Source: Bacteroidia bacterium
Lineage (GTDB): Bacteria; Bacteroidota; Bacteroidia; Chitinophagales; Saprospiraceae
DNA: 64,000 nucleotides
Assembly (NCBI GenBank): GCA_030429045.1
Contig: JAUIEA010000006.1
Span: 3,879-67,878 of the forward strand
Direction: 5' to 3'
Shown: piece after piece, positions 1 through 64,000 of the stretch
How the letters are laid out: every line of letters starts with the position of its first letter
How positions within the stretch are numbered: the stretch's first letter is position 1
Program-made: the position numbers and the translations under genes
The notes under the pieces: model-generated
The model's database searches: none
Seen by the model: only the letters and a program-made list of their open reading frames with translations
Told to the model about the DNA's origin: nothing

Positions 1-157
1 AGGAAGAGCCCTGTCTGCCATTGCCTCCCTATTGGGGTGGATATCTGGTCCAACCGGATCTGATGGAATTCTGGCAGGGACGCATGAGCCGGTTACATGA
101 CCGGGTACAATACCGGGCCGTGAACGGGTCCTGGGTCGTTGAACGTCTGTCCCCCTG
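1..157 (+). CDS. pdxH: Pyridoxamine 5'-phosphate oxidase, C-terminal fragment (5' end outside the window)
   Basis: Translation from nt 2 reads [51 protein letters not shown]-stop. The WGGY..P...EFWQGR.SRLHDR..Y tail is the conserved PNPOx C-terminus. It is absent from the ORF track because no start lies in the window. Confidence 0.8.
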
Positions 158-229
158 ACCCGGGCTTCGATCCCGGATCAAGGAAGGTGTACAAAGGATT
201 TGGACTTCAGAGAGCTTTCCTCGATCTGC

Positions 230-646
230 CTAGCAGAACTTCTCAAAAGCGCTCATCAGGTTGTCGGCGATCATGGATGCCGGACGGCCTTCGATGTGGT
301 GGCGCTCCAGCATGTGGACCAGTTCACCATCCTTGAACAGGGCGATGGCCGGACTGGACGGTGGATAGGGCAAGAAATACTCCCGGGCACGAGAGGTCGC
401 CTCTGCATCCACACCGGCAAAGACAGTCCCCAGTTTTGCAGGCTTCTTTGCGGAACGGTGTAAGGCCAGTTTCACCCCTGGGCGGCAGTTGGCTGCCGCA
501 CATCCACAAACGGAATTGACAACCATCAGGACAGTTCCCTGATCACCCTCCAACATGGAATCCACCTCGGCGGCACTCGATAAAGGAGAAAACCCGAAAT
601 CAGTCAGGTCCTTGGTCATGGGTTCGGTCAGTTCGATCGGATACAT
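230..646 (-). CDS. Bacilliredoxin (BrxA/B, YphP/YqiW, DUF1094 family) thiol-disulfide oxidoreductase
   Basis: 138 aa. VVNSVCGCAA redox motif, then TVFAGVD.EAT..AREYF....PSSP..ALFKDGELVH...RH.IEG and a C-terminal ..F.KFC. Near-colinear with my recollection of Bacillus YphP/BrxA. Confidence 0.88.
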   Translation of the reverse strand: MYPIELTEPMTKDLTDFGFSPLSSAAEVDSMLEGDQGTVLMVVNSVCGCAAANCRPGVKLALHRSAKKPAKLGTVFAGVDAEATSRAREYFLPYPPSSPAIALFKDGELVHMLERHHIEGRPASMIADNLMSAFEKFC

Positions 647-659
647 GCGTTCTTTTTTG

Positions 660-667
660 CAAAGTTA
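660..667 (-). promoter_or_regulatory. Putative Bacteroidota -7 box (TAACTTTG) for the bacilliredoxin gene
   Basis: The minus strand reads TAACTTTG, a perfect TAnnTTTG match, 13 nt before the ATG at 646. Confidence 0.4.
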
Positions 668-713
668 CTTAGATTCAGTTTAAACAAGGAGGTGGGCAAC
701 TTGTTCCAAAGAG

Positions 714-1082
714 ATGAAAAAGTTTGTCCTCTTCACAGTCCTGGTGGCTGGTCTGCAGATCGGCTGTAAGAATGACCCCATTCTCTCGATAGAGCCCGAT
801 CCCTGCCAGACACCCCTGAGCTACCAGGTGGATATCCTGCCCCTTATCCAGGAAACCTGCAATTATGCCGGTTGTCATGCCGGGGCGTACAGTGATTATG
901 AGGGGATCGAACCCAAGCTGCAGAGTGGCAAACTGGTGGATCGCGTCTTTCAGAGAATGGATGACCCGGCATTGCGGATGCCACCAAGCCGTACTGTTTA
1001 CCCACAGGTCATGCGCGAACAACTGACCCAGGAAGAGTTGGATCTCATTCAATGCTGGGTCAACCAGGGTTATCCCCGATAA
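714..1082 (+). CDS. Small lipoprotein of unknown function
   Basis: 122 aa. The N-terminus MKKFVLFTVLVAGLQIGC looks like a lipoprotein signal with a lipobox Cys. It contains CNYAGCH (CX4CH, not canonical CXXCH). No family recognised. Confidence 0.55.
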   Translation: MKKFVLFTVLVAGLQIGCKNDPILSIEPDPCQTPLSYQVDILPLIQETCNYAGCHAGAYSDYEGIEPKLQSGKLVDRVFQRMDDPALRMPPSRTVYPQVMREQLTQEELDLIQCWVNQGYPR

Positions 1083-1139
1083 CCAATCTCGCGGATCGAA
1101 AATCGCTTTCCTCCGTACCTTACCACAAATCAGCGCTCC

Positions 1140-1979
1140 TTGGACGGATATCGACCATACACTATTTCCCGATTTGACCGTCAGCAGGGCTGGCAGGACA
1201 GTCCGGATGCAGTGACGGTCGAAGAGCCGTTGGAAATTCGCCTCGTTTTCGGTCCGGCGGCAAAGCGGGAAAACCGTAGCCTGGCGATCACCATGCGGAC
1301 GCCCGGCCACGACCAGGAACTGGTCAGGGGGTTCCTCTTCAGTGAGGGGTTGATCACGCATCCCGGGCAGATCATGTCCATGCACCTGACGGATACGCGG
1401 CAGGAAGCAGGGCGCGGACACACCCTGGAAGTACACCTTCAGCCTGAGGTCGTCCTGGACTGGACGGCCCTGGAGCGCCATTTTTACCTCACGTCCAGTT
1501 GCGGGGTTTGCGGAAAGGCTTCCATTGATGCGGTAATGCAGAATCTGCAGAGTGATCTATTCCCCCTGGAGCCTCGTTTGCAAACTGGAACCATTCTGGG
1601 CTTACCCGACATCCTGCGCAAGCAACAATCGCTGTTCAGCATCACGGGTGGCATTCATGCCAGTGGCCTGTTTGATCAACAGGGCAACCTGCTTCTGCTT
1701 CGGGAAGATGTCGGTCGCCACAATGCCATGGATAAACTGGTCGGAGGGCTGCTGGCCACGGAGGGATTGCGACAGCAACTGGCTGCCGTGGTTCTCAGTG
1801 GACGGGCCAGCTTCGAACTGGTCCAGAAAGCCCTGATCTCTTCCATCCCCATGCTGATTGCCGTAGGTGCGCCCTCTTCGCTCGCCATCGACCTGGCAGA
1901 AGAAGGTGGTTTGACCCTGATCGGTTTCTCCGGGCAGGACCGATTCAATGTGTACACCGGAAGGCAGCGGGTGATCTAG
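1140..1979 (+). CDS. fdhD: Formate dehydrogenase accessory sulfurtransferase FdhD (Mo-bisPGD cofactor sulfuration)
   Basis: 279 aa. Has the SSCGVCGKASID cysteine motif and GRHNAMDKLVGG, both FdhD family signatures. TTG start as given in the ORF track. Confidence 0.88.
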   Translation: MDGYRPYTISRFDRQQGWQDSPDAVTVEEPLEIRLVFGPAAKRENRSLAITMRTPGHDQELVRGFLFSEGLITHPGQIMSMHLTDTRQEAGRGHTLEVHLQPEVVLDWTALERHFYLTSSCGVCGKASIDAVMQNLQSDLFPLEPRLQTGTILGLPDILRKQQSLFSITGGIHASGLFDQQGNLLLLREDVGRHNAMDKLVGGLLATEGLRQQLAAVVLSGRASFELVQKALISSIPMLIAVGAPSSLAIDLAEEGGLTLIGFSGQDRFNVYTGRQRVI

Positions 1980-2102
1980 TCGGGATCGCCCTGAGCGGAT
2001 TCTTCCCTGTTCTTCACCAAGCGATGGGCCGCCTTTCAAGGTGCAGTTTCTTCACCCCAAGCAGGGAATGTCCACTTCCCTGCATGGAATCCCAATTTCT
2101 CT

Positions 2103-2110
2103 TACCTTTG
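2103..2110 (+). promoter_or_regulatory. Putative -7 box (TACCTTTG) for the THX gene
   Basis: Perfect TAnnTTTG match, 27 nt upstream of the ATG at 2138. Confidence 0.5.
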
Positions 2111-2137
2111 CAACCGTCATAAAAAAACAATCTAACC

Positions 2138-2281
2138 ATGGGTAGAGGAGATAAGCGCACCAAGCGCGGAAAGATCTGGCGCGGTTCCTTCGGCAATTCC
2201 CGTCCGAAGGCCGTGAACGTAGCCGCTGAAGCAGCCAACAAAGCTGCCGATAAGAAACAAGCTGCGAAGAAGGCTTCTTAA
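2138..2281 (+). CDS. 30S ribosomal protein THX (47 aa, below the ORF-track length cutoff)
   Basis: Hand translation gives MGRGDKRTKRGKIWRGSFGNSRPKAVNVAAEAANKAADKKQAAKKAS-stop. The MG.GD.RT.RGKIWRG..G..RP start is the THX signature. A -7 box precedes it and a strong terminator follows. Confidence 0.85.
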   Translation: MGRGDKRTKRGKIWRGSFGNSRPKAVNVAAEAANKAADKKQAAKKAS

Positions 2282-2305
2282 TCGTCTTTGTGCTTCGACA
2301 ACGAC

Positions 2306-2334
2306 AAGGCCTCCGTATGGAGGCCTTTTTTTTC
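2306..2334 (+). terminator. Rho-independent terminator after THX
   Basis: AAGGCCTCC-GTAT-GGAGGCCTT stem (9 bp) followed by a T run. It abuts the stop of the convergent CHAT gene. Confidence 0.8.
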
Positions 2335-5202
2335 TTATTCCAGTAACACGAACCCGGCCCAGGCATAGGGATCGATGTATCGTTCTCGCATGGCGGACTG
2401 GGCTTCCCGGAAGGCATCCGGGACCGACATCTCCAATTCCAGCCAGTTTCGATAAAAGGCAACCATCAGATCCTTGGTCTGATGATCTGGCACCTGCCAC
2501 AGGGACATGATGATATAGCGAACGCCGGCCATTGCAAAAGCACGTTGCAGCCCGTACACTCCTTCACTTCCATTGATCTCCCCGAGTCCGGTTTCACAGG
2601 CGGACAAAATAACCAGCTCGGTCCCCCTTAGATCCATGTGACAGATCTCAAAGGCAGACAGGATCCCATCTTCAAGTCCGGCTACAGGCGAATTTCCCGA
2701 CCACACATGGTTCCCACCTGCCAGGATCAGGCCAGACCGCATTAAAGGATTGCCGCTGGTTTTCAGGGTCGGTCCGGTATCCGATCCGCCATCCGGTTGA
2801 TCCTCAAAAAAGTAACCGTGGGTTGCCAGGTGGATCACACGTGGTGAAAGCAGGTTTTTTTCGATCAGTTTAAAATTGTCCTCACTGGCCGAATGCCCGT
2901 TCAGGCCTGAAACATGAAATCCCGCTCCTTCCAGGATCGAACTGACTTGTGTCACCTCTTTCAGACTCCCCGGTAGGGACCGCCATGAGCCAGTGCCTCC
3001 GCGATCCAGGGCGACGACCATTTCCGCTCCCGAGGGATCCAGAAAGGTTGGTGCCTCAATACCAGACATGATCGCCAGGCTATCCATGGCATAGGAAGCA
3101 CCTCCGATCAGGAAGGCATCCCGTCCAAACCGGATATTTCCAAAGGTGTTCTTTTCACCCAGTTGAGCTGTATTGCCAATATGTCGAATCGCATACACAT
3201 CTGATAAGGTACTATCGGAGTTGATCGGGATCGCCCCGATATGGATCCGATGCAGCAACCCGGCCGGAGAAATAAATACCGTCCGGCAATCTTCCAGAAA
3301 TGGCGTTACCGGTTTCCAGATCAGGTCAAACAAGGTCAGATGGTCATCTTCCACAGGTGACAACCCCCGCTCCGGAATAGTATACATCCGAGATACATAA
3401 TCCGCTCTGCGTTCCGTATCCGAGCCCATTAATTGACCTAACTCTTCTTCTGTACACAGTGGAATAAATCGAGGGTGGGACCACTCCTGTCGAAGCAGAT
3501 AGGCTGCGTATTGCGTTCTGCTCTGTTTGCCTGGCCCCTCATGGATGATGAAGCGATCAAATTCGATGGCCATTTCCCCTGGGTTCAAACCATCCCTGAC
3601 CTCCCGCCAATCGGGGGCTCTTTCCGCATCAAATTCTGGCAGGTGGGTCACCAGATACTGTTCGATCCGTTCCGCCTCCATCTCCAGGCTGTCCAGTTGA
3701 TCACCTCGTTCGACCAGGGGGATACTGTATTCATCCGCGATTCGGGTATGCAGATCCAGCCAGCGGCGATACTGACTGTGAATACCCTCATCCGGATGCG
3801 ATCGCAAGCGCTCCAGTAAACGGGTTTTCAGGTGAAGCAGAATGCCCTTCCGAAGCATGGCATTTTCATAATTCTGACACACCAGGGAATCATATTCAGC
3901 ATGTGTCATCAGGAAGGCGGAGATCCGATCATAATCCATGGCCAGATCAGCTGCAAAAGACAATTGAAGGCGCTCATTGAGGAAAGGCAACCGATTCATC
4001 GTCTGGAACCGCAGGTTCTGTCCCAATTGCAGATAAACCTCCATGGCCGCCTGCACCTCTTGCATCGCCTCCAGATTCGCAGCCCGGCCACTGAGGAACC
4101 AGCCAAATTCCTGGTGTTGGATCCCCAGTGATGCTGCCCCTGCCGCCAGGGCCTTGCGGTAGTGTTCATCGGCTGAATCATAGGCACCGATCCGATGGTG
4201 GTTCTGCGCAAGATTGTAGTGCCCTGTTGCACAATATAAATGTTGTGACCCCAGATGTTCACTCACGATTGCCAAAGCTTTTTCCAGGAGTGGAATGGCT
4301 TGGTCATATTGCCCCAGCCGGTAGTAAATGGTTCCCAGGTTATTCAGACGGTAAGAATAGTTCAGATCACTGTCACTGACTCTTTCTTCATAGATCTCCC
4401 TGGCGCGAATCAACATATCCAGGCACTCTTCAGTGCGACCCTCTGCAAATCGGGCATATCCCAGATTGTCCATGATCGTGACCTGACTCTCGAAGTCTTC
4501 CGGAGAAAGGTCCTGAAAAATAGAAAGTGACTCTGTATAAGCCTCTCCTGCCAATCGACTATCGCCCAGGGCCTGATACACCAGTCCGAGATTGTTTAAT
4601 CGGGCCCCGTACGGGAGGCTTCTCTTGCCCAGGAGGGCCTCCGTCTCTGCAACAGATTGCAGGATGAGTTCCAATGATTTTCCCAGATCACTTTTGTCTA
4701 ACAGGACCAACCCCTTGTATGCCAGGGCCAGGGGATATTCCGGGGTCTTTTTTCCGGGCCCTGTTTCCATGTCATTCAAATACCGGTCTGCAAGGGAGAG
4801 GGCCGTCTCCAGTTCGCCCATCTGACGATGATATTCGATCAAATAGACTTCAGACGAATCCGTTTCCAAGCCGGCTTCCAGGAGGAGAGCAGCACAATCC
4901 ATGTGTTCCGAGCGCAGGGCAAGATCCAGGGGATTCAGGCCATTGGCATTCGTGACATCCAGGTCTCCTCCTGCCTTGATCCATTGTTCGACCTCCTTTG
5001 CCTGGCCGGAGGCTGCCGCATCCAGAAGGGCGGATTGTGCAAGGAGGGGCGTGTTACAAATCGCGAACAGACCGACGAGGATTAGTATTTGAAGAGGATG
5101 AATTTTCCAGAGGAAGGTGCAGCAGACAGCCCGTTTCCTGCTCATCTCTGACCTTCGTTTTATGGTGATTGTCGTTTGATCCAACAGCCTGCCTGGTTTC
5201 AT
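2335..5202 (-). CDS. Secreted ANK-TPR-CHAT domain protease (caspase-fold, clan CD)
   Basis: 955-aa ORF. The C-terminus carries the CHAT signature HLATHGYF ... ILSACETG. There is an ankyrin-like repeat (NANGLNPLDLALRSEHMDCAALLLEAG) and several TPR-like repeats (LNNLGLVYQALGD, LNNLGTIYYRLGQYDQA). The hydrophobic N-segment ILILVGLFAICNTPLLAQS is signal-like. The ATG overlaps the upstream stop as TAATG; an alternative start (MSRKRAV) lies at 5145. Confidence 0.85.
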   Translation of the reverse strand: MKPGRLLDQTTITIKRRSEMSRKRAVCCTFLWKIHPLQILILVGLFAICNTPLLAQSALLDAAASGQAKEVEQWIKAGGDLDVTNANGLNPLDLALRSEHMDCAALLLEAGLETDSSEVYLIEYHRQMGELETALSLADRYLNDMETGPGKKTPEYPLALAYKGLVLLDKSDLGKSLELILQSVAETEALLGKRSLPYGARLNNLGLVYQALGDSRLAGEAYTESLSIFQDLSPEDFESQVTIMDNLGYARFAEGRTEECLDMLIRAREIYEERVSDSDLNYSYRLNNLGTIYYRLGQYDQAIPLLEKALAIVSEHLGSQHLYCATGHYNLAQNHHRIGAYDSADEHYRKALAAGAASLGIQHQEFGWFLSGRAANLEAMQEVQAAMEVYLQLGQNLRFQTMNRLPFLNERLQLSFAADLAMDYDRISAFLMTHAEYDSLVCQNYENAMLRKGILLHLKTRLLERLRSHPDEGIHSQYRRWLDLHTRIADEYSIPLVERGDQLDSLEMEAERIEQYLVTHLPEFDAERAPDWREVRDGLNPGEMAIEFDRFIIHEGPGKQSRTQYAAYLLRQEWSHPRFIPLCTEEELGQLMGSDTERRADYVSRMYTIPERGLSPVEDDHLTLFDLIWKPVTPFLEDCRTVFISPAGLLHRIHIGAIPINSDSTLSDVYAIRHIGNTAQLGEKNTFGNIRFGRDAFLIGGASYAMDSLAIMSGIEAPTFLDPSGAEMVVALDRGGTGSWRSLPGSLKEVTQVSSILEGAGFHVSGLNGHSASEDNFKLIEKNLLSPRVIHLATHGYFFEDQPDGGSDTGPTLKTSGNPLMRSGLILAGGNHVWSGNSPVAGLEDGILSAFEICHMDLRGTELVILSACETGLGEINGSEGVYGLQRAFAMAGVRYIIMSLWQVPDHQTKDLMVAFYRNWLELEMSVPDAFREAQSAMRERYIDPYAWAGFVLLE

Positions 5203-7157
5203 TATTCCTGTTCTACGATCCTGAATCTCAACGTATGTACACTACCCGTCCCGGCGGGCTTTTCTTCGATCGTGATCCCCCTGGTCCCGCCGATATCCGG
5301 AAAACTCGAGGCATAGAGCACTTCAAGCGGATGAGGTTTTTCAGGAACACCCCGCGTATTGTGGATCTGTCCCAATCGAATGGGTTTGTCGGTGCAGATC
5401 AATTTGATGGTTTCCGGACCAAAGGGAGGGGCCACATCAAACTGGGGGCTCTTCCAGGTCTTACCCGGTTGCAGGGAATAGATGGCACCATCCTGCAGGG
5501 GTGGTGGGATCAGGGTGACCACGATGTCATCCGGCTGGATATCCACCAGGGAATAATAAAAGGGGGTATTGCCGGTGTTGGTGACCTGCAGGCGCATCTT
5601 GCTGCCTTCGATCACCTGGTCCTCGGTGAATGGCTCCCAGCCATTCTCTGTCCGGATCAGCAATTCCACGGAAGCCTGATAGGCCGGATCCTTGGTTTCG
5701 ATCAATCGCATGGCGGTGGCCTCGACGTGTCTGCGGATGGCCTGGATCAGTTTACCCCCGTTGGAAGGGCCCAGCTGATCCGTCCAGATCAGCCGGTCAT
5801 CTGAGGTCCAGAGGAAGATACTATCCTGGCTGTCCTCGACGATGAGACGCGTCGGGAGATCAGAGATCCGGATAAAAGGATAGTCCTTGAGGATAGACTT
5901 CAGGCGGGCAGAGGTGGTCTCACTGAGTGCCCGAAGGTGTATGGACAGATCAATGGGTGGCGGTGCGGCAAAGATCTGATAGGCCCGACTGTTCTCGATC
6001 TCGGCAGCGGTGACAGGGCCATGCAGGGCCAGGTCACTGGTCACCGCTGTCACCTGAGTGATGATGCCGCTGACAATGGGGTCGACCAGGGTGGTATCCG
6101 TGGTACCTGCCGGATAGATATCCATGATACTTCCCGGGTAAACGCCTTTCAAACTGCCGACAGCCAGGCGGACCGTGTCCGGTGCTCGTTGTTCGGCAAT
6201 TCTGAAGACCGGTACTGGTGGCGAGAGTCGGCCGTCAAAAAGGGGACTTTGCAGGTCGCCTTCGGCGGTGGGCCGTTGGCGGAGGCCGATGTTCTGAATA
6301 TGGGAGGTGACTTCTTCATAAAGTGCCTGGACCGTAGCATTCGGTTCGATGGACCTGAGGCTTCTGCAGAACTCGTAGGTATAGGCACCAAACTGGCCTC
6401 CGGGTTGGGCCTGTTCATAACTGAGTTGAGTCGGGGAAGAGCTGGTGAATACGATCAGATTCTTCCGGGCGTCGGAGGTAACCATTTCTGCTGGCGGTGC
6501 GGTCCGCTCCCGGCTGCCACCAAACAACCCTGTCCGGACCGTAGCAGGGTCTGCCATGATCACGTCGGTCCCCCGGGCTGTTCCCAATCCGCGGGTGGAG
6601 GTGCCGGAATGACATGCATCCACGGACAGGAAGATATGCCCTCCGTCGCCGACCCGGGCCAGCAGATCGTCCAGGATACGGCCGATCTCATCGTCCCGCA
6701 GGAGGTTTTCCCCTTCGTAGACACCGGCCTGAAATTGCTTGGGTGAATCAAAGGGCACCCAGCATTCATCCAGTTCATCCTCTTCATCCCCGTTGTCATC
6801 AGCCGCTTGCTGGCCATGGCCGGAAAAATGCAGGAGGAGGAAATCTCCTTTATGCAGTTGGGGGGCTACCTCCTTCAACAGGAAATCGGTAATGCCCTTT
6901 TTGGTCGCCTGTTCATCCTGGATGATCTGGATGTTCTCCGCCTGAAAACCTACATCCTGGAGGGTCAGGGACAACAGTTCCATATCGTTTGCTGAGGATA
7001 GAGCTGCCCATCCCGTGGATGCGGGATAGGCGCCTACGCCAATGAGAGCGGCATGGTTGGTGGGTTGGGCGAATATATCAGGAGAAGTCAGCAGGGTAAA
7101 AAATAGGAAACTGCAGAATGCGGGAATTCCACGCGGCATAGATCGGATTTTTGACAT
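5202..7157 (-). CDS. Secreted caspase-family (peptidase C14) protein with DUF4384-like C-terminal domain
   Basis: 651 aa. Has the HFSGHGQQ and SVDACHSG dyad motifs. The N-terminus FCSFLFFTLLTSPDIFAQP is signal-like. The C-terminal beta-rich region (MRLQVTNTGNTPFYYSLVDIQPDDIVV) resembles DUF4384, a known caspase companion domain. Confidence 0.8.
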   Translation of the reverse strand: MSKIRSMPRGIPAFCSFLFFTLLTSPDIFAQPTNHAALIGVGAYPASTGWAALSSANDMELLSLTLQDVGFQAENIQIIQDEQATKKGITDFLLKEVAPQLHKGDFLLLHFSGHGQQAADDNGDEEDELDECWVPFDSPKQFQAGVYEGENLLRDDEIGRILDDLLARVGDGGHIFLSVDACHSGTSTRGLGTARGTDVIMADPATVRTGLFGGSRERTAPPAEMVTSDARKNLIVFTSSSPTQLSYEQAQPGGQFGAYTYEFCRSLRSIEPNATVQALYEEVTSHIQNIGLRQRPTAEGDLQSPLFDGRLSPPVPVFRIAEQRAPDTVRLAVGSLKGVYPGSIMDIYPAGTTDTTLVDPIVSGIITQVTAVTSDLALHGPVTAAEIENSRAYQIFAAPPPIDLSIHLRALSETTSARLKSILKDYPFIRISDLPTRLIVEDSQDSIFLWTSDDRLIWTDQLGPSNGGKLIQAIRRHVEATAMRLIETKDPAYQASVELLIRTENGWEPFTEDQVIEGSKMRLQVTNTGNTPFYYSLVDIQPDDIVVTLIPPPLQDGAIYSLQPGKTWKSPQFDVAPPFGPETIKLICTDKPIRLGQIHNTRGVPEKPHPLEVLYASSFPDIGGTRGITIEEKPAGTGSVHTLRFRIVEQE

Positions 7158-7261
7158 CGTAGTAAAATCGTCGGCTTCGGAAGATAAGACAAATTCAAGA
7201 GCCCACAGTTACCCGGGCTGGTCCGGAAGATTAAAACTCAGGAAAGTTGCACGGCAATCCC

Positions 7262-7269
7262 TATATTTA
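7262..7269 (+). promoter_or_regulatory. Putative -7 box (TATATTTA) for caspase-TPR paralogue A
   Basis: The motif CCTATATTTAA lies 24 nt before the ATG at 7294. The same motif recurs upstream of paralogue B (10950) and of the OMP gene (19026). It matches TAnnTTT but ends in A instead of G. Confidence 0.35.
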
Positions 7270-7293
7270 ACTATTACTGGATATACCTGCCCA

Positions 7294-10200
7294 ATGTCAC
7301 ATCGCTACCTCTCGATAATCCCGATTATTCTTTGGTGGAGCCTCATTTGTCCATTAGGTGTGGCCGCCCAACCTGTCCTCAAACCGGACCCCACCAATGG
7401 CCCATCGCACGTACCGACCATGCGGGCAGTGGTGATCGGCGTTTCTCAATACCAGGATCAGGGGGTTCGGCCACTTCATTATGCCCACAAGGATGCCCAG
7501 GCGTTTGCCGACTATCTGCATTCTGATGCAGCGGGAAAAATGCAGAAGGAAGTGCGGACGTTGATCAATGCCGATGCCACCCTGGCTGCGGTAGACGATG
7601 CCATGAACTGGCTGAAAACATCCTCCGTGGAAGGTGACATGGCCCTGTTGTATTTCGCCGGTCATGGCGATGTGGAGGTCGCGGCGCTCTGGCAGCTCGG
7701 GTATTTACTGACCTATGATTCCCCGCCCAACAATTTCCGGAACAATGCCATCCGGGTCGAGGACCTGGACCTCCTGGCCATAGAGCTTTCCTCGGTCCGC
7801 AATGTGCGTACGATGTTCATCCTGGATGCCTGTCGGTCAGGCACCCTGGCAGATGGCCGGAATGTCCCCACAGAAAACCTGACCAAACAGAAAGCCAACG
7901 AGGTGCGTATCCTGTCTTGCAAACCGGATCAGAAGTCACTGGAAGGAGCCAGCTGGGGCGGTGGCCGTGGGGTCTTCTCTTACTATCTGATCAGGGGGCT
8001 TCAGGGTTTGGCCAATGATGCCGGGAATACCAGTGACCTGGAATCCGTTACGGTGGAAGAATTGGAGGATTATTTCCGCAAAACAGTGGTCAGGGATACC
8101 AAGAGCCTGGACCCTCCGCAGCGTCAGGACCCCATTATCGTTTCAGGCGCTGCCAATATTCCAGTGGGTGTTGTTGTCCCGGAGATCCTGGCCACCCTTA
8201 CCGAAGACAATAAGAATAAGGCCAGGAACCCGAGCCAACCGATTTCTGAAAATCGCAGTATGTCGGACCCCGTCACCATCCGTCAGGTAGCTGCCGATAA
8301 TCCGGTGGATGTGCTCTTCACCAAATCCGGGGAAAAAGAACTTTTCGAATATCTGGACATTGCTTCCTTGCTGAAGATACCAGCCAGGGATATTCCTGAA
8401 GCCATCCTCCAGCATCTGACAGATGTCGCCAGGGACCAGTACTGGCCACCTGAAGTACAAGACAACCTGAAGGAATACTGGAGTATCGCTGACCTGGACA
8501 AAGATGATCCGGAAGACCTTCAGCTGTTCAATACCAAATTGGCGATCGCGCTTCACGATCGAGGCCAGGAGATCATCAACAGTTATCTCCGGGCAGATCC
8601 GGGCGATCTGGAAGAACGCAGTATCATCAAATTTGAAACCACCAAATACCGGTGGTACCCCGATCTATTCAAACTGGTGATCAAATTGCTCCCCGAAGGC
8701 CATCCCCTCCAGGATCGTGTCGCCGTAAAGGAAGCCTACTTTTCAGGCGCTTCCATCCGGATCCTGGCCCTGGATCTTGAAGATCCGCTCCCCGCCTACA
8801 ATGAAGCTGAGGCGTTGTTGCAAAAAGCACTCCGCCTGGATCCCTATGCACCCTACGTCCACAATGAACTGGGGATCATTTACATGCGAAAAAATGTACT
8901 GGACAAATCTGAATATCACTTTAACAGAGCAGTGGAACTGGCCCCCGGATGGGGCTTCCCCTATGCCAATCTAGGGGTCATCTTTATCCAGCAGAATCGA
9001 CTGTCCGAGGCGCAGGAAAATGTTGCCAAAGCACTCCGGTTGATACCCGACAACTACTTGCCCCACCTGCACCAGGGCCAGATCCATGAACTGAATCGAC
9101 GATTCCTGGATGCAGAAACTGAATATCAGCGTTGTATCAGACTGTTACCCGAGGATATCATTGCCTATAATCGCCTGGGCCATCTATATCTCCAGACAAG
9201 CGAATATGCCAAAGCGAATAAACATCTTAAAACAGTCACAGAACTCGCAGGGTTGCTCCCGCCAAGTATCCACACCCTGTTGTTTGATGAATACCGAAAT
9301 CCGGAGGCCGATCATCCTTTTGATTATCCCGTCGACATGGCTACTCGCCCTGTCATGCATTATCCACCGGACCTGGACCTGGACGACCCGGGAATAACCC
9401 CCGATATTGACAGGGCTCTTCAGCACATGCAACTCGGTATTGCCTATTGTCAATCCCGGCTATATGAACAAGCTGTTGATGCATTCCAGGCGGTTATTCG
9501 CCTCGATGTCCACTACAAGGACGTATATGACCATCTTGCATGGGCCTATTTGAAACTTGAGAAATACGATCTGGCCGACAGGATGCTGACCCTGGCAGAA
9601 CGGAACACCGAGGCTGTTTCCGGAAGAGAAATGCTGGAGGCACTGGTGGCAGAAAGATGCGGCCGATGGAGTGAAGCAGCGACGATCTACCGGAAACTGA
9701 TCGATGATCACCTCCATGCTCAACTCGGCTATCAGAAACTCGCGGCATTTTACGAGACCACAGATCAGTATGTCGAGGCCGAATGGACGTATCAGGAATA
9801 CATGGGTGCTGACCAGGAGGCCGGACAAAGTGCCCTCTATTCATTCTATCTCCGTATGGCTGACATGATGCCGAGTCAGTATTCCTGGAAACAACGAGCA
9901 GCCATGATCCTTTATGAGAAGTGCATGGAGGCTGCCGAAAGCGGATTCGGAACTGGTTACGCCAGGAAGGCTTTTCAGCCGCATGCTCTGCCCTCCACAG
10001 TGGATGAATTCTACTCTTCCTGTTATTCCCCCCTGCCCTATTCCATCCATCCGGACCTCCAGGACAAACAGAGTGCCTGCAAAGCATCAGAAAAACTGTT
10101 CCGCTCGATCTATCCCTTCTTGAAAACCTCTGGTGAACGCGCCGCCATTCTAGAAAAAACGGGCAATATCCATGCCCAGCTTTTGAATGAAGCCCAGGCA

Positions 10201-10740
10201 CTGACGGATCATCAACGTGCATTCGACCTCGCACCCTACCGGGAGGATCTCAGGGACACTTTAATCAATCGGTATAAGGCTGATCAAGACTACACAAAAG
10301 TCATGAAGTTGATGACCGATCAGGATTCGCTGGGTCACTTACGATATCAGGATCTGTTGATCCTGATCCGCATGAACAATCTGAACGGTCATTTAGAGCA
10401 TGCCCGCGACATGATGGAGAAGTCCGAAGAGTTGTTTCCGACACCGGAAGAATCCAGATCACTGGCAGAGCTGGAGGCGCAGAATGCGATCCTCGAGGGT
10501 GACCTCACCCGGGCATTGAACCTCTATGAAGGCTTGCATAGCCACTATCCCGACTCCGGAGAATCTGCTTGGTCCATTGCGCGCATTCATGCCTCTCAGA
10601 ACCATAGAAACAAGGCTTTTCAATGGGTGGACAAAGCCCTGGAATTGGGATTCCGAAAATACGAATGGGTGGTGGCCCGTGATCCTGTGATGGCAAAGTT
10701 GCGACGCACCTCGAAATGGCAGCGAATCATGAATGAATAA
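7294..10740 (+). CDS. Secreted caspase (C14) - long TPR array protein, paralogue A
   Basis: The ORF-track frame opens at 7042, but I take MSHRYLSIIPIILWWSLICPLGVAAQP (signal-like, -7 box upstream) as the start. Dyad motifs YFAGHGDVE and LDACRSG are present. The C-terminal ~750 aa contain many TPR-like repeats (e.g. HNELGIIYMRKNVLDKSEYHFNRAVELAP). Confidence 0.85.
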   Translation: MSHRYLSIIPIILWWSLICPLGVAAQPVLKPDPTNGPSHVPTMRAVVIGVSQYQDQGVRPLHYAHKDAQAFADYLHSDAAGKMQKEVRTLINADATLAAVDDAMNWLKTSSVEGDMALLYFAGHGDVEVAALWQLGYLLTYDSPPNNFRNNAIRVEDLDLLAIELSSVRNVRTMFILDACRSGTLADGRNVPTENLTKQKANEVRILSCKPDQKSLEGASWGGGRGVFSYYLIRGLQGLANDAGNTSDLESVTVEELEDYFRKTVVRDTKSLDPPQRQDPIIVSGAANIPVGVVVPEILATLTEDNKNKARNPSQPISENRSMSDPVTIRQVAADNPVDVLFTKSGEKELFEYLDIASLLKIPARDIPEAILQHLTDVARDQYWPPEVQDNLKEYWSIADLDKDDPEDLQLFNTKLAIALHDRGQEIINSYLRADPGDLEERSIIKFETTKYRWYPDLFKLVIKLLPEGHPLQDRVAVKEAYFSGASIRILALDLEDPLPAYNEAEALLQKALRLDPYAPYVHNELGIIYMRKNVLDKSEYHFNRAVELAPGWGFPYANLGVIFIQQNRLSEAQENVAKALRLIPDNYLPHLHQGQIHELNRRFLDAETEYQRCIRLLPEDIIAYNRLGHLYLQTSEYAKANKHLKTVTELAGLLPPSIHTLLFDEYRNPEADHPFDYPVDMATRPVMHYPPDLDLDDPGITPDIDRALQHMQLGIAYCQSRLYEQAVDAFQAVIRLDVHYKDVYDHLAWAYLKLEKYDLADRMLTLAERNTEAVSGREMLEALVAERCGRWSEAATIYRKLIDDHLHAQLGYQKLAAFYETTDQYVEAEWTYQEYMGADQEAGQSALYSFYLRMADMMPSQYSWKQRAAMILYEKCMEAAESGFGTGYARKAFQPHALPSTVDEFYSSCYSPLPYSIHPDLQDKQSACKASEKLFRSIYPFLKTSGERAAILEKTGNIHAQLLNEAQALTDHQRAFDLAPYREDLRDTLINRYKADQDYTKVMKLMTDQDSLGHLRYQDLLILIRMNNLNGHLEHARDMMEKSEELFPTPEESRSLAELEAQNAILEGDLTRALNLYEGLHSHYPDSGESAWSIARIHASQNHRNKAFQWVDKALELGFRKYEWVVARDPVMAKLRRTSKWQRIMNE

Positions 10741-10949
10741 ATACCTTCACGATTTGGCGCAAAAATGGCTGGTCATACAGACTGCCGTCTATGCCAAGAA
10801 TGGATATCGGTGCATCCCCTCAACAGGAATCATGGTCATGTAGGGGTTGCACAGATCCCGGCCCTCCCGGATCAGGCCTGGAGCATCGCCTTCGTGTGGA
10901 CCAGTGCGGAATATGAGCCCCATTGTTGACAACCGTGGCATGCAATTCC

Positions 10950-10957
10950 TATATTTA
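10950..10957 (+). promoter_or_regulatory. Putative -7 box (TATATTTA) for caspase-TPR paralogue B
   Basis: The context GCAATTCCTATATTTAA closely matches GGCAATCCCTATATTTAA upstream of paralogue A. It lies 22 nt before the ATG at 10980. Confidence 0.35.
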
Positions 10958-10979
10958 ATTGTCATAACCCAAACACCCT

Positions 10980-13900
10980 ATGATTCGTCCGTCATTCTTT
11001 TTGTGGTCTGTTCTGTTATTGTGGTGGGTCTGTCCGCTGTCGATGGTCGCCCAACCTGTCCTGTCATCCAGCACCCAGAGTCCGCCAACCCCTGAACCAA
11101 CCATGCGTGCCGTGGTCATCGGTGTATCAGAATACAAGGACACGAAAATTCGTCCACTTCAATATGCCCATCTGGATGCCCAGGCGTTTGCAGACTATCT
11201 GCGCTCTGATGCTGCCGGCAAGATGCAAAAGCAGATCCGAACGCTGATCAACAGTGATGCCACCCTTGCAGCCGTGGATGATGCCATGAACTGGCTCAAA
11301 ACGGCCTCTAAGGAGGGGGACATGGCCCTGCTCTACTTTGCCGGTCATGGAGATGTAGAATTGGCGGCCCTCTGGCAACTGGGGTATTTATTGACCTATG
11401 ATTCGCCCCCGCATAACTTTCGGAATAACGCCATCCGGGTCGAAGACCTGGACCTGCTCGCCATTGAGCTTTCCTCCGTTCGAAATGTGCGAACGATGTT
11501 TGTGCTGGATGCATGCCACTCCGGCACCTTGTCGGAGGGACGGAGCGTCCCCACAGAAAACCTGTCCAAGCAAAAGGCGAATGAGATTCGGATCCTTTCC
11601 TGCAAGCCTGACCAGAAGTCTCAGGAAGGGGCCAGCTGGGGAGGTGGTCGTGGCGTTTTCTCCTATTACCTCATCCGCGGATTGGAGGGACTGGCCAATG
11701 ATGAAAGCAATACTGCCGACCTGGGTTCTGTGACAGTAGAGGAACTGGAGGATTACTTTCGTCAAACGGTGGTCAAGGATACCAAGCGGCTGGATCCTCC
11801 GCAGCGCCAGGATCCCATTATCATATCCGGGGCCGAAGACATGCCGGTTGGTTTTGTGATCCCGGAAATTGTTGCTGCCCTGACGAATGAAGGTGGAGAT
11901 ATGGCTCTGGCCGATGCCTCCTCCAGTGGACGGGGCATGGATGAACCGATGATGGTCCTGGAGGTCCAGAGAGAAAGTCCCATTGATGTGCTGTTCACCG
12001 CAGGGCGGGATGAAGGATTGATCGACCATATGGACCTTCCTTCTTTTCTGGAAATGCCGAATCTCGAGGTTCCCCGGGCATTTATCCAGAAGCTGGCAGA
12101 GGTCGGCAGGGAACAGGGGGTTCCACCGGATATGCAGTTCAAGTTGGACAATTTCTGGCAGATCTCCGGTATTGATGCCAATAATCCGGAGGACCTGAAG
12201 GCCTTCAACATCAAAATGGCGATCGCCCTGCACGACCGGGGACAGGAGATCATCAACAGCTATCTGCGGGCAGACCCGGATGACCTGGAAGAACGTGCCA
12301 TTCAAAAATTTGAAACCACCAAGTACCGGTGGTATCCCAATATCTTCAAACTGGTGCTCAAGCTCCTGCCGGAAGGGCATCCGCTCCGTGACCGGCTGGC
12401 CGTAAAGGAGGCCTACTTCTCCGGAGCTTCGATCCGCATGCTGGCCGTCGCCCTGGAAGATCGGAGTAGCGCCTATGCCGAAGCCATGGCCCTGCAGCAG
12501 AAAGCCCTGCAGCTGGACCCGCACGCTCCCTATGTGCACAATGAACTGGGCATCCTGTACAAGCAGTTGAAGGATCTGGACCAAGCCGAATTCCATTTCA
12601 AAAAAGCCAGGGAACTGGCGCCGAGCTGGGGTCTCCCCTATTCTAACCTGTGTGCAACATTGATCCGAATGAATCGGCTGGATGAGGCCCAGGAAAATGC
12701 GACCAGAGCCCTGGAATTGTTGCCTGAATATTCGACCATTCACATGCATCAGGGACGCATCCACGAATTGAACGGAAAGTTCCTCCATGCAGAGGCGGAA
12801 TATCTCCGGACAACCCAATTGGCACCCCAGCATTTTGCCGGATTCGAACGACTGGGGTACCTCTATCAGCAAACCGCTGAATTCGAACTGGCAAATGAAA
12901 ACTTTGTCATTGCCGAGTATTTGAAAAAAAACCTCCCCATCTCCCCGTTGGATACAGATCTGGATGGCTATTCTGACGTCCTGGCCCCGAGTATGTTTAA
13001 CGATGAATTCAGAACGGAGGAAGAATTACTGGCCCTGATCCAGGAACACCCGGAGGATCCAAGCCTCTACTTTGAATTGGGGCAGGTGTACAGTGTAGAT
13101 CTGAAATATGAACTGGCAGTACCCCGATTCCGCACGGTTGTCGATCTGGACCGATCCTACCCGGGTGTGTATGACCACCTGGCCTGGTCACATTTCAAAC
13201 TGGAGCAGTACGAACTGGCCGACCAGAGCCTTGCCCTGGCCGAGGTATATGAGGGGGAAGAGGATGGTCGATGGATGTTAAAGGCCCTGATCGCCGAATC
13301 CTGGGAACGATGGTCGGAAGCTGAAGCCATCTATGCGTATTTCCTGGCCCGGGATTCGTCCCTGGAGATCGTATATCAAAAACTGGGTGCGTTGTACGAA
13401 CGAACAGGTCGATTTGCCGAAGCTGAAGCCGTCTATCTGGAAAGCATCCGAAGGATCAGTTATGGCAATCGGCAGGAGTTGTATCAGTTCTATCTCAGGA
13501 TGATCGACCGCATGCCCGGGCAGTCCGGCTGGCTCATCCGGGCGGCCAACTTGCTGTATAAGATCTGTCTGTTCACGGAGAAAAACTATGAAATGCGCGT
13601 GGATCATTTTGAGGACAGCTTTCATGATCCCGATCCTTCCCACGACCTGGCGCTGGTCTCTCATTATTATATGGGTTGGACCCAACCACGACACGTGGAT
13701 AAGCATCCTGACCTGATCTACTGGCCCCAGGTCTGTGAAAAACCCCTGTCTTTCCTGGACCGGGCCTTTCCCTATCTGATCTATGCACAGGAACGCGCTG
13801 ATGTGCTGCAAAAACAGGGAGACATCCATTTGCATCTGGAGAATCGGGATGCGGCAGAATCACATTACGAACGCGCCTTGAGCCACGCCTCCTCGCAGGA

Positions 13901-14396
13901 TGATCTGCGGGATAAGATCATCGACAGTTATCTGGCCCGATACCAATTGCCAAAAGCCCGGAGACACCTGGCCCATCAGGATTCGGTTGCACGTCTGAAA
14001 TTCCCTGGACATCTGGCCCTGGCACGCATGAACAACCTGGATGCCCGATTCGGAGACGCTGACAACCTGTTGAAAGAAGCGAGCGGGTTTATTCTGGGCA
14101 GAGAGCATGTCCAACGGATCGCTGATCTGCGGGCACAGAACGCCTTCCTGGCTGGAGAACTGGACCGGGCAATTCAGCTGTATGAGATCAATCACGAATC
14201 AGATCCGGGCTCAGGCTGTAACGCCTATGCCATCGCCAGGATATATGCATCCCTGGATCAAAACAGCAAGGCATTCCGGTGGTTGGATAGGGCTCTTTCC
14301 CATGGATTCGGTGCGTACACATGGGTACTGGCCAGGGATCCCTGGATGGACAACCTGCGTTCGTCATCCAAATGGAAAAAGCGGGTCAGTGGATAG
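10980..14396 (+). CDS. Secreted caspase (C14) - long TPR array protein, paralogue B
   Basis: 1138 aa. The signal-like N-terminus is MIRPSFFLWSVLLLWWVCPLSMVAQP. Dyad motifs YFAGHGDVE and LDACHSG are present. The caspase head is near-identical to paralogue A, and a TPR array follows. Confidence 0.88.
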   Translation: MIRPSFFLWSVLLLWWVCPLSMVAQPVLSSSTQSPPTPEPTMRAVVIGVSEYKDTKIRPLQYAHLDAQAFADYLRSDAAGKMQKQIRTLINSDATLAAVDDAMNWLKTASKEGDMALLYFAGHGDVELAALWQLGYLLTYDSPPHNFRNNAIRVEDLDLLAIELSSVRNVRTMFVLDACHSGTLSEGRSVPTENLSKQKANEIRILSCKPDQKSQEGASWGGGRGVFSYYLIRGLEGLANDESNTADLGSVTVEELEDYFRQTVVKDTKRLDPPQRQDPIIISGAEDMPVGFVIPEIVAALTNEGGDMALADASSSGRGMDEPMMVLEVQRESPIDVLFTAGRDEGLIDHMDLPSFLEMPNLEVPRAFIQKLAEVGREQGVPPDMQFKLDNFWQISGIDANNPEDLKAFNIKMAIALHDRGQEIINSYLRADPDDLEERAIQKFETTKYRWYPNIFKLVLKLLPEGHPLRDRLAVKEAYFSGASIRMLAVALEDRSSAYAEAMALQQKALQLDPHAPYVHNELGILYKQLKDLDQAEFHFKKARELAPSWGLPYSNLCATLIRMNRLDEAQENATRALELLPEYSTIHMHQGRIHELNGKFLHAEAEYLRTTQLAPQHFAGFERLGYLYQQTAEFELANENFVIAEYLKKNLPISPLDTDLDGYSDVLAPSMFNDEFRTEEELLALIQEHPEDPSLYFELGQVYSVDLKYELAVPRFRTVVDLDRSYPGVYDHLAWSHFKLEQYELADQSLALAEVYEGEEDGRWMLKALIAESWERWSEAEAIYAYFLARDSSLEIVYQKLGALYERTGRFAEAEAVYLESIRRISYGNRQELYQFYLRMIDRMPGQSGWLIRAANLLYKICLFTEKNYEMRVDHFEDSFHDPDPSHDLALVSHYYMGWTQPRHVDKHPDLIYWPQVCEKPLSFLDRAFPYLIYAQERADVLQKQGDIHLHLENRDAAESHYERALSHASSQDDLRDKIIDSYLARYQLPKARRHLAHQDSVARLKFPGHLALARMNNLDARFGDADNLLKEASGFILGREHVQRIADLRAQNAFLAGELDRAIQLYEINHESDPGSGCNAYAIARIYASLDQNSKAFRWLDRALSHGFGAYTWVLARDPWMDNLRSSSKWKKRVSG

Positions 14397-14492
14397 GGCC
14401 CCATCTTGCGACATACGGACAATACACAATTAACACTATATTAGTCAGGCACTTAGACCTCCATCGGATCCCAGAGGTCAACTGAACTGATC

Positions 14493-16739
14493 GTGAAGCA
14501 CAACGTCGCCGCTCATCCATGTATTCATGCGCTATCCGGGCACTGGATAGGATGGAGGCTGCTGATCCTGCTCAGTTGCATATACGCACCACTACATGCA
14601 CAAGAAAAGGGGCAATCCGGCCTGATACTCGACCAATGGCACCATGCGGGTGGAATTACCAGAGCGGTCGTGGTCGGTATATCCGACTACCAGCATCCGG
14701 GTATTCCGGACCTGCGGTTTGCACATCGGGATGCGGAAGCATTTGCATCGTATCTGGACCAAAGCTTGCCCCGGACAGACTCCATCAGCAATATTGACAT
14801 ATTCCTGAATGAAACAGCAACCTCAGCTTCCATATACGGGTCCTTGCAAACGCTGGAAGATGAAAGTCAGAAAGGAGATAGAGTCATCCTGTATTTCTCC
14901 GGTCATGGCGATATGGAATCTCTTGAATCCGCAAAAAGCTATCTCCTCTGTTATGATGCCGCCTACAATAATTATGCGATCGGCGGCACCCTCGAATTTG
15001 GTCAATTGCAATCCTGGGCAGAACGACTTGTAGCGAATGGTGTGACGTTGCTCCTGTTCATGGATGCCTGTCATGCTGGCAACCTGGCCGGAGAATCGAT
15101 TAACGGGGCAGGACGAACGGCACAAATTTTCAGGGACTCCTTCGCTTCAGCGACAAAGTACCTGGCCTGCTCGCCACAAGAATCCAGTTTTGAAAGTGAC
15201 GCCTGGGGCAATGGACATGGAGTCTATACCTATTTTCTGATCCAGGGTTTGGCTGGCATGGCAGACCAGGATCACAATTCGTCGGTCAGCTACTGGGAAT
15301 TACAGGAATTCCTCGAATCAAAAGTAGTTCAAGAGACCGGCTTCCTGCAACACCCCGTCGGGCCAATGCAAAATCTGGAGGAAACGCTGACACATGTCGA
15401 TTCCGCCTTATTAAAACACGTCCAGACAGCAATTGAACATGAGTTCAAAGTTATTCCATCACTGGTCGTACGTTCATTTGAAAATCAACTTCTGACGGCC
15501 CTAGATACAAGCATATTTTCTGACTGGGACCGATTTAAAAATGCCATTTCTGCAGGAAGGCTTCTCCATCCTGAGCACGACTGCGCGGAGTTCTATTATC
15601 ACAAACTGATCAACAGACCCGATCTATCGGCTGCTTTCAGAAGATACATTTCCAGAACATTTGTAGCCGGCCTGCTTAACGATGGCCAACAAGCCATGAA
15701 AGCCATTTTAGCCGCAGATACAAAAACCATCAGTGGGGGAAAGGAACTGATCTTATCCTATGCACACTATCCGGCTCACTTTCAGAAAGCCGCAGAAATA
15801 TTAGGTGTACATCATGACATGCATTCAACCGTGAAGTCAAGGGCATTCCTGTTTGAAGGAATTCTTGCTTATATGAAAAATGCATCCAGAGTGGACTCCA
15901 CTTCGATCAGCCAGGTCATGACGCCTTTGTTAAACTCCCTCCAGTTGGAGCCCAATTCTGCAGTGACTTGTTTTTACATCAGCTTATGTCAAATGGTCCA
16001 GGCCAAGAATCCGGAAGTGGCACTCAATTATACGTATCAGGCACACCATCTCGCCCCCTCCTGGCTGGTCCCGCTGACACACATGGCTTATTATATGGCA
16101 CGAGCCAAGGATAGACGACTGGAAGACTCCAAGGCGCTGCTGGATCGCGCCTTCAACATCGACGAAAATGACCCGACCGCTTGGCTGGCTCTCGGCGCGC
16201 TCTACCATTACCTGCCCCACACACCAAAGTCCATCGAAGCCTTTCAGAAGGTTCTTTCAATTGACTCCACCTATGCCATAGCCTGGACAAATCTGGGTGT
16301 TGAATACATCATTCTGGAGGACTACGACCAAGCTGAAAAAGCCTTTACAAAAGCACTTCGTGAAAACCCGAACCAATCTGCGGCCTGGCATAGTCTGGGA
16401 TGCCTGTCGACCCGAAAACAAGATCTGGATTCTGCCGAAATATTTTATCAAAAAGCTGTTTCGTTAAGCCCCGAAATGATCGTGGCGAAAGATAGCTTAT
16501 GCTCTACATATCTGGATCAACATGCAATCGACAAAGCATACCATGAATGCCAATCCATCATCCAGATTAAAGATCAATATGCATCTGCCCATTTTAAACT
16601 GGCCAAAATAGCCGCGCTGCGAAACAATCGTGACACAGCACTGGATCACCTTCAAAAATGCCTGGAGTCCGATCCCGGATTTATAGACGACATTAGAAAA
16701 AATGTCACCCTGTATCAAATCTATTCGAATCGAGAATGA
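14493..16739 (+). CDS. Secreted caspase (C14) - helical/TPR protein
   Basis: 748 aa with a GTG start per the ORF track. The hydrophobic N-segment is WRLLILLSCIYAPLHAQ. Dyad motifs YFSGHGDME and MDACHAG are present. The C-terminus has TPR repeats (WLALGALYHYLPHTPKSIEAFQKVLSID, AWTNLGVEYIILEDYDQAEKAFTKAL). Confidence 0.8.
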   Translation: MKHNVAAHPCIHALSGHWIGWRLLILLSCIYAPLHAQEKGQSGLILDQWHHAGGITRAVVVGISDYQHPGIPDLRFAHRDAEAFASYLDQSLPRTDSISNIDIFLNETATSASIYGSLQTLEDESQKGDRVILYFSGHGDMESLESAKSYLLCYDAAYNNYAIGGTLEFGQLQSWAERLVANGVTLLLFMDACHAGNLAGESINGAGRTAQIFRDSFASATKYLACSPQESSFESDAWGNGHGVYTYFLIQGLAGMADQDHNSSVSYWELQEFLESKVVQETGFLQHPVGPMQNLEETLTHVDSALLKHVQTAIEHEFKVIPSLVVRSFENQLLTALDTSIFSDWDRFKNAISAGRLLHPEHDCAEFYYHKLINRPDLSAAFRRYISRTFVAGLLNDGQQAMKAILAADTKTISGGKELILSYAHYPAHFQKAAEILGVHHDMHSTVKSRAFLFEGILAYMKNASRVDSTSISQVMTPLLNSLQLEPNSAVTCFYISLCQMVQAKNPEVALNYTYQAHHLAPSWLVPLTHMAYYMARAKDRRLEDSKALLDRAFNIDENDPTAWLALGALYHYLPHTPKSIEAFQKVLSIDSTYAIAWTNLGVEYIILEDYDQAEKAFTKALRENPNQSAAWHSLGCLSTRKQDLDSAEIFYQKAVSLSPEMIVAKDSLCSTYLDQHAIDKAYHECQSIIQIKDQYASAHFKLAKIAALRNNRDTALDHLQKCLESDPGFIDDIRKNVTLYQIYSNRE

Positions 16740-17440
16740 GTCAATTCCAACAGAACAAGTACACACAAATGAAGCATTTCATTACAACTCTAAAAGGTCT
16801 GACCCTGCTGCTTTTGATGTTCGTGACCAGCAATGCCCTGAAAGCGCAGACTGTTCCCACAACCGATTCTATACAAATCAAGATCTTTGACCTGGATGAT
16901 GACATGAGACGCGGAAAATTGAAAGGCATTTCCGTAGATGACAAGAAAAGCTATTTTGGTCTGAAAGGCGAAAAAAGAGTACCCCTTAAAAACAACAGTA
17001 TTATTAAGATAACAAGCCGCCAGGACAGACCCATCAGCATTCAAAGCAAGAATTGGAAGAAGATCCAAAGTCTGGATGTCTATATGGGTCATGAAAATGA
17101 CCTTCCAAATGATTGCATCGTCGAAGGAAGAGTATTCCTAACGAATAAAGATGGTGAAACTCAAATAGCGGCAGCTACGATTGTTGAAATAGGTCATGAG
17201 AAAACAAATTCAACCAAAACTGATATCCTTGGTCGGTTTGCACTGAAGATCAGTAAAAAGACACGCAAATTGGGCATCATTCTTCATAAGCCTGGAATTA
17301 CTACTGATGTCAATACCCCGCCCGATATTGACCTGACGATCACAACAGATGCAGGTGACCACACGAAGATCGATGTTTATGTCGATGACCAGGGAGCAGG
17401 CGGGACAAGGAAGGGAATCAGCACGACAATTTGTTATTGA
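16736..17440 (+). CDS. Secreted hypothetical protein with possible carboxypeptidase-regulatory-like (CarboxypepD_reg) beta domain
   Basis: 234 aa. The ATGA overlap with the upstream caspase gene suggests coupling. The likely true start is MKHFITTLKGLTLLLLMFVTSNALKAQ at 16769. EGRVFLTNKDGETQIAAATIVEIGHEKTNSTKTDILGRFAL resembles CarboxypepD_reg. The DNA is AT-richer than its surroundings. Confidence 0.5.
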   Translation: MSQFQQNKYTQMKHFITTLKGLTLLLLMFVTSNALKAQTVPTTDSIQIKIFDLDDDMRRGKLKGISVDDKKSYFGLKGEKRVPLKNNSIIKITSRQDRPISIQSKNWKKIQSLDVYMGHENDLPNDCIVEGRVFLTNKDGETQIAAATIVEIGHEKTNSTKTDILGRFALKISKKTRKLGIILHKPGITTDVNTPPDIDLTITTDAGDHTKIDVYVDDQGAGGTRKGISTTICY

Positions 17441-17458
17441 TCAACATTCGATTAACTG

Positions 17459-17466
17459 TACATTTG
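17459..17466 (+). promoter_or_regulatory. Putative -7 box (TACATTTG) for the M14 peptidase gene
   Basis: Perfect TAnnTTTG match, 30 nt upstream of the ATG at 17497. Confidence 0.45.
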
Positions 17467-17496
17467 ACCCTTTGGATACATGAATATTTCCACAGG

Positions 17497-18987
17497 ATGT
17501 CAAGACTTCACCTTTCTCTCTGCCTGCTCATTTGTGTTGCGTTTCAGGGACTAGCCTCTGCCCAATCCGCCGACCTCATGCGCCGGATGTACCGGCACCA
17601 CGAAGAGGTGAAGGAAGCGGGCCTGGATGAACGTCGCTTCAAGCATACCGATGTGCTGGCCCGGATAGACCGACTGCGATCAGATCCCGACTTTGGCATA
17701 TCCACTGCCGGGCATTCGGTCATGGGTCGCGAGATCAAAGCCGTTTCCTGGGGAAATGGACCCACCAGGGTGCTCCTGTGGACCCAGATGCACGGTGACG
17801 AACCCACCGCCACCCTGGCCACCCTGGACCTCTGGAATGCCCTCCAGGATGAGTTATTCCTGCCGGAGGCCGCCAGGCTGAAGGAGCGACTGACCCTGGT
17901 GTTCCTGCCCCTCCTCAACCCGGATGGGGCCGAAGTCTACGAACGACAGAACGCCCTGGGCATCGACCTCAATCGCGATGCCCTTCGCCTGACCAGCCCC
18001 GAAGCGCAGATCCTCAAACACTGGCGGGACAGCCTGGATGCCGACTGGGGCTTCAACCTGCATGATCAGCACCGTTATTACAGTGCCGGATCCGGTAATC
18101 TGACCAGTGCGATCGCCTTCCTGGCTCCTCCTCCCGATCACAGCCGTAGCAAACCCCCGCATCGCCAGGACGCCATGCGCCTGATCGGTGGACTGTCCAA
18201 CGGCCTGCAAAACCTCATCCCCGGGCAGGTGGCCAAGTATTCCGATGCCTTCGAACCGAGAGCCTTCGGAGACAATTTTACCAAGTGGGGCACCCGGACC
18301 ATCCTCATCGAAGCCGGATGGCTGCCCGGCGATGATGAAAAACAGGCATTGCGCCGACTTTACTTCGCCACCCTGGTGGCTGCCCTGGACGGGATCGCCA
18401 AAAAAACCTATATCAACGAGCCGATCAAAACGTATAACGACATTCCCTTCAACCAGAATCACCTGACCGATCTGTTGATCAGGGAAGTCAAGCATCAGGT
18501 GGGGCGTGCTACCTACCTGATCGATATCATCTACAAGCACCAGGAAGAAACCAACACGGACGGTCGCAGCTGGGTGCGCAAGGCCCGGATCGAAGAGATC
18601 GGCGATCTTTCACCCTACGGCGCCTATACCACCCTGGATGGGCAGGGGAAGTGGTTGATCGTTCCTGCCCGGACCCACCCCCATGTCATGCTGGACATGG
18701 CCGAGCTGCGGGAAGAGCCACTTACCGACCTCCTGCTCGGCGGAACGGCCGTATTCCGCATGGATCAGGTCACCCTGGACCAGAGGTATGCCGATGCTCC
18801 ACTGGCCATCCGTCGCCTGGACGATGATGCCAGTGAGCCCATCGGACTCGGCCACAACCCCACCTTCTATCTCCAGGATGAAAAAGGAAGTCTTCGGTAT
18901 CTGATCGTCAACGGCAAGGCCTGGGATCTACAGGGGAGTGACTGGAAATCTGCTCTTCAGAACCTCATTGCCAGGGGATTGGATTAG
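17497..18987 (+). CDS. Secreted zinc carboxypeptidase, peptidase M14 family
   Basis: Start chosen at MSRLHLSLCLLICVAFQGLASAQS, which is signal-like; the ORF-track frame opens at 17431. QMHGDEPTAT supplies the HxxE zinc ligands, and LLNPDGAE and NRD motifs are typical of M14. Confidence 0.75.
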   Translation: MSRLHLSLCLLICVAFQGLASAQSADLMRRMYRHHEEVKEAGLDERRFKHTDVLARIDRLRSDPDFGISTAGHSVMGREIKAVSWGNGPTRVLLWTQMHGDEPTATLATLDLWNALQDELFLPEAARLKERLTLVFLPLLNPDGAEVYERQNALGIDLNRDALRLTSPEAQILKHWRDSLDADWGFNLHDQHRYYSAGSGNLTSAIAFLAPPPDHSRSKPPHRQDAMRLIGGLSNGLQNLIPGQVAKYSDAFEPRAFGDNFTKWGTRTILIEAGWLPGDDEKQALRRLYFATLVAALDGIAKKTYINEPIKTYNDIPFNQNHLTDLLIREVKHQVGRATYLIDIIYKHQEETNTDGRSWVRKARIEEIGDLSPYGAYTTLDGQGKWLIVPARTHPHVMLDMAELREEPLTDLLLGGTAVFRMDQVTLDQRYADAPLAIRRLDDDASEPIGLGHNPTFYLQDEKGSLRYLIVNGKAWDLQGSDWKSALQNLIARGLD

Positions 18988-19025
18988 GTGGCCTGTCCAT
19001 CATCCGGTCGAATCTCAGAAAGACC

Positions 19026-19033
19026 TATATTTA
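19026..19033 (+). promoter_or_regulatory. Putative -7 box (TATATTTA) for the OMP gene
   Basis: CCTATATTTA motif 20 nt before the ATG at 19054. Confidence 0.3.
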
Positions 19034-19053
19034 CCTTCCTAAAATCAGCACGC

Positions 19054-19803
19054 ATGAAACGTTATCTATTTTTTGCTCTCCCGTTTCTGATTCTTGCCTT
19101 GCTCGCTCCGGTCAGCAGCAATGCACAAGAGCCGGAAACGGATGATACAGATGTCAATTTTGATTTTGATCCGACCAAATTCAAAATGGCAAAGAAGTCC
19201 GGAAAACGAACCAATCTGGAGGGGTATTTTGGTATCGGTCCCACCTTTGTGACCTCCAATTTTGAAGACGGCAATTCGTTTGTTCCTGAATTCAAGCCCT
19301 GGAAATCGTGGAGCACGGACTTTGGCATGATGTTCCGCACCCGACTGGGCAGCGCCGGCAGTTCCTTCAATATCAACTATGGTTTGTTGTGGCGCTATCT
19401 CAATGTGGAGACTGACAAAGCCTATCTGGATTGGGACCCGGACACGGAGATCCCGATGTATGAGAATTCAGACATGGATGACGTGACCAATACCGAACTC
19501 AATGTGCACACCCTATCCATCCCGCTTATGCTGGAATACCAGAACAAGGTGGCCATCGCTGCCGGCGGGTTTGTCGCTTTTCGGGTGGCCAGCAGCTCTG
19601 AACTCGATGGTGAATTACCCAACGGTGATGCAGAGTCCACATTACGAGCCGACTTTGGCCTGAACGATGTCCTCTACGGCGTGACCGGCCAGATCGGTTA
19701 TAAAAAGGCCCGCATCTATGTCAACTACTACCTCAACAATCTCTTCAAGGAGGACATGCCCTATGACTTCACGGTGATGAACGTCGGTATCGCCTTCTTT
19801 TAA
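19054..19803 (+). CDS. Outer-membrane beta-barrel protein (porin-family/OmpA-like barrel)
   Basis: Starts at MKRYLFFALPFLILALLAPVSSNAQ, a signal peptide. The sequence shows alternating beta-strand patterns and ends ...MNVGIAFF, an aromatic C-terminal residue typical of OMP barrels. Confidence 0.65.
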   Translation: MKRYLFFALPFLILALLAPVSSNAQEPETDDTDVNFDFDPTKFKMAKKSGKRTNLEGYFGIGPTFVTSNFEDGNSFVPEFKPWKSWSTDFGMMFRTRLGSAGSSFNINYGLLWRYLNVETDKAYLDWDPDTEIPMYENSDMDDVTNTELNVHTLSIPLMLEYQNKVAIAAGGFVAFRVASSSELDGELPNGDAESTLRADFGLNDVLYGVTGQIGYKKARIYVNYYLNNLFKEDMPYDFTVMNVGIAFF

Positions 19804-19823
19804 GAAACTATTTGCCGTGACAC

Positions 19824-19858
19824 AAAAAAGGCTTCCCGACACCGGGAAGCCTTTTTTA
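19824..19858. terminator. Bidirectional rho-independent terminator between convergent genes
   Basis: AAAAAA-GGCTTCCCG-ACAC-CGGGAAGCC-TTTTTT, a 9-bp GC-rich stem flanked by A and T runs. Confidence 0.8.
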
Positions 19859-19876
19859 TTGAACATCCATTATTGA

Positions 19877-20803
19877 TCACTTCTGAACCTTGGGCACCAG
19901 TACCGTATAGGTCTTGCGCGCCTTATTGGTCAGCTTATTGTCCTTCAACCAGGGATTGTACACCTTCAGCGTCCGGTAGTCTGTGCCGTACTTGATCGCA
20001 AAATCGCCCCAGTTCGGAACCGGTTCATTCACTTCGATCCGATAGCACTCCTGGAAAGGCGGATAGTAATCGGCAGCGGTCAATTGATACCCGAAGGAAG
20101 CCGGATCCTCCAGGATGGTCTTGAGTGCGACGATGCGAAACAGATACCGGGATGTTTCACTGTTGAGGTTGACCTCTTCATAGGTCGATGCCCGTTGCAC
20201 CTCCATTTCCCGGGCAAGTCTCGGTCCACCCATGTTATAGGCGGATGCTGCCAGCTTCCAGCTGCCGAATTTCTCGTAATACGATCTGAGATAGGCACAG
20301 GCCGCACGGGTGGATTTTTCCAGATGATTCCGTTCATCGATCTCACTGTTGATCTCCAGGTCGAAGGATTTTCCGGTCGCCTCCATGAATTGCCACACCC
20401 CTTTTGCGCCGGCAGAGGAGGTACCATTCATCAGGGCGCTTTCAGCCACGGCCAGATACTTGAGATCATCCGGCACACCCTCTTCCTTGAGGATCGGTTC
20501 GATGATCGAGAAATACCGTCTGGACTTCTTCAGCACCAGCAGCGTACTGGAATGATAGTATGCATTGACGATCAATTCACGATCCAGTCGCTCCCGAATA
20601 TCCATATTGGCCATATCCAGTTGTTCACCGGCGAAGGTAAATGCCCTGTCGGTGGCCACGGAGGTGATCATCTGAGGGAGCCCTGTGCCATTGATTTCCC
20701 TGTCCGGACCACTCGTTTCCGGGTCCAGAAAAGCCGATGCGGTGAGGGTCAGTCCGACAGTGAGAGTGAAGAATGAAAGCCAGTTCAGCCATGAAATTTG
20801 CAT
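19877..20803 (-). CDS. Lytic transglycosylase (SLT domain, MltD-like)
   Basis: 308 aa. YLAVAESALMNGTSSAGAKGVWQFMEATG is the SLT catalytic-Glu motif. An AYNMG motif is present and the N-terminus is a hydrophobic anchor or signal. Confidence 0.8.
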   Translation of the reverse strand: MQISWLNWLSFFTLTVGLTLTASAFLDPETSGPDREINGTGLPQMITSVATDRAFTFAGEQLDMANMDIRERLDRELIVNAYYHSSTLLVLKKSRRYFSIIEPILKEEGVPDDLKYLAVAESALMNGTSSAGAKGVWQFMEATGKSFDLEINSEIDERNHLEKSTRAACAYLRSYYEKFGSWKLAASAYNMGGPRLAREMEVQRASTYEEVNLNSETSRYLFRIVALKTILEDPASFGYQLTAADYYPPFQECYRIEVNEPVPNWGDFAIKYGTDYRTLKVYNPWLKDNKLTNKARKTYTVLVPKVQK

Positions 20804-20995
20804 ATCCGGGAATTTGTACTCTTTAACGAAGTGGTCAAGTGGGAAGTTGCAAAGTAATACAATTCAGATGTTCCCTCTTCATCCACCATTCTGCGATGAA
20901 TGACTCATGACCGAATGCCCGATTTTTAAGGAATTAGCTCTTTTTGTTTAACTATTTAGAACTTTCTAATCTGCATTGTTAAACAAAACGATCGA

Positions 20996-21026
20996 TTTGA
21001 TGATTATGTCGTCATCAATCATCAAA
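20996..21026 (+). promoter_or_regulatory. Perfect 10-bp inverted repeat (TTTGATGATT-N11-AATCATCAAA) immediately upstream of the DUF4397 gene
   Basis: Read directly from the sequence. The right arm ends 10 nt before the ATG at 21036. It could be an operator or a 5'-UTR hairpin. Confidence 0.35.
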
Positions 21027-21035
21027 AACTAACTC

Positions 21036-23909
21036 ATGAGAAAGTTTACCTTCCTCCTCATCCTGTTCTTCGTGGGTCTCGGCCTCCAGGCTCAAACCGC
21101 ACGATTACAAGTCATCCACAACTCTCCGAGTCCAACCGTGGATATCTGGGTGAATGGCTCTCCGTATGAAACCGATTTTGCATTTCGGGAAGCAACAGAA
21201 TTCAGGACCGTTCCTGCAGGAGTTGAGCTTGAAATCGGGATCGCTGTATCGCCCAGCTCATCACCTGGCGACATCATCGCCACCTTTCCCGTGACGTTGA
21301 CAGAAGGTGAAACCTATGTAGCGATCGCCAATGGGGTGGTCGGAGACATGATGACTCCATTCAATATCGAAGTTTTACCGGGTGCCAGCGAAAGCAGCAA
21401 TAATCCTGGCAATGTTGACATTGGCATATTTCACGGTTCACCAGATGCGCCCAATGTAGATGTGGACGCCAGACGGGTCATCACCCTGGTCGAAGACCTG
21501 CCTTTTGCTTCCTTTGAACCTTACCAGACCGTACCTGCCGGTGATTTCATCCTGGATGTCAGACCTGCTGGATCCTCCGTAGTAGCGGCCACCTTTTCTG
21601 CCAATCTCACCAGCCTGGGCGGACAGGCAGGGATGGTATTTACATCCGGTTACCTGGGCAAAAGCCCCGAATTCGGTCTGTATGCCGCCTTACCTGACGG
21701 AACTGTCGTGCCTCTTCCGGCACTGACCACCTCTCGATTACAGATCATCCACAACTCACCCGAGCCGACCGTGGATGTCTGGGTAAACAACCAGCCGTTC
21801 CGCACGGGCATCGGATTTCGTGAGGCCACTGAATTCATTGACGTGCCCGCGAACACCGATCTGATGATCGGCATTGCACCCTCTCCAAGTAGCGATCCAT
21901 CAGATATTATCTACACCTTGCCTGCCAACCTCCTGGCAGGAGAGACCTATGTGGCTATGGCCTCTGGCGTTGTCGGAGACATGAACACCCCATTTGGTAT
22001 TTCAGTATTTGATGCGGGACGGGAGTCATCAACTGATCCGGATCAAGTCGATCTGCTTGTTTTCCATGGTTCGCCAGATGCCCCGTCAGTGGATATTGAT
22101 GCGCGAAACGCAACTCCCCTGGTCCAGGATCTGGCCTTTGGCAGTTTCACAGAAAGTTATATCAGTGTTCCTGCGGATCGGTATATCCTGGATATTTCTG
22201 CCGCCGGCACGGATCCCATTGTGATCAGCTTTGAAGCCGACCTTTCTGCTGCAGGAGGAGCATCAGCCGTTGTATTTGCCTCTGGTTTTCTTGGCAACAC
22301 ACCTTCCTTTGGCGTCTTTGCCGCCCTGCCTGATGGCACTGTATTAGCCTTGCCGGCCATTGAGGCCGCCCATGTGCAGATCATCCATAACTCCCCTTCA
22401 CCCACGGTCGATATCTGGGTCAACGATGAGCCATTCAAGACGGATTTCGCTTTCCGGGACGCCACCGCATTCCTGGAAGTACCGGCAGGCGTGACGCTGA
22501 ATATCGGTATTGCGGTATCCCCGAGTTCTTCACCAAGTGACATCATTGCCACCTTCCCGGTCAATTTGACCAATGGTGAAAATTATCAGGTCATTGCAAA
22601 CGGGGTGGTCGGCGATATGATGACACCCTTCAACCTGGAAGTCCTGGAAATGGCCCGCCTTCGGGCAGTGGCTGAGGACCAGGTAGACATCCTTGCTTTT
22701 CACGGTTCACCGGATGCACCTTCAGTAGATATCCGCGCTCGAGGTGTCGGGACCCTGTTTCCTGACCTGCAGTTTGCTGAAGGCAGTGGTTATGCTTCCG
22801 TGCCTGCGGATCGCTATATCCTGGACATTTCTGCGACCGGCACTCAACCCATTGTGGCCTCCTTTGAAGCCGATCTTTCGATCCTTGAGGGTCAGTCGGC
22901 AACGGTGATCGCGTCCGGGTATCTCGGTCAGGATCCCATGTTTGGCCTCTTTGCCGTCCTGGCAGACGGAACTGTAGTGCCCTTGCCGGCCATCCAGGCC
23001 GCTCGCCTGCAGATCATCCACAATTCACCGTCACCCACGGTCGATATCTGGGTCAACGATGCACCATTCAAGACGGATTTCGCCTTTCGGGACGCCACCG
23101 CATTCCTGGAAGTCCCTGCCGGAGTGATACTGAATATCGGTGTTGCACCATCACCAAGTTCTTCTCCTGCAGACATTATCGCAACTTTCCCGGTAGAGCT
23201 GACGAATGGATCTACCTACATCGCCATGGCTCATGGCGTCGTTGGAAATATGACGACACCGTTTGATATTGCCATCTATGACCAGGCGAGAGAGTCTTCT
23301 GGTTCCTCAACCGAGGTCGATCTGCTCGTCTTCCACGGCTCTCCGAATGCGCCAACCGTAGACGTGACCATCGGCAACTCGCAGGTCCCCGTGGTGGACA
23401 ATCTGGAATATGGCACCTTCAACGGGTATCTCACCGTGCCGGCAGGCGAGTATCAGTTGAACATCACTCCGGCAAACGACAACACCAACAACCTGTTCAG
23501 CTATAATGCCGACATCTCGTCTCTGGGAGGTGGTTCAGCAACCGTCTTTGCGACCGGATTCCTGGGGCAATCACCGGCATTCGGACTGTGGGTCGCCCTG
23601 GCAAATGGCACTACCTTTCCGCTCAGCACCATCACCTCTACGGTCAGCCCTGTTCTGGGCGAATTGAGCATCTGGCCCAACCCGGTCCGGGAGGTGATCA
23701 ATCTCAGCACTCAGATCGGGAAAGACACCAGAGTCACCATGACCCTGGTAGATGTAAATGGACAGCCTGTGCAGAGCCAGAATCTCATTGCCGGTCCAGG
23801 TACGGGTAATATCCAGATCCCGGTTCCTTCGCTGCCGGCAGGGATCTACTTCCTGCAGCTCCAGCCAGAAGGCGGTGCAATCTCGACCCTGAGGGTCCTC
23901 AAACAATAA
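21036..23909 (+). CDS. DUF4397 repeat protein, T9SS-secreted
   Basis: 957 aa with signal peptide MRKFTFLLILFFVGLGLQAQ. The block RLQ(V/I)IHNSP.PTVD(I/V)WVN... recurs four times, which I read as DUF4397 domains in pairs. The C-terminus LSIWPNPVREVINLS...GIYFLQLQ is a Por/T9SS sorting domain. Confidence 0.8.
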   Translation: MRKFTFLLILFFVGLGLQAQTARLQVIHNSPSPTVDIWVNGSPYETDFAFREATEFRTVPAGVELEIGIAVSPSSSPGDIIATFPVTLTEGETYVAIANGVVGDMMTPFNIEVLPGASESSNNPGNVDIGIFHGSPDAPNVDVDARRVITLVEDLPFASFEPYQTVPAGDFILDVRPAGSSVVAATFSANLTSLGGQAGMVFTSGYLGKSPEFGLYAALPDGTVVPLPALTTSRLQIIHNSPEPTVDVWVNNQPFRTGIGFREATEFIDVPANTDLMIGIAPSPSSDPSDIIYTLPANLLAGETYVAMASGVVGDMNTPFGISVFDAGRESSTDPDQVDLLVFHGSPDAPSVDIDARNATPLVQDLAFGSFTESYISVPADRYILDISAAGTDPIVISFEADLSAAGGASAVVFASGFLGNTPSFGVFAALPDGTVLALPAIEAAHVQIIHNSPSPTVDIWVNDEPFKTDFAFRDATAFLEVPAGVTLNIGIAVSPSSSPSDIIATFPVNLTNGENYQVIANGVVGDMMTPFNLEVLEMARLRAVAEDQVDILAFHGSPDAPSVDIRARGVGTLFPDLQFAEGSGYASVPADRYILDISATGTQPIVASFEADLSILEGQSATVIASGYLGQDPMFGLFAVLADGTVVPLPAIQAARLQIIHNSPSPTVDIWVNDAPFKTDFAFRDATAFLEVPAGVILNIGVAPSPSSSPADIIATFPVELTNGSTYIAMAHGVVGNMTTPFDIAIYDQARESSGSSTEVDLLVFHGSPNAPTVDVTIGNSQVPVVDNLEYGTFNGYLTVPAGEYQLNITPANDNTNNLFSYNADISSLGGGSATVFATGFLGQSPAFGLWVALANGTTFPLSTITSTVSPVLGELSIWPNPVREVINLSTQIGKDTRVTMTLVDVNGQPVQSQNLIAGPGTGNIQIPVPSLPAGIYFLQLQPEGGAISTLRVLKQ
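21102..23637 (+). repeat. Four in-frame tandem repeats of ~633-636 bp inside the DUF4397 gene
   Basis: Repeat starts (R/H-L/V-Q-I-IHNSP) lie at 21102, 21735, 22371 and 23004. Copies 3 and 4 are near-identical at DNA level over their first ~190 nt. Confidence 0.8.
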
Positions 23910-23937
23910 GAATAGGGGTTTTTACATAGTTCAGCAC

Positions 23938-23970
23938 GCCACCTCATCGAAAGATGGGGTGGCATTTTTA
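23938..23970 (+). terminator. Rho-independent terminator after the DUF4397 gene
   Basis: GCCACCTCATC-GAAA-GATGGGGTGGC stem with one G-T pair, followed by ATTTTTA. Confidence 0.6.
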
Positions 23971-24135
23971 TTCCGATCCACCTGATCTGCCAGCCAGCAT
24001 GAACGCCAATCCCAACCCTTTTCAAGGAAAGCTGGATAGATGATCAATTGACTCCTCACAGATACACGAATACAGGCTGCTGCTTCCTGATCCCTCTTGA
24101 AGATCAGATATGCTGAACACCAATGGACCCAAGCA

Positions 24136-25815
24136 TTATCTAGCCGTGGAAACCGGCATATGCGGATCGTAATTCCCTTTGATGACCGGACTCTGGCGCA
24201 TACCGGTATAGGCACGGACATTCACATAGATATAGTCATACAGCTCCTGAATGCTCACCAGTGCATCGCCGTTATAATCGGCCTCCCCTTTCAATCCACG
24301 GATCAGGAAGTGACTGAAGACGCCCTGCCGAAGACCGCTGGATTCCAGAGAGGTCTCCTCTGATTTGGAAGACATGATGATGGCCGTGCCCTGGGCGGCT
24401 GCAAACAGATCCTGGTAGAAGTTTACCAGCTCGGGCTGGACTCCAACAGCCCGCTCCGCAAAGAGGCCTCCGCTGTGGCAGGCATCGGCAAAGCAGATCT
24501 TGTAGCGTGCCGGACTGTTCTGCAGCAGGTCGCCGATCTCTTCATGATGCAATTTTCGATTGTATCCGTCAAAATCAAAGGGCAGGAATGCCCCCTTGAC
24601 ACCGTGGCCGGAGAAATAGAGGACCACCAGGTCATCCGGACCAGCCTGGGAGAACAGATGCTGGATGGTTTCCCGGATATGATCCAGGGTGGCCTCCTCA
24701 TCCACCAGGATCCGGATCTGGCTGTCCGGCAAGGCGCCTCCTTCCGGACTTTTCAAAAATGCGTATACCCGGTATGCATCGTCGTCCGTATAACGCAAGG
24801 CCGGCATATGGTTGTATGCGGCCACTCCGACCACGACCGCCCAAACTTTCTGCGGGCGCGCATGCAGCTTGGGCTCATTGATCTGGACAGCACCGGTATC
24901 GACGGCACGTTCGGCCAGGAGCTCCGCTTCCATTTCTTCCGGAATCTGGTACTGCCCGTTGGTCCACTGACCGCGGATCACTGTGCCATCCCGCTTGTAC
25001 AGCGTACCCCGACCGTTGAATTGCCCTTCGTCCCATTCTCCCGAATAGCGGTCGCCATTGGCAAAGACCACCGATCCCTGCCCGGCAGGCCGGCCGCGTT
25101 CGAATTCCCCCTTATAGGTGGCAGAACCATCCTGATAGACATAGGTGCCCACCCCTTCTTGACAATCTCCTTCAATACATCCGAGGCTGATCTTTTCCGG
25201 CGATGCGGAACCGATGTACTCGCCATCCCGCCATTCTCCCTGGGTGATCTCTCCCTCTGCAGGGTACAGCGTACCCTTCCCGTGAGGGAAGTTGTTGCGA
25301 AAGGCACCGACGTATTTATCCCCGTTGGCATAATACCAGGTGCCCAGTCCAAGCAGTTTCCCGTTGACGAACTGGCCGTCATATTTGCTTCCATCCGGAT
25401 AGGCGAACGTCCCCAACCCGTTCTGGCAATCGCCGGCGATACACCCGGATTGAATATCCGTGCCATCGTTATCTTCCTCCTTGTCGGAGATCACATATTC
25501 CTCCAGCGGGTGTCCGGCTTCATCGACCGGCTTGCCCTTGTTCCACAAGCCCGAGTATTTATACCCGTCCGCATAGGTCTTGGTGCCTTTGCCCTGGGGA
25601 TACCGGTGCTTCCATTCCCCCTGATACTTGCTGCCGTCGGTGTAATAGCAGGTCCCGATCCCGTGAATCTCGCCATCCTTGAAATCCCCGATATACTTTG
25701 CACCCGAGGGATAGACGTAGATCCCCCTGCCATTCCGGCAATCGCCGGAAATACACTGCGCCTGCACCATCGCAGTGCCGAACAGCATCAATAGGAAGAG
25801 GAGGGCAATCCGCAT
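24136..25815 (-). CDS. Secreted MORN-repeat - caspase (C14) protein
   Basis: 559 aa with signal peptide MRIALLFLLMLFGTAMVQAQ. About a dozen MORN repeats are present (Y.G.(F/W)..G...G.G). The C-terminal caspase domain carries YFSGHGVKG and ADACHSG. Confidence 0.85.
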   Translation of the reverse strand: MRIALLFLLMLFGTAMVQAQCISGDCRNGRGIYVYPSGAKYIGDFKDGEIHGIGTCYYTDGSKYQGEWKHRYPQGKGTKTYADGYKYSGLWNKGKPVDEAGHPLEEYVISDKEEDNDGTDIQSGCIAGDCQNGLGTFAYPDGSKYDGQFVNGKLLGLGTWYYANGDKYVGAFRNNFPHGKGTLYPAEGEITQGEWRDGEYIGSASPEKISLGCIEGDCQEGVGTYVYQDGSATYKGEFERGRPAGQGSVVFANGDRYSGEWDEGQFNGRGTLYKRDGTVIRGQWTNGQYQIPEEMEAELLAERAVDTGAVQINEPKLHARPQKVWAVVVGVAAYNHMPALRYTDDDAYRVYAFLKSPEGGALPDSQIRILVDEEATLDHIRETIQHLFSQAGPDDLVVLYFSGHGVKGAFLPFDFDGYNRKLHHEEIGDLLQNSPARYKICFADACHSGGLFAERAVGVQPELVNFYQDLFAAAQGTAIIMSSKSEETSLESSGLRQGVFSHFLIRGLKGEADYNGDALVSIQELYDYIYVNVRAYTGMRQSPVIKGNYDPHMPVSTAR

Positions 25816-25830
25816 CGGACAAAGATAGAG

Positions 25831-27420
25831 CTATCCGCGGGGCCGCAGGTAAGCCAGAGGCATGTTTTCATCATAGCTCCCCTTGAGCACAGGGGTTTGA
25901 CGATCTTTTGTGCGTGCACGAACCTTTCGACAGACATAGTCATGCAGCTCTCCGATGCGAATGACACCGTCCTGATCCCGATCGGCGCCCCCCTTCAATC
26001 CCTGGCGCAGGTAATAGGAAAAGACACCTGCCCGCAGTCCCTTGTCTTCCAGGGAATATTCCTCCTGCCTGGAGCTCAGCAGGATGGCCGTGCCTCCCGC
26101 TGCTTTTTCCAACTCCTGGTAATACAGGTTCAGGTCAATCCCCGATCCACCTTTTGCGGCCAGCAGTGAACCCGAGTAACACGCATCTGCGATGACCAGC
26201 TTCTGCCGGGCCAGGCTCTGGTCGAGCAGGGAGGTGAGCTCCTGATAGAACAGCCGATTGTCAAATCCATCAAAATCAGCTGGCAACAGGGCACCGTCCA
26301 GCCCGTGACCACTGAAGTAGAAAAGGACCACGTCGTTCTCATCGGCATAACCGAACATCTCCTGGATGGCCTGGATGAGATGATCCCGGGTCGCATCTTC
26401 ATTGATGAGCAATCGAATTTGATCCTCGGGTACTGCGCCACCTTCCGGACTGCGCAAAAAGGCATACATCTGGTAGGCATCATCATCCGGGTATTGCAAC
26501 GATGGCATATGGTCATAGGGTGCAATCCCGGCCACTACCGCCCATACCCTGACCCGGTCATCCCGGACGGGCGAATACTGCTGGCGAATCATGGTCCGTG
26601 TGGGTGCCGTCAACCGCTTCAGTTGACCATACACCCATTGCCCTTGCAATCGGCGACCATCCACCATGTCCAGGGTCCCTTCGCCATGCGGGCTGTGCCG
26701 TGACCAGCCACCTGAATAGATGTCTCCATTCGCATAATGACAGATGCCGGTGCCTTCGGGCAGATCCCCAACCATGGTGCCTTCATACCGGCTTCCATCC
26801 ATGTAAACATACATAGATGCAGAAGGGCGAGAGCTTGCTGGTGCGATGGAAGCAGTTTGTTCGGGTGCCGCAGCTGCCCCTTCCCGGATCGGGGTGTCGA
26901 CCGATTGAAGGTCTTCATTCGGAACAGGACTTCCTTCCGACCATTGGCCGTCGATCCGGGTGCCATCCGATCGGATCCACACCCCGCGACCATCCATGAG
27001 GCCGTGTCGGAAAGATCCGATGTATTGCTCGCCGGTCGCCTTTGTCAGGGCCCCTTCACCATGCATTTTTCCGGTTTGCCATTGCCCCTTGTACACGCTT
27101 CCATCCCCGAACACCATGGTGCCCTCGCCATGATAGCGGTCGCGCATGAACTGGCCCGTATAGATGGATCCGTCGGGGCTGGTCTGTTGACCATGTCCAT
27201 CCCGGTAGTCGCGGACGAAGTCTCCCTCATACACCAACCCGGTGGAGAGGAGCAGCCTGCCCTTTCCCTGTCGCTTGCCATTCTGGAAGGACCCCTCATA
27301 GCGGGCGCCGCTTTCAAACTGATATACACCAGTACCGTTCATACAATTACCGGACATACATCCCCCTCCTGTGGTCGGAGGAAGAAAGCCCAACAGGCAT
27401 AACCAGACGCAGATCATCAT
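25831..27420 (-). CDS. Secreted MORN-repeat - caspase (C14) protein, paralogue
   Basis: 529 aa. The hydrophobic N-terminus is MMICVWLCLLGFLPP. MORN repeats are present (YEGSFQNGKRQGKG, YEGDFVRDYRDGHG and others). The caspase domain carries YFSGHGLDG and ADACYSG. It lies 15 nt upstream of its paralogue. Confidence 0.85.
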   Translation of the reverse strand: MMICVWLCLLGFLPPTTGGGCMSGNCMNGTGVYQFESGARYEGSFQNGKRQGKGRLLLSTGLVYEGDFVRDYRDGHGQQTSPDGSIYTGQFMRDRYHGEGTMVFGDGSVYKGQWQTGKMHGEGALTKATGEQYIGSFRHGLMDGRGVWIRSDGTRIDGQWSEGSPVPNEDLQSVDTPIREGAAAAPEQTASIAPASSRPSASMYVYMDGSRYEGTMVGDLPEGTGICHYANGDIYSGGWSRHSPHGEGTLDMVDGRRLQGQWVYGQLKRLTAPTRTMIRQQYSPVRDDRVRVWAVVAGIAPYDHMPSLQYPDDDAYQMYAFLRSPEGGAVPEDQIRLLINEDATRDHLIQAIQEMFGYADENDVVLFYFSGHGLDGALLPADFDGFDNRLFYQELTSLLDQSLARQKLVIADACYSGSLLAAKGGSGIDLNLYYQELEKAAGGTAILLSSRQEEYSLEDKGLRAGVFSYYLRQGLKGGADRDQDGVIRIGELHDYVCRKVRARTKDRQTPVLKGSYDENMPLAYLRPRG

Positions 27421-27564
27421 AAGCAGGATCTTTAGCGTAAGGTTGGATCAATAAGCAGGGGTTTAATCCATATAACCATCCGTAGAACCCGAATATTGCC
27501 AATTGATGCCAGACACTTCATATTTCGGCCACTCCACTATCTTTACGGCCTAAATATCTCTCCT

Positions 27565-28068
27565 ATGAAATATGGAATCATGCTGATGGCCCTGGTGGCT
27601 GGCCTCTGGTCCTGCGGATCATCTGCCGGTACGGACCCACAAGACGGATCCGGAGAAGCTGCTGTTGACAGTCTTCATTTTGGTGAAGTCATCACACCTG
27701 ATGGTGCCATCACCATGGATGAACTCCTGGGCAGGCTCAATGAATCGGACAGTGTGGCCACCAAGGTACGCGGACTGGTGACCTCTGTCTGCCAGGTCAA
27801 AGGATGCTGGATGACCATGAAAGCACCGACCTCCGATGAAGCACCTGAGATCTTTGTTCAGTTCAAGGACTATGAATTCTTCATGCCCTTCGGTCTTGCG
27901 GGATCAGAGGTGGTCATTGATGGCTATGCGTATCGGGACATTACCAGTGTCGAAGAGCTGCGCCACTATGCAGAAGACGAAGGTCTTTCGGCTGAAGAGA
28001 TCGCCGCGATCACAGAGCCAGAAGAGGAACTCAAATTCATGGCCAACGGTGTCGTGATCGTGCAATAA
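27565..28068 (+). CDS. DUF4920 domain lipoprotein
   Basis: Starts at MKYGIMLMALVAGLWSCG, which has a lipobox. The VCQVKGCWMTM motif is typical of DUF4920. The ORF-track frame opens upstream at 27496. Confidence 0.65.
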   Translation: MKYGIMLMALVAGLWSCGSSAGTDPQDGSGEAAVDSLHFGEVITPDGAITMDELLGRLNESDSVATKVRGLVTSVCQVKGCWMTMKAPTSDEAPEIFVQFKDYEFFMPFGLAGSEVVIDGYAYRDITSVEELRHYAEDEGLSAEEIAAITEPEEELKFMANGVVIVQ

Positions 28069-28088
28069 CACCGATCGACAAAGACCAG

Positions 28089-28124
28089 GAAGCCCTTTCG
28101 AAAACGAAAGGGCTTCTTGATTTT
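28089..28124 (+). terminator. Rho-independent terminator
   Basis: GAAGCCCTTTCG-AAAA-CGAAAGGGCTTC, a 12-bp stem, followed by TTGATTTT. Confidence 0.7.
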
Positions 28125-28144
28125 CGCATGCATCCCTTTCCCCG

Positions 28145-28462
28145 ATGGCCTTCCCCACCCGATCGATCGCTCCCGACCATTTCCTGGCAGAATGCACCCT
28201 CACGGATGGTGCCATCCTCCTGGATGTCCGCACCCTGGAGGAGATCCGTGAAGATGGAACGCTCCCCAATGCCCGGCATCTCGATTACCTGGATACCTCC
28301 TTCGAAGAAGCCATGGAATCCCTGGATCGGCTGAATCCCTACTATGTCTATTGCGATACGGGAAAACGGAGCCGACTGGTCTGCGAATGGATGGCCTCCA
28401 AAGGGTTCATCCTCATCGCCTACATGGAAGGTGGCACCCTCGCCCTCCGGGCTTCTTCCTGA
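28145..28462 (+). CDS. Single-domain rhodanese-like sulfurtransferase
   Basis: 105 aa with the active-site loop YVYCDTGKRS (CxxGxR[ST]). Confidence 0.75.
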   Translation: MAFPTRSIAPDHFLAECTLTDGAILLDVRTLEEIREDGTLPNARHLDYLDTSFEEAMESLDRLNPYYVYCDTGKRSRLVCEWMASKGFILIAYMEGGTLALRASS

Positions 28463-28586
28463 ATTGACCCCCTGGCCACAGCTGCCCTGCGATGGAAAGC
28501 CCCCCATGCTTACGGTAGGGTTTCCTATTTTTACAGGATTGGGCGTTCCTTTTCACAGCGCCGTACTTCCGCCAAATCAACCCTCT

Positions 28587-30125
28587 ATGAAATCACTCTA
28601 CACATTATTCATGCTTTGCACACTTTGCCTTGCCGCATTCGGCCAGGATGGCGTGCTCGACTCCACCTTCGCCGATAACGGCATTCTCGCTTTTGATCTC
28701 AATCAAAAGTCAGACACCGGACATGGCCTGGCCATTCAGCCGGACGGGAAGATCCTCGTCAGTATGTCCGGAAGTGTAGTCAACAACTTTGATATCGTGG
28801 TCATCCGATTGCTGGAAAACGGAACCCTGGACACCACCTTTGCGGACAAGGGGATCTATGCCTATGGCTCTACGGATTTCTCTGACCTCAACTACGGGGT
28901 GACCCTGGCATCCGACGGGTCCATTTTCGCCTTTGGCGGGTATGGCGTCACCGCTCCCAATACGGATCTGGTCATCATCAAACTGGACTCGGATGGCGTT
29001 CCGGATCCCTCCTTTGGTACAGATGGTGTCTTCCTGCATCCCTATGGGGAAGGTGAGGAATATGTACATGCCCTCGCATTTACCCCGGATGGCAAGATCC
29101 TCTTTGCCGGAAACACCTCGGTCCCCGGATTCAGCATCAACAGTCACCTGGTAGGTCGCCTGCATACCGATGGCACTATTGACACTTCATTTGGCGACCA
29201 GGGATTCTATGAATGGAATGATGTCGGCACAACAAACGAGACCTGGGATATCGAGTTGCTGGCTGATGGCAGCATGCTGACCTGTGGCAAGAATGTCCCT
29301 GCCGGCAAAAACCGACCTTGCCTGTACAAACTGCTCCCGGATGGTGCCGGCATTGACTCTTCATTTGCGATCAATGGCTTTCTGGAAGCCCCATATGAGG
29401 GTGTCGCCAGAGAGATGGTGATCCATCCGAATGGCCGGATCCTGTTGGCCGCTTCCGACCTGACCAGTATGGGATACAATATCGTGGTGTTGGCCTTTAA
29501 TGCCGATGGCACCGAAGACCTGACATTTGGTACAGATGGTGTGGTTCTCGTGGATAATGACATCAATGACTATGCGGCCTTCATCGTGGTCCAGGACGAT
29601 GGTAAGATCATTGCGGGTGGCGAATCCGGAGGGACCCTGTTCCAGGGCAACCCGAGAGGTTACTTTACCGTCCGCATGGATGAGGACGGGATCATCGATC
29701 CCTCATGGGGAGGAACCGGCATGGTCACCACCAATACATCCGACTTTTTTGCATTTGCCAACGACTGTGCCATCCAGGCCGACGGTCGCGTCCTGCTCAC
29801 CGGGGCATCGGCAACCAATTCAGGGAATGATTGCGTGATCGTTCGCTATAACAATGGCACCATCAGCAGTACACATGATCCTGCTTCCATCCTCCTCAAT
29901 ATCTCCCCGAACCCGGCTACAGACCAGCTGGTACTGGATGTTCCCGCAGGCCCGGCACGCACCTACACTCTGTTCCATACCAATGGACAGCAGGTCGCCT
30001 CAGGCATACTGGCCCCGAATCAGATCAGATATCGGATTCCTGTCGATCATCTCGCATCGGGAACCTATATCGTCGTCGTCCAGGGACCCGACGGGGCAGG
30101 ACGACAATTGTTGATCAAACACTAA
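28587..30125 (+). CDS. Delta-60 repeat (beta-propeller) protein, T9SS-secreted
   Basis: Starts at MKSLYTLFMLCTLCLAAFGQ; the ORF-track frame opens at 28344 and overlaps the rhodanese gene. The motif D(S/T/P)(S/T)F(A/G).(D/N)G recurs about 7 times, which is the delta-60 repeat pattern. The C-terminus LLNISPNPATDQLVL...GTYIVVV is a T9SS sorting domain. Confidence 0.75.
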   Translation: MKSLYTLFMLCTLCLAAFGQDGVLDSTFADNGILAFDLNQKSDTGHGLAIQPDGKILVSMSGSVVNNFDIVVIRLLENGTLDTTFADKGIYAYGSTDFSDLNYGVTLASDGSIFAFGGYGVTAPNTDLVIIKLDSDGVPDPSFGTDGVFLHPYGEGEEYVHALAFTPDGKILFAGNTSVPGFSINSHLVGRLHTDGTIDTSFGDQGFYEWNDVGTTNETWDIELLADGSMLTCGKNVPAGKNRPCLYKLLPDGAGIDSSFAINGFLEAPYEGVAREMVIHPNGRILLAASDLTSMGYNIVVLAFNADGTEDLTFGTDGVVLVDNDINDYAAFIVVQDDGKIIAGGESGGTLFQGNPRGYFTVRMDEDGIIDPSWGGTGMVTTNTSDFFAFANDCAIQADGRVLLTGASATNSGNDCVIVRYNNGTISSTHDPASILLNISPNPATDQLVLDVPAGPARTYTLFHTNGQQVASGILAPNQIRYRIPVDHLASGTYIVVVQGPDGAGRQLLIKH

Positions 30126-30139
30126 TCGTATCTCCAGTC

Positions 30140-30181
30140 AACCGTCCGGAACCACTTCTGATTCCGGACGGTTTTCATTTT
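30140..30181 (+). terminator. Rho-independent terminator
   Basis: AACCGTCCGGAA-N10-TTCCGGACGGTT, a 12-bp stem, followed by TTCATTTT. Confidence 0.6.
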
Positions 30182-30191
30182 GTTCAGGCTT

Positions 30192-32150
30192 ATGAATTAT
30201 TACGGCTTCTTCGGATCGCTCATCGGTGCACTCTTGCTGACAGCAGGAATGACATCCTCCGCCCAGGCGCAAAACCTGATCGCTGATCCGGGATTCGAGG
30301 ACTGGGATGGCACGGTAGGAAATCCACCGAATACCCTTGCACCATTGACCTTCTGGTATGAAGCGAACGGCACACCTGATCACCATCATGAGGATAATCC
30401 GGCCGGCAGCAACCTGACCAGCCTGCTGCCATGCCCGACTGGAAATGGGAATACCGAATGTGGCGTTCCACATTCCGGTAAGGGTGTCCTGGGCTGCTGG
30501 AAAGGGAATGGTGCGGATGGCACCAAGGAATGGGCCGGAACGGAACTGCTGCAACCCATGGTCCCGGGAGCCTGCTACAAGGTGTCCTATTGGGTCCAGA
30601 ACAAGGAGGACCATCCGAATTTCACCATGCTGACCAACCAGTGGGGGATCTTCTTTTCCGAGACTATGATCCCGACGTTCAACGCGAATCTCATCAATTT
30701 TGCCACCCGGGCGGATCAGTTTGTGACCTGCCAGGAGGTCAATGATGGCACGGACTGGACCTATGTCGAATTCATGTATACCCCGACAGAAGCCTATACC
30801 TATGCGTATGTCGGCTATATGGGCAATGTGTCTACCTCCACCTTTACCGCTTGGAGCATGGATTTTCAGATCGGATTCTATGCCTGGTTTGATGATATCG
30901 TAGTCGAACGGATCGAACCCCTGCTCACGGCATCGGATGATCAAACCATTTGCCTGGGCGACAGCATTTTCCTCTCCGCCACATCCAACTTTCCGGTGGA
31001 ATGGTCGGATGGGAGCTTCGTTGACACCATTGACGGCATTTGGGTCAAGCCCCAAACCACCACCACCTATACCGTTCGGACCCTGGATGGTACGAATTGC
31101 GCACTCACCCAGGACATAGTCATCACTGTTGTCGGCAATACCATCAATCCCTTTTCAGAATCGGTATGTGCCAGTACCAATCCATTTGTCATTGATCCCG
31201 GCGCTGGCGCGGGGTTCTGGTCGGGGCCCGGTATTACGAATCCAGGATCTGGTTTATTCGACCCCGGACTGGCCGGCACGGGGACGCATCTGATCCAGTT
31301 CAAGCCTTCCGGGGATTGTGCCCTGGGCTATCAGGTCGAGATCGAGGTGACGCCTGCTCCCGTGATCGAATTTTCGGTGGACGAGCCGATCGGCTGCCCT
31401 CCACATGCCCTGCAATTCTTCGATGAAAGCATTCCACCGGCGGCCTCCGTCTTGTGGACGTTTGGCGATGGCACCATAGGCAACACGTTCAATGATCCGC
31501 TCAAGACTTATTTCGAGTCCGGGTGGTACACCGTCACCCTGGAAGTCTACTATTCTGACTTCTGCAAGGCGGCACTCACCAAGGATTCATTTGTGCACAT
31601 CCTGGTGCCCCCGAAAGCCGGATTTACCATCACCCCCAAGCAACCCTCCACCCTGGAACCCCTGGTCCAATTCCATGATGCTTCTAGCGGAGATCCACAG
31701 TCCTGGTTCTGGTCATTCGGTGATGGCGGCACTAGCTCCAATTCCGACCCCTCTCACGAATACCAGGATGCCGGCATTTACCCGATCACCCAGATCGTGA
31801 CGGGTGCGCTCGGCTGTGCGGACACCCTGACCCAGGATATCATTGTCACCTGGGATGTCAAGCTCTTTGTCCCCACGGCATTTTCACCCAATGAGGATGG
31901 GATCAACGACGTCTTTCGCCCGGCCGCTGCAGGCCCACTGGAACGATATCACATGCAGATCTTTGACCGCTGGGGTGGTCTGATCTTTGAATCCAACGAT
32001 CCACAAACCGGCTGGAACGGGGAAGGCCGGAATGGCAAACCCCTGGATCCCGGCGTCTATCTGTACACGCTTGAAGTTGCACCACCCAGCCTGTCCAATC
32101 TGCCATCCACTTCCAAGTTGTATTCGGGAGAGCTGTTACTGATGCGCTGA
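30192..32150 (+). CDS. PKD-domain protein with gliding-motility-associated C-terminal domain (T9SS type B sorting domain)
   Basis: Starts at MNYYGFFGSLIGALLLTAGMTSSAQAQ. Two PKD-like modules are present (WTFGDGT...YFESGWYTVTLEV and WSFGDGGTS...YQDAGIYPITQIV). The C-terminal FVPTAFSPNEDGINDVFRP is the type-B T9SS/CHU_C signature. Confidence 0.8.
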   Translation: MNYYGFFGSLIGALLLTAGMTSSAQAQNLIADPGFEDWDGTVGNPPNTLAPLTFWYEANGTPDHHHEDNPAGSNLTSLLPCPTGNGNTECGVPHSGKGVLGCWKGNGADGTKEWAGTELLQPMVPGACYKVSYWVQNKEDHPNFTMLTNQWGIFFSETMIPTFNANLINFATRADQFVTCQEVNDGTDWTYVEFMYTPTEAYTYAYVGYMGNVSTSTFTAWSMDFQIGFYAWFDDIVVERIEPLLTASDDQTICLGDSIFLSATSNFPVEWSDGSFVDTIDGIWVKPQTTTTYTVRTLDGTNCALTQDIVITVVGNTINPFSESVCASTNPFVIDPGAGAGFWSGPGITNPGSGLFDPGLAGTGTHLIQFKPSGDCALGYQVEIEVTPAPVIEFSVDEPIGCPPHALQFFDESIPPAASVLWTFGDGTIGNTFNDPLKTYFESGWYTVTLEVYYSDFCKAALTKDSFVHILVPPKAGFTITPKQPSTLEPLVQFHDASSGDPQSWFWSFGDGGTSSNSDPSHEYQDAGIYPITQIVTGALGCADTLTQDIIVTWDVKLFVPTAFSPNEDGINDVFRPAAAGPLERYHMQIFDRWGGLIFESNDPQTGWNGEGRNGKPLDPGVYLYTLEVAPPSLSNLPSTSKLYSGELLLMR

Positions 32151-32239
32151 TCTGGATGATGGCCGGTCGATCGGTGCTCCTCTCGTGAAGAAGATTTGGA
32201 CATCACTCGTTCAGCCGTACCTTTGGGAGAAAGCAAGCC

Positions 32240-32776
32240 ATGGATCAGTCACGTGTGGAAGTTCCACTCAACCGAAAAAAATTCTTGTTCCGGGGTGGCC
32301 TCTTTGCCGCCCTGGCCCTGGTCGGTGTCTGGCTGTTCCTTTCATATGCTTCGACCCAGTCTTTTCTGACCCCCTGGGTCGTCCAGGTGATGGCCGGGGT
32401 CCTGGTTTTTGTCTTCGGTATCCTGGCGATGAATGATCTGCAAAAAGGCCTGGGTAATCCCGTTGGGCTGGTGATCTCTCCCGAAGGGATCATCGATCAC
32501 AGTAGCAATCTCGGGACTGGCCTGATCCGGTGGAAGGAGATTCGGCAGGTCAGGATCGATACCAGCCGGTCGGATCAGCACATCCTGGTAGAGGTCACCA
32601 AACCCAAAGACCTGCAGAAAAAAGCCAGCAACCCCCTCCAGCAAAACCTGATGAACACCAATGTCAAATTGTATGGCACACCGGTGGTCATCCAGGCCGA
32701 TCACCTCACTATGCCTGCCCGGACACTACTTTCGCTTCTGGAGGAACGCCTCCGTCCTTCGAAAAAACGTCCATGA
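32240..32776 (+). CDS. Membrane protein, possibly STM3941/bPH-like family
   Basis: 178 aa with two N-terminal TM segments and then a soluble domain. The family assignment is from memory only. Confidence 0.45.
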   Translation: MDQSRVEVPLNRKKFLFRGGLFAALALVGVWLFLSYASTQSFLTPWVVQVMAGVLVFVFGILAMNDLQKGLGNPVGLVISPEGIIDHSSNLGTGLIRWKEIRQVRIDTSRSDQHILVEVTKPKDLQKKASNPLQQNLMNTNVKLYGTPVVIQADHLTMPARTLLSLLEERLRPSKKRP

Positions 32777-33456
32777 AGATCTGGAATCATCCCGTTTGGA
32801 GACGCTGGACCCTGGCTTGTGGCGCAGGTGAATTTCTGGGGATCGGCGTGGCTGGCATGCTGGCCTTTGCCTATCTCCAATGGGTAGGCGAACCGGAAAC
32901 GGGATGGGAAAAAACAGGTCAGATATTGATCGGCATTCTGGCCGGAATGTTCGAGGGTTTTATCCTGGCCACATTCCAATGGCATATCCTTGGCAAATTG
33001 TTTCCCAGTCTGCCTGCCAGGATGTGGATCGGTTATACCATGCTGGTCGCTGTCCTTGGCTGGATACTGGGAATGGTCTATCCAACATTTTTTTCATCCG
33101 GCCAGCAGGCACAGGGTGTCCCAATCGAACCGCCCTTTGCGCTCGTGATCGCTGGTGCCGCGGCAATGGGCCTGATCCTGGGAGCGTTATTCGGGTGGTT
33201 CCAATGGCTGGCCTTCCGAAAATATGTTCGAAGAACGAACAAGTGGATCCGGGCCAATGCTTTTGGATGGTTGGTTGGCATGATATGGATCTTTGCATGT
33301 GCGACATGGCCTGATGAAGAATCATCACTCACCATCATCCTCCTGGCCGGATCTCTGGGAGGCATTCTGGCAGGACTCAGTGTGGGTTCGATCACCGGTC
33401 TGTATCTGTTGAAAATTCTCCAGGATCAACCGCCTTTACCTCAAAGTACAACCTGA
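32773..33456 (+). CDS. Multi-pass membrane protein, unknown function
   Basis: Starts at MKIWNHPVWRRW with an ATGA overlap onto the upstream stop. Several hydrophobic helices are present. The ORF-track frame opens far upstream (32530) inside the previous gene. Confidence 0.55.
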   Translation: MKIWNHPVWRRWTLACGAGEFLGIGVAGMLAFAYLQWVGEPETGWEKTGQILIGILAGMFEGFILATFQWHILGKLFPSLPARMWIGYTMLVAVLGWILGMVYPTFFSSGQQAQGVPIEPPFALVIAGAAAMGLILGALFGWFQWLAFRKYVRRTNKWIRANAFGWLVGMIWIFACATWPDEESSLTIILLAGSLGGILAGLSVGSITGLYLLKILQDQPPLPQSTT

Positions 33457-33459
33457 CTG

Positions 33460-34149
33460 ATGATGAGCTATTCCCCCGAGGCGAAACGGGACATCCTTGA
33501 TCGTACCCTGGAATTTGTGAAGACCTCACTGGCCCAGGCGGAAGGGGGGCATGACTGGTGGCATATCCAGCGCGTATGGACCAACGCCCGGCATATCGCC
33601 GAAGGTGAAGAAGTGGACTCGTTTGTTGTCGAGCTTGCAGCCTTGTTGCACGACATCGCCGATTCGAAATTCCATGGTGGTGACGAAGAAGTCGGTCCCC
33701 GGAAAGCCCGGCAGTTCCTGGAAAGCCTGGCCGTAGATGAACCCATTGTCGATCATGTGGTCCAGATCATTCGACATGTCTCCTTCAAGGGAGGGCATCA
33801 GGATGGCTCCTTCCATTCCGCCGAACTTGCCGTCGTCCAGGATGCGGATCGCCTGGATGCTCTCGGAGCCATCGGTATCGCCCGGGCATTCAATTATGGA
33901 GGGCACAAAGGCCGCGGGCTGTATGATCCCGCCATCTCTCCAAATCTGCATATGAGTGTGGAGGAGTATAAACACAGTACTGCTCCAACCATCAACCACT
34001 TCTATGAAAAGCTCCTCCTGCTGAAGGACCTGATGAATACAGAAACCGGGCGAAAGATGGCTGAAGAACGGCATCGATTTATGGAAGCCTATCTGGAGCA
34101 GTTTTACCACGAGTGGAATGGCACAGAAACAAGCCGTAAAGAAGCATGA
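33460..34149 (+). CDS. HD-domain phosphohydrolase (YedJ-like)
   Basis: 229 aa with the HD motif in AALLHDIADSKFH and a downstream DADRLDALGAIG motif. Confidence 0.8.
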   Translation: MMSYSPEAKRDILDRTLEFVKTSLAQAEGGHDWWHIQRVWTNARHIAEGEEVDSFVVELAALLHDIADSKFHGGDEEVGPRKARQFLESLAVDEPIVDHVVQIIRHVSFKGGHQDGSFHSAELAVVQDADRLDALGAIGIARAFNYGGHKGRGLYDPAISPNLHMSVEEYKHSTAPTINHFYEKLLLLKDLMNTETGRKMAEERHRFMEAYLEQFYHEWNGTETSRKEA

Positions 34150-34356
34150 ATTCCAGCCCTCTTTCTTTAAATATTGACCCCATCAATGGGAACACCTCTC
34201 TTCCACTTTCCATTTCGCCCCACGCTCACTCCTTCTTCGGTAGGGCGAATTCGGTGGAAGGCCGGCATCCTGGGAGGAACTCTGGTTTCAATTCTGCTTT
34301 TCTCCTAGTTTAGTATTGGCTCGCAGGTCATTGAAACAATAGCCAGTCCCACTCGG

Positions 34357-34734
34357 TTGGCACACATTCTTCCTATTCCTCTGGATCGCATGGGGACCAT
34401 TGCCATTATTTCTATTGCATTAGGAACCTCCGTTACTTCCTGGATATGGATAGGGAAAACACAGGCTCCCTATTTACGACAAAGACTATTTCGCCAATAT
34501 GCCAGAACACTCATTGCCCTGACCTTCTGGTTCGTTTTATGCGCATTCACCAGGTTTACTACGCTTCATTACCTGGTTATATACTGGACGATCTATCACT
34601 TCAGTCTTCCCACTTTGGAAGCCCTGTATCCAGGTCTGGCCCTGTGCGTTGGTATAGTCCATATTTCCATCAACTGGATGGCGTTGCGGTTAGTATTTCA
34701 ATTGCCCATTCGAACAAAGAGAAATACACGTTGA
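34357..34734 (+). CDS. Hypothetical small membrane protein
   Basis: 125 aa with a TTG start and three or four hydrophobic segments. No recognisable family, so it may not be a real gene. Confidence 0.3.
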   Translation: MAHILPIPLDRMGTIAIISIALGTSVTSWIWIGKTQAPYLRQRLFRQYARTLIALTFWFVLCAFTRFTTLHYLVIYWTIYHFSLPTLEALYPGLALCVGIVHISINWMALRLVFQLPIRTKRNTR

Positions 34735-34741
34735 CGCTCCT

Positions 34742-36040
34742 TCACAAGATCCACCGCAACGCCAACCCTGCCCAGTCTCCCCGCCGAATGGCCCCCAGAC
34801 CGGACTGGGTAAAATAGCTGTTGACTTCAGCACCATCTCCGGCATAGCCCGGATCTCCCTGGCGGAAGGTATAGTGCAGCTGGACCACCGTTTTGGGATT
34901 GAACCACCAGTTGACGCCGACCTCAACATATGACTCCTGACCGGAAGGTTTGCCGATGGAGTCCGCCAGCAGCTGATCATTTTCACTCCGGCCTCCCGCC
35001 ATAAAAGCATAGGTCAGCGTAGGCTCTATAAACCCGAGATGGTCGACGGCGAGGTTATACCCGGCCCTCAAATGCCCGGTCCGGATGATATACTGTTTGA
35101 CCTCAAAGATGGGATCACCTGGAAATTCCACAGGATCCGTTCCCAGCCAGTGGATCTCCCCGTCCAGTTGAAATGGTCCGCGATTTACCAGAAGGTCGAC
35201 ACCAGAGGACCAGGAACGCCTGACCGGACCCAGGCCATTTGCCCGGGCACCACCGAGACCCAGGGATATTCCATTGCGCTTGCCAAAGGCATTGATCTTG
35301 TGTGATAGACTGTATTGCGGTGCCTCCGGGTCACCCCAGGTGCCCACCACTCGACCGACCAGGAGAACGGGCGGTTTCGTCTCCCCATTTCGATCAGGGC
35401 CAAAAAGTCCAGCATCCCATCGCAGCCAGGCCCGATCACTGCCCAACCGTAACTGACACCCCGCATTGATGCCTGGTGCTCTTCCCGGATTCCGATGCAC
35501 CAGATGTTCCCGCAGGTAATTCTGATCCATGGTCTTCTCAATACTATTCACAGCAAAACCGCTGGTGATGCTTTCCCGGCCATACTGAGGACGGAAATAA
35601 CCGACCGTGAGACGAGGGCCCTTTCCATCCCGACGAATTCCCCAGGTCACGTAAGCGTCAAGCAATCCGACCGATGGAAAGGAACCGTTGTTGGTTCCGC
35701 CAACTGTTCCGGAAGCTGGATTGTGGCCCACCTGATCGAATGCCAGTACGGTGGTGTAGGTCAGCCGGGGAAGGATCTCTCCTTTGACACCGATCCGGGC
35801 CCGGCGTAATTGCACGTTCCAGATATTGTAGGTTGGGGTATACCGCCCCGGCCAGGTGCCGCCATCAGAGTAACGGTCATGCTGGGGGGAATAGGTCCCC
35901 CACATCTGGAACATGGCGATGAATTCAGGCCTGGATGGTCTGTAGGTCCGCAGATCCACAAGGGAGTCCTGAGCAGACACCGGTTTGCCTGCTGTTATCA
36001 GCAGGAGGATAAACCCCACTTGAATCATTCTCATCATCAT
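34742..36040 (-). CDS. Outer-membrane porin (phosphate-selective porin O/P-like), last gene of the sulfur cluster
   Basis: 432 aa with signal peptide MMMRMIQVGFILLLITAGKPVSAQ. Has beta-strand periodicity and a C-terminal aromatic-rich end. The family call is tentative. Confidence 0.55.
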   Translation of the reverse strand: MMMRMIQVGFILLLITAGKPVSAQDSLVDLRTYRPSRPEFIAMFQMWGTYSPQHDRYSDGGTWPGRYTPTYNIWNVQLRRARIGVKGEILPRLTYTTVLAFDQVGHNPASGTVGGTNNGSFPSVGLLDAYVTWGIRRDGKGPRLTVGYFRPQYGRESITSGFAVNSIEKTMDQNYLREHLVHRNPGRAPGINAGCQLRLGSDRAWLRWDAGLFGPDRNGETKPPVLLVGRVVGTWGDPEAPQYSLSHKINAFGKRNGISLGLGGARANGLGPVRRSWSSGVDLLVNRGPFQLDGEIHWLGTDPVEFPGDPIFEVKQYIIRTGHLRAGYNLAVDHLGFIEPTLTYAFMAGGRSENDQLLADSIGKPSGQESYVEVGVNWWFNPKTVVQLHYTFRQGDPGYAGDGAEVNSYFTQSGLGAIRRGDWAGLALRWIL

Positions 36041-36105
36041 GACTGGCGATGAATGGTCACTTCAATCCACTAGAACAGAGGACGCTGGATATTCAATCAG
36101 TGTTT

Positions 36106-36519
36106 TTATTGTGGCAACTTGCTGGCCACAGCCCCATATGCCCAGGTACCCAGAAAGGCACCCAGGATAAAGATCAGCACGATCCAGAAGCCATTGCCGA
36201 GCAGGACCCACATCGGGCCCGGACAGGCCCCTGTGATCGCCCAGCCGATCCCGAAGATCGAACCGGCCAGGAGGTGGCGTTTGATACTCAGGGGCATGGG
36301 CGTGTAGTCGACCTCGGTACCTGCCCAGGTTCTCACCCGGGCACTTTTGAGGACATACATGGCGATGATGCCAGCTACTACTGCCACACCGATCACCCCA
36401 TACATATGGAATGCTTCAAAGCGAAACATCTCCGTGATCCGAAACCAGGAAATCACTTCCGATTTGGTCATAATGATCCCGAAAGGGATGCCGATCAGAA
36501 AAAAGGCCAGATTTTTCAT
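36106..36519 (-). CDS. YeeE/YedE-family sulfur-compound transporter, small half (DUF6691-like)
   Basis: 137 aa and four TM segments, with the GACPGP motif characteristic of the second half of YeeE/YedE transporters. Confidence 0.7.
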   Translation of the reverse strand: MKNLAFFLIGIPFGIIMTKSEVISWFRITEMFRFEAFHMYGVIGVAVVAGIIAMYVLKSARVRTWAGTEVDYTPMPLSIKRHLLAGSIFGIGWAITGACPGPMWVLLGNGFWIVLIFILGAFLGTWAYGAVASKLPQ

Positions 36520-36538
36520 CGTTCTGTGTCGTTTGGGA

Positions 36539-37123
36539 TTAGAGGATCAGGGGAAGGAGATAAGGCAGAACCAGCCAGGTCATGATCAATCCGCCGATAA
36601 AAAATCCGATCACTGTGATCAGGGAGGGAAGAGACAAATGGGACAGCCCGGTAATCGCATGGCCGGATGTACATCCTTCACCATAACGAGAGCCGAAGCC
36701 TACAAAAAAGCCACCGACCAGGGCCAGTACGACACCTTTCCAATTGGCAAAACTGAAGATCACGGTCGGCAGGAATCCAAGCCCGGTTTCGTCTGATTCC
36801 GGATAGGCGATTCCCAAACCACTCAAATAGTCGATGGTGGACGCCGATATGGCTACAGGTTCTGGGCTACGCAGATAGTGGACAGCGAGGATGGCACCTA
36901 GTACGCTCCCCGCGACAAAGGTCATCAGCCAGCGATTGTCCTTCGTATTGATGTCAAAATAGGGGATCTTCTTCCCGGCGCCTGCATATGCGCAGAGGAC
37001 TTTAAAACTGGAGGAGACGCCGAATTTTCGTCCCATGAGGGTCAACGCAACCGAGACTGCGGTGATCGCCAGGCCTCCTACAGCCCAATGCCAGGGTTGA
37101 CTGATCCATTCCAAAATTGTCAT
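36539..37123 (-). CDS. YeeE/YedE-family sulfur-compound transporter, large half
   Basis: Starts at MTILEWISQPWHW; the ORF-track frame opens at 37300. The GEGCTSGH motif is typical of the YeeE/YedE (sulphur transport) family. Confidence 0.75.
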   Translation of the reverse strand: MTILEWISQPWHWAVGGLAITAVSVALTLMGRKFGVSSSFKVLCAYAGAGKKIPYFDINTKDNRWLMTFVAGSVLGAILAVHYLRSPEPVAISASTIDYLSGLGIAYPESDETGLGFLPTVIFSFANWKGVVLALVGGFFVGFGSRYGEGCTSGHAITGLSHLSLPSLITVIGFFIGGLIMTWLVLPYLLPLIL

Positions 37124-37332
37124 TGATTCAAATTTAAACGCCCAGAAAAGATGATTCAGTTGAAAATCGAGAAGCAAAAGATACGGAAAGGCCGAGACTC
37201 CGATATCGATGCCCCTTGTACAGACGCAAAGAACCGACATTGCAAACGCCCTTCCCGTGATGTATATCACAAAAGAAGAGAGTTGACGAATCGCCGCCAA
37301 CTCCCTTCCGCTATGATCATCCGTAAGATGAA

Positions 37333-38742
37333 CTATAATTCAGTCTCCTGTTCTGTGAATTCGGTCCGTTGAATATTCGTTTCTGTCAATGCCGTAAACC
37401 CGCCTGGAATATTGACCACGTCGTGGATTCCCCTAGCTTTGAGAATGGACCCTGCAATGACGGAGCGGTAACCCGTAGCACAATAGAGGAAATACTTGTT
37501 TTCCGGCTTGAGCTCATTCATATTCCGATTGATAAAATCCAATGGAAAACTGGTTGCCCCGACCACATGTTCGGCTGCAAACTCACTGTACTTCCGCACA
37601 TCCAGCACCTTCATATTTTTTCCATCGAAAACGTTATCCAGTTCTTCCGGGGATAATTCTTCCATGGTGTCGATCTCTTCTCCTGCTTCCTGCCACGCGG
37701 CAAACCCGCCTTCCAGGAATCCGATCGGATGGTCATAGCCTACCCGGGCCAGGCGGACGACCACTTCGTCTTCACGACCGGGATCGGCCACAAAGAGAAT
37801 AGGCTGTTTCAGATCAGTGATCAATGCGCCGACCCAGGGTGCGAAACTGCCATCGACCCCGATAAATATGGACCCGGGAATAAAGCCTTTGACAAATTTC
37901 AGCTGGTCGCGGGTATCCAGTACCAGGGCATTCTCGCCTTCCCAGGCGGCTTTGAAGGCTCGAACGCTCAAGGGCTGTGAACCTCGCTGGCGAACCACAT
38001 CGATGGATTCGTAGCCCATTTTATTCATGACCGCATTCTTGGGGAAATACTGCGGCGGTTCCACCAGACCGGTAGTGACTTCCCGGACAAATTCTTCCCG
38101 GGTCATATCGGGCCGCAATGCGTAGTTGACCCGTTTCTGTTCACCGATGGTGCCCTGGGTCTCCTTGCTCATTTTCTTTCCACATGCTGATCCTGCGCCG
38201 TGGCCCGGATAGACGATCACATCATCCGCCAGGGGCATGATCTTGTTGCGCAAACTGTCGAACAGGTAACCTGCGAGATCCTCCCGGGTGAGGTCTGTCT
38301 TGATGGCCAGATCTGGTCTGCCGACATCCCCCAGGAAGAGGGTGTCGCCGGTAAATATAGCATGGTCCTTCCCCTTTTCATCACGGAGCAGGTAGGATGA
38401 ACTTTCCATGGTATGTCCGGGCGTGTGCAGGACAACAATGGAGATATCCCCCACTTTCAGGACTTCGCCATCCTTGGCGATATGGGCATTGAAATTGGGC
38501 TTGGCTGTCGGTCCGAACACGATGGTCGCACCGGTCTGTTTGGCCAGATCCAGATGCCCGGAAACAAAGTCTGCATGGAAGTGCGTTTCCAGAACGTATT
38601 TGATCTGAGCGCCATCCGCTTTCGCTCTTTCGAGGTAGGGTTCTGTTTCGCGCAGTGGGTCGATCACGATGGCTTCTCCCTTACTTTCAATATAATAGGC
38701 GGCTTCGGCCAGACATCCGGTATACAATTGTTCTACTTTCAT
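37333..38742 (-). CDS. Persulfide dioxygenase (MBL fold) - tandem rhodanese fusion (CstB/Blh-like), copy 1
   Basis: 469 aa. ETHFHADFVSGH is the HxHxDH metal site of the MBL/ETHE1-type fold. The C-terminal rhodanese active loop is YCATGYRS. Confidence 0.85.
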   Translation of the reverse strand: MKVEQLYTGCLAEAAYYIESKGEAIVIDPLRETEPYLERAKADGAQIKYVLETHFHADFVSGHLDLAKQTGATIVFGPTAKPNFNAHIAKDGEVLKVGDISIVVLHTPGHTMESSSYLLRDEKGKDHAIFTGDTLFLGDVGRPDLAIKTDLTREDLAGYLFDSLRNKIMPLADDVIVYPGHGAGSACGKKMSKETQGTIGEQKRVNYALRPDMTREEFVREVTTGLVEPPQYFPKNAVMNKMGYESIDVVRQRGSQPLSVRAFKAAWEGENALVLDTRDQLKFVKGFIPGSIFIGVDGSFAPWVGALITDLKQPILFVADPGREDEVVVRLARVGYDHPIGFLEGGFAAWQEAGEEIDTMEELSPEELDNVFDGKNMKVLDVRKYSEFAAEHVVGATSFPLDFINRNMNELKPENKYFLYCATGYRSVIAGSILKARGIHDVVNIPGGFTALTETNIQRTEFTEQETEL

Positions 38743-38809
38743 AAAGACTTGTTTTACACGAGGATTAATGGGACTGGAGGGCAGACCTCAGTCCAGTTGT
38801 TCACTAGTG

Positions 38810-38854
38810 TAAAAATACCCTGAAACGGACGCTCTGATTGTGACACCTGTCACG
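38810..38854 (-). promoter_or_regulatory. Internal promoter of the sulfur cluster: CRP-type palindrome (CGTGA-CAGGTG-TCACA on the minus strand), then 21 nt, then a -7 box (TATTTTTA)
   Basis: The palindrome is at 38839-38854, the 21-nt spacer at 38818-38838 and the -7-like box at 38810-38817. The ATG of PDO copy 1 is at 38742. The geometry is identical to the site at 46795-46839. Confidence 0.5.
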
Positions 38855-38871
38855 AAAAACTCTGATGCCGA

Positions 38872-40665
38872 TCAGTGATTCAGCAGCGGCGTGGTGGGGA
38901 TGTCGACGGCAGGTAGCCGGTCATCCTGCTGGCACTCCCAAAAGATACGGGCAGTGCAGGTTTCACAGATGGCCGGATCCAGTTTCTGGTAGATCGCGGC
39001 AAGGGCCAGTTTCTTGGTGGTAAAGAAATGGTCGGCTCCGATCTGATCCTTGAGGCCGGATTTCCAAAGCACATCCTGAGCCACAATCTTCAAACCAGTG
39101 ATATACAGATCGCCGCCGAGAGACCTCAACTTCTCTGCCTCATGATGGAGCCATTCTGCTCCGGCCAGGTCAACGAAATTAATCCCATCGGCCAGCAGGA
39201 GGATTCGATTGAACCCGTCCACCTTCAAGTCGCTGAAAAACCCTTCTATATGATCGATCGCACCATAAAACAGGGAGCCATCAATTCTGACCACTTTAAG
39301 CTGGGGGCATTCCCGAATATCCTCCACTCGTTCCGTGTTGATAAAGTGATGGCGCACATCTTTCTGGCTAGGGGCCATGATGGCGATATGGGGCTTGGAC
39401 GTACGGCGCAAATAGAAGAAAAGCGAAAGAAATATACCGATATAGATGGCGAACTCCAATTCAAAAAACAATGTGGCCAGAAAGGTGGCGATCAGCACGG
39501 TCGCTTCACTCCCACTTGCACGAATGACTTTTTTTATTTCTTTGAAATTAATCAGGTTGTATGCGACCACAAGGATCACACCTCCCATTGCCGCAATAGG
39601 CAGATACGCACTGAGCGGGGCCACAAATAAAACGATCAGGACAAGAAAGAGAGATGCCAGTATCGCCGCCATCGGGGTCTTTGCACCAGCATCATAATTC
39701 ACACCTGAACGGGTGAATGAACCACTCCCCGGATAGCTCGAAAAAAAACTGCCGATCATATAGGCCAGCCCCTGTCCTATGAATTCCTGATTGCTATCCA
39801 ATCGTTGCTGGGATCGAATGGCAATAGAACGACCAATGGCAGTGGCTTCGATCAATCCCAACAATGCAATCGCGAATCCGCTACTGCCCAATTTCGTAAT
39901 GTTCGCAAAGGTGAGATCGGGAACTGCAAATGGCGGTAAATGTGAAGGCATCCTCCCGACCAGGGTGATCCCCTTTTCCGTTGCGCCCAGAAAATAGGTG
40001 GCTACACTTGCCAGGATCATACCACTCAGGAATGGAGGCACTTTGGGTAGCCATCGCTTGAGCACCAGCGCTACGGTAACGGCGATCATAGCAATGAGAA
40101 AAATCCACGGATTGATCTGAGAAAAGTGGCTGAAAATATAGGTAACCGTCTCGTGGAAGGCCAGTCCGTTCGGCATTTTCAGACCCAAAACATGTTTGAG
40201 CTGACTGATGCCAATCAGGATGGCTGCACCGGCTGTAAATCCGATGACCACACTGCTCGAAACAAAATTCACAAGCGTCCCGAACCGGGCAAGCCCCATC
40301 ATCAACCGAAACGAACCGGCGATAAACGCCAGCACAATAGCCAGTTGGATGTACTGCTCCGAACCGGGCTCGGCATACACTGAAAGTGTCGCAAATACGA
40401 TCAGGGAGATCGTGGTGGTCGGACCCGAGATCAAATGCCAGGATGAACCGAATAGTGCAGCAATGATCGGTGGGATCATCGCGGTATATAAACCATAAAT
40501 GGGCGGGAGTCCCGCGATCATGGCAAAGGCAACACCTTGAGGCAATACTATTATTGCACCCGTCAATGCCGCCAGCATATCGGCCTTTACTGTCTTTTTG
40601 GTGACCATGGGCCACCACTGTAAAAAAGGAAAGATCTTTGGCCAAATGCCATCTGAACCATTCAT
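38872..40665 (-). CDS. SulP-family anion (sulfate) permease with C-terminal STAS domain
   Basis: 597 aa. The N-terminus has about 10-12 TM segments with LTGAIIVLPQGVAFAMIAGLPP (SulP signature region). A soluble C-terminal ~130 aa domain follows (VVRIDGSLFYGAIDHIE, STAS-like). Confidence 0.85.
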   Translation of the reverse strand: MNGSDGIWPKIFPFLQWWPMVTKKTVKADMLAALTGAIIVLPQGVAFAMIAGLPPIYGLYTAMIPPIIAALFGSSWHLISGPTTTISLIVFATLSVYAEPGSEQYIQLAIVLAFIAGSFRLMMGLARFGTLVNFVSSSVVIGFTAGAAILIGISQLKHVLGLKMPNGLAFHETVTYIFSHFSQINPWIFLIAMIAVTVALVLKRWLPKVPPFLSGMILASVATYFLGATEKGITLVGRMPSHLPPFAVPDLTFANITKLGSSGFAIALLGLIEATAIGRSIAIRSQQRLDSNQEFIGQGLAYMIGSFFSSYPGSGSFTRSGVNYDAGAKTPMAAILASLFLVLIVLFVAPLSAYLPIAAMGGVILVVAYNLINFKEIKKVIRASGSEATVLIATFLATLFFELEFAIYIGIFLSLFFYLRRTSKPHIAIMAPSQKDVRHHFINTERVEDIRECPQLKVVRIDGSLFYGAIDHIEGFFSDLKVDGFNRILLLADGINFVDLAGAEWLHHEAEKLRSLGGDLYITGLKIVAQDVLWKSGLKDQIGADHFFTTKKLALAAIYQKLDPAICETCTARIFWECQQDDRLPAVDIPTTPLLNH

Positions 40666-40683
40666 GCAGGAAGCACCATTGTT

Positions 40684-43578
40684 TTATTGACCAACGCCAT
40701 CTTTGAGTGATCCGTTTTCATTCATATTATCCAGGTAATACGTCTCATCTACCGGACGCAGGGCCCGCTTGAACCACAAGGGGCGTCGCAGCCCGCCTGG
40801 TCCGGGCGCCGGACGCGTCATCTTGAGCCACTCCCTGTAGATCTCCATCGACTTGTTGGTATCCACAAAGATATCACCATAGGCATCATCCGGTCCGGCC
40901 TTTTCGATCCGCACCCGCTGATGCCAGCAGTGCATTCCTGAAATGGGGTCCGGATGAACCGGGAAGGTAATATTCTGATGGACACCCCCGTCGCTCCAGA
41001 AGATCCGACTGGAATCATTGTCCTTGCTGTCAAAGGGCTTGACACCTGAAAGGGTCGACATCTTCCATCCGCCTTTTCCATCGTTCTTGATGGCGACCGT
41101 ATTGGTTGCCCAGCGGTTGCCGGTTTTGTCTTCCGGGCGTCTCCACCGTCCCAGGTGATGGGAGCAGGCCACCACACCAGGCTTCATTCCCTCTGTCACC
41201 CACACCTTGTCGACAAAATAGCCGATATCGGTATTCATCTTCACCAGGTCTCCTGTCTTCAGACCAAAGACCTTTGCATCCTGGGGATGCATCCAGATCG
41301 GATTGCGGTTGGATATCTCGTACAGCCACTTGGCATTGCCGGAGCGGGAGTGGATCAGGGTTGGCAATCTGAAGGTGGGGACCAGTACATATTCACCCTT
41401 GCTCTTGTCCAGGGTCTCATTGTGGATATGACTCTTGATATAGGTCGGCAGGGCGTATTCGGGCCATCCCCAGTCGATCATGGTTTTGGAGAAAAACTCA
41501 TTTTTCCGGGATGGGGTCGGAAAGCCTTCTACGGCTTTCCCATCGACCATGATGCCGATGGCTTTTCCACCTTTTTTCACGACCTGGGTCTTGGGATCCA
41601 CTTCGGAACCCACCAGGGCCTCCGGTTTTACTTCATTGAGATTCTGGTGGTAACAATGCGGTTCGATCTCGAATGCACCGAACTTCTTCATGTAATCCAG
41701 GGGATTCAACCCTTCCTTTTCTGCCGCTTCCGGCAGGCCGGGAACACGCTCGAAGATATACTGGTAGTATTCATCGATCGTGACCTTTTCGCCGGGTCGG
41801 TAGGGTGACAGGAAGTGCTCCCGGATGCCCAGGCTGCCATCGGGGTCGATGCGCCAGCTCAGTTCGATCCAGAATTCATCTTCCTCCCAGACTTCGCCGG
41901 GATTGGCTTCATAGGTGAAGGTCACCGGCTTGCCATTCCGCCGGGCTGCCTCGCGCAGGACCGGCTGACGAAAGGCGATCCATTTACCGGAATGCGTCTC
42001 GTAACTGTTGATATCATGCCGCTCACTGGCCAGCCCCATGGGCAGGACATAGTCGGCAAAAAATGCGGTCTCACTCCAGGTCGGCGTCAGGGCTGCATGA
42101 AGTCCGAATTTGGATTCATCGCTGAATGCCTCGATCCAGGAGAACCCGTCCGGATAGGTCCAGACCGGGTTGAACACCCGACTGAAATAGACATCCATCT
42201 TTCCTCTGCCTTCCTTCAGGAAGTGCGGCAGGAGGAAGCTCATTTCGAAGAATGCCAGCGGGTATTCGTTGGGGAAGTGCAGCTCGTTCCAGAACTTTTG
42301 TGCTGGAGGCTTGGCAAAAAAGGTAGGTTTGAATTTGTTCCACTCACTGGGCATTGTTCCCCCTTTCGTGCCGACACTACCGGTCAGAACATTGAGGAAA
42401 TGCAGGGTCCGCGCAACGGCCCATCCACCCAGGTTACCTGACCCGGCACTGCGCCAGTTGTGGGTGGCAAATTGCTCACCTGCCTCACCGATCAACCGGG
42501 CTGTCTCCCGGATCATTTCAGGCCGGACTCCACTTTCTTCATACGCGTACTCGGGGGTGTATTCGGCATAGGTTTCCTTCAGTTTTTCGATATAATTCTC
42601 GAAGGTGACCGGTGTGCCCGGATGCATGTGCTCCAGATATTCGTTCCAGTTGACCCATTGCTCCATATAAGCCCGATTGTACAGGCCTTCGTCCAGGATG
42701 ATCTTGGCCATGGCCAGCAGGACGGCAGCTTCAGAACCGGGATAGGACGGCATCCAGTAGTCACTCATGCTGGCGGTGTTGGACAGGCGCGGATCCATGG
42801 TGATCAGCTTGGCTCCTTTCATCTTGGCTTCGATGATCCGCTGAGCGTGCGGATTGAAGTAGTGGCCGCTTTCCAGGTGGGCGGAGATCAACAGGATGAC
42901 CTTGGCGTTGGTATGATCCGGACTGGGGCGATCATATCCGTACCAGATGGCATATCCGAATCGGGCGCCGGAGGAACAGATATTGGTATGACTGTTATGG
43001 CCGTCAATGTTCCAGGATTGGAGTATGCGGTCCATATACCCTTCATGCCCCGGGCGGCCCACATGGTAGGCGATCTCATTGTTCCGACCTTCCTGCAATG
43101 CCTTGCGAATACGTCCGGAAATATCATCCAGGACCTCATCCCAGGTCACGCGTTCCCAGTCGCCTGAGCCTCTCTTCCCCTTTCGCTTGAGGGGGTAGAG
43201 GATCCGGTCCGGATCCGTGATCTGATTGATGGTTGCGGGGCCTTTTGCACAGTTTCGTCCCCGGCTGGCCGGGTGGTAGGGGTTGCCTTCGAATTTGCGC
43301 ACCTCGCCGGTTTCCTTGTCGATAAAAGCGGTCAGACCACAGGCACTCTCGCAGTTGAAGCAAGTCGTGGGCACGATCTGGTAATGCTTCTTTTCCCGGC
43401 GTGGATGAGCCTTTGCCTCATATTCCACCCAGTCATCCCACTGTTCCGGAGGCGGAAAATTGGTCAGTTCGGTGGTTTGGGTCAAGTGTGGCAGGTCCAG
43501 CTCCCTGTCCTGATGCAGGTCGGGAATCAGGCCGATCTTTTCGGCCATCCGTTCAATGAATCCAGGTTTCTTAGTCAT
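40684..43578 (-). CDS. Molybdopterin (Mo/W-bisPGD) oxidoreductase catalytic subunit, no Tat signal (SoeA/PsrA-like)
   Basis: 964 aa. The N-terminal FeS motif CFNCESACGL...(~33 aa)...CAKG has the C-x2-C-x3-C-xn-C pattern. The length is typical of the DMSO reductase superfamily. The N-terminus MTKKPGFIERMAEKIG lacks a twin-arginine motif. Substrate specificity cannot be read from the sequence. Confidence 0.8.
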   Translation of the reverse strand: MTKKPGFIERMAEKIGLIPDLHQDRELDLPHLTQTTELTNFPPPEQWDDWVEYEAKAHPRREKKHYQIVPTTCFNCESACGLTAFIDKETGEVRKFEGNPYHPASRGRNCAKGPATINQITDPDRILYPLKRKGKRGSGDWERVTWDEVLDDISGRIRKALQEGRNNEIAYHVGRPGHEGYMDRILQSWNIDGHNSHTNICSSGARFGYAIWYGYDRPSPDHTNAKVILLISAHLESGHYFNPHAQRIIEAKMKGAKLITMDPRLSNTASMSDYWMPSYPGSEAAVLLAMAKIILDEGLYNRAYMEQWVNWNEYLEHMHPGTPVTFENYIEKLKETYAEYTPEYAYEESGVRPEMIRETARLIGEAGEQFATHNWRSAGSGNLGGWAVARTLHFLNVLTGSVGTKGGTMPSEWNKFKPTFFAKPPAQKFWNELHFPNEYPLAFFEMSFLLPHFLKEGRGKMDVYFSRVFNPVWTYPDGFSWIEAFSDESKFGLHAALTPTWSETAFFADYVLPMGLASERHDINSYETHSGKWIAFRQPVLREAARRNGKPVTFTYEANPGEVWEEDEFWIELSWRIDPDGSLGIREHFLSPYRPGEKVTIDEYYQYIFERVPGLPEAAEKEGLNPLDYMKKFGAFEIEPHCYHQNLNEVKPEALVGSEVDPKTQVVKKGGKAIGIMVDGKAVEGFPTPSRKNEFFSKTMIDWGWPEYALPTYIKSHIHNETLDKSKGEYVLVPTFRLPTLIHSRSGNAKWLYEISNRNPIWMHPQDAKVFGLKTGDLVKMNTDIGYFVDKVWVTEGMKPGVVACSHHLGRWRRPEDKTGNRWATNTVAIKNDGKGGWKMSTLSGVKPFDSKDNDSSRIFWSDGGVHQNITFPVHPDPISGMHCWHQRVRIEKAGPDDAYGDIFVDTNKSMEIYREWLKMTRPAPGPGGLRRPLWFKRALRPVDETYYLDNMNENGSLKDGVGQ

Positions 43579-43592
43579 AGCCTGATGTTCGT

Positions 43593-45215
43593 TTAGCTGA
43601 GTGGAATGCGCTGTGGCGCCTCGACCCAGATGTGTTCTGTGATATAAATGCCGGCCAAAACCAGAAGGGCGGCAATGACAAATCCGATGGTGGAACCACC
43701 GCCAAAATAGAGCAGGCCGAGGGGCAGGAGGTTTCCTAGCAGAACAGTGCCGATCCAGAACCGTTTCTGATAGCTGCCTTTCACGATCATGGTTACCACC
43801 CGATGGGTGTCATGGGTGGGATGGGGTGTGGCCAGTTCAGAGATCAGGACCACGATGTTCAGCCCGATGGCGATCATGAGGAAGGTCATCAGGAATTGGG
43901 TCCAGCCCGCTTCTGCACCGGTCACCAAATTGACCAATGCAAATATGGCGGCCCCGGCCATGAAGGCATGTACCAGCATGTGAATGGGCAAGGTGGGGCT
44001 CTGCCAGAAGTCTCGTCCTTTTGCCTGGGCAAAGAGGAAGGCCGTATAGACGGCAACCAGTACGGCGAATCCCGCCATCAGCCATTGTACCCAGGCTACT
44101 GTTTGTCCAAGATAGAGGAGCACCAGGGAGAGCGCCATCAATCCGCCGAAGAAGGTGATGGCATAGCCACCACGAGGTAGCCAGGATTTCCATTGTGGAC
44201 GCAGGAGCACGTAGACAAATCGCTTGGGTTGGTCCAGGTCCATGACCAGCAGTGCACCGGTAGCGGCCAGGAAGAACATCCCCAGTCCAAGACTCCAGTA
44301 TTGACCTGCCAGATTGGGGCCGCTCACACCCAGCAGCCATGCGATAAAGGGTACCAGGATGGCTCCCGTCGCAATGGCTTTTGTCCAGACATACCCGGAG
44401 ACTTCCCATCCCCAGAGAATGCCTTTATCCGGTGCATCGTACACACGTCTCGGCTTTTTACCGATCAGGAGATCCACAGAGCGGGCATTTCCATTCTGGG
44501 CTACCTCCTCAGCGGTGGTTTCCTGTCCGTTCACTTCCATGAGTGCGGAAACCACATCCGGGTTGGAGAAGGCCATCTGTTCTGCTGCCTTGGCAAAGTG
44601 GCCCACCCCGCCTTCCTGGCGGCTCCACATATAGTCTTGTTGCTTGTCGGTCAGGGATGGATTGAGCGAGGCATCATCGGCATCAATGTAAAACAGGTTG
44701 GGCACTGTTCCCTTTTCCGGTTTTCGCACCTTCACCTGTTGCCGGCCGAGCAGCTGGGAGATCTCGGATTCCGGGTTGTCCATATCGCCGGAAATGATCG
44801 CGTGTTCCGGGCATACATTGACACAAGCCGGTTCCAGACCGATATCAACGCGGTGGGCGCAATAATTACATTTTGCTGCGGTATGGGTTTCCGGATCGAT
44901 ATAGAGTGCATCGTAAGGGCAAGCCTGCATACAGGACTTGCAGGCGATACAACGGTCCTTGTCGAAATCGACGATTCCATCATCGCGAATGTACAGGGCT
45001 TCAACCGGGCAGATCTCCACACAGGGAGCATCCGTGCAATGATTGCATCGCATCACCGAGAACAAGCGGCGAACATGGGGAAACTCCCCCTTCTCCACCT
45101 GCTTGACCCAGGTCCGGTTCACGCCGACTGGTACATCGTGTTCGGATTTGCAGGCGGTGGTGCAGGCATGACAACCGATACACTTCCGATTGTCAATGAT
45201 AAAACCGTATTTCAT
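43593..45215 (-). CDS. Fused 4Fe-4S dicluster (four-cluster) electron-transfer subunit and NrfD/PsrC-like membrane quinone-interacting subunit
   Basis: Starts at MKYGFIIDNRKCIGCHACTTAC; the ORF-track frame opens at 45353. Four Cys clusters are present (CIGCHACTTAC, CNHCTDAPCVEIC, CIACKSCMQAC, CNYCAHR...CVNVC). About 300 aa with some 8 hydrophobic helices follow. Confidence 0.8.
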   Translation of the reverse strand: MKYGFIIDNRKCIGCHACTTACKSEHDVPVGVNRTWVKQVEKGEFPHVRRLFSVMRCNHCTDAPCVEICPVEALYIRDDGIVDFDKDRCIACKSCMQACPYDALYIDPETHTAAKCNYCAHRVDIGLEPACVNVCPEHAIISGDMDNPESEISQLLGRQQVKVRKPEKGTVPNLFYIDADDASLNPSLTDKQQDYMWSRQEGGVGHFAKAAEQMAFSNPDVVSALMEVNGQETTAEEVAQNGNARSVDLLIGKKPRRVYDAPDKGILWGWEVSGYVWTKAIATGAILVPFIAWLLGVSGPNLAGQYWSLGLGMFFLAATGALLVMDLDQPKRFVYVLLRPQWKSWLPRGGYAITFFGGLMALSLVLLYLGQTVAWVQWLMAGFAVLVAVYTAFLFAQAKGRDFWQSPTLPIHMLVHAFMAGAAIFALVNLVTGAEAGWTQFLMTFLMIAIGLNIVVLISELATPHPTHDTHRVVTMIVKGSYQKRFWIGTVLLGNLLPLGLLYFGGGSTIGFVIAALLVLAGIYITEHIWVEAPQRIPLS

Positions 45216-45243
45216 AGTGCAAGTTTTCTCCAACCAAATGGAA

Positions 45244-45270
45244 TTCCGGCCCCGTCTGTCGGGGCCGGAA
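45244..45270 (-). other. Intercistronic stem-loop between PDO copy 2 and the FeS/NrfD gene
   Basis: TTCCGGCCCC-GTCTGTC-GGGGCCGGAA, a perfect 10-bp stem. No clear T tract follows on the minus strand, so it is more likely a processing/stability element or attenuator than a full terminator. Confidence 0.4.
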
Positions 45271-45324
45271 GATCCAATCTCTCTTATCAATGCGCCTCCG
45301 GACTTTTCCGGCGGCGACCCTATA

Positions 45325-46743
45325 TTACTTGACCAGGGTGCTCGGACAGACATAGTCTGTCAACGGCAAGCCAGCGGGTGCAAAGTCGTCAAAATTACCG
45401 ATCACATTGATCAATTTGTCAAATCCACGGGCCTTCAGGATAGAAGCCGCAACCGTTGACCGATAGCCGGTACGGCAGTGCAGGTAATATTCCTGATCCC
45501 GTGAAATCTCTTCCATTTGCAGGTTGAGGAAATCCAGGGGCAGGGACTTCGCCTTGTCCAGATGTTCTCCAGTGAACTCTCCGGGTTTGCGCACATCCAG
45601 CACCTTTTCTGCTTTTCCTGCCTTCCAACGCTCCACAAAAGTCGGGGTGTCGATAGCTACAATGGTATCCACTTCCTTGCCAGCAGCCTTCCATGCAGGA
45701 AAGCCCCCCTTCAGGTAGCCGATCGCATTATCATAGCCCACCCGAGCCAGGCGCATGACGGTCTCCTCCTCGCGACCTTCCGGAGCGACGATGAGGATCT
45801 CCTGCTGGATATCCGGGACCAGGGCCCCGACCCAGGGAGCGAATCCACCGTCAATTCCGATAAAGATGGAGTTGGGAATGAAGCCTTCCACAAACTCGGT
45901 GTTCTCCCGAACATCCATGATCAGCGCACCGGTATCATTGGCCATCTGTTCAAACTCGTCCGGTGTCAGCGGATGAGCGCCTCGCTCCATGACCACATCG
46001 ATGCTTTCGTAGCCTTTTTTATTCAGAGCGGCATTCTTGGCAAAATACTGTGGAGGAGCCAGCAATCCGCTGGTGACTTCATGGATAAATTCCTCCTTGG
46101 TTATATCTGCACGAAGGGCGTAGTTGGTTCGCTTCTGGTTGCCGAGCGTATCCCAGGTTTCCGAGCTCATATTCTTCCCACAGGCTGAACCCGCGCCGTG
46201 CGCCGGATAGACGATCACATTGTCCGGCAAGGGCATGACCTTGTTGCGCAGGGAGTCAAACAGCCAACCGGCCAGATCCTCCTGGGTCAGTCCCGTCGCC
46301 TTCTGGGCGAGATCCGGGCGGCCCACGTCCCCGATGAACAGGGTATCTCCACTGAACAGGGCATTGGGCTTCCCATCCTCATCACGGAGGAGGTAGCAGG
46401 TCGACTCCGGGGTGTGGCCCGGTGTATGTAACACTTCAATGGTCACACGTCCGATCTGAAATCGTTCTCCATCGGTGGCTTCATGCATGTCAAACTCGGT
46501 CTTGGCTGTCGGACCATAAACGATCGTCGCTCCTGACTTGCGGGCCAGATCGATATGACCGGAGACGAAGTCCGCATGAAAGTGTGTTTCAAAAATATAC
46601 TTGATGGTCGCGTTGTCCTGATGGGCCCGCTCGATATAGGGCCCCGTCTCCCGGAGGGGGTCAATGATGGCGGCTTCCCCATTGCTTTCAATGTAATAGG
46701 CGCCCTGGGCCAGGCAACCGGTATAGATTTGTTCGATCTTCAT
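45325..46743 (-). CDS. Persulfide dioxygenase (MBL fold) - tandem rhodanese fusion, copy 2 (first gene of the sulfur cluster)
   Basis: Starts at MKIEQIYTGCLAQGAYYIE; the ORF-track frame opens at 46797. ETHFHADFVSGH is present and the rhodanese loop is HCRTGYRS. By eye it is about two-thirds identical to copy 1. Confidence 0.85.
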   Translation of the reverse strand: MKIEQIYTGCLAQGAYYIESNGEAAIIDPLRETGPYIERAHQDNATIKYIFETHFHADFVSGHIDLARKSGATIVYGPTAKTEFDMHEATDGERFQIGRVTIEVLHTPGHTPESTCYLLRDEDGKPNALFSGDTLFIGDVGRPDLAQKATGLTQEDLAGWLFDSLRNKVMPLPDNVIVYPAHGAGSACGKNMSSETWDTLGNQKRTNYALRADITKEEFIHEVTSGLLAPPQYFAKNAALNKKGYESIDVVMERGAHPLTPDEFEQMANDTGALIMDVRENTEFVEGFIPNSIFIGIDGGFAPWVGALVPDIQQEILIVAPEGREEETVMRLARVGYDNAIGYLKGGFPAWKAAGKEVDTIVAIDTPTFVERWKAGKAEKVLDVRKPGEFTGEHLDKAKSLPLDFLNLQMEEISRDQEYYLHCRTGYRSTVAASILKARGFDKLINVIGNFDDFAPAGLPLTDYVCPSTLVK

Positions 46744-46794
46744 AAACAGTCGATTTCTTTCGTTGATAAATTGGTGATCCAATAGTTGACTGGT

Positions 46795-46839
46795 CAAAGT
46801 TATGGATCACAAACAGAGGCTTTTGTGACATTCGTCACC
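46795..46839 (-). promoter_or_regulatory. Promoter of the sulfur cluster: CRP-type palindrome (GGTGA-CGAATG-TCACA on the minus strand), then 21 nt, then a -7 box (TAACTTTG)
   Basis: The palindrome is at 46824-46839, the 21-nt spacer at 46803-46823 and a perfect TAnnTTTG at 46795-46802. The ATG is at 46743. Confidence 0.55.
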
Positions 46840-47084
46840 CAGCTCAGGCAGGGTATCAAGATACGACTCTCTCCGCTTTCAGGTCCACCACCACCAGGAC
46901 AACCATTGAATTCCCTTCTGCAATAGAGGAATGGCCGGACCATCGCTGAACAGTGCTCACGAGCCGGTTGACCGATTTTGGTCCGGACGAGAATCATTCA
47001 CACTCCATTGACACTTCTCTGTGCCGAATCCTGGTAGTATTGTCTCCTCATTCCTCTTTTACAACCGGTAAAACCTTTTGACCC

Positions 47085-47603
47085 ATGACCACTGAAGAAA
47101 AACCAACAGGATGGAAAACCTTCCTCCTTCGACACAGTCTTACCCTGCTGTTTGCCCTCATCGCCGGCGGGATCTTCCTTTGGGGATGGCTTTCGATGCG
47201 GTCGATGCAAGCGGATTTTGATCAACGGCAAACCGAATTGATCGACAGTTTCCATCGTGAGGTGGATACCCTCCACCTGGAGGGAATGGAGCGGACCGCA
47301 AAGGTCCTTTCCTGGGCCATTCGGAGTGAAGTAAGCCGCAACAACCAGGAGCAGGTCAATCAATTCTTCCTGCAGTTCATCCGAGATGCACGGGTGAGCA
47401 AAGCGCAGTATGTCGATGCGGAGACGGGAGAGATCCTCATCTCCACAGATAAGAAGGATGAAGGGACCTCCCTCCTCAATTCCCTGCTCCTCAGAGCCGA
47501 AAAGCAGACAGCACAGCAGGATTCCCTGCACTGGCGCATCGCCACCCCGGTGATGGGCCTGAACCAGAAGTGGGGCGTCCTGATCGTCGAATCACCGCGC
47601 TAG
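47085..47603 (+). CDS. Hypothetical single-pass membrane protein (possible small extracytoplasmic sensor-like domain)
   Basis: 172 aa with one TM segment (LTLLFALIAGGIFLWGWL) followed by a ~130-aa soluble domain. No family recognised. Confidence 0.5.
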   Translation: MTTEEKPTGWKTFLLRHSLTLLFALIAGGIFLWGWLSMRSMQADFDQRQTELIDSFHREVDTLHLEGMERTAKVLSWAIRSEVSRNNQEQVNQFFLQFIRDARVSKAQYVDAETGEILISTDKKDEGTSLLNSLLLRAEKQTAQQDSLHWRIATPVMGLNQKWGVLIVESPR

Positions 47604-47655
47604 ATCAGCCTCGTACATCTTCGGGCAAACCTGAGGAGTTGGTTATCTTCACCCG

Positions 47656-49815
47656 ATGAGATCGCTGGTCATCCTGTTCTTTCTGCTGGCCCAACTGACT
47701 CCGGGTGTCGGTCAAAACCTTTTCCTGGACAGCCTGCTCCTGGAGTTGGACAAGCCTCTCCACGACACCACACGTGTGCTGACCCTGGCCGACGCGGCCT
47801 GGGAGCTCAAGTTCGACGACCCGGACAAGGCTCGTCATCTCTTGCAGGACGCCATCTGTCTCACCCAGAAGATCGGGTACCTGCGTGGGGAAGCCACCGC
47901 GTTCAACTATTTCGGAGTCCTGGAGACCATCCATGATCGATATGCCGATGCCATCCGGTATTACACCTATGCCCTTCCACTGCGTGAAGCACTGGGCGAC
48001 CGGAAAGGGATGGCCTCCATCTACAACAACCTCGGGAACATCTATGAAAACCAGGGTGAGGGCCTGGATGCCCTGGCCAACTTTCAGCTCTCCCTGAAGA
48101 TCATGGAACAGCTGGGTGATTCATCCCGGATCGCCAGGGCGACCTATAGTATGGCCGTGATCCATGAATCTTTGGGCAACTATCCGGAAGCCCTCAATCA
48201 TCTGTATGATTTTCTTGGCTATGTCGAATCGCAGGATGACAAGGAAGAGATCGCGGCGGGGTACAACCTGATCGGTAATATCAAATCCGAGATCGAACTG
48301 ACCGAGGAGGCCATGACCTGGTATCACAAGGCCCGGATCATCCGGGAGCAACTGGATGATATCTGGTCGCTGGCCATTACCTATCAGAACCTGGGGATCA
48401 CGGAGGACAACCTCGGCGAGCAGTTTCAGGACAAGGACCAGGGCGATTCAGCCATCGTCCATCACCTCCTGGCCCTGGAATGGCTGGACAAGGCCTATGC
48501 CATCTATACTCAGAATGACGATCCGAGCGGGCGAGCAGATATCCTCAATAATCGGGGGGTAGTGGAGAAAAACCTGGGGTCATCCTATTTGCTGAACGGA
48601 GATCGCAAAGCAGCAGAGCAGGCCTGGATCCAGGCCCTGGAGCATCTGGCCGCCTCCCGGGCGATCCGGGAGGAGCTGGGCGATCAGGTAGGGGTGATCG
48701 AAACCCTGAACGGATTGGGGGATGTGGCACGTCGGCAGGGACGATATCGCGATGCATTGAACTATACCAATGCCTATTTCGACCTGGCCACGGCCATCAA
48801 CAACAGCAAGTACATCCGGAATGGCTGGAAGGACCGGGCCCGGGTGTACAAGGCGTTGGGCAGATGGAAAGAAGCTTTCCACAGTCATGAGCAGTATGAG
48901 GAGTTACGCTGGGAGGAATTCAATGACAAGCGGGTCAAGGACTACGAGCGACGGGAAGTGCTGTACGGCGACCTGAAAAAGCAGATCAAGCTGGAAAAGC
49001 AGGAACAGGAGCTCGCATTGCAGGATGCCCGGCTGAGTGAGGCACGCACCCGGCAACGCGCTTTGATGGGCGGCGGACTGGCCCTGGCACTGCTTGCCCT
49101 GTTGTTGTACAATCGCTATCGGATCAAGAATAAGGCGAACAAGGACCTGGCTGAAAAGAATGTCATCATCGATGCCGAACGAAAGAAGTCGGACGACCTT
49201 CTCCTGAATATTCTGCCGGCGACCACCGCCCGCGAATTGAAGGAGACCGGGCGAGCCCGGGCCCGGCATTATGATTCTGTGACTGTCCTGTTTACAGATT
49301 TTTCCGGGTTTACGGCTACGGCAGCAAAGCTTGCACCGGCGGACCTCGTCGAAGAGCTGGACACCTGTTTTCGGGCCTTTGATGCCATTACGGCCCGGCA
49401 CGGGATCGAAAAGATCAAAACGATCGGGGATGCATATCTGTGTGTAGCTGGTCTGCCAGAGGAGCGGGAGCATCACGCCCTGGACGTGGTTCGTGCGGCC
49501 ATGGAGATGCAGGAATGGATGGAGGCGCGAGTCATCGAACTGGAAGGGCAAGGACGTCCATTCTTCCGCATGCGGGCGGGGATCCATACCGGTCCGGTCG
49601 TGGCCGGTGTCGTTGGCGATCGGAAGTTTGCCTATGATATCTGGGGGGATACGGTCAACACCGCAGCCCGGATGGAGAGCAACAGTGAACCGGGGCGGAT
49701 CAATCTGTCCGCTGTGACCTGGGCCCTGGTCAGGGAAGAGATACCCTGCACCCCAAGGGGAGCCATTGAAGCCAAGGGCAAGGGGAAACTGGAAATGTAC
49801 TTTGTGGAAAAATGA
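47656..49815 (+). CDS. TPR-repeat membrane-anchored class III adenylate/guanylate cyclase
   Basis: 719 aa. The order is signal or TM segment, about 8 TPR-like repeats (IYNNLGNIYENQGEGLDAL, TYQNLGITEDNLGE), a coiled coil, a TM segment (LALALLALLLYNRY) and then a cyclase domain (VTVLFTDFSGFTA, IKTIGDAYLCVAG, YDIWGDTVNTAARMES). Confidence 0.85.
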   Translation: MRSLVILFFLLAQLTPGVGQNLFLDSLLLELDKPLHDTTRVLTLADAAWELKFDDPDKARHLLQDAICLTQKIGYLRGEATAFNYFGVLETIHDRYADAIRYYTYALPLREALGDRKGMASIYNNLGNIYENQGEGLDALANFQLSLKIMEQLGDSSRIARATYSMAVIHESLGNYPEALNHLYDFLGYVESQDDKEEIAAGYNLIGNIKSEIELTEEAMTWYHKARIIREQLDDIWSLAITYQNLGITEDNLGEQFQDKDQGDSAIVHHLLALEWLDKAYAIYTQNDDPSGRADILNNRGVVEKNLGSSYLLNGDRKAAEQAWIQALEHLAASRAIREELGDQVGVIETLNGLGDVARRQGRYRDALNYTNAYFDLATAINNSKYIRNGWKDRARVYKALGRWKEAFHSHEQYEELRWEEFNDKRVKDYERREVLYGDLKKQIKLEKQEQELALQDARLSEARTRQRALMGGGLALALLALLLYNRYRIKNKANKDLAEKNVIIDAERKKSDDLLLNILPATTARELKETGRARARHYDSVTVLFTDFSGFTATAAKLAPADLVEELDTCFRAFDAITARHGIEKIKTIGDAYLCVAGLPEEREHHALDVVRAAMEMQEWMEARVIELEGQGRPFFRMRAGIHTGPVVAGVVGDRKFAYDIWGDTVNTAARMESNSEPGRINLSAVTWALVREEIPCTPRGAIEAKGKGKLEMYFVEK

Positions 49816-49863
49816 TGCAGCGAAAGGCAGCAGATGGAAACGTGGCAGCGTTCTAAGAAAAAG

Positions 49864-49960
49864 AAAGGCAGCCCCACCAACAATAACCTTATCAACCTGG
49901 TGCTTTAACCTAGAGCACTATAGAAAAACGGAGTATGAGAAGAAAAGGGGCTGCCTTTTT
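49864..49960 (+). terminator. Long-range stem (12 bp, 71-nt loop with an internal hairpin) followed by T5, downstream of the cyclase gene
   Basis: AAAGGCAGCCCC (49864-49875) pairs perfectly with GGGGCTGCCTTT (49947-49958), followed by TT. The loop contains a GTGCT...AGCAC hairpin. It is either an unusual terminator or a small structured RNA. Confidence 0.35.
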
Positions 49961-50082
49961 AATCTTACACTCAAACGCCCCCTTTCCGTTCCCTCGTATG
50001 CGGATTTTGTTAGAGAAAGATTAAAAAAGGGGGATTTCCGAATATTTCTGGCCTGATCTGACTGCTTTTCCATGGAGATGGG

Positions 50083-50186
50083 AAAGTGGAGGAGGTTATG
50101 CTTTGCCCGCCGAAGCCTTTGCGGAGGTGGGAGGTTATGAGAAAAGTGGAGGAGTGGAGAAGTCGAGGAGGTTATGAGGTTATGGG
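50083..50186. repeat. Purine-rich word-repeat module (GTGGAGGAGGTTATG / GAGGTTATGAG), locus A
   Basis: GTGGAGGAGGTTATG, GGGAGGTTATGAG, GTGGAGGAGTGGAG and GAGGAGGTTATGAGGTTATGG are read directly. The same words recur at 55463-55562. Confidence 0.7.
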
Positions 50187-50500
50187 AAAGAAAGGGTCCT
50201 ATTAGTCAGCCACATGCAATTGAGGGCGCATTCTATTCATCCAACAATCCTGTGAATCCTGATATAGACAATTTGCGGTGTCCGGTATTCGGGTTTCGGA
50301 GTTCGGCCGTTTTAGATATAGATGGTCTGAGGCGGCAATGGACCAGGTTGGCATCCGTAATAACCTCATCCCCGGACAAACCCGCTTCAGCGGGATGTCC
50401 GGATCCAGACATCCCGCAGTGCGGGATCGTCTGGGCTCGCCCCTGCCTGCCGGCAGGCAGGCTTCTCCTTTCCAAGGAGAAAGGGGCACAAACGCTTGGG

Positions 50501-51003
50501 CCCATTACCTTTTACCCATTACCCATTACCGGCTTAGAGGGAGCCTGCTGCCCAAGTGGCGCAACCACTGACGTAACAGGCAAAGGGCGAAGGGCGAACG
50601 GCGAATGGCCGTGTTAACCTCACCCCTAGCCCCTCTCCTTTTCAAGGAGAGGGGAACCTATACGGCTGGGCTTTATACTTGTAGCACTCCCTCGTTTGCT
50701 CCCATTACCTTTTACCCATTACCCATTACCGGCCCAGAGGAAGGCTACTGCCAAGTGGCGCAGCCATTGACGTAACAAGCGAAGGGCGAATGGCGAAGGG
50801 CGAATAGCCGTGTTAACCTCACCCCTAGCCCCTCTCCTTTTCAAGGAGAGGGGAACCTATACGGCTGGGCTTTATACTTGTAGCACTCCCTCGTTTGGGC
50901 CCATTACCTTTTACCCTTTACCCATGACCGGCCCAGAGGAAGGCTACTGCCAAGTGGCGCAGCCATTGACGTAACAAGCGAAGGGCGAATGGCGAAGGGC
51001 GAT
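50501..51003. repeat. Composite ~200-bp intergenic repeat unit, 2.5 tandem copies (locus A)
   Basis: Copies start at 50501, 50701 and 50900. The unit order is (CCCATTACC/CCTTTTACC)n, an AGTGGCGC.GCCACT hairpin, (GCGAAGGG/GCGAATGG)n, GTTAACCTCACCCCTAG, the 11-bp hairpin CCCCTCTCCTT-TTC-AAGGAGAGGGG, then TATACGGCTGGGCTTTATACTTGTAGCACTCCCTCGTTTG. Confidence 0.85.
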
Positions 51004-51009
51004 TTCTAC

Positions 51010-53904
51010 CTACTCCGCCACGACAATCCTCCCAGCACATACACCTCCACGTTCATCCGTGATCCGGAAGAAGTACATACCTCCAGCCAAACCATGACGC
51101 TGGAACACAAATTCATTTCCAAGGAAGGTTGATGTTCGGATGATCCGCCCAGACAGGTCGGTTAACTCGAACTGCTTTGCGCCTTCGCTTATAGCAGGAC
51201 CCTTGAACAAGGCAGATTCACCCATAGGGTTTCCCCAAACAGTCCAGGAAGCCAGACCGGCTGTTGGCGTAGCGATCTGGACCAGCAGCTCGCCGATGGT
51301 ATGGGTGACGACATTGGTGGTGATCGGCGGATTGAAATCAAACACGATGTCTGCCGTATTCTGAATGATGGTACCATTGGGCAGGTCGGGGAGTTGATCG
51401 ATGGTAAACGTCACAAAACCCTTCGACCCTTCCTGACTGGCCGCACTGTCTGGCAGAGCGATGGGCTGAAAAAGAAACTCCAGGGTGTCATTTCCATAGA
51501 TCTGCCAGGTATAATCGTGAGTCGCATAAAGCGGTCGGAAGGAAGACACGTCCAACTGAGCTGGAAGGACATCCCGGATCAGCACTCGATAGGCCGTATC
51601 TGTGCCTGTATTCTGAAAATCAATGGTGTACTGAATGGGGCGATTGGCGACCATCAAATGCTCGGGACCCACACCGGTCGGCACCGCCGACTTTTCATTG
51701 GGATCATAAGCCAGACGTACTTCCCGACAATCCATATCATAGGCCGCCTCACCCTGATCGACCCAGTAAGCGTTGATCAATCCGGGGTTCAATCCTCCAC
51801 ATCCTTCGATGGCTGCTGCAGTCAACGTGCCATCATCAAATTTGGTGGCTTCCATCCGGAAGGTAGAACCATCCGCCTGCACCTGGACGGTCATCTGTTG
51901 CATGGGATTGAGGGTAAAGGGAGCCATTTTCAGGATGACTTCATCTTCGATGATGAAATAGTCATGATCATTCATGGTCGGTGCATCCCCGATATTGGTC
52001 AATGTAAATTCCACCAGAGTATCACCTATGCATTCCGGATGGATGGTGATGATTGACCCGATGGGTGGATCGGGATCACAGGGATTATCAAGTGTAGCAA
52101 AGGCCTCAACACATAAGGTCTGACCCAGTAGAAAAGTATCGCATTTTGTTTTAACGATCAGATCGATGTCCGCTCGTTCGAAGATGTCCAAATCACCCAG
52201 GGCATAAAAGAGCGTGTCACCATTCGTCCAGGCGGGTGAAGGATTGGAAGATACGACATCCATCTCAACCATTGGAATCACAATTGAAGCGATGCTGTTT
52301 TCAGCGAGGATAGTTCCAATATTTTGGACGGATACTGAAACTGGGGTTTCTAGCAGGCAATTACGAAAAAATGATGGCAAAGCCAGATCAATTATCAATT
52401 CTGGACAATCACCTAAAGGCAACAATCGGAAGGAAATAGGAATTGTGTCTAAATATAAACTTGTATTTACGAAAATAGAATCCTCGCAGAATTTCCAATT
52501 CTTAAACAATTGATTACTTATTGTGACAAGTAAAGTTTCATTATTTTTAAAATACCCAAAGCAAGGAGAACCGAATTGGCAACCAAAATTATACAAATCT
52601 CCATCTGTTTCTACTGTATAATTAAAAGAATAAATCTCTATAATGGGAAGAGAATTGCAATCACTATATTCCAAAAGTTCAACTTTAGGTAATAAAATCT
52701 TGCCTCCACAAGATGTAGCCACCACGCCGCTTTCAAGACACTTATCATAATTATTCGATATCAACATCAAATCATTATTTTCAAACAATTTATCACAAAC
52801 AGCATCGATCGAACAATAAGAAAGCTTGGGATTGTACTTAATCTCAGATACATTGCCCCCTATTTCAACTAAAGCCTCAAGACCACCCAAAGTCTCTAGA
52901 TCAGGATTATAAGTTATTGACATTGATCCAATTGACTTTAGTGCATCCAATCCGTTCAAACTTTTTATATCACTACACTTATATATCCTTAAACTCCCCT
53001 TTATCTCTTGCAGTGAACTCAACCCAGATAGACTAATTATTTCACTATTTGAAATATTAAAGCCTAAAGAACCAATTCGATTTAGTTTAGGTAAAAAGTT
53101 CAGCGTATCAATTTTCACATAAATTAATGACAAATCCAGTATTAACTCATATAACGATTCAAAAGAACTTTCTTTAAAGTCTATCTCTGAATTCGTAAAT
53201 GCCAGCTCAAAACAGGTCTCCAACTGACCAAATCCAGATAATGAAATCTTTGAATCAGTGAAATTTGACCCTGTAATATTTATTAGATCAGCATTCTTCA
53301 AAGAATCAAATGCTGCAATTATTCCTCCACTTGGCAAAGAAATATTAAGCACATCCCACATGTTTTTCAAACGATTGAATCCAACTATTTCAGTCCCCGA
53401 AAGGGAGGAACCTGCCAATAAAGACTGTAATTGATTAAATCCAATAATTTTTCCATTTGTTGCACTAATTTGGAGTCCACCTCCAACATGCTTTAATTTA
53501 TCAAAGGGGTATACACCCACTCCAAAATTGTGGTTAATTATTAAATTTCCTGCAACAGTTTCCAAACTCGGTAAATTGAATACATCGACAACGGGAGAAA
53601 CATTTATCACAATTGAGCCCATAACATCAACAATCCCATCCAATCCGGAGTAATTATTGAAACTTCCAAAAATTGATAGATTCCCTCCAAACCTCTTTAT
53701 TGATGACAATCCATCCAAGTTTAAATAGTTTCCATTATTTATCACCACATCCCCCTCAATCTCGGTACACCCCGGATAATTGATCGGAAAGGAGTCGATC
53801 TGCCCCTGGGTGGTGAATGTGATGCCATCCGGCAAACAGGATTGTGCCTCAGATGAGAACAGGAAGGTGAGCAAGAATACAAGGGTCAGGAGCAGGGATT
53901 TCAT
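51010..53904 (-). CDS. Large T9SS-secreted protein: LRR/receptor-L-like N-terminal repeats, a conserved pre-CTD Ig-like module and a T9SS sorting domain
   Basis: Starts at MKSLLLTLVFLLTFLFSSEAQ; the ORF-track frame opens at 53946. The N-terminal ~480 aa have LRR-like periodicity (SLNGLDALKSIGSMSITYNPDLETLGGLEALVEIGG). Near the C-terminus, YDPNEKSA...IQYTIDFQNTGTDTAYRVLIRD...FDFNPPITTN is a module common before T9SS CTDs. The C-terminus is GMYFFRITDERGGVCAGRIVV. Confidence 0.75.
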   Translation of the reverse strand: MKSLLLTLVFLLTFLFSSEAQSCLPDGITFTTQGQIDSFPINYPGCTEIEGDVVINNGNYLNLDGLSSIKRFGGNLSIFGSFNNYSGLDGIVDVMGSIVINVSPVVDVFNLPSLETVAGNLIINHNFGVGVYPFDKLKHVGGGLQISATNGKIIGFNQLQSLLAGSSLSGTEIVGFNRLKNMWDVLNISLPSGGIIAAFDSLKNADLINITGSNFTDSKISLSGFGQLETCFELAFTNSEIDFKESSFESLYELILDLSLIYVKIDTLNFLPKLNRIGSLGFNISNSEIISLSGLSSLQEIKGSLRIYKCSDIKSLNGLDALKSIGSMSITYNPDLETLGGLEALVEIGGNVSEIKYNPKLSYCSIDAVCDKLFENNDLMLISNNYDKCLESGVVATSCGGKILLPKVELLEYSDCNSLPIIEIYSFNYTVETDGDLYNFGCQFGSPCFGYFKNNETLLVTISNQLFKNWKFCEDSIFVNTSLYLDTIPISFRLLPLGDCPELIIDLALPSFFRNCLLETPVSVSVQNIGTILAENSIASIVIPMVEMDVVSSNPSPAWTNGDTLFYALGDLDIFERADIDLIVKTKCDTFLLGQTLCVEAFATLDNPCDPDPPIGSIITIHPECIGDTLVEFTLTNIGDAPTMNDHDYFIIEDEVILKMAPFTLNPMQQMTVQVQADGSTFRMEATKFDDGTLTAAAIEGCGGLNPGLINAYWVDQGEAAYDMDCREVRLAYDPNEKSAVPTGVGPEHLMVANRPIQYTIDFQNTGTDTAYRVLIRDVLPAQLDVSSFRPLYATHDYTWQIYGNDTLEFLFQPIALPDSAASQEGSKGFVTFTIDQLPDLPNGTIIQNTADIVFDFNPPITTNVVTHTIGELLVQIATPTAGLASWTVWGNPMGESALFKGPAISEGAKQFELTDLSGRIIRTSTFLGNEFVFQRHGLAGGMYFFRITDERGGVCAGRIVVAE

Positions 53905-54058
53905 GGTCAACAGATTTTGAATCATCGATCTTTCCCAAAGATGCAACGATATAGGTTCTCAGAACAAGGACAAAATACATCACTTGTCAGCTATTTTATA
54001 GTTATAATTATCACTATTCACTTGTTATTCAATAGAATATGCAATATCTTGTCGAATC

Positions 54059-55462
54059 ATGAAAAGCAGTCTGCTCTACAAATACTGGTCAGAACTCCCT
54101 GAATCGACCCAACAACAGGTCGCCCAGGCAGCACAATCCCCTCTGTTTAACAATCGGGAGGATGTCAGCCAACTGATCGACCTGTTGATCAGCGGTCCAC
54201 CACCCACTAAAGAAGCCGCCTGGAAGGTGGTTTACAAGGAAACTCATCCACCCTACCACGACGGGAAGTTTCGCCACCTGATGAGCTACACCCTGGACCT
54301 GATCCGGGAGACCATGGCCTTTTTGGAAATACGCGACCAGGACAGATTGGTGCACATGCAACTCCTGCAATCCATGAAGCGAATGGGTATGCACACTTTG
54401 ATGGACAAGGAGATCACCCATGCCAGGACCCTCCTGGAGAAATTGACCGATCGAAGCGCGACTCATTTTCGTGAAAAAGTAGACCTCGAAGCCCTGATCT
54501 TTGATCACAACCGCATGCTGCGTCGCGAACGTACGGATCATTCCAGCCAGCTTTTTGATGACTTCGGCACTATGGTCGCGATCATCAGCCTACAGCAGGG
54601 GTGCACCAAATTGGCCCAGGCCTCCTTCTTCCCTTCCGACAGCACCATCCCCTACCTGGAGGAAACGGTCCGCCTGATCGAAGAAGGTCAATTCGCCGAC
54701 AGCCCCGCAGTTACCACCTGGTATGCCAGCTACCAGGCTCTCTCCGAACCCGACAACCGTGAGCGATTCCTTCAACTGAAGGAATGTATCGCCAAACATG
54801 CCCCTCTGTTCCCAGAAGAAGAATTACGAGACCTCTACATCCTCGCATTGAATGTGTGCATCCGCAGGATCAATGCCTCCGACAAAGCCTATATCCGGGA
54901 AGCCTTTACCATCTATCAGGCCGGGTTGAAGGCCGGCGTCTTCCTGGAAAACGGGCATCTCTCCAAATTCACGTATCGCAATGTGTTGAACATTGCCCTG
55001 GCCCTGGAGGAATGGGTCTGGGCAAAGGCCTACCTGGAAGAATACCGGCCCTATCTGCCACCCCGTGAACAGGAACAGATCTACACCTATAACCTGGCCA
55101 CCTATTATTTCCGCAAACAGGACTATGATGATGCCCTGACCCTGCTACGCGATGCCAAGGTCAGCGAGACACTGGAACAGTTTGATGTGCGTAGAATGAT
55201 GGTCCGCATCTATTATGATCGGAACGAAATCCAGGCCCTGGACTCATTACTGGACAGTTTCGACATCTATTTGCGGCGACACAAAAAAGGCGGCTATCAT
55301 CGAAAGATGTTCATCAATATGGTGCGGATCATGCGAAGCCTGATCACCCCCAGAGGCGACATGGACCAGCACAAACAGAAACTCCTGGCCCGCATCGAAA
55401 AAACGGAATATCTCGCTGAGCGGGAATGGCTGAGAAGTTTGGTGGCTCAGGAGGGAGTATAG
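54059..55462 (+). CDS. Hypothetical all-helical protein (TPR-like C-terminal half)
   Basis: 467 aa with no signal peptide. The composition predicts helices, and one TPR-like repeat is visible (YNLATYYFRKQDYDDALTLLRDA). No family recognised. Confidence 0.6.
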   Translation: MKSSLLYKYWSELPESTQQQVAQAAQSPLFNNREDVSQLIDLLISGPPPTKEAAWKVVYKETHPPYHDGKFRHLMSYTLDLIRETMAFLEIRDQDRLVHMQLLQSMKRMGMHTLMDKEITHARTLLEKLTDRSATHFREKVDLEALIFDHNRMLRRERTDHSSQLFDDFGTMVAIISLQQGCTKLAQASFFPSDSTIPYLEETVRLIEEGQFADSPAVTTWYASYQALSEPDNRERFLQLKECIAKHAPLFPEEELRDLYILALNVCIRRINASDKAYIREAFTIYQAGLKAGVFLENGHLSKFTYRNVLNIALALEEWVWAKAYLEEYRPYLPPREQEQIYTYNLATYYFRKQDYDDALTLLRDAKVSETLEQFDVRRMMVRIYYDRNEIQALDSLLDSFDIYLRRHKKGGYHRKMFINMVRIMRSLITPRGDMDQHKQKLLARIEKTEYLAEREWLRSLVAQEGV

Positions 55463-55562
55463 GAGTTGAGGAGGTTATGAGTTAAGTGGAGGAGTGGAGG
55501 AGGTTATGAGGTTATGAGTTACGTGGAGAAATCGAGGAGAAAAGTTATTGGAGTTATGGAGA
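55463..55562. repeat. Purine-rich word-repeat module (GAGGAGGTTATGAG), locus B
   Basis: It starts immediately after the stop at 55462 with GAGTTGAGGAGGTTATGAGTTAAGTGGAGGAGTGGAGGAGGTTATGAGGTTATGAGTTACGTGGAG... Confidence 0.7.
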
Positions 55563-55586
55563 TGCGGCGACATCTGCCTTCCATGT

Positions 55587-55986
55587 CAAGCCCTGAAGGG
55601 GCGAAATCTCGCAGCCCCAGGCATCGCCTGGGATAATTCAGTACCCTGTTCCAAGCCCTGAAGGGGCGCAATAAGACACTCTCGATCGGAGATGCGCCGG
55701 TGCTGTGTTGTTGAAATCGCGGTGGGTCAATCGGGGGGTCAGATTTCGGTGTTCTGCCAAGGTGGCGAAAACCACTGACGCGCCCTGCGAAGGGCGAACA
55801 GCGTTTCTAAGAGCGGGAATTGATTCCGCCACTGTATAGAGGCGTCTCTTCGGTTTCAATTCCGTTCAAAGTTGTTTTGTCACCCTGTTTGCGGTGCCGG
55901 CAAACATGTCGCCAAAACAGAGTTCTCCATTCATTCAAACCCCGGGTTTAAACCCGGGGCTATTGTATTGGACCCCTACAGGGTCC
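55587..55986. repeat. Array of short perfect palindromes/hairpin words (locus B)
   Basis: CAAGCCCTGAAGGGGCG occurs twice (55587, 55652). CCCAGGC-ATC-GCCTGGG is at 55616-55632. TGTTTGC...GCAAACA is at 55886-55906. The 20-bp perfect palindrome CCCCGGGTTTAAACCCGGGG is at 55940-55959. GGACCC-CTACA-GGGTCC is at 55970-55986. Confidence 0.75.
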
Positions 55987-56020
55987 TCCTTGCTTCGGAG
56001 TAGAGGGCCTTACTGTTGGG

Positions 56021-56335
56021 CCCTTTACCCATCACCTTTTACCCATTACCTGCTTAAAGGAAGCCAACTGCCAGAGTGGCGCCAGCCACTGACGTGCTCA
56101 GGCGAATGGCCCCGAGGACTCGGGGGCGAAGGGCCGTGTTAACCTCACCCCTAGCCCCTCTCCTTTCAAGGAGAGGGGAACCTATACGGCTGGGCTTTAT
56201 ACTTGTAGCACTCCCTCGTTTGGGCCCATTACCTTTTACCCTTTACCCATTACCGGCTTAGAGGGAGCCTGCTGCCAGAGTGGCCCGAGCCACTGACGTA
56301 ACAAGCGAAGGGCGAAGGGCGAATGGCGAATAGCG
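56021..56335. repeat. Composite ~200-bp repeat unit, 1.5 copies (locus B)
   Basis: Same module order as 50501-51003, with copies starting at 56021 and 56224. It ends 3 nt before the stop of the minus-strand DUF962 gene. Confidence 0.85.
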
Positions 56336-56338
56336 TTT

Positions 56339-56674
56339 TCACCCCACAATCTTCTTCGCCTCTTCCATCTTCCTGGGAAGCTGGCCGGTGAGGATATGCC
56401 AGAACATAATAAAGTCGGAGATCAGACTGAAAGCCGGGTAGGTGAAGGTGGCCGGCTTGTTCTTCTCAAAAAAGAAGTGCCCCACCCAGGCAAACCCGTA
56501 TCCGCAAATGGGGACCAGGGCGATCAACCAGCCTGGCCCGACGAACATGCCAAAAAAGAACAGGGCAATCAAGCCCGCGGTGCCGATAAAATGCAGGGCC
56601 CGACTGGTCGGGTGCTGGTGCTCAGTGAGGTAGTAGGGGTAGAACTCCTTGAGAGTGGTGTATTTTTTTGGCAT
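56339..56674 (-). CDS. DUF962 (Mpo1-like) membrane protein
   Basis: 111 aa. The N-terminus LKEFYPYYLTEHQHPTSRALHFIGT matches the DUF962 pattern, and two TM helices follow. Confidence 0.7.
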   Translation of the reverse strand: MPKKYTTLKEFYPYYLTEHQHPTSRALHFIGTAGLIALFFFGMFVGPGWLIALVPICGYGFAWVGHFFFEKNKPATFTYPAFSLISDFIMFWHILTGQLPRKMEEAKKIVG

Positions 56675-56749
56675 GATTTTGACTTGGTGGGACGAATTTA
56701 AAACGAAGTCAACATGTTAGTAGTATTTCCAGCCAAGTTTTCACCTTTG

Positions 56750-59182
56750 TCAGTGCATGATCACAATCTGTTCGTGTATCACCTGACCTCCTGATGTCTT
56801 CAATTCTATCTGATAAATTCCTGGATTGAATTGGTTCAGATTTAATTCCTGATCCAGTATTCCGGACAGAACCAATTGCCCAACCGAGTTCCAGAGTCGA
56901 AAGGAACAAGGACCAATGCCGGGCTGCATATAGATTTGGCCAGTTGACGGGTTGGGGAAAAGCAAAGGACCAGCTTGTTCCGTGAACGAGTGGTCACTTG
57001 ATGTTGTCATTTCCAGACAAATCCAAACCGGTGACATGGACAATGGCGTTTCAACCAGTGTCTCCTTGGCATAGGCATAGCCATCCACCAGCCACATCAT
57101 CTGACAAGGTGACTCGTCAAACAATGCTTCCTGGTCCATGCTAAAGGTTAAATATGAAGGCGACCAAATGCCTTCTTTTTGTTGACTGGTGAACACCACA
57201 TCGGTTCGAGTCGGTAAAACCGATGCAATCAAATGCGGGTGATCCGTCAGAGAACCTGTTATTTGAATTTCTTTTGGGTGCTTCACACCAAACCAAATGC
57301 CGTAAGGTTTTACACTTTCCAATCGTGGAAAGAGTGAAAAGGTAGTGTCATCGGGGTGCACCCAAAGGGTGTCTTTTAGTAAAAATGAATGGGGGACCAA
57401 CCGCAACTGTTTGCCAATCAAATCCTGGGGCTTGTAATTAAATGGGGATCGGCTGTGCCAATAATTCCTGGCAATACCAAAGACATCTTCTTCATCCACT
57501 TCTCCATTTCCCGAAATATCCAGGTGGACCAAATCCTGGCCGACAATACTGGTTTGATTCCAATATGTCCTTGACTGAGCCGACCAAGAAAGAGGCACAA
57601 ATTCACAAAGCCCTTTCTGGTCAAAATGGTATCGGTGGACAATGAAATCCGCCCCATTTACCTGCCCATCCATATTGACATCCCCTGGCCAGGTTCGCGT
57701 GGGCAGGATTGGATCTGTAATCCCGTCCATGCATTCCGGTCGGTTATCATACAACGTGTTCTGCAAGTGCTTTCCATACGATTTGATGGATGCATGCAAG
57801 CCTTTACCATCGGGTACCGGAGATTCGTACATGCCGCTGACCCCGGCGAGAAGGGCCCAGGCACCGGGCTTTAATTCACCCCGCACTTTTACTCGATACA
57901 AATACGTATAATCCAATTGAGAAATCTCATCCGGCATGGTCCAGTCTACCTCTGATCCTGGAACTCCATCATAAGGAGCCTTGGCATAGTCCACTGACAA
58001 CTGGTTATATCCGGTACCATTTCTGGTCAATTTGGTTCCATCTTTCCAGCTCCCTGTCAGAATGCGATAATATTCTTTTGCCGAAATCGGTGCTGAAATG
58101 GCGAATGGATAACCGGGTGAAGCCTGGTTGAGAAAATACATTGCACCATCCCCCTCCAGAACATCATCATCCCACCAAGGGTTGATACCGGGGCGGACAG
58201 CATACACATGATCATAGAAGATGAAGCTCTGATCACAAGAGTCCGGATCTGTGTAGAAATATGCGGTGTTGTAATCCGGTTCAAATCCCGCCTTCATCGG
58301 GCAGGACAATTCCGGTTTTTGCCAGAATCCGACATACATGGAATCCAGTGGTTGCTTGCTCACATTATGAATCAGGTAATGCGTCAGGATGGCTCGGTTG
58401 GCATTTGCCCCTTCTCCCGGGCATTGCATTGGCGAAGAGATAACATGGACATTCAACGGCATGGGTGTGGCAGATTTCAAGGCCGGATCATCTGCATCAC
58501 CCATATGGAATATGGTATACATCACTTCTTCTCTAACTGCCCATTCCATATCACCATAATCCTTTGGCCAGTCGCCTTGCATCGGATCATAAATCCCATC
58601 TTTATCATGATCATAGTATGGTGCCATCATCTCTTCCGGATATGGAAACGGAAATCCATTGAAGGTTTCAAAATACGGGTTGCCATAGCCTGGCCAGGCA
58701 AAAATGGAAGGGTGTTGAAGCGGGTTGATCACACCGTCATTTCTGTCGGTCCAAAATGCTGTTAATTCTCCATAAGTCACCCGCCAACTGTTATCTCTGA
58801 ATGGCCTGGTTAATTCCGGATCGGCTTTTCCCGTTGCCGGATCCAGAGGACCAAATTGATTTTGTGAAATTTGATCATCATGCTGTCTGATTGCTGTCAC
58901 AACTGGATTGCCTCCTGGCATAGTACCACCAATCCAAATCCCCTTCTTCCAATTAAATGAAAGATCATAACCCTGTTTCCGCAGCATGGCTGGCCCACTC
59001 ATAACCAGTCGACCTGGGGCCATGGTCACCAGAAGGTCGTTTCCCGCCAATGACCGCTTTGCCAGAGTGAGATCCAGTAAAGGAGAATCCTGGCCGATGA
59101 CCCATTGTGCCGCAATACACATCAGAATAATAGATAGATAGCATGAAATGATTCGACTGGCAGGGAGCATTGTGCAATTCAT
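56750..59182 (-). CDS. T9SS-secreted protein of unknown function with dockerin/EF-hand-like Ca-binding loops
   Basis: 810 aa with a hydrophobic N-terminus. GDVNMDGQVNGADF and DISGNGEVDEEDVF are dockerin-type loops. The C-terminus LLFPNPSTGQIYM...GIYQIELKTSGG is a T9SS CTD. Confidence 0.65.
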   Translation of the reverse strand: MNCTMLPASRIISCYLSIILMCIAAQWVIGQDSPLLDLTLAKRSLAGNDLLVTMAPGRLVMSGPAMLRKQGYDLSFNWKKGIWIGGTMPGGNPVVTAIRQHDDQISQNQFGPLDPATGKADPELTRPFRDNSWRVTYGELTAFWTDRNDGVINPLQHPSIFAWPGYGNPYFETFNGFPFPYPEEMMAPYYDHDKDGIYDPMQGDWPKDYGDMEWAVREEVMYTIFHMGDADDPALKSATPMPLNVHVISSPMQCPGEGANANRAILTHYLIHNVSKQPLDSMYVGFWQKPELSCPMKAGFEPDYNTAYFYTDPDSCDQSFIFYDHVYAVRPGINPWWDDDVLEGDGAMYFLNQASPGYPFAISAPISAKEYYRILTGSWKDGTKLTRNGTGYNQLSVDYAKAPYDGVPGSEVDWTMPDEISQLDYTYLYRVKVRGELKPGAWALLAGVSGMYESPVPDGKGLHASIKSYGKHLQNTLYDNRPECMDGITDPILPTRTWPGDVNMDGQVNGADFIVHRYHFDQKGLCEFVPLSWSAQSRTYWNQTSIVGQDLVHLDISGNGEVDEEDVFGIARNYWHSRSPFNYKPQDLIGKQLRLVPHSFLLKDTLWVHPDDTTFSLFPRLESVKPYGIWFGVKHPKEIQITGSLTDHPHLIASVLPTRTDVVFTSQQKEGIWSPSYLTFSMDQEALFDESPCQMMWLVDGYAYAKETLVETPLSMSPVWICLEMTTSSDHSFTEQAGPLLFPNPSTGQIYMQPGIGPCSFRLWNSVGQLVLSGILDQELNLNQFNPGIYQIELKTSGGQVIHEQIVIMH

Positions 59183-59430
59183 GTCGCGAGTTTGACCATC
59201 AATTTCTTTCTTCCATGGCTGAAACAGAGGAAAATATGCTCAAATGTCATCCGCTTACCAAGTCAGTTCCGACTCACAAATCAGCCTGACAATCCAACAG
59301 GCGCCATTCTGTCATGCTCATTTTAACTATTTTGCCATTATGGCATGCTGGTTAGGGTGAAAAATGTCGGTTTGACAGAAAATTCGGCTTGGAACAAGGC
59401 TTGTACTGGATGAGGCAAAAGCAAAACCTC

Positions 59431-59790
59431 ATGAAAATGATTTCGTATTCTCCAGCACAGAGCCGCACAGCGGCAGCAAGCGTTCGTCCCGCGATGAATA
59501 TTCGCGAAGAGAACCAGAACATCGAACTCCAGTTTGTGGTACCCGGCTTCCGTCGGGAAGACCTGACCATCCAGGTCGATGACCAGCATCTGGTCATTAC
59601 CGGTCAACCCCGCCAGGAAGAGATCAACGGCTATGTCCGCCGTGAGTTCCGACCTGCACCTTTTGAAAAGCGGTTCAAGCTGACCGATCGTGTGAATCAA
59701 GATACCATCCAGGCCAAAGTGGAAGACGGCATCCTGCATGTCACCATTGGCCTGATCGAACCCATCCGCCGCGAAATTGCAGTGGCGTAA
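59431..59790 (+). CDS. Small heat-shock protein, Hsp20/alpha-crystallin family
   Basis: Contains NIELQFVVPGFRREDLTIQVDDQHLVITG ... FEKRFKLTDRVNQDTIQAKVEDGILHVTI. The start is uncertain; the ORF-track frame opens at 59389 and I chose MKMISYS at 59431. Confidence 0.8.
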   Translation: MKMISYSPAQSRTAAASVRPAMNIREENQNIELQFVVPGFRREDLTIQVDDQHLVITGQPRQEEINGYVRREFRPAPFEKRFKLTDRVNQDTIQAKVEDGILHVTIGLIEPIRREIAVA

Positions 59791-59828
59791 ACCAGAAAAG
59801 ATTCTTCAACCTTAAAACCAAAATCACC

Positions 59829-60263
59829 ATGAAACCCAGTATCTATCGCCCATTCAGCCCCGTATTTAAAGGCTTCTTTGATGACCTCCTGCCCAAGAAC
59901 ATGACATCCATGTTTGGTGGAGACGATTTCTTCACGACCCCGGCAGTGAATATCAAGGAAACAGAGACCAACTTCCATCTGGAAGTTGCTGCTCCCGGCT
60001 TGCAAAAAGAAGACTTCAAGCTGGCAGTTGAGAACAATATCCTCACCATTTCCGCCGAAAAGCAGAAAAGCGAGGAGGATCAAACTGACAATTACACCCG
60101 GAAGGAGTTCCAGTATGCCAGCTTCAAGCGCAGCTTCCAGCTGCCGGAGCACATCCAGGAAGAAAAGATCCTGGCCACCTACGACAATGGTGTCCTGACC
60201 ATCGATCTTCCAAAGGACGAGGCAACCATTACCCCCAAGGGACGCACCATTGAGATTAAGTAA
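59829..60263 (+). CDS. Small heat-shock protein, Hsp20/alpha-crystallin family
   Basis: 144 aa with PAVNIKETETNFHLEVAAPGLQKEDFKLAVENNILTISAEK ... FKRSFQLPEHIQEEKILATYDNGVLTIDLPK. Confidence 0.88.
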   Translation: MKPSIYRPFSPVFKGFFDDLLPKNMTSMFGGDDFFTTPAVNIKETETNFHLEVAAPGLQKEDFKLAVENNILTISAEKQKSEEDQTDNYTRKEFQYASFKRSFQLPEHIQEEKILATYDNGVLTIDLPKDEATITPKGRTIEIK

Positions 60264-60287
60264 CGAAGCTTTGAAGTTTGGTAAAGC

Positions 60288-60319
60288 AGCCGGCTCCCGC
60301 CCAGGGGCCGGCTTTTTTT
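60288..60319 (+). terminator. Rho-independent terminator after the hsp20 pair
   Basis: AGCCGGCTCC-CGCCCA-GGGGCCGGCT, a 10-bp stem with one G-T pair, followed by T6. Confidence 0.8.
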
Positions 60320-60346
60320 GAATAAGGAATGAGGAAGTTGAAATGA

Positions 60347-60577
60347 GGAATAAGGAAGTTGAAATGTAAAATGAGAAAGGGATATCTCCGAATGCCGAAC
60401 ACCGATTCGATATTGCGATATTTCGTTATTGAGTTATTTCGAACAAGGGATGAGGGATGAGGGATCAGGAATGCCTGTCCGCGGGGAAGGAGGACGGGAA
60501 ATAGGGAATAAGGAAGTCAAAATGTGAAATGAGAAAGGGATGCCTCCGAGCGACGAATCACCGATTCTATATTTCGT
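60347..60577. repeat. Direct repeat pair (~75 nt) in locus C
   Basis: GGAATAAGGAAGTTGAAATGTAAAATGAGAAAGGGATATCTCCGAATGCCGAACACCGATTCGATATT..ATATTTCG lies at 60347-60425. A diverged copy, GGAATAAGGAAGTCAAAATGTGAAATGAGAAAGGGATGCCTCCGAGCGACGAATCACCGATTCTATATTTCG, lies at 60505-60577. Confidence 0.7.
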
Positions 60578-60608
60578 GATTCAAAAGGGCTGAGGACTGA
60601 ATGTTGGG

Positions 60609-60712
60609 CCCTTTACCTTTTACCCTTTACCGGCCTAGCGGAAGCCTGATGCCGGAGTGGCGCCAGCCACTGGCGTAACATGCGAAGGGCGAAGGGCGAA
60701 TAGCGAATAATC
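60609..60712. repeat. Half copy of the composite repeat unit (locus C)
   Basis: CCCTTTACCTTTTACCCTTTACC, then GGAGTGGCGCCAGCCACTGG, then GCGAAGGGCGAAGGGCGAATAGCGAAT. It ends about 30 nt before the thioesterase ATG. Confidence 0.8.
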
Positions 60713-60744
60713 GCGTGTACCCAATGCGAATTATCTTTGCTTCC

Positions 60745-61173
60745 ATGGCTCGTATCAAACTCGACATTCCCGAACACCTACCCTTCCAGACCGAGATCGT
60801 AGTGCGCATCACCGACCTCAACTACGGCAACCACCTGGGCAATGATCGATTGCTGGCCTATCTGCAAGAGGCCCGGGTACAATGGCTGGCATCCGTCGGC
60901 CTGTCCGAACTGGAGGCCTTCGGAGTGGGATTTCTGCAGGTGGACTCCGCAGTCCTGTACAAGGCGGAAGGCTTTTTTGGCGACCGGATCACCATCGCAG
61001 TTGGCACTTCCGACTGGACGCGAAAAAGCTGGGACTTCGTCTATCGCCTCACCTTACCCGACAAGGGCGATCAGATCCTGGCTCTGGCCAAAACGGGAAT
61101 GGTCGCCTTTGACTATGACCATCGGAAAGTAGTAGACGTACCCGAGATATTGATGACCACGTTAGGTGCATGA
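60745..61173 (+). CDS. Hotdog-fold acyl-CoA thioesterase (4HBT/YbgC-like)
   Basis: Starts at MARIKLDIPEHLPF; the ORF-track frame opens at 60715 inside the repeat. VRITDLNYGNHLGNDRLLAYLQEARVQWL matches the 4HBT motif region. Confidence 0.6.
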   Translation: MARIKLDIPEHLPFQTEIVVRITDLNYGNHLGNDRLLAYLQEARVQWLASVGLSELEAFGVGFLQVDSAVLYKAEGFFGDRITIAVGTSDWTRKSWDFVYRLTLPDKGDQILALAKTGMVAFDYDHRKVVDVPEILMTTLGA

Positions 61174-61213
61174 GGCAGCGATGCTCCCGGCGATTGCTTC
61201 TATGGTTGAAAAG

Positions 61214-61250
61214 AGGTTATTGAGTTATTGAGTTATTGAGTTATTTCGAA
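61214..61250. repeat. GTTATTGA word repeat (x3) ending in GTTATTTCGAA (locus D)
   Basis: The sequence is AGGTTATTGAGTTATTGAGTTATTGAGTTATTTCGAA. The same GTTATTGAGTTATTTCGAA word occurs at 60425-60443 in locus C. Confidence 0.7.
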
Positions 61251-61264
61251 AAAATTCCATTTCC

Positions 61265-63100
61265 ATGCGATTTATCTTATTCATGATCCTCACCCTGGGC
61301 TGCCTGGACCTGTCAACTGCTCAAAACGATTGCCCCCTGCAGGTGGGTACCAACCTGGCCGGCCCTGCCGACTACGGCAGTGAATGGCCCCTGGTGGACA
61401 TCATGAAATACGCCCGGACCTGGACGACCCACAATGCCTACTGGGTCGGCGGTGGGGTCAACCCCTGGGACACCCAGGTCCTCTCCTCTTTTGATCTGGA
61501 TGAAAACGGCTGGCCAATGCAGGTCCCCGTCGAAGACATTCCCGGCACCGAAGCCCCGCAAATCGTCCTCACCGTCTGGGCCAATACGGAAGTGTTGCCC
61601 GCGGGGACCTATATCCTCCTCTACGAGGGAGAAGGCACCCTCACCTTGCGGTGGGATGCCCAGGTGATCAACTCCGAACCGGGAAGAATGGAAGTCAATG
61701 TCACACCCGGTGTCGCCAATATCATGGCCCTGGAGATCAACGAAACCAACCCCGCCAATCATATTCGCAATATCCGCTTGCTGATGCCCGGAACCGAGGA
61801 AACATATCAGGAGCAGATCTGGTGTGACCAGTGGATGGCGAAACTGGCCCCATTTTCTGCACTGCGATTCATGGACTGGGGGTATACCAATAATTCACCA
61901 CTTGAAGAGTGGACGGATCGCGCACAACTGACGGACTATGTCTATACGGACGTAGGAATGCCCTACGAATTGATGATCCGGGCCTGCAACGACCTGGACA
62001 AGGACGCCTGGGTCTGCATCCCCCACCTGGCCAGTGACGACTACATCCAGAAAATGGCACAGCTATTCCATGATGAACTGGAGCCGGATCGCAAGCTCTA
62101 TGTGGAATACTCCAATGAGACCTGGAACTGGTTGTTTCAACAAACCCACTATCTCAATGACCAGGGAGACCAGAACACCCCCTGGCCGGAGCGCACCGTG
62201 CCGTTTGTCCAGAACGCCCTGGATATCTGGTCGGATGTCTTTGCCAATGATCTGGACCGCATCGTTCGTGTGGTCGGCGTCCAGCATTCCTGGCAGGACG
62301 TAAGCAATCGGGTGGTGTTCAACATGGAACCGGGCTCCTTCGATGCTTTTGCACCGGCAGCGTATTTCCACATCCCCGGCGAGGGGCACAATGCCCTCAA
62401 GGCACTGGGAAGCAATGTACCTGTCAATGAAGTCCTCTCCTGGGCACGACAGGGCATGCTGGAAGAAGCCTGGACCTGGACGCTCAGCCAGCAATCTTCG
62501 ATCGCAGATGAACTGGGCATTCCCATGCTCTATTACGAAGGCGGCCAGCACCTCACGCCCGATCCCTGGGGTACAGACCAGAATTATGGGCCCGCCATGG
62601 TGGCAGCACAACGGGATTCAGGGATGTACACCCTGTATCGGGAATGGCTGGACTCTCTCAGTACCCTGGGCAATATCCAGACCCCGGGCCTGTTCATGCA
62701 CTTCTCCTATATCGGGGTCCCCAGCCAGAAGTATGGCAGCTTCGGCAGCCTGGAATGCCAGTTTTGTCCGGACGAGTATTTCCCCAAATATGAGGCCCTC
62801 GTAGACTACCAGGAAGATTGTGGTTCAACTACTTCAACCCGTGATCCATCCGACCCAACATCATCTATCAGGGTATACCCCAACCCCTCGCACGGAGGAC
62901 CCGTGATCCTGAATTGGCCCATTCAGGAGTCCGGTCGCCTGTTTATTTATGACATGCAAGGGATACAGGTTTTGGAACAAGCGATCCCTGGCCCGGGCAA
63001 CCACCCGATCACCCTTCCGGACAGGCCCGGTCTCTACACAGGATTCATCCAGACGGAGAACGGGCATCGTCAGCAGGTCAAACTGGTCAGGGTTCCCTGA
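61265..63100 (+). CDS. T9SS-secreted protein, possibly a glycoside-hydrolase-like (TIM-barrel) enzyme
   Basis: 611 aa with signal peptide MRFILFMILTLGCLDLSTAQ. The C-terminus IRVYPNPSHGGPVILN...GLYTGFIQTENG is a T9SS CTD. The catalytic-domain assignment is a weak impression only. Confidence 0.55.
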   Translation: MRFILFMILTLGCLDLSTAQNDCPLQVGTNLAGPADYGSEWPLVDIMKYARTWTTHNAYWVGGGVNPWDTQVLSSFDLDENGWPMQVPVEDIPGTEAPQIVLTVWANTEVLPAGTYILLYEGEGTLTLRWDAQVINSEPGRMEVNVTPGVANIMALEINETNPANHIRNIRLLMPGTEETYQEQIWCDQWMAKLAPFSALRFMDWGYTNNSPLEEWTDRAQLTDYVYTDVGMPYELMIRACNDLDKDAWVCIPHLASDDYIQKMAQLFHDELEPDRKLYVEYSNETWNWLFQQTHYLNDQGDQNTPWPERTVPFVQNALDIWSDVFANDLDRIVRVVGVQHSWQDVSNRVVFNMEPGSFDAFAPAAYFHIPGEGHNALKALGSNVPVNEVLSWARQGMLEEAWTWTLSQQSSIADELGIPMLYYEGGQHLTPDPWGTDQNYGPAMVAAQRDSGMYTLYREWLDSLSTLGNIQTPGLFMHFSYIGVPSQKYGSFGSLECQFCPDEYFPKYEALVDYQEDCGSTTSTRDPSDPTSSIRVYPNPSHGGPVILNWPIQESGRLFIYDMQGIQVLEQAIPGPGNHPITLPDRPGLYTGFIQTENGHRQQVKLVRVP

Positions 63101-63102
63101 TC

Positions 63103-63771
63103 TTATCCAGCCAGGTAATAGGCCAGGCCCAGTCGCAGACCCAGGAATCGGAATCCGACCCGTTCCTCCGGATCATCGATGGTGCCACCGATCCGAATGG
63201 TCGAAAAAGAACCGAACCTGCCATTCAATCCCAGATCGAGGGCCAGGACAGGCGACATGAAATACTGGGCACCGAGTCCCGCTTCAAAACCGGCACCCCG
63301 GGTGACCATGGAAAACTCGCCTACATAATTTCCGGCATCATCAAAATAGGAGATGGGCTCCAGCTGCAGGGATTGCCAGGAAAAGGCGGCTCCCAGCCAG
63401 GGCCGGAATTTGTGGAGGGTCCCCCCGAAATGGGTACGCGCACCCAAAACAAATGTCCGGGAGCGATAGGACTTGTAGTCTTTCTGGGTGTATCCACCCG
63501 CAAACCGGTAACTGGTGTACCCTTCAATTTGCTGTCCGAACCCGTAGGAGACACCCAGAAATCCGCCCAGAAATGCCTCGCCATCGACGTCACCCAGATA
63601 ATAGCTGGAGGACGACCAGGTCTCCCAGATGGGACCACCCCTGACGCTGAAGCCCGCCGTCGATGATTGAATGCCCTGCGCCGATAGACCATTGCCGCCA
63701 AGGAAGACGACACAGATCGTCATCAGGAAGAAACAATGTCTGCGTGAATAGTTCATTGGTCTGGTGTCCAT
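63103..63771 (-). CDS. Small outer-membrane beta-barrel protein
   Basis: 222 aa with a signal-like LMTICVVFLGGNGLSAQ. It is rich in Gly/aromatic beta-strands and ends ...LGLAYYLAG. An alternative start at 63756 gives an ATGA overlap with the upstream stop. Confidence 0.6.
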   Translation of the reverse strand: MDTRPMNYSRRHCFFLMTICVVFLGGNGLSAQGIQSSTAGFSVRGGPIWETWSSSSYYLGDVDGEAFLGGFLGVSYGFGQQIEGYTSYRFAGGYTQKDYKSYRSRTFVLGARTHFGGTLHKFRPWLGAAFSWQSLQLEPISYFDDAGNYVGEFSMVTRGAGFEAGLGAQYFMSPVLALDLGLNGRFGSFSTIRIGGTIDDPEERVGFRFLGLRLGLAYYLAG

Positions 63772-64000
63772 AATATCCTGGCTTCTTTCAAAACAACGTT
63801 GGCAAGTTCAGTGCCTTTCGGAAAGACCACTTCCCCTCTCCTCGAATCACTGTATTCCGGATAGGACAGATCCAGCCATTGTCCGTCTGTGGTTTGGACA
63901 TCCTTGATCCGGAATGCCAGAGCACCTTTCACCTTATTCAGTGAGGATTCAGCCCGGGTGACTTCCGCCCGGATCATTGCCCCGGGACGGATCACCTGAT
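63753..64000 (-). CDS. Hypothetical protein, C-terminal fragment (5' end outside the window)
   Basis: The open frame runs to the window edge and its stop at 63753 overlaps the downstream start. No family recognised. Confidence 0.4.
   Translation of the reverse strand, partial: QVIRPGAMIRAEVTRAESSLNKVKGALAFRIKDVQTTDGQWLDLSYPEYSDSRRGEVVFPKGTELANVVLKEARILWTPDQ

Follow-up and report, generated by a model that had tools for sequence, protein, structure and literature searches.

Why seven caspase-like proteases lie side by side on one bacterial chromosome, and where in the cell they would act, is the question raised by this locus. Within the window, by which we mean the whole 64,000-nucleotide stretch of DNA analysed, about 25 kb of a Saprospiraceae chromosome carries seven caspase-like protease ORFs (C1 to C7), all at the positions given in an earlier note on this DNA. 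Pfam assigns six of them to Peptidase_C14 (C2–C7) and one to CHAT (C1), and they make up 7 of the roughly 14 genes in the protease stretch. The remaining 36 kb of the window hold no C14 or CHAT gene, and Haliscomenobacter, the most caspase-rich genome on record, has only 4.15 caspases per 1000 proteins (PMC3501461); the clustering of the seven proteases therefore exceeds chance. Pfam and motif reading recovered the dyads and the Ank/TPR, DUF4384, TPR and MORN modules described in the earlier note. Its observation of a seven-protease array is thereby confirmed overall, while its interpretation is partly supported.

C1 (2335..5202, minus strand) encodes a predicted exported Ank + TPR + CHAT protease of 955 aa with leader LLA↓QS (the arrow marks the putative cleavage site). 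Its Pfam matches are CHAT (8e-52), TPR_12 (6e-33) and, below threshold, Ank_2 (1e-4); the CHAT match (PF12770) scores 176.9 bits and is full length (profile positions 6–286 of 289), with HLATHG and LSACETG as dyad motifs. The protein starts at M1, coupled to the C2 stop by a TAATG junction, or at M20, and the orthologue in locus L002 (71% identity) has its own leader, PA↓Q. C2 (5202..7157, minus strand; 651 aa, leader IFA↓QP), divergent from C3, would be an exported C14 + DUF4384 protease (Peptidase_C14 9e-23; DUF4384 3e-7, 30.8 bits for a cut-off of 27) and has orthologues of 69–70% identity in L002 and L003. The C2/C3 intergenic spacer (7158..7293, from sequence reading) presumably carries the promoters of both genes. 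Roughly 30 nt before the C3 ATG it reads TATATTTA, whose resemblance to a Bacteroidetes -7 element makes it a candidate for one.

On the plus strand follow two predicted exported long C14-TPR proteases, each matching C14 and many TPR families in Pfam: C3 (7294..10740; 1148 aa, leader VAA↓QP, C14 5e-17) and C4 (10980..14396; 1138 aa, leader MVA↓QP, C14 2e-17). The C3 start at 7294, unlike the longest-ORF start at 7042, matches that of its orthologues, of which the one in L002 is 61% identical. Among 8000 candidates scored, C4 has 218 homologues at E<=1e-10, from Saprospiraceae and Chitinophagaceae and named 'caspase family protein'. C3 and C4 read as old tandem paralogues: they share 53% identity overall, 87–95% in the protease domain and 17–50% in the TPR part, and their DNA is 77% identical even where best conserved. 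C5 (14493..16739, plus strand; 748 aa, leader LHA↓QE, start codon tentative) would be an exported short C14-TPR protease (C14 7e-14 and many TPR families), closest to its orthologue in L012 (53%) and only 32–37% identical to the L002 and L008 copies.

The last two proteases are encoded on the minus strand, 15 nt apart. C6 (24136..25815; 559 aa, leader VQA↓QC; MORN 3e-33, C14 5e-17) is a predicted exported MORN-array + C14 protease with 2635 homologues at E<=1e-10 among 8000 candidates scored, and identity to it is 55–91% among the 120 matches listed. C7 (25831..27420; 529 aa; MORN 2e-33, C14 4e-18) has the same two domains and a probable lipoprotein-type signal. At 39% identity, C6 and C7 likewise appear as old tandem paralogues.

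The C14 domains of C2–C7 score 52.6–81.6 bits against Pfam PF00656 (gathering cut-off 21.4), and every His and Cys motif quoted earlier was found in all seven proteins. Alignment of C2 puts these motifs opposite the catalytic His and Cys of Arabidopsis metacaspase-4 and opposite the corresponding motifs of GSU0716 (PDB 3bij); the protein is in register with PDB 3bij and 6w8s. Among C14-TPR homologues the His, the Cys and the Asp at C-2 are invariant (122/122), and all but two retain the beta1-loop Asp (120/122); in the MORN-C14 alignment of 58 sequences, H404, C446 and D444 are invariant. The AF2 model of C6 (pLDDT 77) matched MORN1 in Foldseek, together with legumain (4awb), Yca1 (4f6o) and a Candida metacaspase (7qp0), at TM(target) 0.53–0.57. 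At the level of this predicted model the caspase/haemoglobinase fold of C6 is confirmed. The check on folds and dyads that had been proposed earlier was thus carried out by Pfam on all seven proteins and by modelling on C6, with a favourable outcome, and as judged from their dyads the seven proteases are catalytically intact. We take the two retained Asp of the C14 proteins (C-2 and beta1-loop) to be equivalent to the metacaspase S1 pocket of TbMCA2/Yca1; from this equation solely, the C14 proteins would cleave after Arg or Lys.

We then turn to where these proteins would be located. The leaders of C1–C6, and those of three genes downstream of C5 (a small partner, an M14 peptidase and an OMP), all terminate in A↓Q, the Bacteroidetes 'Q-rule' signal-peptidase-I site (PMC5837995, PMC10653852). 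By a heuristic leader test with few controls, the N-terminal hydrophobic windows score 2.1–3.3 versus 0.55–1.1 in cytoplasmic controls. A small residue followed by Q after the h-region was found in 101/110 and in 118/120 homologues, against a background of 18.5%, and leaders are retained in orthologues. The six AQ-type leaders pointed out in the earlier note are thus Q-rule sites kept across homologues; the predicted export of these six proteins as Sec/signal-peptidase-I substrates is well supported, and on these sequences the export signal is a family-wide trait. For C7, the note was right about a hydrophobic N-terminus lacking the AQ ending, which resembles a lipoprotein signal rather than a degenerate Sec signal. 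When the pattern [LVI][ASTVI][GAS]↓C after the h-region was sought, C7 orthologues read APATG↓C in L008 and LALAG↓C, a canonical lipobox, in L009, while the window protein has TTGGG↓C, whose GGG↓C is non-canonical. In C7, then, the signal is probably of the lipoprotein type, and the mature protein would begin with Cys.

None of the seven proteases has a T9SS C-terminal domain (Por_Secre_tail/CHU_C) at E<=0.01, although the same search detected such tails in the window genes 21036–23909 (the positive control), 28344–30125, 30180–32150 and 56750–59182. The seven proteins therefore probably stay in the periplasm. Between the two locations proposed earlier, the periplasm is retained as probable and the surface appears unlikely. 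The CxxxxC pairs conserved in the MORN blocks of the MORN-C14 family would fit disulfide bonding in an oxidising compartment. Against our main reading, a thiol protease inside an oxidising periplasm calls for explanation.

The earlier note had stated that these proteases lack partner genes, which does not hold for C5 or for the MORN pair. The C5 stop overlaps, in an ATGA junction, the start of a gene (16736..17440, plus strand) for a small, secreted, fast-evolving protein of 234 aa with leader LKA↓QT, whose start is probably M12 at 16769; this junction, TAATG and the 15-nt gap were all read directly in the DNA, as had been reported. The partner has no Pfam, NCBIfam or PADLOC match at normal thresholds, shows repeated sub-threshold CarboxypepD_reg matches at residues ~115–185 and gives a poor predicted model (pLDDT 43); a search over 1.84 billion representative proteins yielded just 5 relatives. 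A C5-like gene comes before it twice in L002, twice in L012 and also in L008; the L011 copy precedes the M14 and OMP genes, and the contig ends upstream of it.

Downstream of the partner lies a putative M14 zinc carboxypeptidase gene (17497..18987, plus strand; leader ASA↓QS), with Pfam Peptidase_M14 at 7e-10 (39.4 bits for a cut-off of 21.6, covering only part of the profile). The motifs HGDE, NPDG and DLNRD were seen, the nearest PDB entry is 4a37 (weak, E=0.003), and identity is 75–85% in L002, L008, L011 and L012. It is followed in every case by a gene for a small outer-membrane beta-barrel-like protein (19054..19803, plus strand; leader SNA↓QE; conserved at 74–86%) whose OMP_b-brl_2 match (6e-4) is below cut-off. 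An SLT/MltD-like lytic transglycosylase gene (19877..20803, minus strand; Pfam SLT 1e-17; NCBIfam MltD 5e-23, under cut-off) is a conserved neighbour, with the same position in L002 and L008. The M14, OMP-like and SLT/MltD-like neighbours named earlier are thus present, the last two with OMP_b-brl_2 and MltD matches below threshold. The partner is 38–40% identical where M14 is 75–77% identical, and between close genomes the cassette of C5 and partner varies, is duplicated or has decayed. Across these loci a C5-like gene, a translationally coupled partner, M14 and OMP always keep company in one predicted operon.

The MORN pair also has a constant companion. A DUF4920 lipoprotein gene (27496..28068, plus strand; Pfam 1.5e-31; probable start M24 at 27565, LWS↓C) diverges from C6/C7. 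L008 and the Lewinellaceae locus L009, both of which retain the C6/C7 pair, show the same arrangement, with DUF4920 identities of 78% and 52%. In the loci compared, the pair always appears beside the DUF4920 lipoprotein gene. In L009 it is unlinked from the other cluster genes, and it is very widespread in Saprospirales.

Gene order and orientation are shared by three Saprospiraceae MAGs, and the array breaks up with distance. L002 (with P0247, on one contig) and L008 are syntenic and L003 is partly so; FdhD and Thx flank the locus in three genomes. L003 has a WG_beta_rep gene in place of CHAT, L004 carries the long C14-TPR gene alone, and in Chitinophagaceae the long C14-TPR gene occurs with a short C14 gene as a separate module. 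In metagenomes, 42/80 loci have at least two C14 genes, as do 22/29 of those of at least 15 kb. A second, different C14 class lies within 6 kb of the long C14-TPR gene in 15/20 loci with enough flank; these adjacent classes are 25–31% identical to the window genes and are not recent duplicates. The triad of C2-like, long and C5-like genes recurs in L039/L057 and L044 at 28–30% identity; a C2-like gene adjoins the long C14-TPR gene in L014, L022, L039, L044 and L057, and a C5-like gene in L077 and L088. The single array of seven proposed earlier thus gives way, on this comparison, to a composite of at least four modules found separately in other lineages. Co-location of all seven may have little functional meaning, because the long C14-TPR gene is sometimes solitary and the Lewinellaceae MORN pair is unlinked.

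We consider it reasonably probable that this is a conserved Saprospiraceae neighbourhood joining independent modules of exported, competent clan-CD cysteine peptidases, which would carry out limited proteolysis in the envelope. The modules would be (a) a triad of C14 classes, in which C2 is transcribed away from C3, C4 and C5; (b) C5 with its small beta-rich secreted partner, M14 and the small OM barrel, in an operon; (c) the C6/C7 MORN pair with the DUF4920 lipoprotein; and (d) C1, the CHAT protein. The proteins would work in the periplasm, C7 being anchored to a membrane, and would cut after Arg or Lys in target proteins picked by the TPR, MORN, Ank and DUF4384 modules. C3 and C4, almost alike in their protease parts and different in their TPR parts, suit the picture of 'one blade, different recognition modules'. 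The partner may serve C5 as its cognate substrate, inhibitor or adaptor, and the M14 carboxypeptidase could trim new C-termini. These sequences make it most likely that the proteases process, activate or turn over envelope proteins by limited proteolysis, rather than serving cytoplasmic suicide or anti-phage signalling. A sensor battery or a proteolytic cascade, as suggested in the earlier note, stays a conjecture.

Known systems offer possible models. In NlpI-Prc type pairs, a periplasmic TPR adaptor selects envelope proteins, for instance peptidoglycan hydrolases, for proteolysis. The locus would resemble them in its periplasmic TPR and protease and in its conserved MltD-like neighbour; there, however, adaptor and serine protease are separate, while here a single protein unites the TPR with a cysteine protease. 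The type III-E CRISPR Craspase TPR-CHAT (Csx29) with its substrate Csx30, and eukaryotic separase with its pseudosubstrate inhibitor securin, each combine helical repeats, a clan-CD protease and a small fast-evolving cognate, a pattern that C5 and its partner may follow. These systems are cytoplasmic or nuclear, and related to C5 by fold only. The gingipains (C25) of Porphyromonas gingivalis are exported Arg/Lys clan-CD endopeptidases, and its M14 enzyme CPG70 trims C-terminal basic residues; the likeness lies in exported Bacteroidota clan-CD proteases alongside an M14 carboxypeptidase. Gingipains, in contrast, belong to family C25 and have adhesin modules, not TPR ones, and a T9SS C-terminal domain, whereas the window proteases are C14/CHAT and lack the T9SS tail.

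This last precedent, and the fact that Saprospiraceae are protein hydrolysers, lend something to an extracellular, nutritional role, in which C14 Arg/Lys endopeptidases, M14 and the OM barrel would digest environmental protein for uptake as gingipains and CPG70 do. All the proteins are predicted to be exported, M14 and OMP share the C5 operon, and a survey of 2016 put forward, as speculation, that metacaspases serve Bacteroidetes in breaking down phytoplankton-derived polymers and Betaproteobacteria in extracellular protein degradation (PMC4933709). We nevertheless find this role unlikely: the T9SS domain, the route of secreted Bacteroidota hydrolases, is absent from all seven although neighbouring cargo has one, TPR arrays of 400–850 residues and MORN repeats suggest selective protein recognition rather than bulk digestion, and no SusC/SusD-like or peptide-uptake gene lies within the cluster.

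It is distinctly unlikely, in our view, that the genes are neighbours by history only, piled up by tandem duplication within a huge paralogous family. C3/C4 and C6/C7 are indeed tandem duplicates, Saprospiraceae genomes are unusually caspase-rich (PMC3501461), and the solitary MORN pair and long C14-TPR gene and the replacement of CHAT in L003 would suit such a history. Yet the duplicates are old, as their identities show, and distinct C14 classes are adjacent in three quarters of the flank-complete loci. The synteny comparison suggested earlier found order and orientation retained in relatives, not scattered, which therefore argues against a chance pile-up.

Conflict or programmed death akin to gasdermin-protease, CHAT/Craspase or STAND-caspase modules, in which the TPR would sense an invader and the protease cleave the 234-aa partner as an effector of death or arrest, we regard as very improbable. 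Bacterial gasdermin-protease operons likewise place a repeat-fused caspase-like protease, of C14 or CHAT type and frequently with TPR, LRR, WD40 or NACHT, beside a small possible substrate (10.1101/2021.06.07.447441), and the variable C5 cassette with its fast-evolving partner would suit conflict. However, known systems are cytoplasmic whereas every component here has an export signal, and the locus is syntenic, outside a defence island, flanked by FdhD/Thx and without mobile-element genes. Neither the partner nor any neighbour matched a gasdermin in PADLOC or Pfam. Profile searches of the whole window found no STAND/NTPase domain in any ORF, no TIR domain, no Pfam or PADLOC match to Cas7-11/gRAMP or Csx30/31, and no CRISPR-like repeat array, in agreement with the absences noted before. 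In PADLOC the proteases match a generic caspase model only; against the NCBIfam EACC1-type model NF047832 they score 37–95 bits (cut-off 140), and the high identity of the listed MORN-C14 genes across families is unlike defence genes. That the proteins are non-catalytic scaffolds using the caspase fold for binding is hardly credible: pseudo-orthocaspases form 8.6% of bacterial caspase homologues but just 10/1078 Bacteroidetes sequences (PMC6426788), and His, Cys and S1 Asp are invariant in both homologue sets.

Envelope limited proteolysis thus remains our preferred reading, and its predicted location and gene company are unlike the studied bacterial caspase systems. The bacterial orthocaspases (MEROPS C14B; PF00656) share the catalytic domain, His-Cys dyad, D-x-C motif and TPR fusions (Asplund-Samuelsson et al. 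2012, PMC3501461; Klemencic et al. 2019, PMC6426788), but the same surveys do not contain these clusters, the MORN-C14 family, Q-rule leaders or the C5-partner-M14-OMP operon. The multi-paralogue clusters and the partner operon appear undescribed so far, and our literature search found no exported bacterial C14 protein with a demonstrated function. The earlier view of prokaryotic caspases as mostly cytoplasmic effectors overlooks the 2012 survey, which took N-terminal helices to be likely signal peptides, assigned 98/671 sequences to a membrane category, most with an N-terminal helix, and reported TPR as a top fusion partner and a record 28 caspase homologues in Haliscomenobacter, itself a member of Saprospiraceae (PMC3501461). 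Between the transglycosylase gene and the MORN pair lies a T9SS cargo gene (21036..23909, plus strand) encoding 8 x DUF4397 and a Por_Secre_tail (Pfam; TIGR04183); its DNA has a periodicity of 633 nt, and it occupies the same position in L008.

All seven open reading frames that the earlier note had listed as caspase-fold proteases were recovered in the ORF list, each with its quoted His/Cys motifs. Pfam detected CHAT (8e-52), TPR_12 and a weak ankyrin match in C1 (2335-5202, minus strand), and Peptidase_C14 (9e-23) with an above-cut-off DUF4384 match (3e-7) in C2 (5202-7157, minus strand). C3, C4 and C5 (7294-10740, 10980-14396 and 14493-16739, plus strand) join Peptidase_C14 to long TPR arrays, and C6 and C7 (24136-25815 and 25831-27420, minus strand) join it to MORN arrays. 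The C2 motifs fall in register with the active-site His and Cys of Arabidopsis metacaspase-4 and with the matching motifs of GSU0716 (PDB 3bij). Direct reading of the DNA gave gene junctions of TAATG, ATGA and 15 nt, and the start of C3 at 7294, rather than the longest-ORF start at 7042, is backed by orthologues. The observation of seven clustered proteases is thus confirmed. No further C14 or CHAT gene was found in the other 36 kb of the window; at the locus they account for 7 of about 14 genes, a density far exceeding even the record of 4.15 metacaspases per 1000 proteins in Haliscomenobacter, which has 28 copies (PMC3501461). An exact-sequence look-up of C2 gave no record, and the only match of a C5 scan of genome contigs was an unrelated TPR protein from Akkermansia.

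All seven proteins have an N-terminal hydrophobic window with a mean Kyte-Doolittle value of 2.1-3.3 over 10 residues, resembling T9SS cargo and porin controls from the window (cytoplasmic controls, 0.55-1.1). The AQ leader ending, proposed as an export signal from the sequence, equals the published Bacteroidetes Q-rule site, where signal peptidase I cleaves ahead of a Gln that is then cyclised (PMC5837995, PMC10653852). A small residue followed by Gln occurs after the hydrophobic region in 101 of 110 long C14-TPR homologues and 118 of 120 MORN-C14 homologues (background in interior segments, 18.5%), and orthologues in other genera retain such leaders. C7 has a hydrophobic N-terminus and no Gln, as had been noticed, because its class appears to use a lipoprotein-type signal: the leader ends in LALAG followed by Cys, a canonical lipobox, in a Lewinellaceae genome (L009), in APATG followed by Cys in GCA_016710115.1 and in TTGGG followed by Cys in the window. 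A conserved CxxxxC pair opens every MORN block in an alignment of 58 MORN-C14 proteins, which would fit disulfide formation outside the cytoplasm.

No T9SS sorting domain was found in the seven proteases by searches that detect one in four other genes of the window, which argues for the periplasm rather than the cell surface or the medium. Of the two locations suggested by the earlier note, the periplasm is therefore favoured and the cell surface is unlikely. Our best prediction, from a heuristic leader test and the family-wide pattern, is that the proteases are periplasmic, with C7 tethered to the membrane. Nutritional proteolysis outside the cell is an alternative that is plausible for Saprospiraceae, weakened by the absent T9SS tails and by the huge recognition arrays.

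The absence of STAND/NACHT, TIR, gasdermin and CRISPR partners holds true for the whole window, in which none of these genes, no Cas gene and no CRISPR array was found, and the NCBIfam EACC1-type caspase model scores the locus proteases well under its cut-off. The broader claim of no known partner genes fails, since conserved partners are present in the C5 operon and in a DUF4920 gene beside the MORN pair. The C5 stop codon overlaps the start of a gene for a 234-aa secreted protein (16736-17440, plus strand; the partner), followed by an M14 carboxypeptidase (17497-18987) and a small outer-membrane-barrel-like protein (19054-19803). The partner received no family assignment; exhaustive HMMER searching of 1.84 billion representative proteins returned only 5 relatives, and a word index 2. 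Family members are recognisably homologous in alignment and give recurrent CarboxypepD_reg-like Pfam matches at one shared place, all sub-threshold. A single-sequence AlphaFold model of the partner reached a pLDDT of only 43.

The complete unit of C5-like gene, partner, M14 and barrel is found in GCA_021738725.1 (L002), in GCA_016710115.1 (L008), where M14 is fragmented, and in a further locus, L012; in L011 the partner, M14 and barrel genes are present and the contig ends upstream. The C5-like, partner and M14 segment is duplicated in L002, with one M14 copy broken, and the C5-like and partner pair occurs twice in tandem in L012. At its end, the broken M14 copy has ~45 residues that correspond to the TPR cap at the C-terminus of C3/C4. 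In GCA_942490895.1 (L003) the C5-like gene has decayed into three fragments; the cassette turns over among close genomes (L002 13598-22453; L003 13676-14684; L012 27-6343). Partner identity is 38-40% where that of M14 is 75-77% and that of C5 is 53%, about twice the divergence of its neighbours. The idea that C5 and the partner are simply fast-evolving was partly rejected: with a closer C5 orthologue in L012 (53% identity), paralogue turnover accounts for part of the divergence from the L002 and L008 copies, but the partner still diverges about twice as much as M14. The partner/M14/barrel unit was absent from 80 metagenomic loci and is thus confined to a narrow Saprospiraceae clade.

Variability of the C5-partner cassette and its resemblance to gasdermin operons (10.1101/2021.06.07.447441) suggest a defence or cell-death system. 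This reading is contradicted by the export signals, by the absence of all known partners, and by the stable housekeeping flanks and strong conservation of the locus. A gasdermin identity for the partner was ruled out by its signal peptide and the absence of PADLOC and Pfam gasdermin matches.

Gene order was compared across related genomes; close C4 relatives are recorded as 'MAG: caspase family protein [Saprospiraceae bacterium]'. GCA_021738725.1 has the order FdhD, Thx, CHAT, C14/DUF4384, two long C14-TPR genes, C5-like units, M14, barrel and SLT, with a C6-like gene on the same syntenic contig. The right half is found in GCA_016710115.1 as DUF4920, two MORN-C14 genes, DUF4397 cargo, SLT, barrel, M14, partner, C5-like and long C14-TPR; in GCA_942490895.1 a WG_beta_rep gene replaces CHAT. 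The MORN pair is divergent from an adjoining DUF4920 lipoprotein gene in GCA_016710115.1 and in the Lewinellaceae genome, where both adjoin ribosomal protein genes and no TPR-caspase lies nearby. One genome has a solitary long C14-TPR gene, and in Chitinophagaceae one or two such genes converge on a gene for a C14 protein that has 430-450 aa and belongs to another class. Since its modules are found apart in these lineages, the array is, on comparative grounds, a composite of at least four modules.

In a census of 80 metagenomic loci retrieved with the family alignment, at least two C14 genes were present in 42 loci, and in 22 of the 29 loci of at least 15 kb. Among the 20 loci with a full-length long C14-TPR gene and at least 3 kb on either side, 15 had, no more than 6 kb away, a C14 gene from another class: one of a 'short' class in nine loci, C2-like plus C5-like genes as in the window in three, and only a C5-like gene in three. 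Four CHAT genes lie beside C14-TPR genes in one locus (L091). We read the adjacency of different exported C14 classes as recurrent and ancient, not as an artefact of recent duplication. A meaningless pile-up of paralogues, which the earlier note had considered fatal to its proposal, is contradicted for the array by synteny and census, and probably does apply to the location of the MORN pair beside the rest.

The 'short' exported class has 430-480 aa, an uncharacterised N-terminal domain and no member in the window; examples are L006 17145-18494 and L007 13509-14807 (Chitinophagaceae) and 18 ORFs of metagenome loci (e.g. L015, L017, L027, L030). Its gene is convergent, often end-overlapping, with a long C14-TPR gene. 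These proteins have Q-rule leaders and an SGHG motif; the possibility that they lack the catalytic Cys was rejected, as alignment puts a conserved DCCN motif at that position.

Among 122 aligned C14-TPR proteins there is no variation in the catalytic His/Cys dyad or in the Asp at Cys-2, and 120 of them also have an Asp in the first loop. In the 58 MORN-C14 proteins, H404, C446, D444 and a DDD motif are invariant. The Asp pair may be equated with the two positions which we take, from TbMCA2 and Yca1, to form the acidic S1 pocket giving metacaspases their Arg/Lys specificity. C6 was modelled with AlphaFold from 58 homologues (pLDDT 77); the model resembles MORN1 crystal structures in its N-terminal half, and legumain and yeast or Candida metacaspases in its C-terminal half. 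These invariant residues and the modelled fold make it very unlikely that the C14 proteins are pseudo-enzymes.

C3 and C4 share 53% identity overall, with 87-95% protein and about 77% DNA identity in the protease domains and 17-50% identity in the TPR regions. Recent gene conversion was rejected, since DNA identity in the protease domain is only 77%; high protein and low DNA identity indicate purifying selection. This pattern would be expected of one conserved catalytic module joined to diverging recognition modules.

Taken together, we consider it rather probable that the proteases of the locus are exported and active and that their conserved neighbourhood is composite; any one particular cellular role is doubtful, and the interpretation offered by the earlier note is partly supported. 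The proteases have intact dyads and protein-interaction repeats, their genes form conserved operon-like runs, and C5 has a fixed set of partners. C1 to C7 would act by limited proteolysis, cutting periplasmic or envelope proteins after Arg or Lys, with the TPR, MORN, Ank or DUF4384 modules selecting the targets. Cleavage products may be trimmed by the M14 enzyme, the small partner could serve C5 as its cognate substrate, inhibitor or adaptor, and the barrel might act as anchor or conduit. There are useful analogies: NlpI-Prc couples a periplasmic TPR adaptor to a protease, gingipains and CPG70 unite clan-CD Arg/Lys endopeptidases with an M14 carboxypeptidase, and in separase-securin and TPR-CHAT-Csx30 a clan-CD protease fused to repeats goes with a small protein cognate to it. 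Adjacent classes (C2-like, long and C5-like, or long and 'short' in Chitinophagaceae-like contigs) could also form a periplasmic cascade or hetero-complex, in which TPR arrays would receive an envelope signal and one caspase-like enzyme would activate the next. The C5 partner would then serve either as the substrate under control or as an inhibitor of the securin kind, and filamentous Saprospiraceae would remodel their envelope or lyse in a regulated way as a result. We judge this improbable; if true, caspase signalling would have a counterpart outside the cytoplasm.

To our knowledge, bacterial caspase homologues are numerous and roles are known only for cytoplasmic ones (gasdermin activators, Craspase and a toxin-antitoxin-cleaving orthocaspase). 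Export, TPR fusion and paralogue richness are the part of the apparent strangeness already in the literature: a 2012 survey placed TPR among the commonest fusions of prokaryotic metacaspases, assigned 98 of 671 to a membrane category, most with an N-terminal helix that is possibly a signal peptide, and classed 30 more as extracellular (PMC3501461), and a 2019 survey counted 1078 Bacteroidetes sequences, nearly all with true dyads (PMC6426788). The protein families are likewise known, the C14-TPR and MORN-C14 proteins being recorded as 'caspase family protein'; the novelty lies in the predicted extracytoplasmic setting and in partners unlike those of any characterised bacterial caspase system. 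No description of these clusters, the MORN-C14 family, Q-rule leaders on caspase homologues or the partner operon was found in the open-access literature, which is not proof of absence. The locus points to large, strongly conserved Bacteroidota caspase families apparently built for the periplasm (MORN-C14 alone has thousands of database matches), different C14 classes kept as neighbours, and one class with a fixed operon of a small fast-evolving protein, an M14 carboxypeptidase and an outer-membrane barrel. Although function is inferred, it is a solid, testable lead into the biology of exported bacterial caspase homologues, with a candidate substrate or inhibitor encoded next door and cultured relatives as entry points for experiment. 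It could raise the question of what such proteases contribute to the biology of the envelope and of multicellular or filamentous bacteria; if they are ordinary periplasmic housekeeping enzymes, its value lies mainly in better annotation of 'caspase family protein' entries.

A sigma-70 promoter scan, with a model ill-suited to Bacteroidota, gave 15 hits against 16.6 expected from shuffles, and a terminator scan 26 against 17.9 (sd 5.0), not clearly enriched. The sole strong terminator hairpin (2306-2327; 9-bp, GC-rich, with a T-run) is situated between the C1 stop and the FdhD gene; in L002 and L003 the gene for ribosomal protein Thx separates FdhD from the cluster. A PF06491 disulphide-isomerase gene occupies the left edge of the window (230-646, minus strand). 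Rfam found no tRNA or other RNA family in 1-30000, so an ARAGORN tRNA-Met call inside the C6 coding sequence (24635-24715, minus strand) is probably spurious.

The DUF4397 T9SS cargo gene (21036-23909) consists of units recurring every 633-636 nt at 61-84% DNA identity. Its L008 orthologue is split into several short ORFs, like the SLT and M14 genes there, which suggests frameshift errors in that assembly. A sulfur-related cluster at 36539-46797 encodes a sulphur-transport protein, two MBL-rhodanese proteins, a SulP/STAS permease, a molybdopterin oxidoreductase and a 4Fe-4S/NrfD subunit. A 2016 survey reported Bacteroidetes metacaspase contigs near sulfur-metabolism genes (PMC4933709); the proximity here may be coincidence. 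The gene at 47656-49815, 20 kb from the protease cluster, encodes a TPR and adenylate/guanylate cyclase protein that begins with a hydrophobic leader, and in the Lewinellaceae genome a TPR-cyclase gene directly adjoins the DUF4920/MORN-C14 module (L009 2393-5233). Finally, a 199-nt tandem repeat (50496-51002; 2.5 copies, 93% identity) directly adjoins a 978-aa gene with DUF7619 and Recep_L domains (51010-53946), around which GC falls to 0.37 from about 0.53 elsewhere, and this stretch may be foreign DNA.

Follow-up and report, generated by a model that had tools for sequence, protein, structure and literature searches.

The closest described counterparts of the gene cluster considered here are the PSRLC3 enzyme of green sulfur bacteria, which is encoded by two genes (PMC5473276) and has been assigned as a sulfite oxidase by inference (PMC9324843; PMC6338057), and the SoeABC system. 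Genes of the SoeABC type are 'universally present' in purple and green sulfur bacteria according to the statement of Dahl (2013) quoted in PMC8232776, and a survey of NrfD proteins found SoeC-type anchors to be confined to Proteobacteria, Aquificae and a few Clostridia (PMC8076601). We analyzed a 64-kb stretch of DNA (the window) from a member of the Saprospiraceae in which, as judged from sequence, a gene cluster most likely converts toxic sulfane sulfur to sulfite and then to sulfate. This cluster is widespread, not rare; its type is already known, and what had previously gone unnoticed is a putative regulatory DNA motif common to its units.

The open reading frames and the Pfam and NCBIfam profile matches, on which our domain assignments are based, agree with the eight genes and domains of the initial annotation, whose interpretation as a whole is partly supported. 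In gene order these are:

45325..46743, minus strand: PDO-rhodanese fusion, copy 2 (PDO2), 472 aa, CstB-like (Lactamase_B, 2e-18, plus two Rhodanese stretches)
43593..45215, minus strand: fused electron-transfer and membrane-anchor subunit (FeS/NrfD), 540 aa (Fer4_11, 2e-23; NrfD, 1e-19)
40684..43578, minus strand: catalytic Mo-bisPGD subunit, 964 aa (Molybdop_Fe4S4, Molybdopterin, Molydop_binding)
38872..40665, minus strand: SulP-STAS anion transporter, 597 aa, or ~578 aa (Sulfate_transp, 4e-92)
37333..38742, minus strand: PDO-rhodanese fusion, copy 1 (PDO1), 469 aa, CstB-like (Pfam and NCBIfam)
36539..37123, minus strand: YeeE/YedE N-terminal half (YeeE_N), 194 aa, with a GEGCTSGH motif (Sulf_transp)
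36106..36519, minus strand: YeeE/YedE C-terminal half, 137 aa, with a TGACPG motif (DUF6691/Sulf_transp)
34742..36040, minus strand: Porin_O_P-family outer-membrane anion porin, 432 aa, with a signal peptide (Porin_O_P, 1e-9)

The intervening gaps are, in the same order, 109, 14, 18, 129, 209, 19 and 65 bp, and in a 95%-identical sister MAG proteins were called at 472, 540, 964, 469 and 137 aa. As initially remarked, the 64-kb window contains no SQR gene and no regulator gene of the CstR/BigR type, an absence that we verified, nor does it contain any other regulator gene, including one of the Crp/Fnr type.

The molybdoenzyme is encoded by the fused 4x[4Fe-4S]/NrfD gene followed by the Mo-bisPGD gene. 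The start of the latter is the first possible start codon past an upstream in-frame stop and its N-terminus (MTKKPGFIERMAEKIGLIPDL...) has no RR motif, so a Tat leader is impossible for this subunit, as had been proposed. A Tat leader at a corrected start, which the initial annotation had named as counter-evidence, was likewise not found in the 46-aa extension that is possible for FeS/NrfD (ATG at 45353), as this extension is not Tat-like; gene calling in the 95%-identical sister MAG did not use it. The Mo subunit contains an FS0 motif (C73-x2-C76-x3-C80...C110). Cys201, within the sequence HTNICSS, is its predicted Mo ligand and aligns with the Mo-ligand Cys of both ArrA (6cz7) and PsrA (2vpw). 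In FeS/NrfD an N-terminal 4x[4Fe-4S] ferredoxin domain (four Cys motifs) precedes an 8-helix NrfD/PsrC-type quinone-binding domain. Since the loops between its eight TMHs contain 12 K+R on the FeS side versus 0 on the opposite side, the positive-inside rule has both the FeS domain and the Mo subunit face the cytoplasm, consistent with the orientation first suggested, and the N- and C-termini of FeS/NrfD are predicted to be cytoplasmic. In a NJ tree, the Tat-less clade (bootstrap 95%) was nested in a 97% clade with Tat-bearing relatives. The phylogenetic check that had been recommended placed the Mo subunit beside the Phs/Ttr/Psr-like group and apart from DmsA, NapA and FdnG, but the deep node uniting its clade with Phs/Ttr had a bootstrap of 45%, in comparisons made without a bona fide SoeA of A. 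vinosum, R. pomeroyi or A. aeolicus.

The two-gene family is strongly conserved and spans more than 12 phyla, with identities of 77-95% in Saprospirales, falling to 69-70% in Chlorobium and to 55-61% in Thermomicrobium, Rhodococcus and haloarchaea. In a scan of GTDB species genomes, each of the 80 retained loci was a member of this family (61-79% identity; >12 phyla; ~40 Bacteroidota), the fused FeS/NrfD gene sitting directly upstream of the Mo gene. In Chlorobium sp. N1 the order is FeS/NrfD, Mo, TauE/SafE, DsrE2, Rhd, TusA, DsrN, DsrC, DsrA, DsrB, and because the pair there directly precedes TauE, dsrE2-rhd-tusA and dsrNCAB, we identify the molybdoenzyme as PSRLC3. Both the scan and this identity, already known from green sulfur bacteria, contradict the earlier description of the system as unusual. 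The same enzyme thus adjoins a dsr operon in Chlorobium, where a TauE/SafE gene holds the position that SulP occupies here after the Mo gene. The label 'Soe-like' fits the inward-facing Mo/FeS/NrfD architecture and the sulfur-gene context but not the gene arrangement, in which A follows a fused BC gene, as opposed to the order soeA-soeB-soeC; indeed, the FeS-NrfD-Mo order and the best NCBIfam match of FeS/NrfD (TtrB, 201 bits, under the TtrB cutoff) are more TtrBCA-like than SoeABC-like.

The pair adjoins PDO genes in Bacteroidota, Actinomycetota, Ktedonobacterales, Terriglobia, Marinimicrobia and one euryarchaeote, and a PDO lies within 8 kb of it in 18 of the 40 Bacteroidota loci and in eight others. 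In Rhodococcus jostii pRHL3 the order is DsrE, TusA, FeS/NrfD, Mo, Mrp, with three MBL/PDO genes and ArsR-type regulators as flanking genes, and in T. roseum a CsoR/CstR-like regulator is immediately upstream of the pair. Many loci (Acidobacteriota, Planctomycetota, Binatia) have no sulfur genes within 8 kb of the module. That the FeS/NrfD and Mo genes are adjacent in ~71 of 84 related loci, and that PDO-Rhd, SulP and the YeeE halves repeatedly adjoin this pair in Bacteroidota, argues that the cluster is not a product of chance. Bacteroidota relatives also add SQR, thioredoxin, rhodanese and Moco-biosynthesis genes to it, and in Saprospiraceae PDO2 orthologues (65-73% identity) immediately precede the FeS/NrfD gene. 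Both PDOs match CstB-like structures along their entire length and retain their metal and Cys motifs. PDO2 (HFHADF metal motif; C-terminal rhodanese active-site loop HCRTGYRS) is 61% identical to PDO1 (loop YCATGYRS), whose best PDB matches, 3TP9 (2e-76) and 3R2U (6e-51), are both full-length MBL plus rhodanese proteins.

Based on the PSRLC3 identity, the PDO neighbors and the cytoplasmic FeS domain, we consider a route from persulfide through sulfite to sulfate, with quinone as electron acceptor, to be the best reading and a probable one. The persulfide-sulfite-sulfate logic had been put forward initially, and it gains from the finding that the same enzyme abuts the Chlorobium dsr operon and, elsewhere, PDO genes. 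Weighing against this reading are the confinement of SoeC-type anchors to other groups in the NrfD survey, the TtrBCA-like gene order and FeS-domain match, the many loci whose module has no sulfur gene nearby, the lack of SQR and regulator genes in the window, the weak deep node of the tree, and a preprint in which loss of soeABC from R. pomeroyi affects mainly thiosulfate oxidation. The region would be a small regulon, made up of three or more transcription units, that serves the cytoplasmic oxidation of sulfane sulfur to sulfate. Judging from their family, the two CstB-like PDO-rhodaneses would use O2 to convert low-molecular-weight persulfides to sulfite, with the rhodanese domains interconverting persulfide, sulfite and thiosulfate. 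The anatomy and comparative context of the PSRLC3/Soe-like enzyme suggest that it would oxidize cytoplasmic sulfite to sulfate at its Cys-ligated Mo-bisPGD and pass electrons from FS0 via the fused subunit's four [4Fe-4S] clusters on to menaquinone in the 8-helix NrfD domain, and sulfite detoxification would therefore feed the respiratory chain.

It is conceivable, although unlikely, that the molybdoenzyme is instead a quinol-oxidizing reductase of polysulfide, thiosulfate or tetrathionate on the cytoplasmic side (like Psr, Phs and Ttr), regenerating sulfide or thiosulfate and not sulfate. Its closest solved or curated relatives are the reductases ArrA and PsrA, PhsA and TtrB are among the best NCBIfam matches, the gene order B-C-A is that of ttrBCA, and a Cys is the predicted ligand of the Mo; reportedly, the Soe enzyme of A. 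aeolicus was first described as a sulfur reductase. However, the NCBIfam scores are all far under the family cutoffs and the clade is distinct from PhsA and TtrA. Tat export is a feature of every Psr, Phs and Ttr enzyme known so far, whereas the enzyme here is cytoplasmic and without a Tat leader. In addition, its carriers are mostly aerobes, its conserved neighbors are sulfite producers (O2-dependent PDOs or oxidative Dsr), and the Mo gene is followed by anion exporters (SulP, TauE).

For the persulfide-to-sulfate route, export of the anion product would fall to SulP-STAS (TIGR00815, 377 bits versus a cutoff of 380), a proposed sulfate (or sulfite) exporter whose orthologues in Saprospiraceae, Flavobacteriaceae and Cyclobacteriaceae (53-59% identity) come immediately after the Mo gene; its start may be the Met 19 codons downstream, as the sister protein has 578 aa. 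YeeE_N is predicted to be a PmpA/TsuA-like sulfur-anion transporter, with orthologues of 44-59% identity in four related loci (L007, L012, L016 and L028), and the split YeeE/YedE may move thiosulfate- or polysulfide-type anions. The porin, where present, could pass the same anions across the outer membrane, and a 37%-identical homologue occupies the same position in L012. Its membership in the sulfur system is weakly supported, and the role of outer-membrane conduit given to it initially is weak, since the closest genome, the 81%-identical sister MAG, lacks exactly this gene (window positions 34811-36106 are an exact indel). Were YeeE and porin transport inward, the whole set would represent a thiosulfate/persulfide-to-sulfate route.

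The presence of YeeE/TsuA-family proteins and an anion porin also speaks for a reading that we think rather improbable, in which the true substrate is thiosulfate or another partly oxidized sulfur anion, not free sulfite, and the cluster serves mainly thiosulfate utilization (import by the porin and YeeE, cleavage by rhodanese, then PDO and finally the Mo enzyme). CstB-type enzymes are reported by Shen et al. (2015) to make thiosulfate. Deletion of soeABC in R. pomeroyi, described in a preprint, severely impairs chiefly thiosulfate oxidation, and sulfite oxidation only slightly. Against this, YeeE and the porin are inconstant partners of the Mo enzyme (YeeE is in few loci and the porin is absent from the sister genome), and the Chlorobium partner is Dsr, whose product is sulfite. 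Moreover, we know of no Mo-bisPGD enzyme that oxidizes thiosulfate.

The palindrome GTGAY-N4-RTCAC (pattern GTGAYNNNNRTCAC) occurs three times in the 64 kb versus 0.31 expected (no shuffle reached three), upstream of PDO2, PDO1 and yeeE only. These copies and two hairpins are:

46825..46838: palindrome GTGACATTCGTCAC, 82-95 bp upstream of the PDO2 ATG
38840..38853: palindrome GTGACACCTGTCAC, 98-111 bp upstream of the PDO1 ATG
37257..37270: palindrome GTGATGTATATCAC, 134-147 bp upstream of the YeeE_N ATG
45244..45270, minus strand: GC-rich hairpin, 11-bp stem with 9 GC pairs, in the 109-bp PDO2-FeS/NrfD gap
37274..37309, minus strand: terminator-like hairpin, 16-bp stem plus UUUU, just 3' of PDO1

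Fourteen Bacteroidota loci likewise have this motif, at 54-120 bp upstream of genes of the cluster. In relatives the FeS/NrfD gene too is preceded by it, and there it is accompanied by a Crp/Fnr-type regulator inside the cluster and by an SQR. We consider the palindrome a candidate Crp/Fnr-type operator, shared by the units and probably bound by a regulator of that family, which in relatives is in-cluster and here would be encoded elsewhere. The hairpin after PDO1 (-33.9 kcal/mol, z = -7.4) and the palindrome at 37257..37270 lie within the extension that a TTG start at 37300 would give YeeE_N, leading us to reject that start. Together, the hairpins and the three shared palindrome copies point to a regulon of three or more transcription units, and not to the single collinear unit of the initial annotation. 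The palindrome GTGACATTCGTCAC falls in a 341-bp divergent intergenic region.

That the neighbors have no common function and the substrate of the molybdoenzyme is not a sulfur compound but, for example, formate is highly improbable. In its favor, NCBI calls one homologue 'formate dehydrogenase', JGI calls others 'anaerobic selenocysteine-containing dehydrogenase', and outside Bacteroidota roughly every second locus lacks a nearby sulfur gene. But such names are generic COG transfers (Fdh-alpha model, 148 bits versus a cutoff of 666), no sequences in the tree are more distant than FdnG and NapA, linkage to sulfur genes recurs independently in at least six phyla, and PDO2, PDO1 and yeeE have in common a putative operator that also precedes the FeS/NrfD gene in relatives.

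The 109-bp gap between PDO2 and FeS/NrfD, which is only 10-27 bp in relatives, has a folding energy of -46.2 kcal/mol (z = -3.8), and as the T-tail of its hairpin (45244..45270) is weak, this element is possibly a partial terminator or an mRNA stability element.

The eight collinear minus-strand genes that the initial annotation placed at 34742-46743 and linked to sulfur metabolism were all recovered by ORF calling with the same boundaries, and the domains attributed to them were borne out in all eight by Pfam and NCBIfam searches, as follows:

45325-46743, minus strand: PDO2, a PDO-rhodanese fusion with a Lactamase_B and two Rhodanese domains
43593-45215, minus strand: the fused FeS/NrfD subunit (540 aa), a fusion of Fer4 and NrfD domains
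40684-43578, minus strand: the Mo subunit (964 aa), the catalytic Mo-bisPGD protein, with Molybdop_Fe4S4, Molybdopterin and Molydop_binding domains
38872-40665, minus strand: SulP, with Sulfate_transp and STAS domains
37333-38742, minus strand: PDO1, likewise with a Lactamase_B and two Rhodanese domains
36539-37123, minus strand: YeeE_N, the first Sulf_transp half (194 aa)
36106-36519, minus strand: YeeE_C, the second Sulf_transp half (137 aa)
34742-36040, minus strand: porin, with a Porin_O_P domain

The gaps between these genes are 109, 14, 18, 129, 209, 19, and 65 bp, and the shorter starts chosen for PDO2, the FeS/NrfD subunit and YeeE_N match those of homologs and of the gene calls in a sister MAG, in which we found a contig colinear with the window and 81% identical to it. 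The best protein match (95% identical) is in a Saprospiraceae MAG, and the source organism belongs to the Saprospiraceae/Lewinellaceae. A 177-aa minus-strand ORF at 46998-47531 is more likely a shadow of a plus-strand gene of 172 aa, since gene calling in the sister MAG chose the latter. Divergent from the cluster, at 47085-49815 on the plus strand, are this 172-aa gene, whose product has a single TM segment, and a gene for a 719-aa protein that combines TPR with a class III adenylate/guanylate cyclase.

In the fused FeS/NrfD subunit, four ferredoxin-type Cys motifs precede eight hydrophobic helices, and the loops on the FeS side hold 12 Lys and Arg residues versus none in the loops on the opposite side. 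Based on this asymmetry (the positive-inside rule) and the lack of an export signal on either partner, the FeS domain and the Mo subunit are predicted to be cytoplasmic. The Mo subunit contains an FS0 motif (C73-x2-C76-x3-C80...C110), and its Cys201 (HTNICSS) is at the position of the Mo-ligand Cys of ArrA (6cz7) and PsrA (2vpw) in HMMER alignments. The twin-arginine leader reported to be missing from this protein is indeed missing, there being no RR at the N-terminus, and the ORF opens at the first start codon past the upstream stop, which rules out that correcting the start would reveal one. RR is likewise absent from the N-terminus of the Mo subunit of Chlorobium sp. N1. The proteins of the window (43480-43578, minus strand), Lewinella, Chlorobium and Natrinema have in common a Tat-less N-terminal segment, (K)P-x-x-IE-x-x-AEK-x-G-L-I, followed by a PPxEQWDDW motif that the closest exported relatives also have, after their Tat signal; from their sequences, segment and motif look like a vestigial leader or a chaperone-binding site, as in NarG.

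The Mo subunit is 77-80% identical across the Saprospirales, and its identity is 61% to the protein of the Thermomicrobium roseum megaplasmid, 58% to that of Rhodococcus jostii pRHL3 and 54-57% to those of haloarchaeal plasmids. The best 80 loci of a scan in which each GTDB species was represented by one genome, all with 61-79% identity, belong within the Bacteroidota to the Saprospiraceae, Flavobacteriaceae and Cyclobacteriaceae, and outside of it to the Chlorobiaceae, Planctomycetota, Acidobacteriota, Chloroflexota, Binatia, Marinimicrobia, Calditrichota, Spirochaetia, Rokubacteria and one euryarchaeote. In nearly every locus with enough upstream sequence (approximately 71 loci) the fused FeS/NrfD gene is directly 5' of the Mo gene. 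The cluster, which had been thought unusual, is real but is a widespread arrangement made of known parts, and what is added here is how broadly aerobic heterotrophs carry the family, together with a candidate operator and regulator.

Among the best matches listed, the nearest other full-length relatives are 34-49% identical and have Tat signals. In a neighbor-joining tree of Mo subunits (777 columns, 100 bootstraps), the Tat-less proteins, those of the window, Lewinella and Chlorobium among them, cluster with 95% support inside a larger clade (97%) that includes these Tat-bearing relatives. The larger clade is placed by a weak join (45%) beside a PhsA/TtrA/Psr-like group, with DmsA outside and NapA and FdnG most distant; based on this position, the Mo subunit does not group firmly with a non-sulfur clade, an outcome that the initial annotation had asked to be checked. 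None of the NCBIfam equivalog models reaches its cutoff for the molybdoenzyme, the Mo subunit scoring 192 bits against DmsA/YnfE (cutoff 778), 176 against PhsA (694), 148 against Fdh-alpha (666), 116 against ArrA (1600) and 112 against TtrA (1750), while the best NCBIfam match of the FeS domain is TtrB, at 201 versus a cutoff of 416. Plasmid homologs from Azoarcus and Sulfurovum (32-39% identity) are in B-C-A clusters with TorD chaperones and were therefore set aside as a different, exported system.

Green sulfur bacteria have been described as having "2 genes encoding PSRLC3" (PMC5473276), and the window enzyme is like PSRLC3 in consisting of two genes only, for a fused FeS/NrfD protein and then a Tat-less Mo subunit. 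The Mo subunit is 69-70% identical to Chlorobium proteins encoded beside dsr genes, and by this identity to the Chlorobiaceae and by its architecture we assign the window enzyme to the PSRLC3 group, where the label of the Chlorobium pair comes from its being the sole two-gene Tat-less Psr-like complex and from its adjacency to dsr, not from a labeled accession. To our knowledge PSRLC3 has never been characterized biochemically. Its host is an anaerobic phototroph, whereas that of the window is an aerobic heterotrophic member of the Saprospiraceae; its sulfite comes from reverse Dsr, as opposed to an O2-dependent PDO-rhodanese in the window; its locus has TauE where the window has SulP; and, unlike PSRLC3, the window cluster has a candidate operator of the Crp/Fnr type. 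From previous work PSRLC3 is an inferred sulfite-oxidizing system (PMC6338057; PMC9324843).

The second system to which the enzyme can be likened is SoeABC. Both have a cytoplasm-facing, Tat-less Mo-bisPGD subunit with FS0 and of similar size (~109 kDa), an FeS subunit with four clusters and an inverted NrfD-type anchor of eight helices (PMC8076601), and both are linked to systems that make sulfite in the cytoplasm. SoeABC differs in being composed of three separate subunits in the order A-B-C, whereas in the window B and C are fused (540 aa) and the order is BC-A. The SoeA sequences of A. vinosum (D3RNN8/ADC63403), R. pomeroyi (SPO3559) and A. aeolicus (aq_1234) were absent from the best 120 homologs and from the best 150 50%-cluster representatives, which are solely Tat-bearing or family-internal sequences, and were also absent from the best 80 loci of the genome scan (≥61% identity) and from the plasmid tblastn matches; nor was there a Soe model among the NCBIfam matches of the molybdoenzyme. 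In a published survey the range of SoeC-type anchors is limited to Proteobacteria, Aquificae and a few Clostridia (PMC8076601). The abstract of Dahl et al. (2013), as quoted in PMC8232776, describes SoeABC-type genes as "universally present" in purple and green sulfur bacteria. The fused enzyme and proteobacterial SoeABC appear to complement each other in lineage range, and the surveyed range of the SoeC-type anchors is compatible with two sister or analogous lineages of complementary distribution. We consider it probable that the route proposed for the cluster, from persulfide to sulfite to sulfate with electrons passed to quinone, holds as a whole, with the window enzyme working like a SoeABC-type sulfite oxidase. 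The name FqoABC (Calisto and Pereira) was rejected for the family, as its model gene CT0494 belongs to a three-subunit complex and not to the fused form. A Phaeobacter plasmid match considered as soeABC proved to be an unrelated protein of 1142 aa. The CT0494 complex is presumably PSRLC1.

The strongest argument for the substrate comes from the neighbors of the gene pair, from which we infer by comparison that the molybdoenzyme would act on sulfite, since reverse Dsr and PDO both make sulfite in the cytoplasm. Chlorobium sp. N1 has, 3' of the pair, genes for a TauE/SafE anion exporter, DsrE2, a rhodanese, TusA, DsrN, DsrC, DsrA and DsrB, and other Chlorobiaceae loci have the same arrangement. 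On R. jostii pRHL3 DsrE and TusA are 5' of the pair, with MBL/PDO genes, ArsR regulators and thioredoxin around it; in T. roseum a CsoR/CstR-like regulator is 5' of the pair; and PDO genes adjoin the pair in Ktedonobacterales, Terriglobia, Neomarinimicrobiota and one euryarchaeote. Within the Bacteroidota the recurrent partner is PDO-rhodanese (18 loci), and an orthologous SulP (53-59% identity) is directly 3' of the Mo gene, with a second SulP also present. Further partners there are single-domain rhodaneses, YeeE halves, thioredoxin and an SQR-like flavoprotein (9 loci), to which Flavobacteriaceae loci add moaC/D/E, moeB and mobA-like genes. In the Actinomycetota and haloarchaea (R. jostii and Natrinema loci), a gene for an Mrp/NBP35 Fe-S carrier is directly 3' of the Mo gene and overlaps it; this gene is absent after the Mo gene in the Bacteroidota loci, and its product may be a dedicated maturation factor. 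In Lewinella sp. LCG006, cytochrome bd oxidase genes (3873-6358 of that locus) are divergent beside the PDO, FeS/NrfD and Mo cluster.

That the molybdoenzyme might instead be a reductase for sulfur anions was also considered. It is like TtrBCA, PhsABC and PsrABC in its CISM architecture, its Cys-ligated Mo and their neighboring clades in the tree, and the ttr genes, whose TtrB is the best match of the FeS domain, also have the order B-C-A. Those enzymes, however, are exported through Tat to the periplasmic side, where they work as reductases built of separate subunits. The cytoplasmic orientation of the window enzyme, its occurrence in aerobic hosts beside partners that are O2-dependent or oxidative, and the anion exporter 3' of the Mo gene all disfavor a reductase, which we therefore regard as unlikely.

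The oxidative route favored here would begin with the two PDO proteins, which are paralogs (61% identical) that each have an MBL PDO domain followed by two rhodanese domains, the last with the catalytic Cys, as in CstB. Both keep the metal motifs HFHADF and TPGHT and a C-terminal rhodanese Cys loop (YCATGYRS / HCRTGYRS), and they have full-length matches to the CstB-like structures 3TP9 and 3R2U, the latter of which we take to be S. aureus CstB. The cst operon of S. aureus (CstR, CstA, CstB, SQR, TauE) is thus similar in its full-length PDO-rhodanese fusion and, as regards the relatives of the window, in clustering with SQR, a dedicated regulator and anion transporters. It differs in that its regulator is of the CsoR type, versus the Crp/Fnr-type candidate here, and in that the window has two PDO paralogs. 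The cst system ends at thiosulfate/sulfite, which is exported, whereas the window adds a quinone-linked molybdoenzyme. A thiosulfate-centered role for the cluster or the enzyme is, in our view, unlikely. The YeeE halves both exceed the Pfam cutoff for Sulf_transp, and have the family membership and conserved Cys motifs (GEGCTSGH, TGACPG) of YeeE/YedE (TsuA) and PmpAB. Unlike TsuA they are split into two genes, and the TsuA model gives 34 bits versus a cutoff of 400.

While the eight genes are collinear, a single operon did not stand up to analysis. Copies of a palindrome, a strong terminator-like hairpin 3' of PDO1 and another hairpin, rich in GC, in the gap that separates PDO2 from the FeS/NrfD gene lead us to divide the cluster into at least three units with one candidate operator common to all. 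An Rfam search of the window gave no match, and a sigma-70 promoter scan, a model ill-suited to Bacteroidota promoters, found 10 sites versus 10.9 in shuffled sequence. The palindrome, GTGAY-N4-RTCAC (core GTGA-N6-TCAC, with CRP/FNR geometry), occurs exactly three times in the 64 kb (46825-46838, 38840-38853 and 37257-37270) versus 0.31 expected; none of the shuffled sequences reached three. Its copies are 82-147 bp upstream of PDO2, PDO1 and yeeE_N. In 14 Bacteroidota loci it likewise precedes PDO, SQR, FeS/NrfD, SulP, rhodanese, thioredoxin or mobA-like genes, at a distance of 54-120 bp. We consider it a candidate Crp/Fnr operator; a Rex-like box has similar geometry. In the Lewinella sp. 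LCG006 locus the palindrome is in the intergenic region between the cytochrome bd genes and the sulfur cluster, and the oxidase would fit sulfide-resistant respiration within the same response.

In agreement with the initial annotation, a search of the window found no SQR and no CsoR- or ArsR-like regulator, and no Crp-like gene was found there either. Five of the relatives with the palindrome, from the Saprospiraceae and Flavobacteriaceae (L012, L015, L016, L024 and L028, alignment A2) have within the cluster a Crp/Fnr-family protein of ~216 aa (cNMP_binding and HTH_Crp_2), whose gene adjoins an SQR-like gene with the palindrome upstream. Two invariant Cys residues in its cNMP-binding barrel (G-x-x-C-x5-C) could make it a thiol-based sensor. 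The TPR-adenylate cyclase and 172-aa membrane protein that neighbor the cluster were rejected as a cAMP link, homologs being near the cluster in the sister MAG alone. We know of no sulfide-responsive regulator in Bacteroidota, and nothing in the literature searched linked Crp/Fnr regulators with PDO and SQR. As a tentative and somewhat speculative proposal, the palindrome might be the operator of a new thiol-based, (per)sulfide- or sulfite-responsive Crp/Fnr class that rules a Bacteroidota-wide SQR/PDO/PSRLC3-type regulon and, by extension, the fused enzyme might serve aerobic heterotrophs of more than 12 phyla, Actinomycetota, Chloroflexota and haloarchaea included, as their main sulfite:quinone oxidoreductase.

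Much of the sulfide oxidation in oxic and suboxic habitats is now attributed to heterotrophs that have SQR and PDO, and how they dispose of toxic sulfite has often been left open. If the PSRLC3-type enzyme is a sulfite:quinone oxidoreductase, sulfite would yield conserved energy for abundant Bacteroidota, namely the Saprospiraceae (of wastewater and algae) and marine Flavobacteriaceae; gene inventories of the sulfur cycle should gain the PSRLC3-type family; and the long-standing PSRLC3 assignment would become testable in aerobes that are easy to grow, such as Lewinella, Flavilitoribacter, Lutibacter and Gaetbulibacter. Surveys based on proteobacterial SoeABC can miss the fused form, and the conserved candidate operator offers a concrete handle on sulfide regulation in Bacteroidota.

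The porin had been proposed as part of the system, for which a homolog (37% identical) in the same position in one other Saprospiraceae locus makes a role plausible; the case is weakened by its absence from the sister MAG, relative to which the gene is an exact 1.3-kb indel (window 34811-36106). As the final ~69 bp of the porin ORF can still be aligned to the sister MAG, the gene seems to have been deleted in the sister and not gained in the window. Relative to the sister contig (L093, 77-81% identical) the window has three extra segments, at 34811-36106, 28438-30269 and 32759-33537, one of which holds a gene for a DUF5122 beta-propeller protein with a T9SS tail (28344-30125).

Elsewhere in the window, seven large genes for caspase-like Peptidase_C14 or CHAT proteins fused to TPR, MORN or DUF4384 (2335-16739 and 24136-27420) are a striking local concentration of metacaspase-type proteins. 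A tRNA-Met called by ARAGORN at 24635-24715 (minus strand) is probably a false positive, as it is inside the MORN-caspase ORF 24136-25815 and no Rfam tRNA was found at the gathering score. At 52001-54000 the GC content dips to 0.37, versus ~0.53 elsewhere, in a 978-aa ORF (51010-53946, minus strand) with Receptor-L, DUF11 and DUF7619 domains. The dip might reflect a surface protein of low complexity with many repeats, or else foreign DNA.
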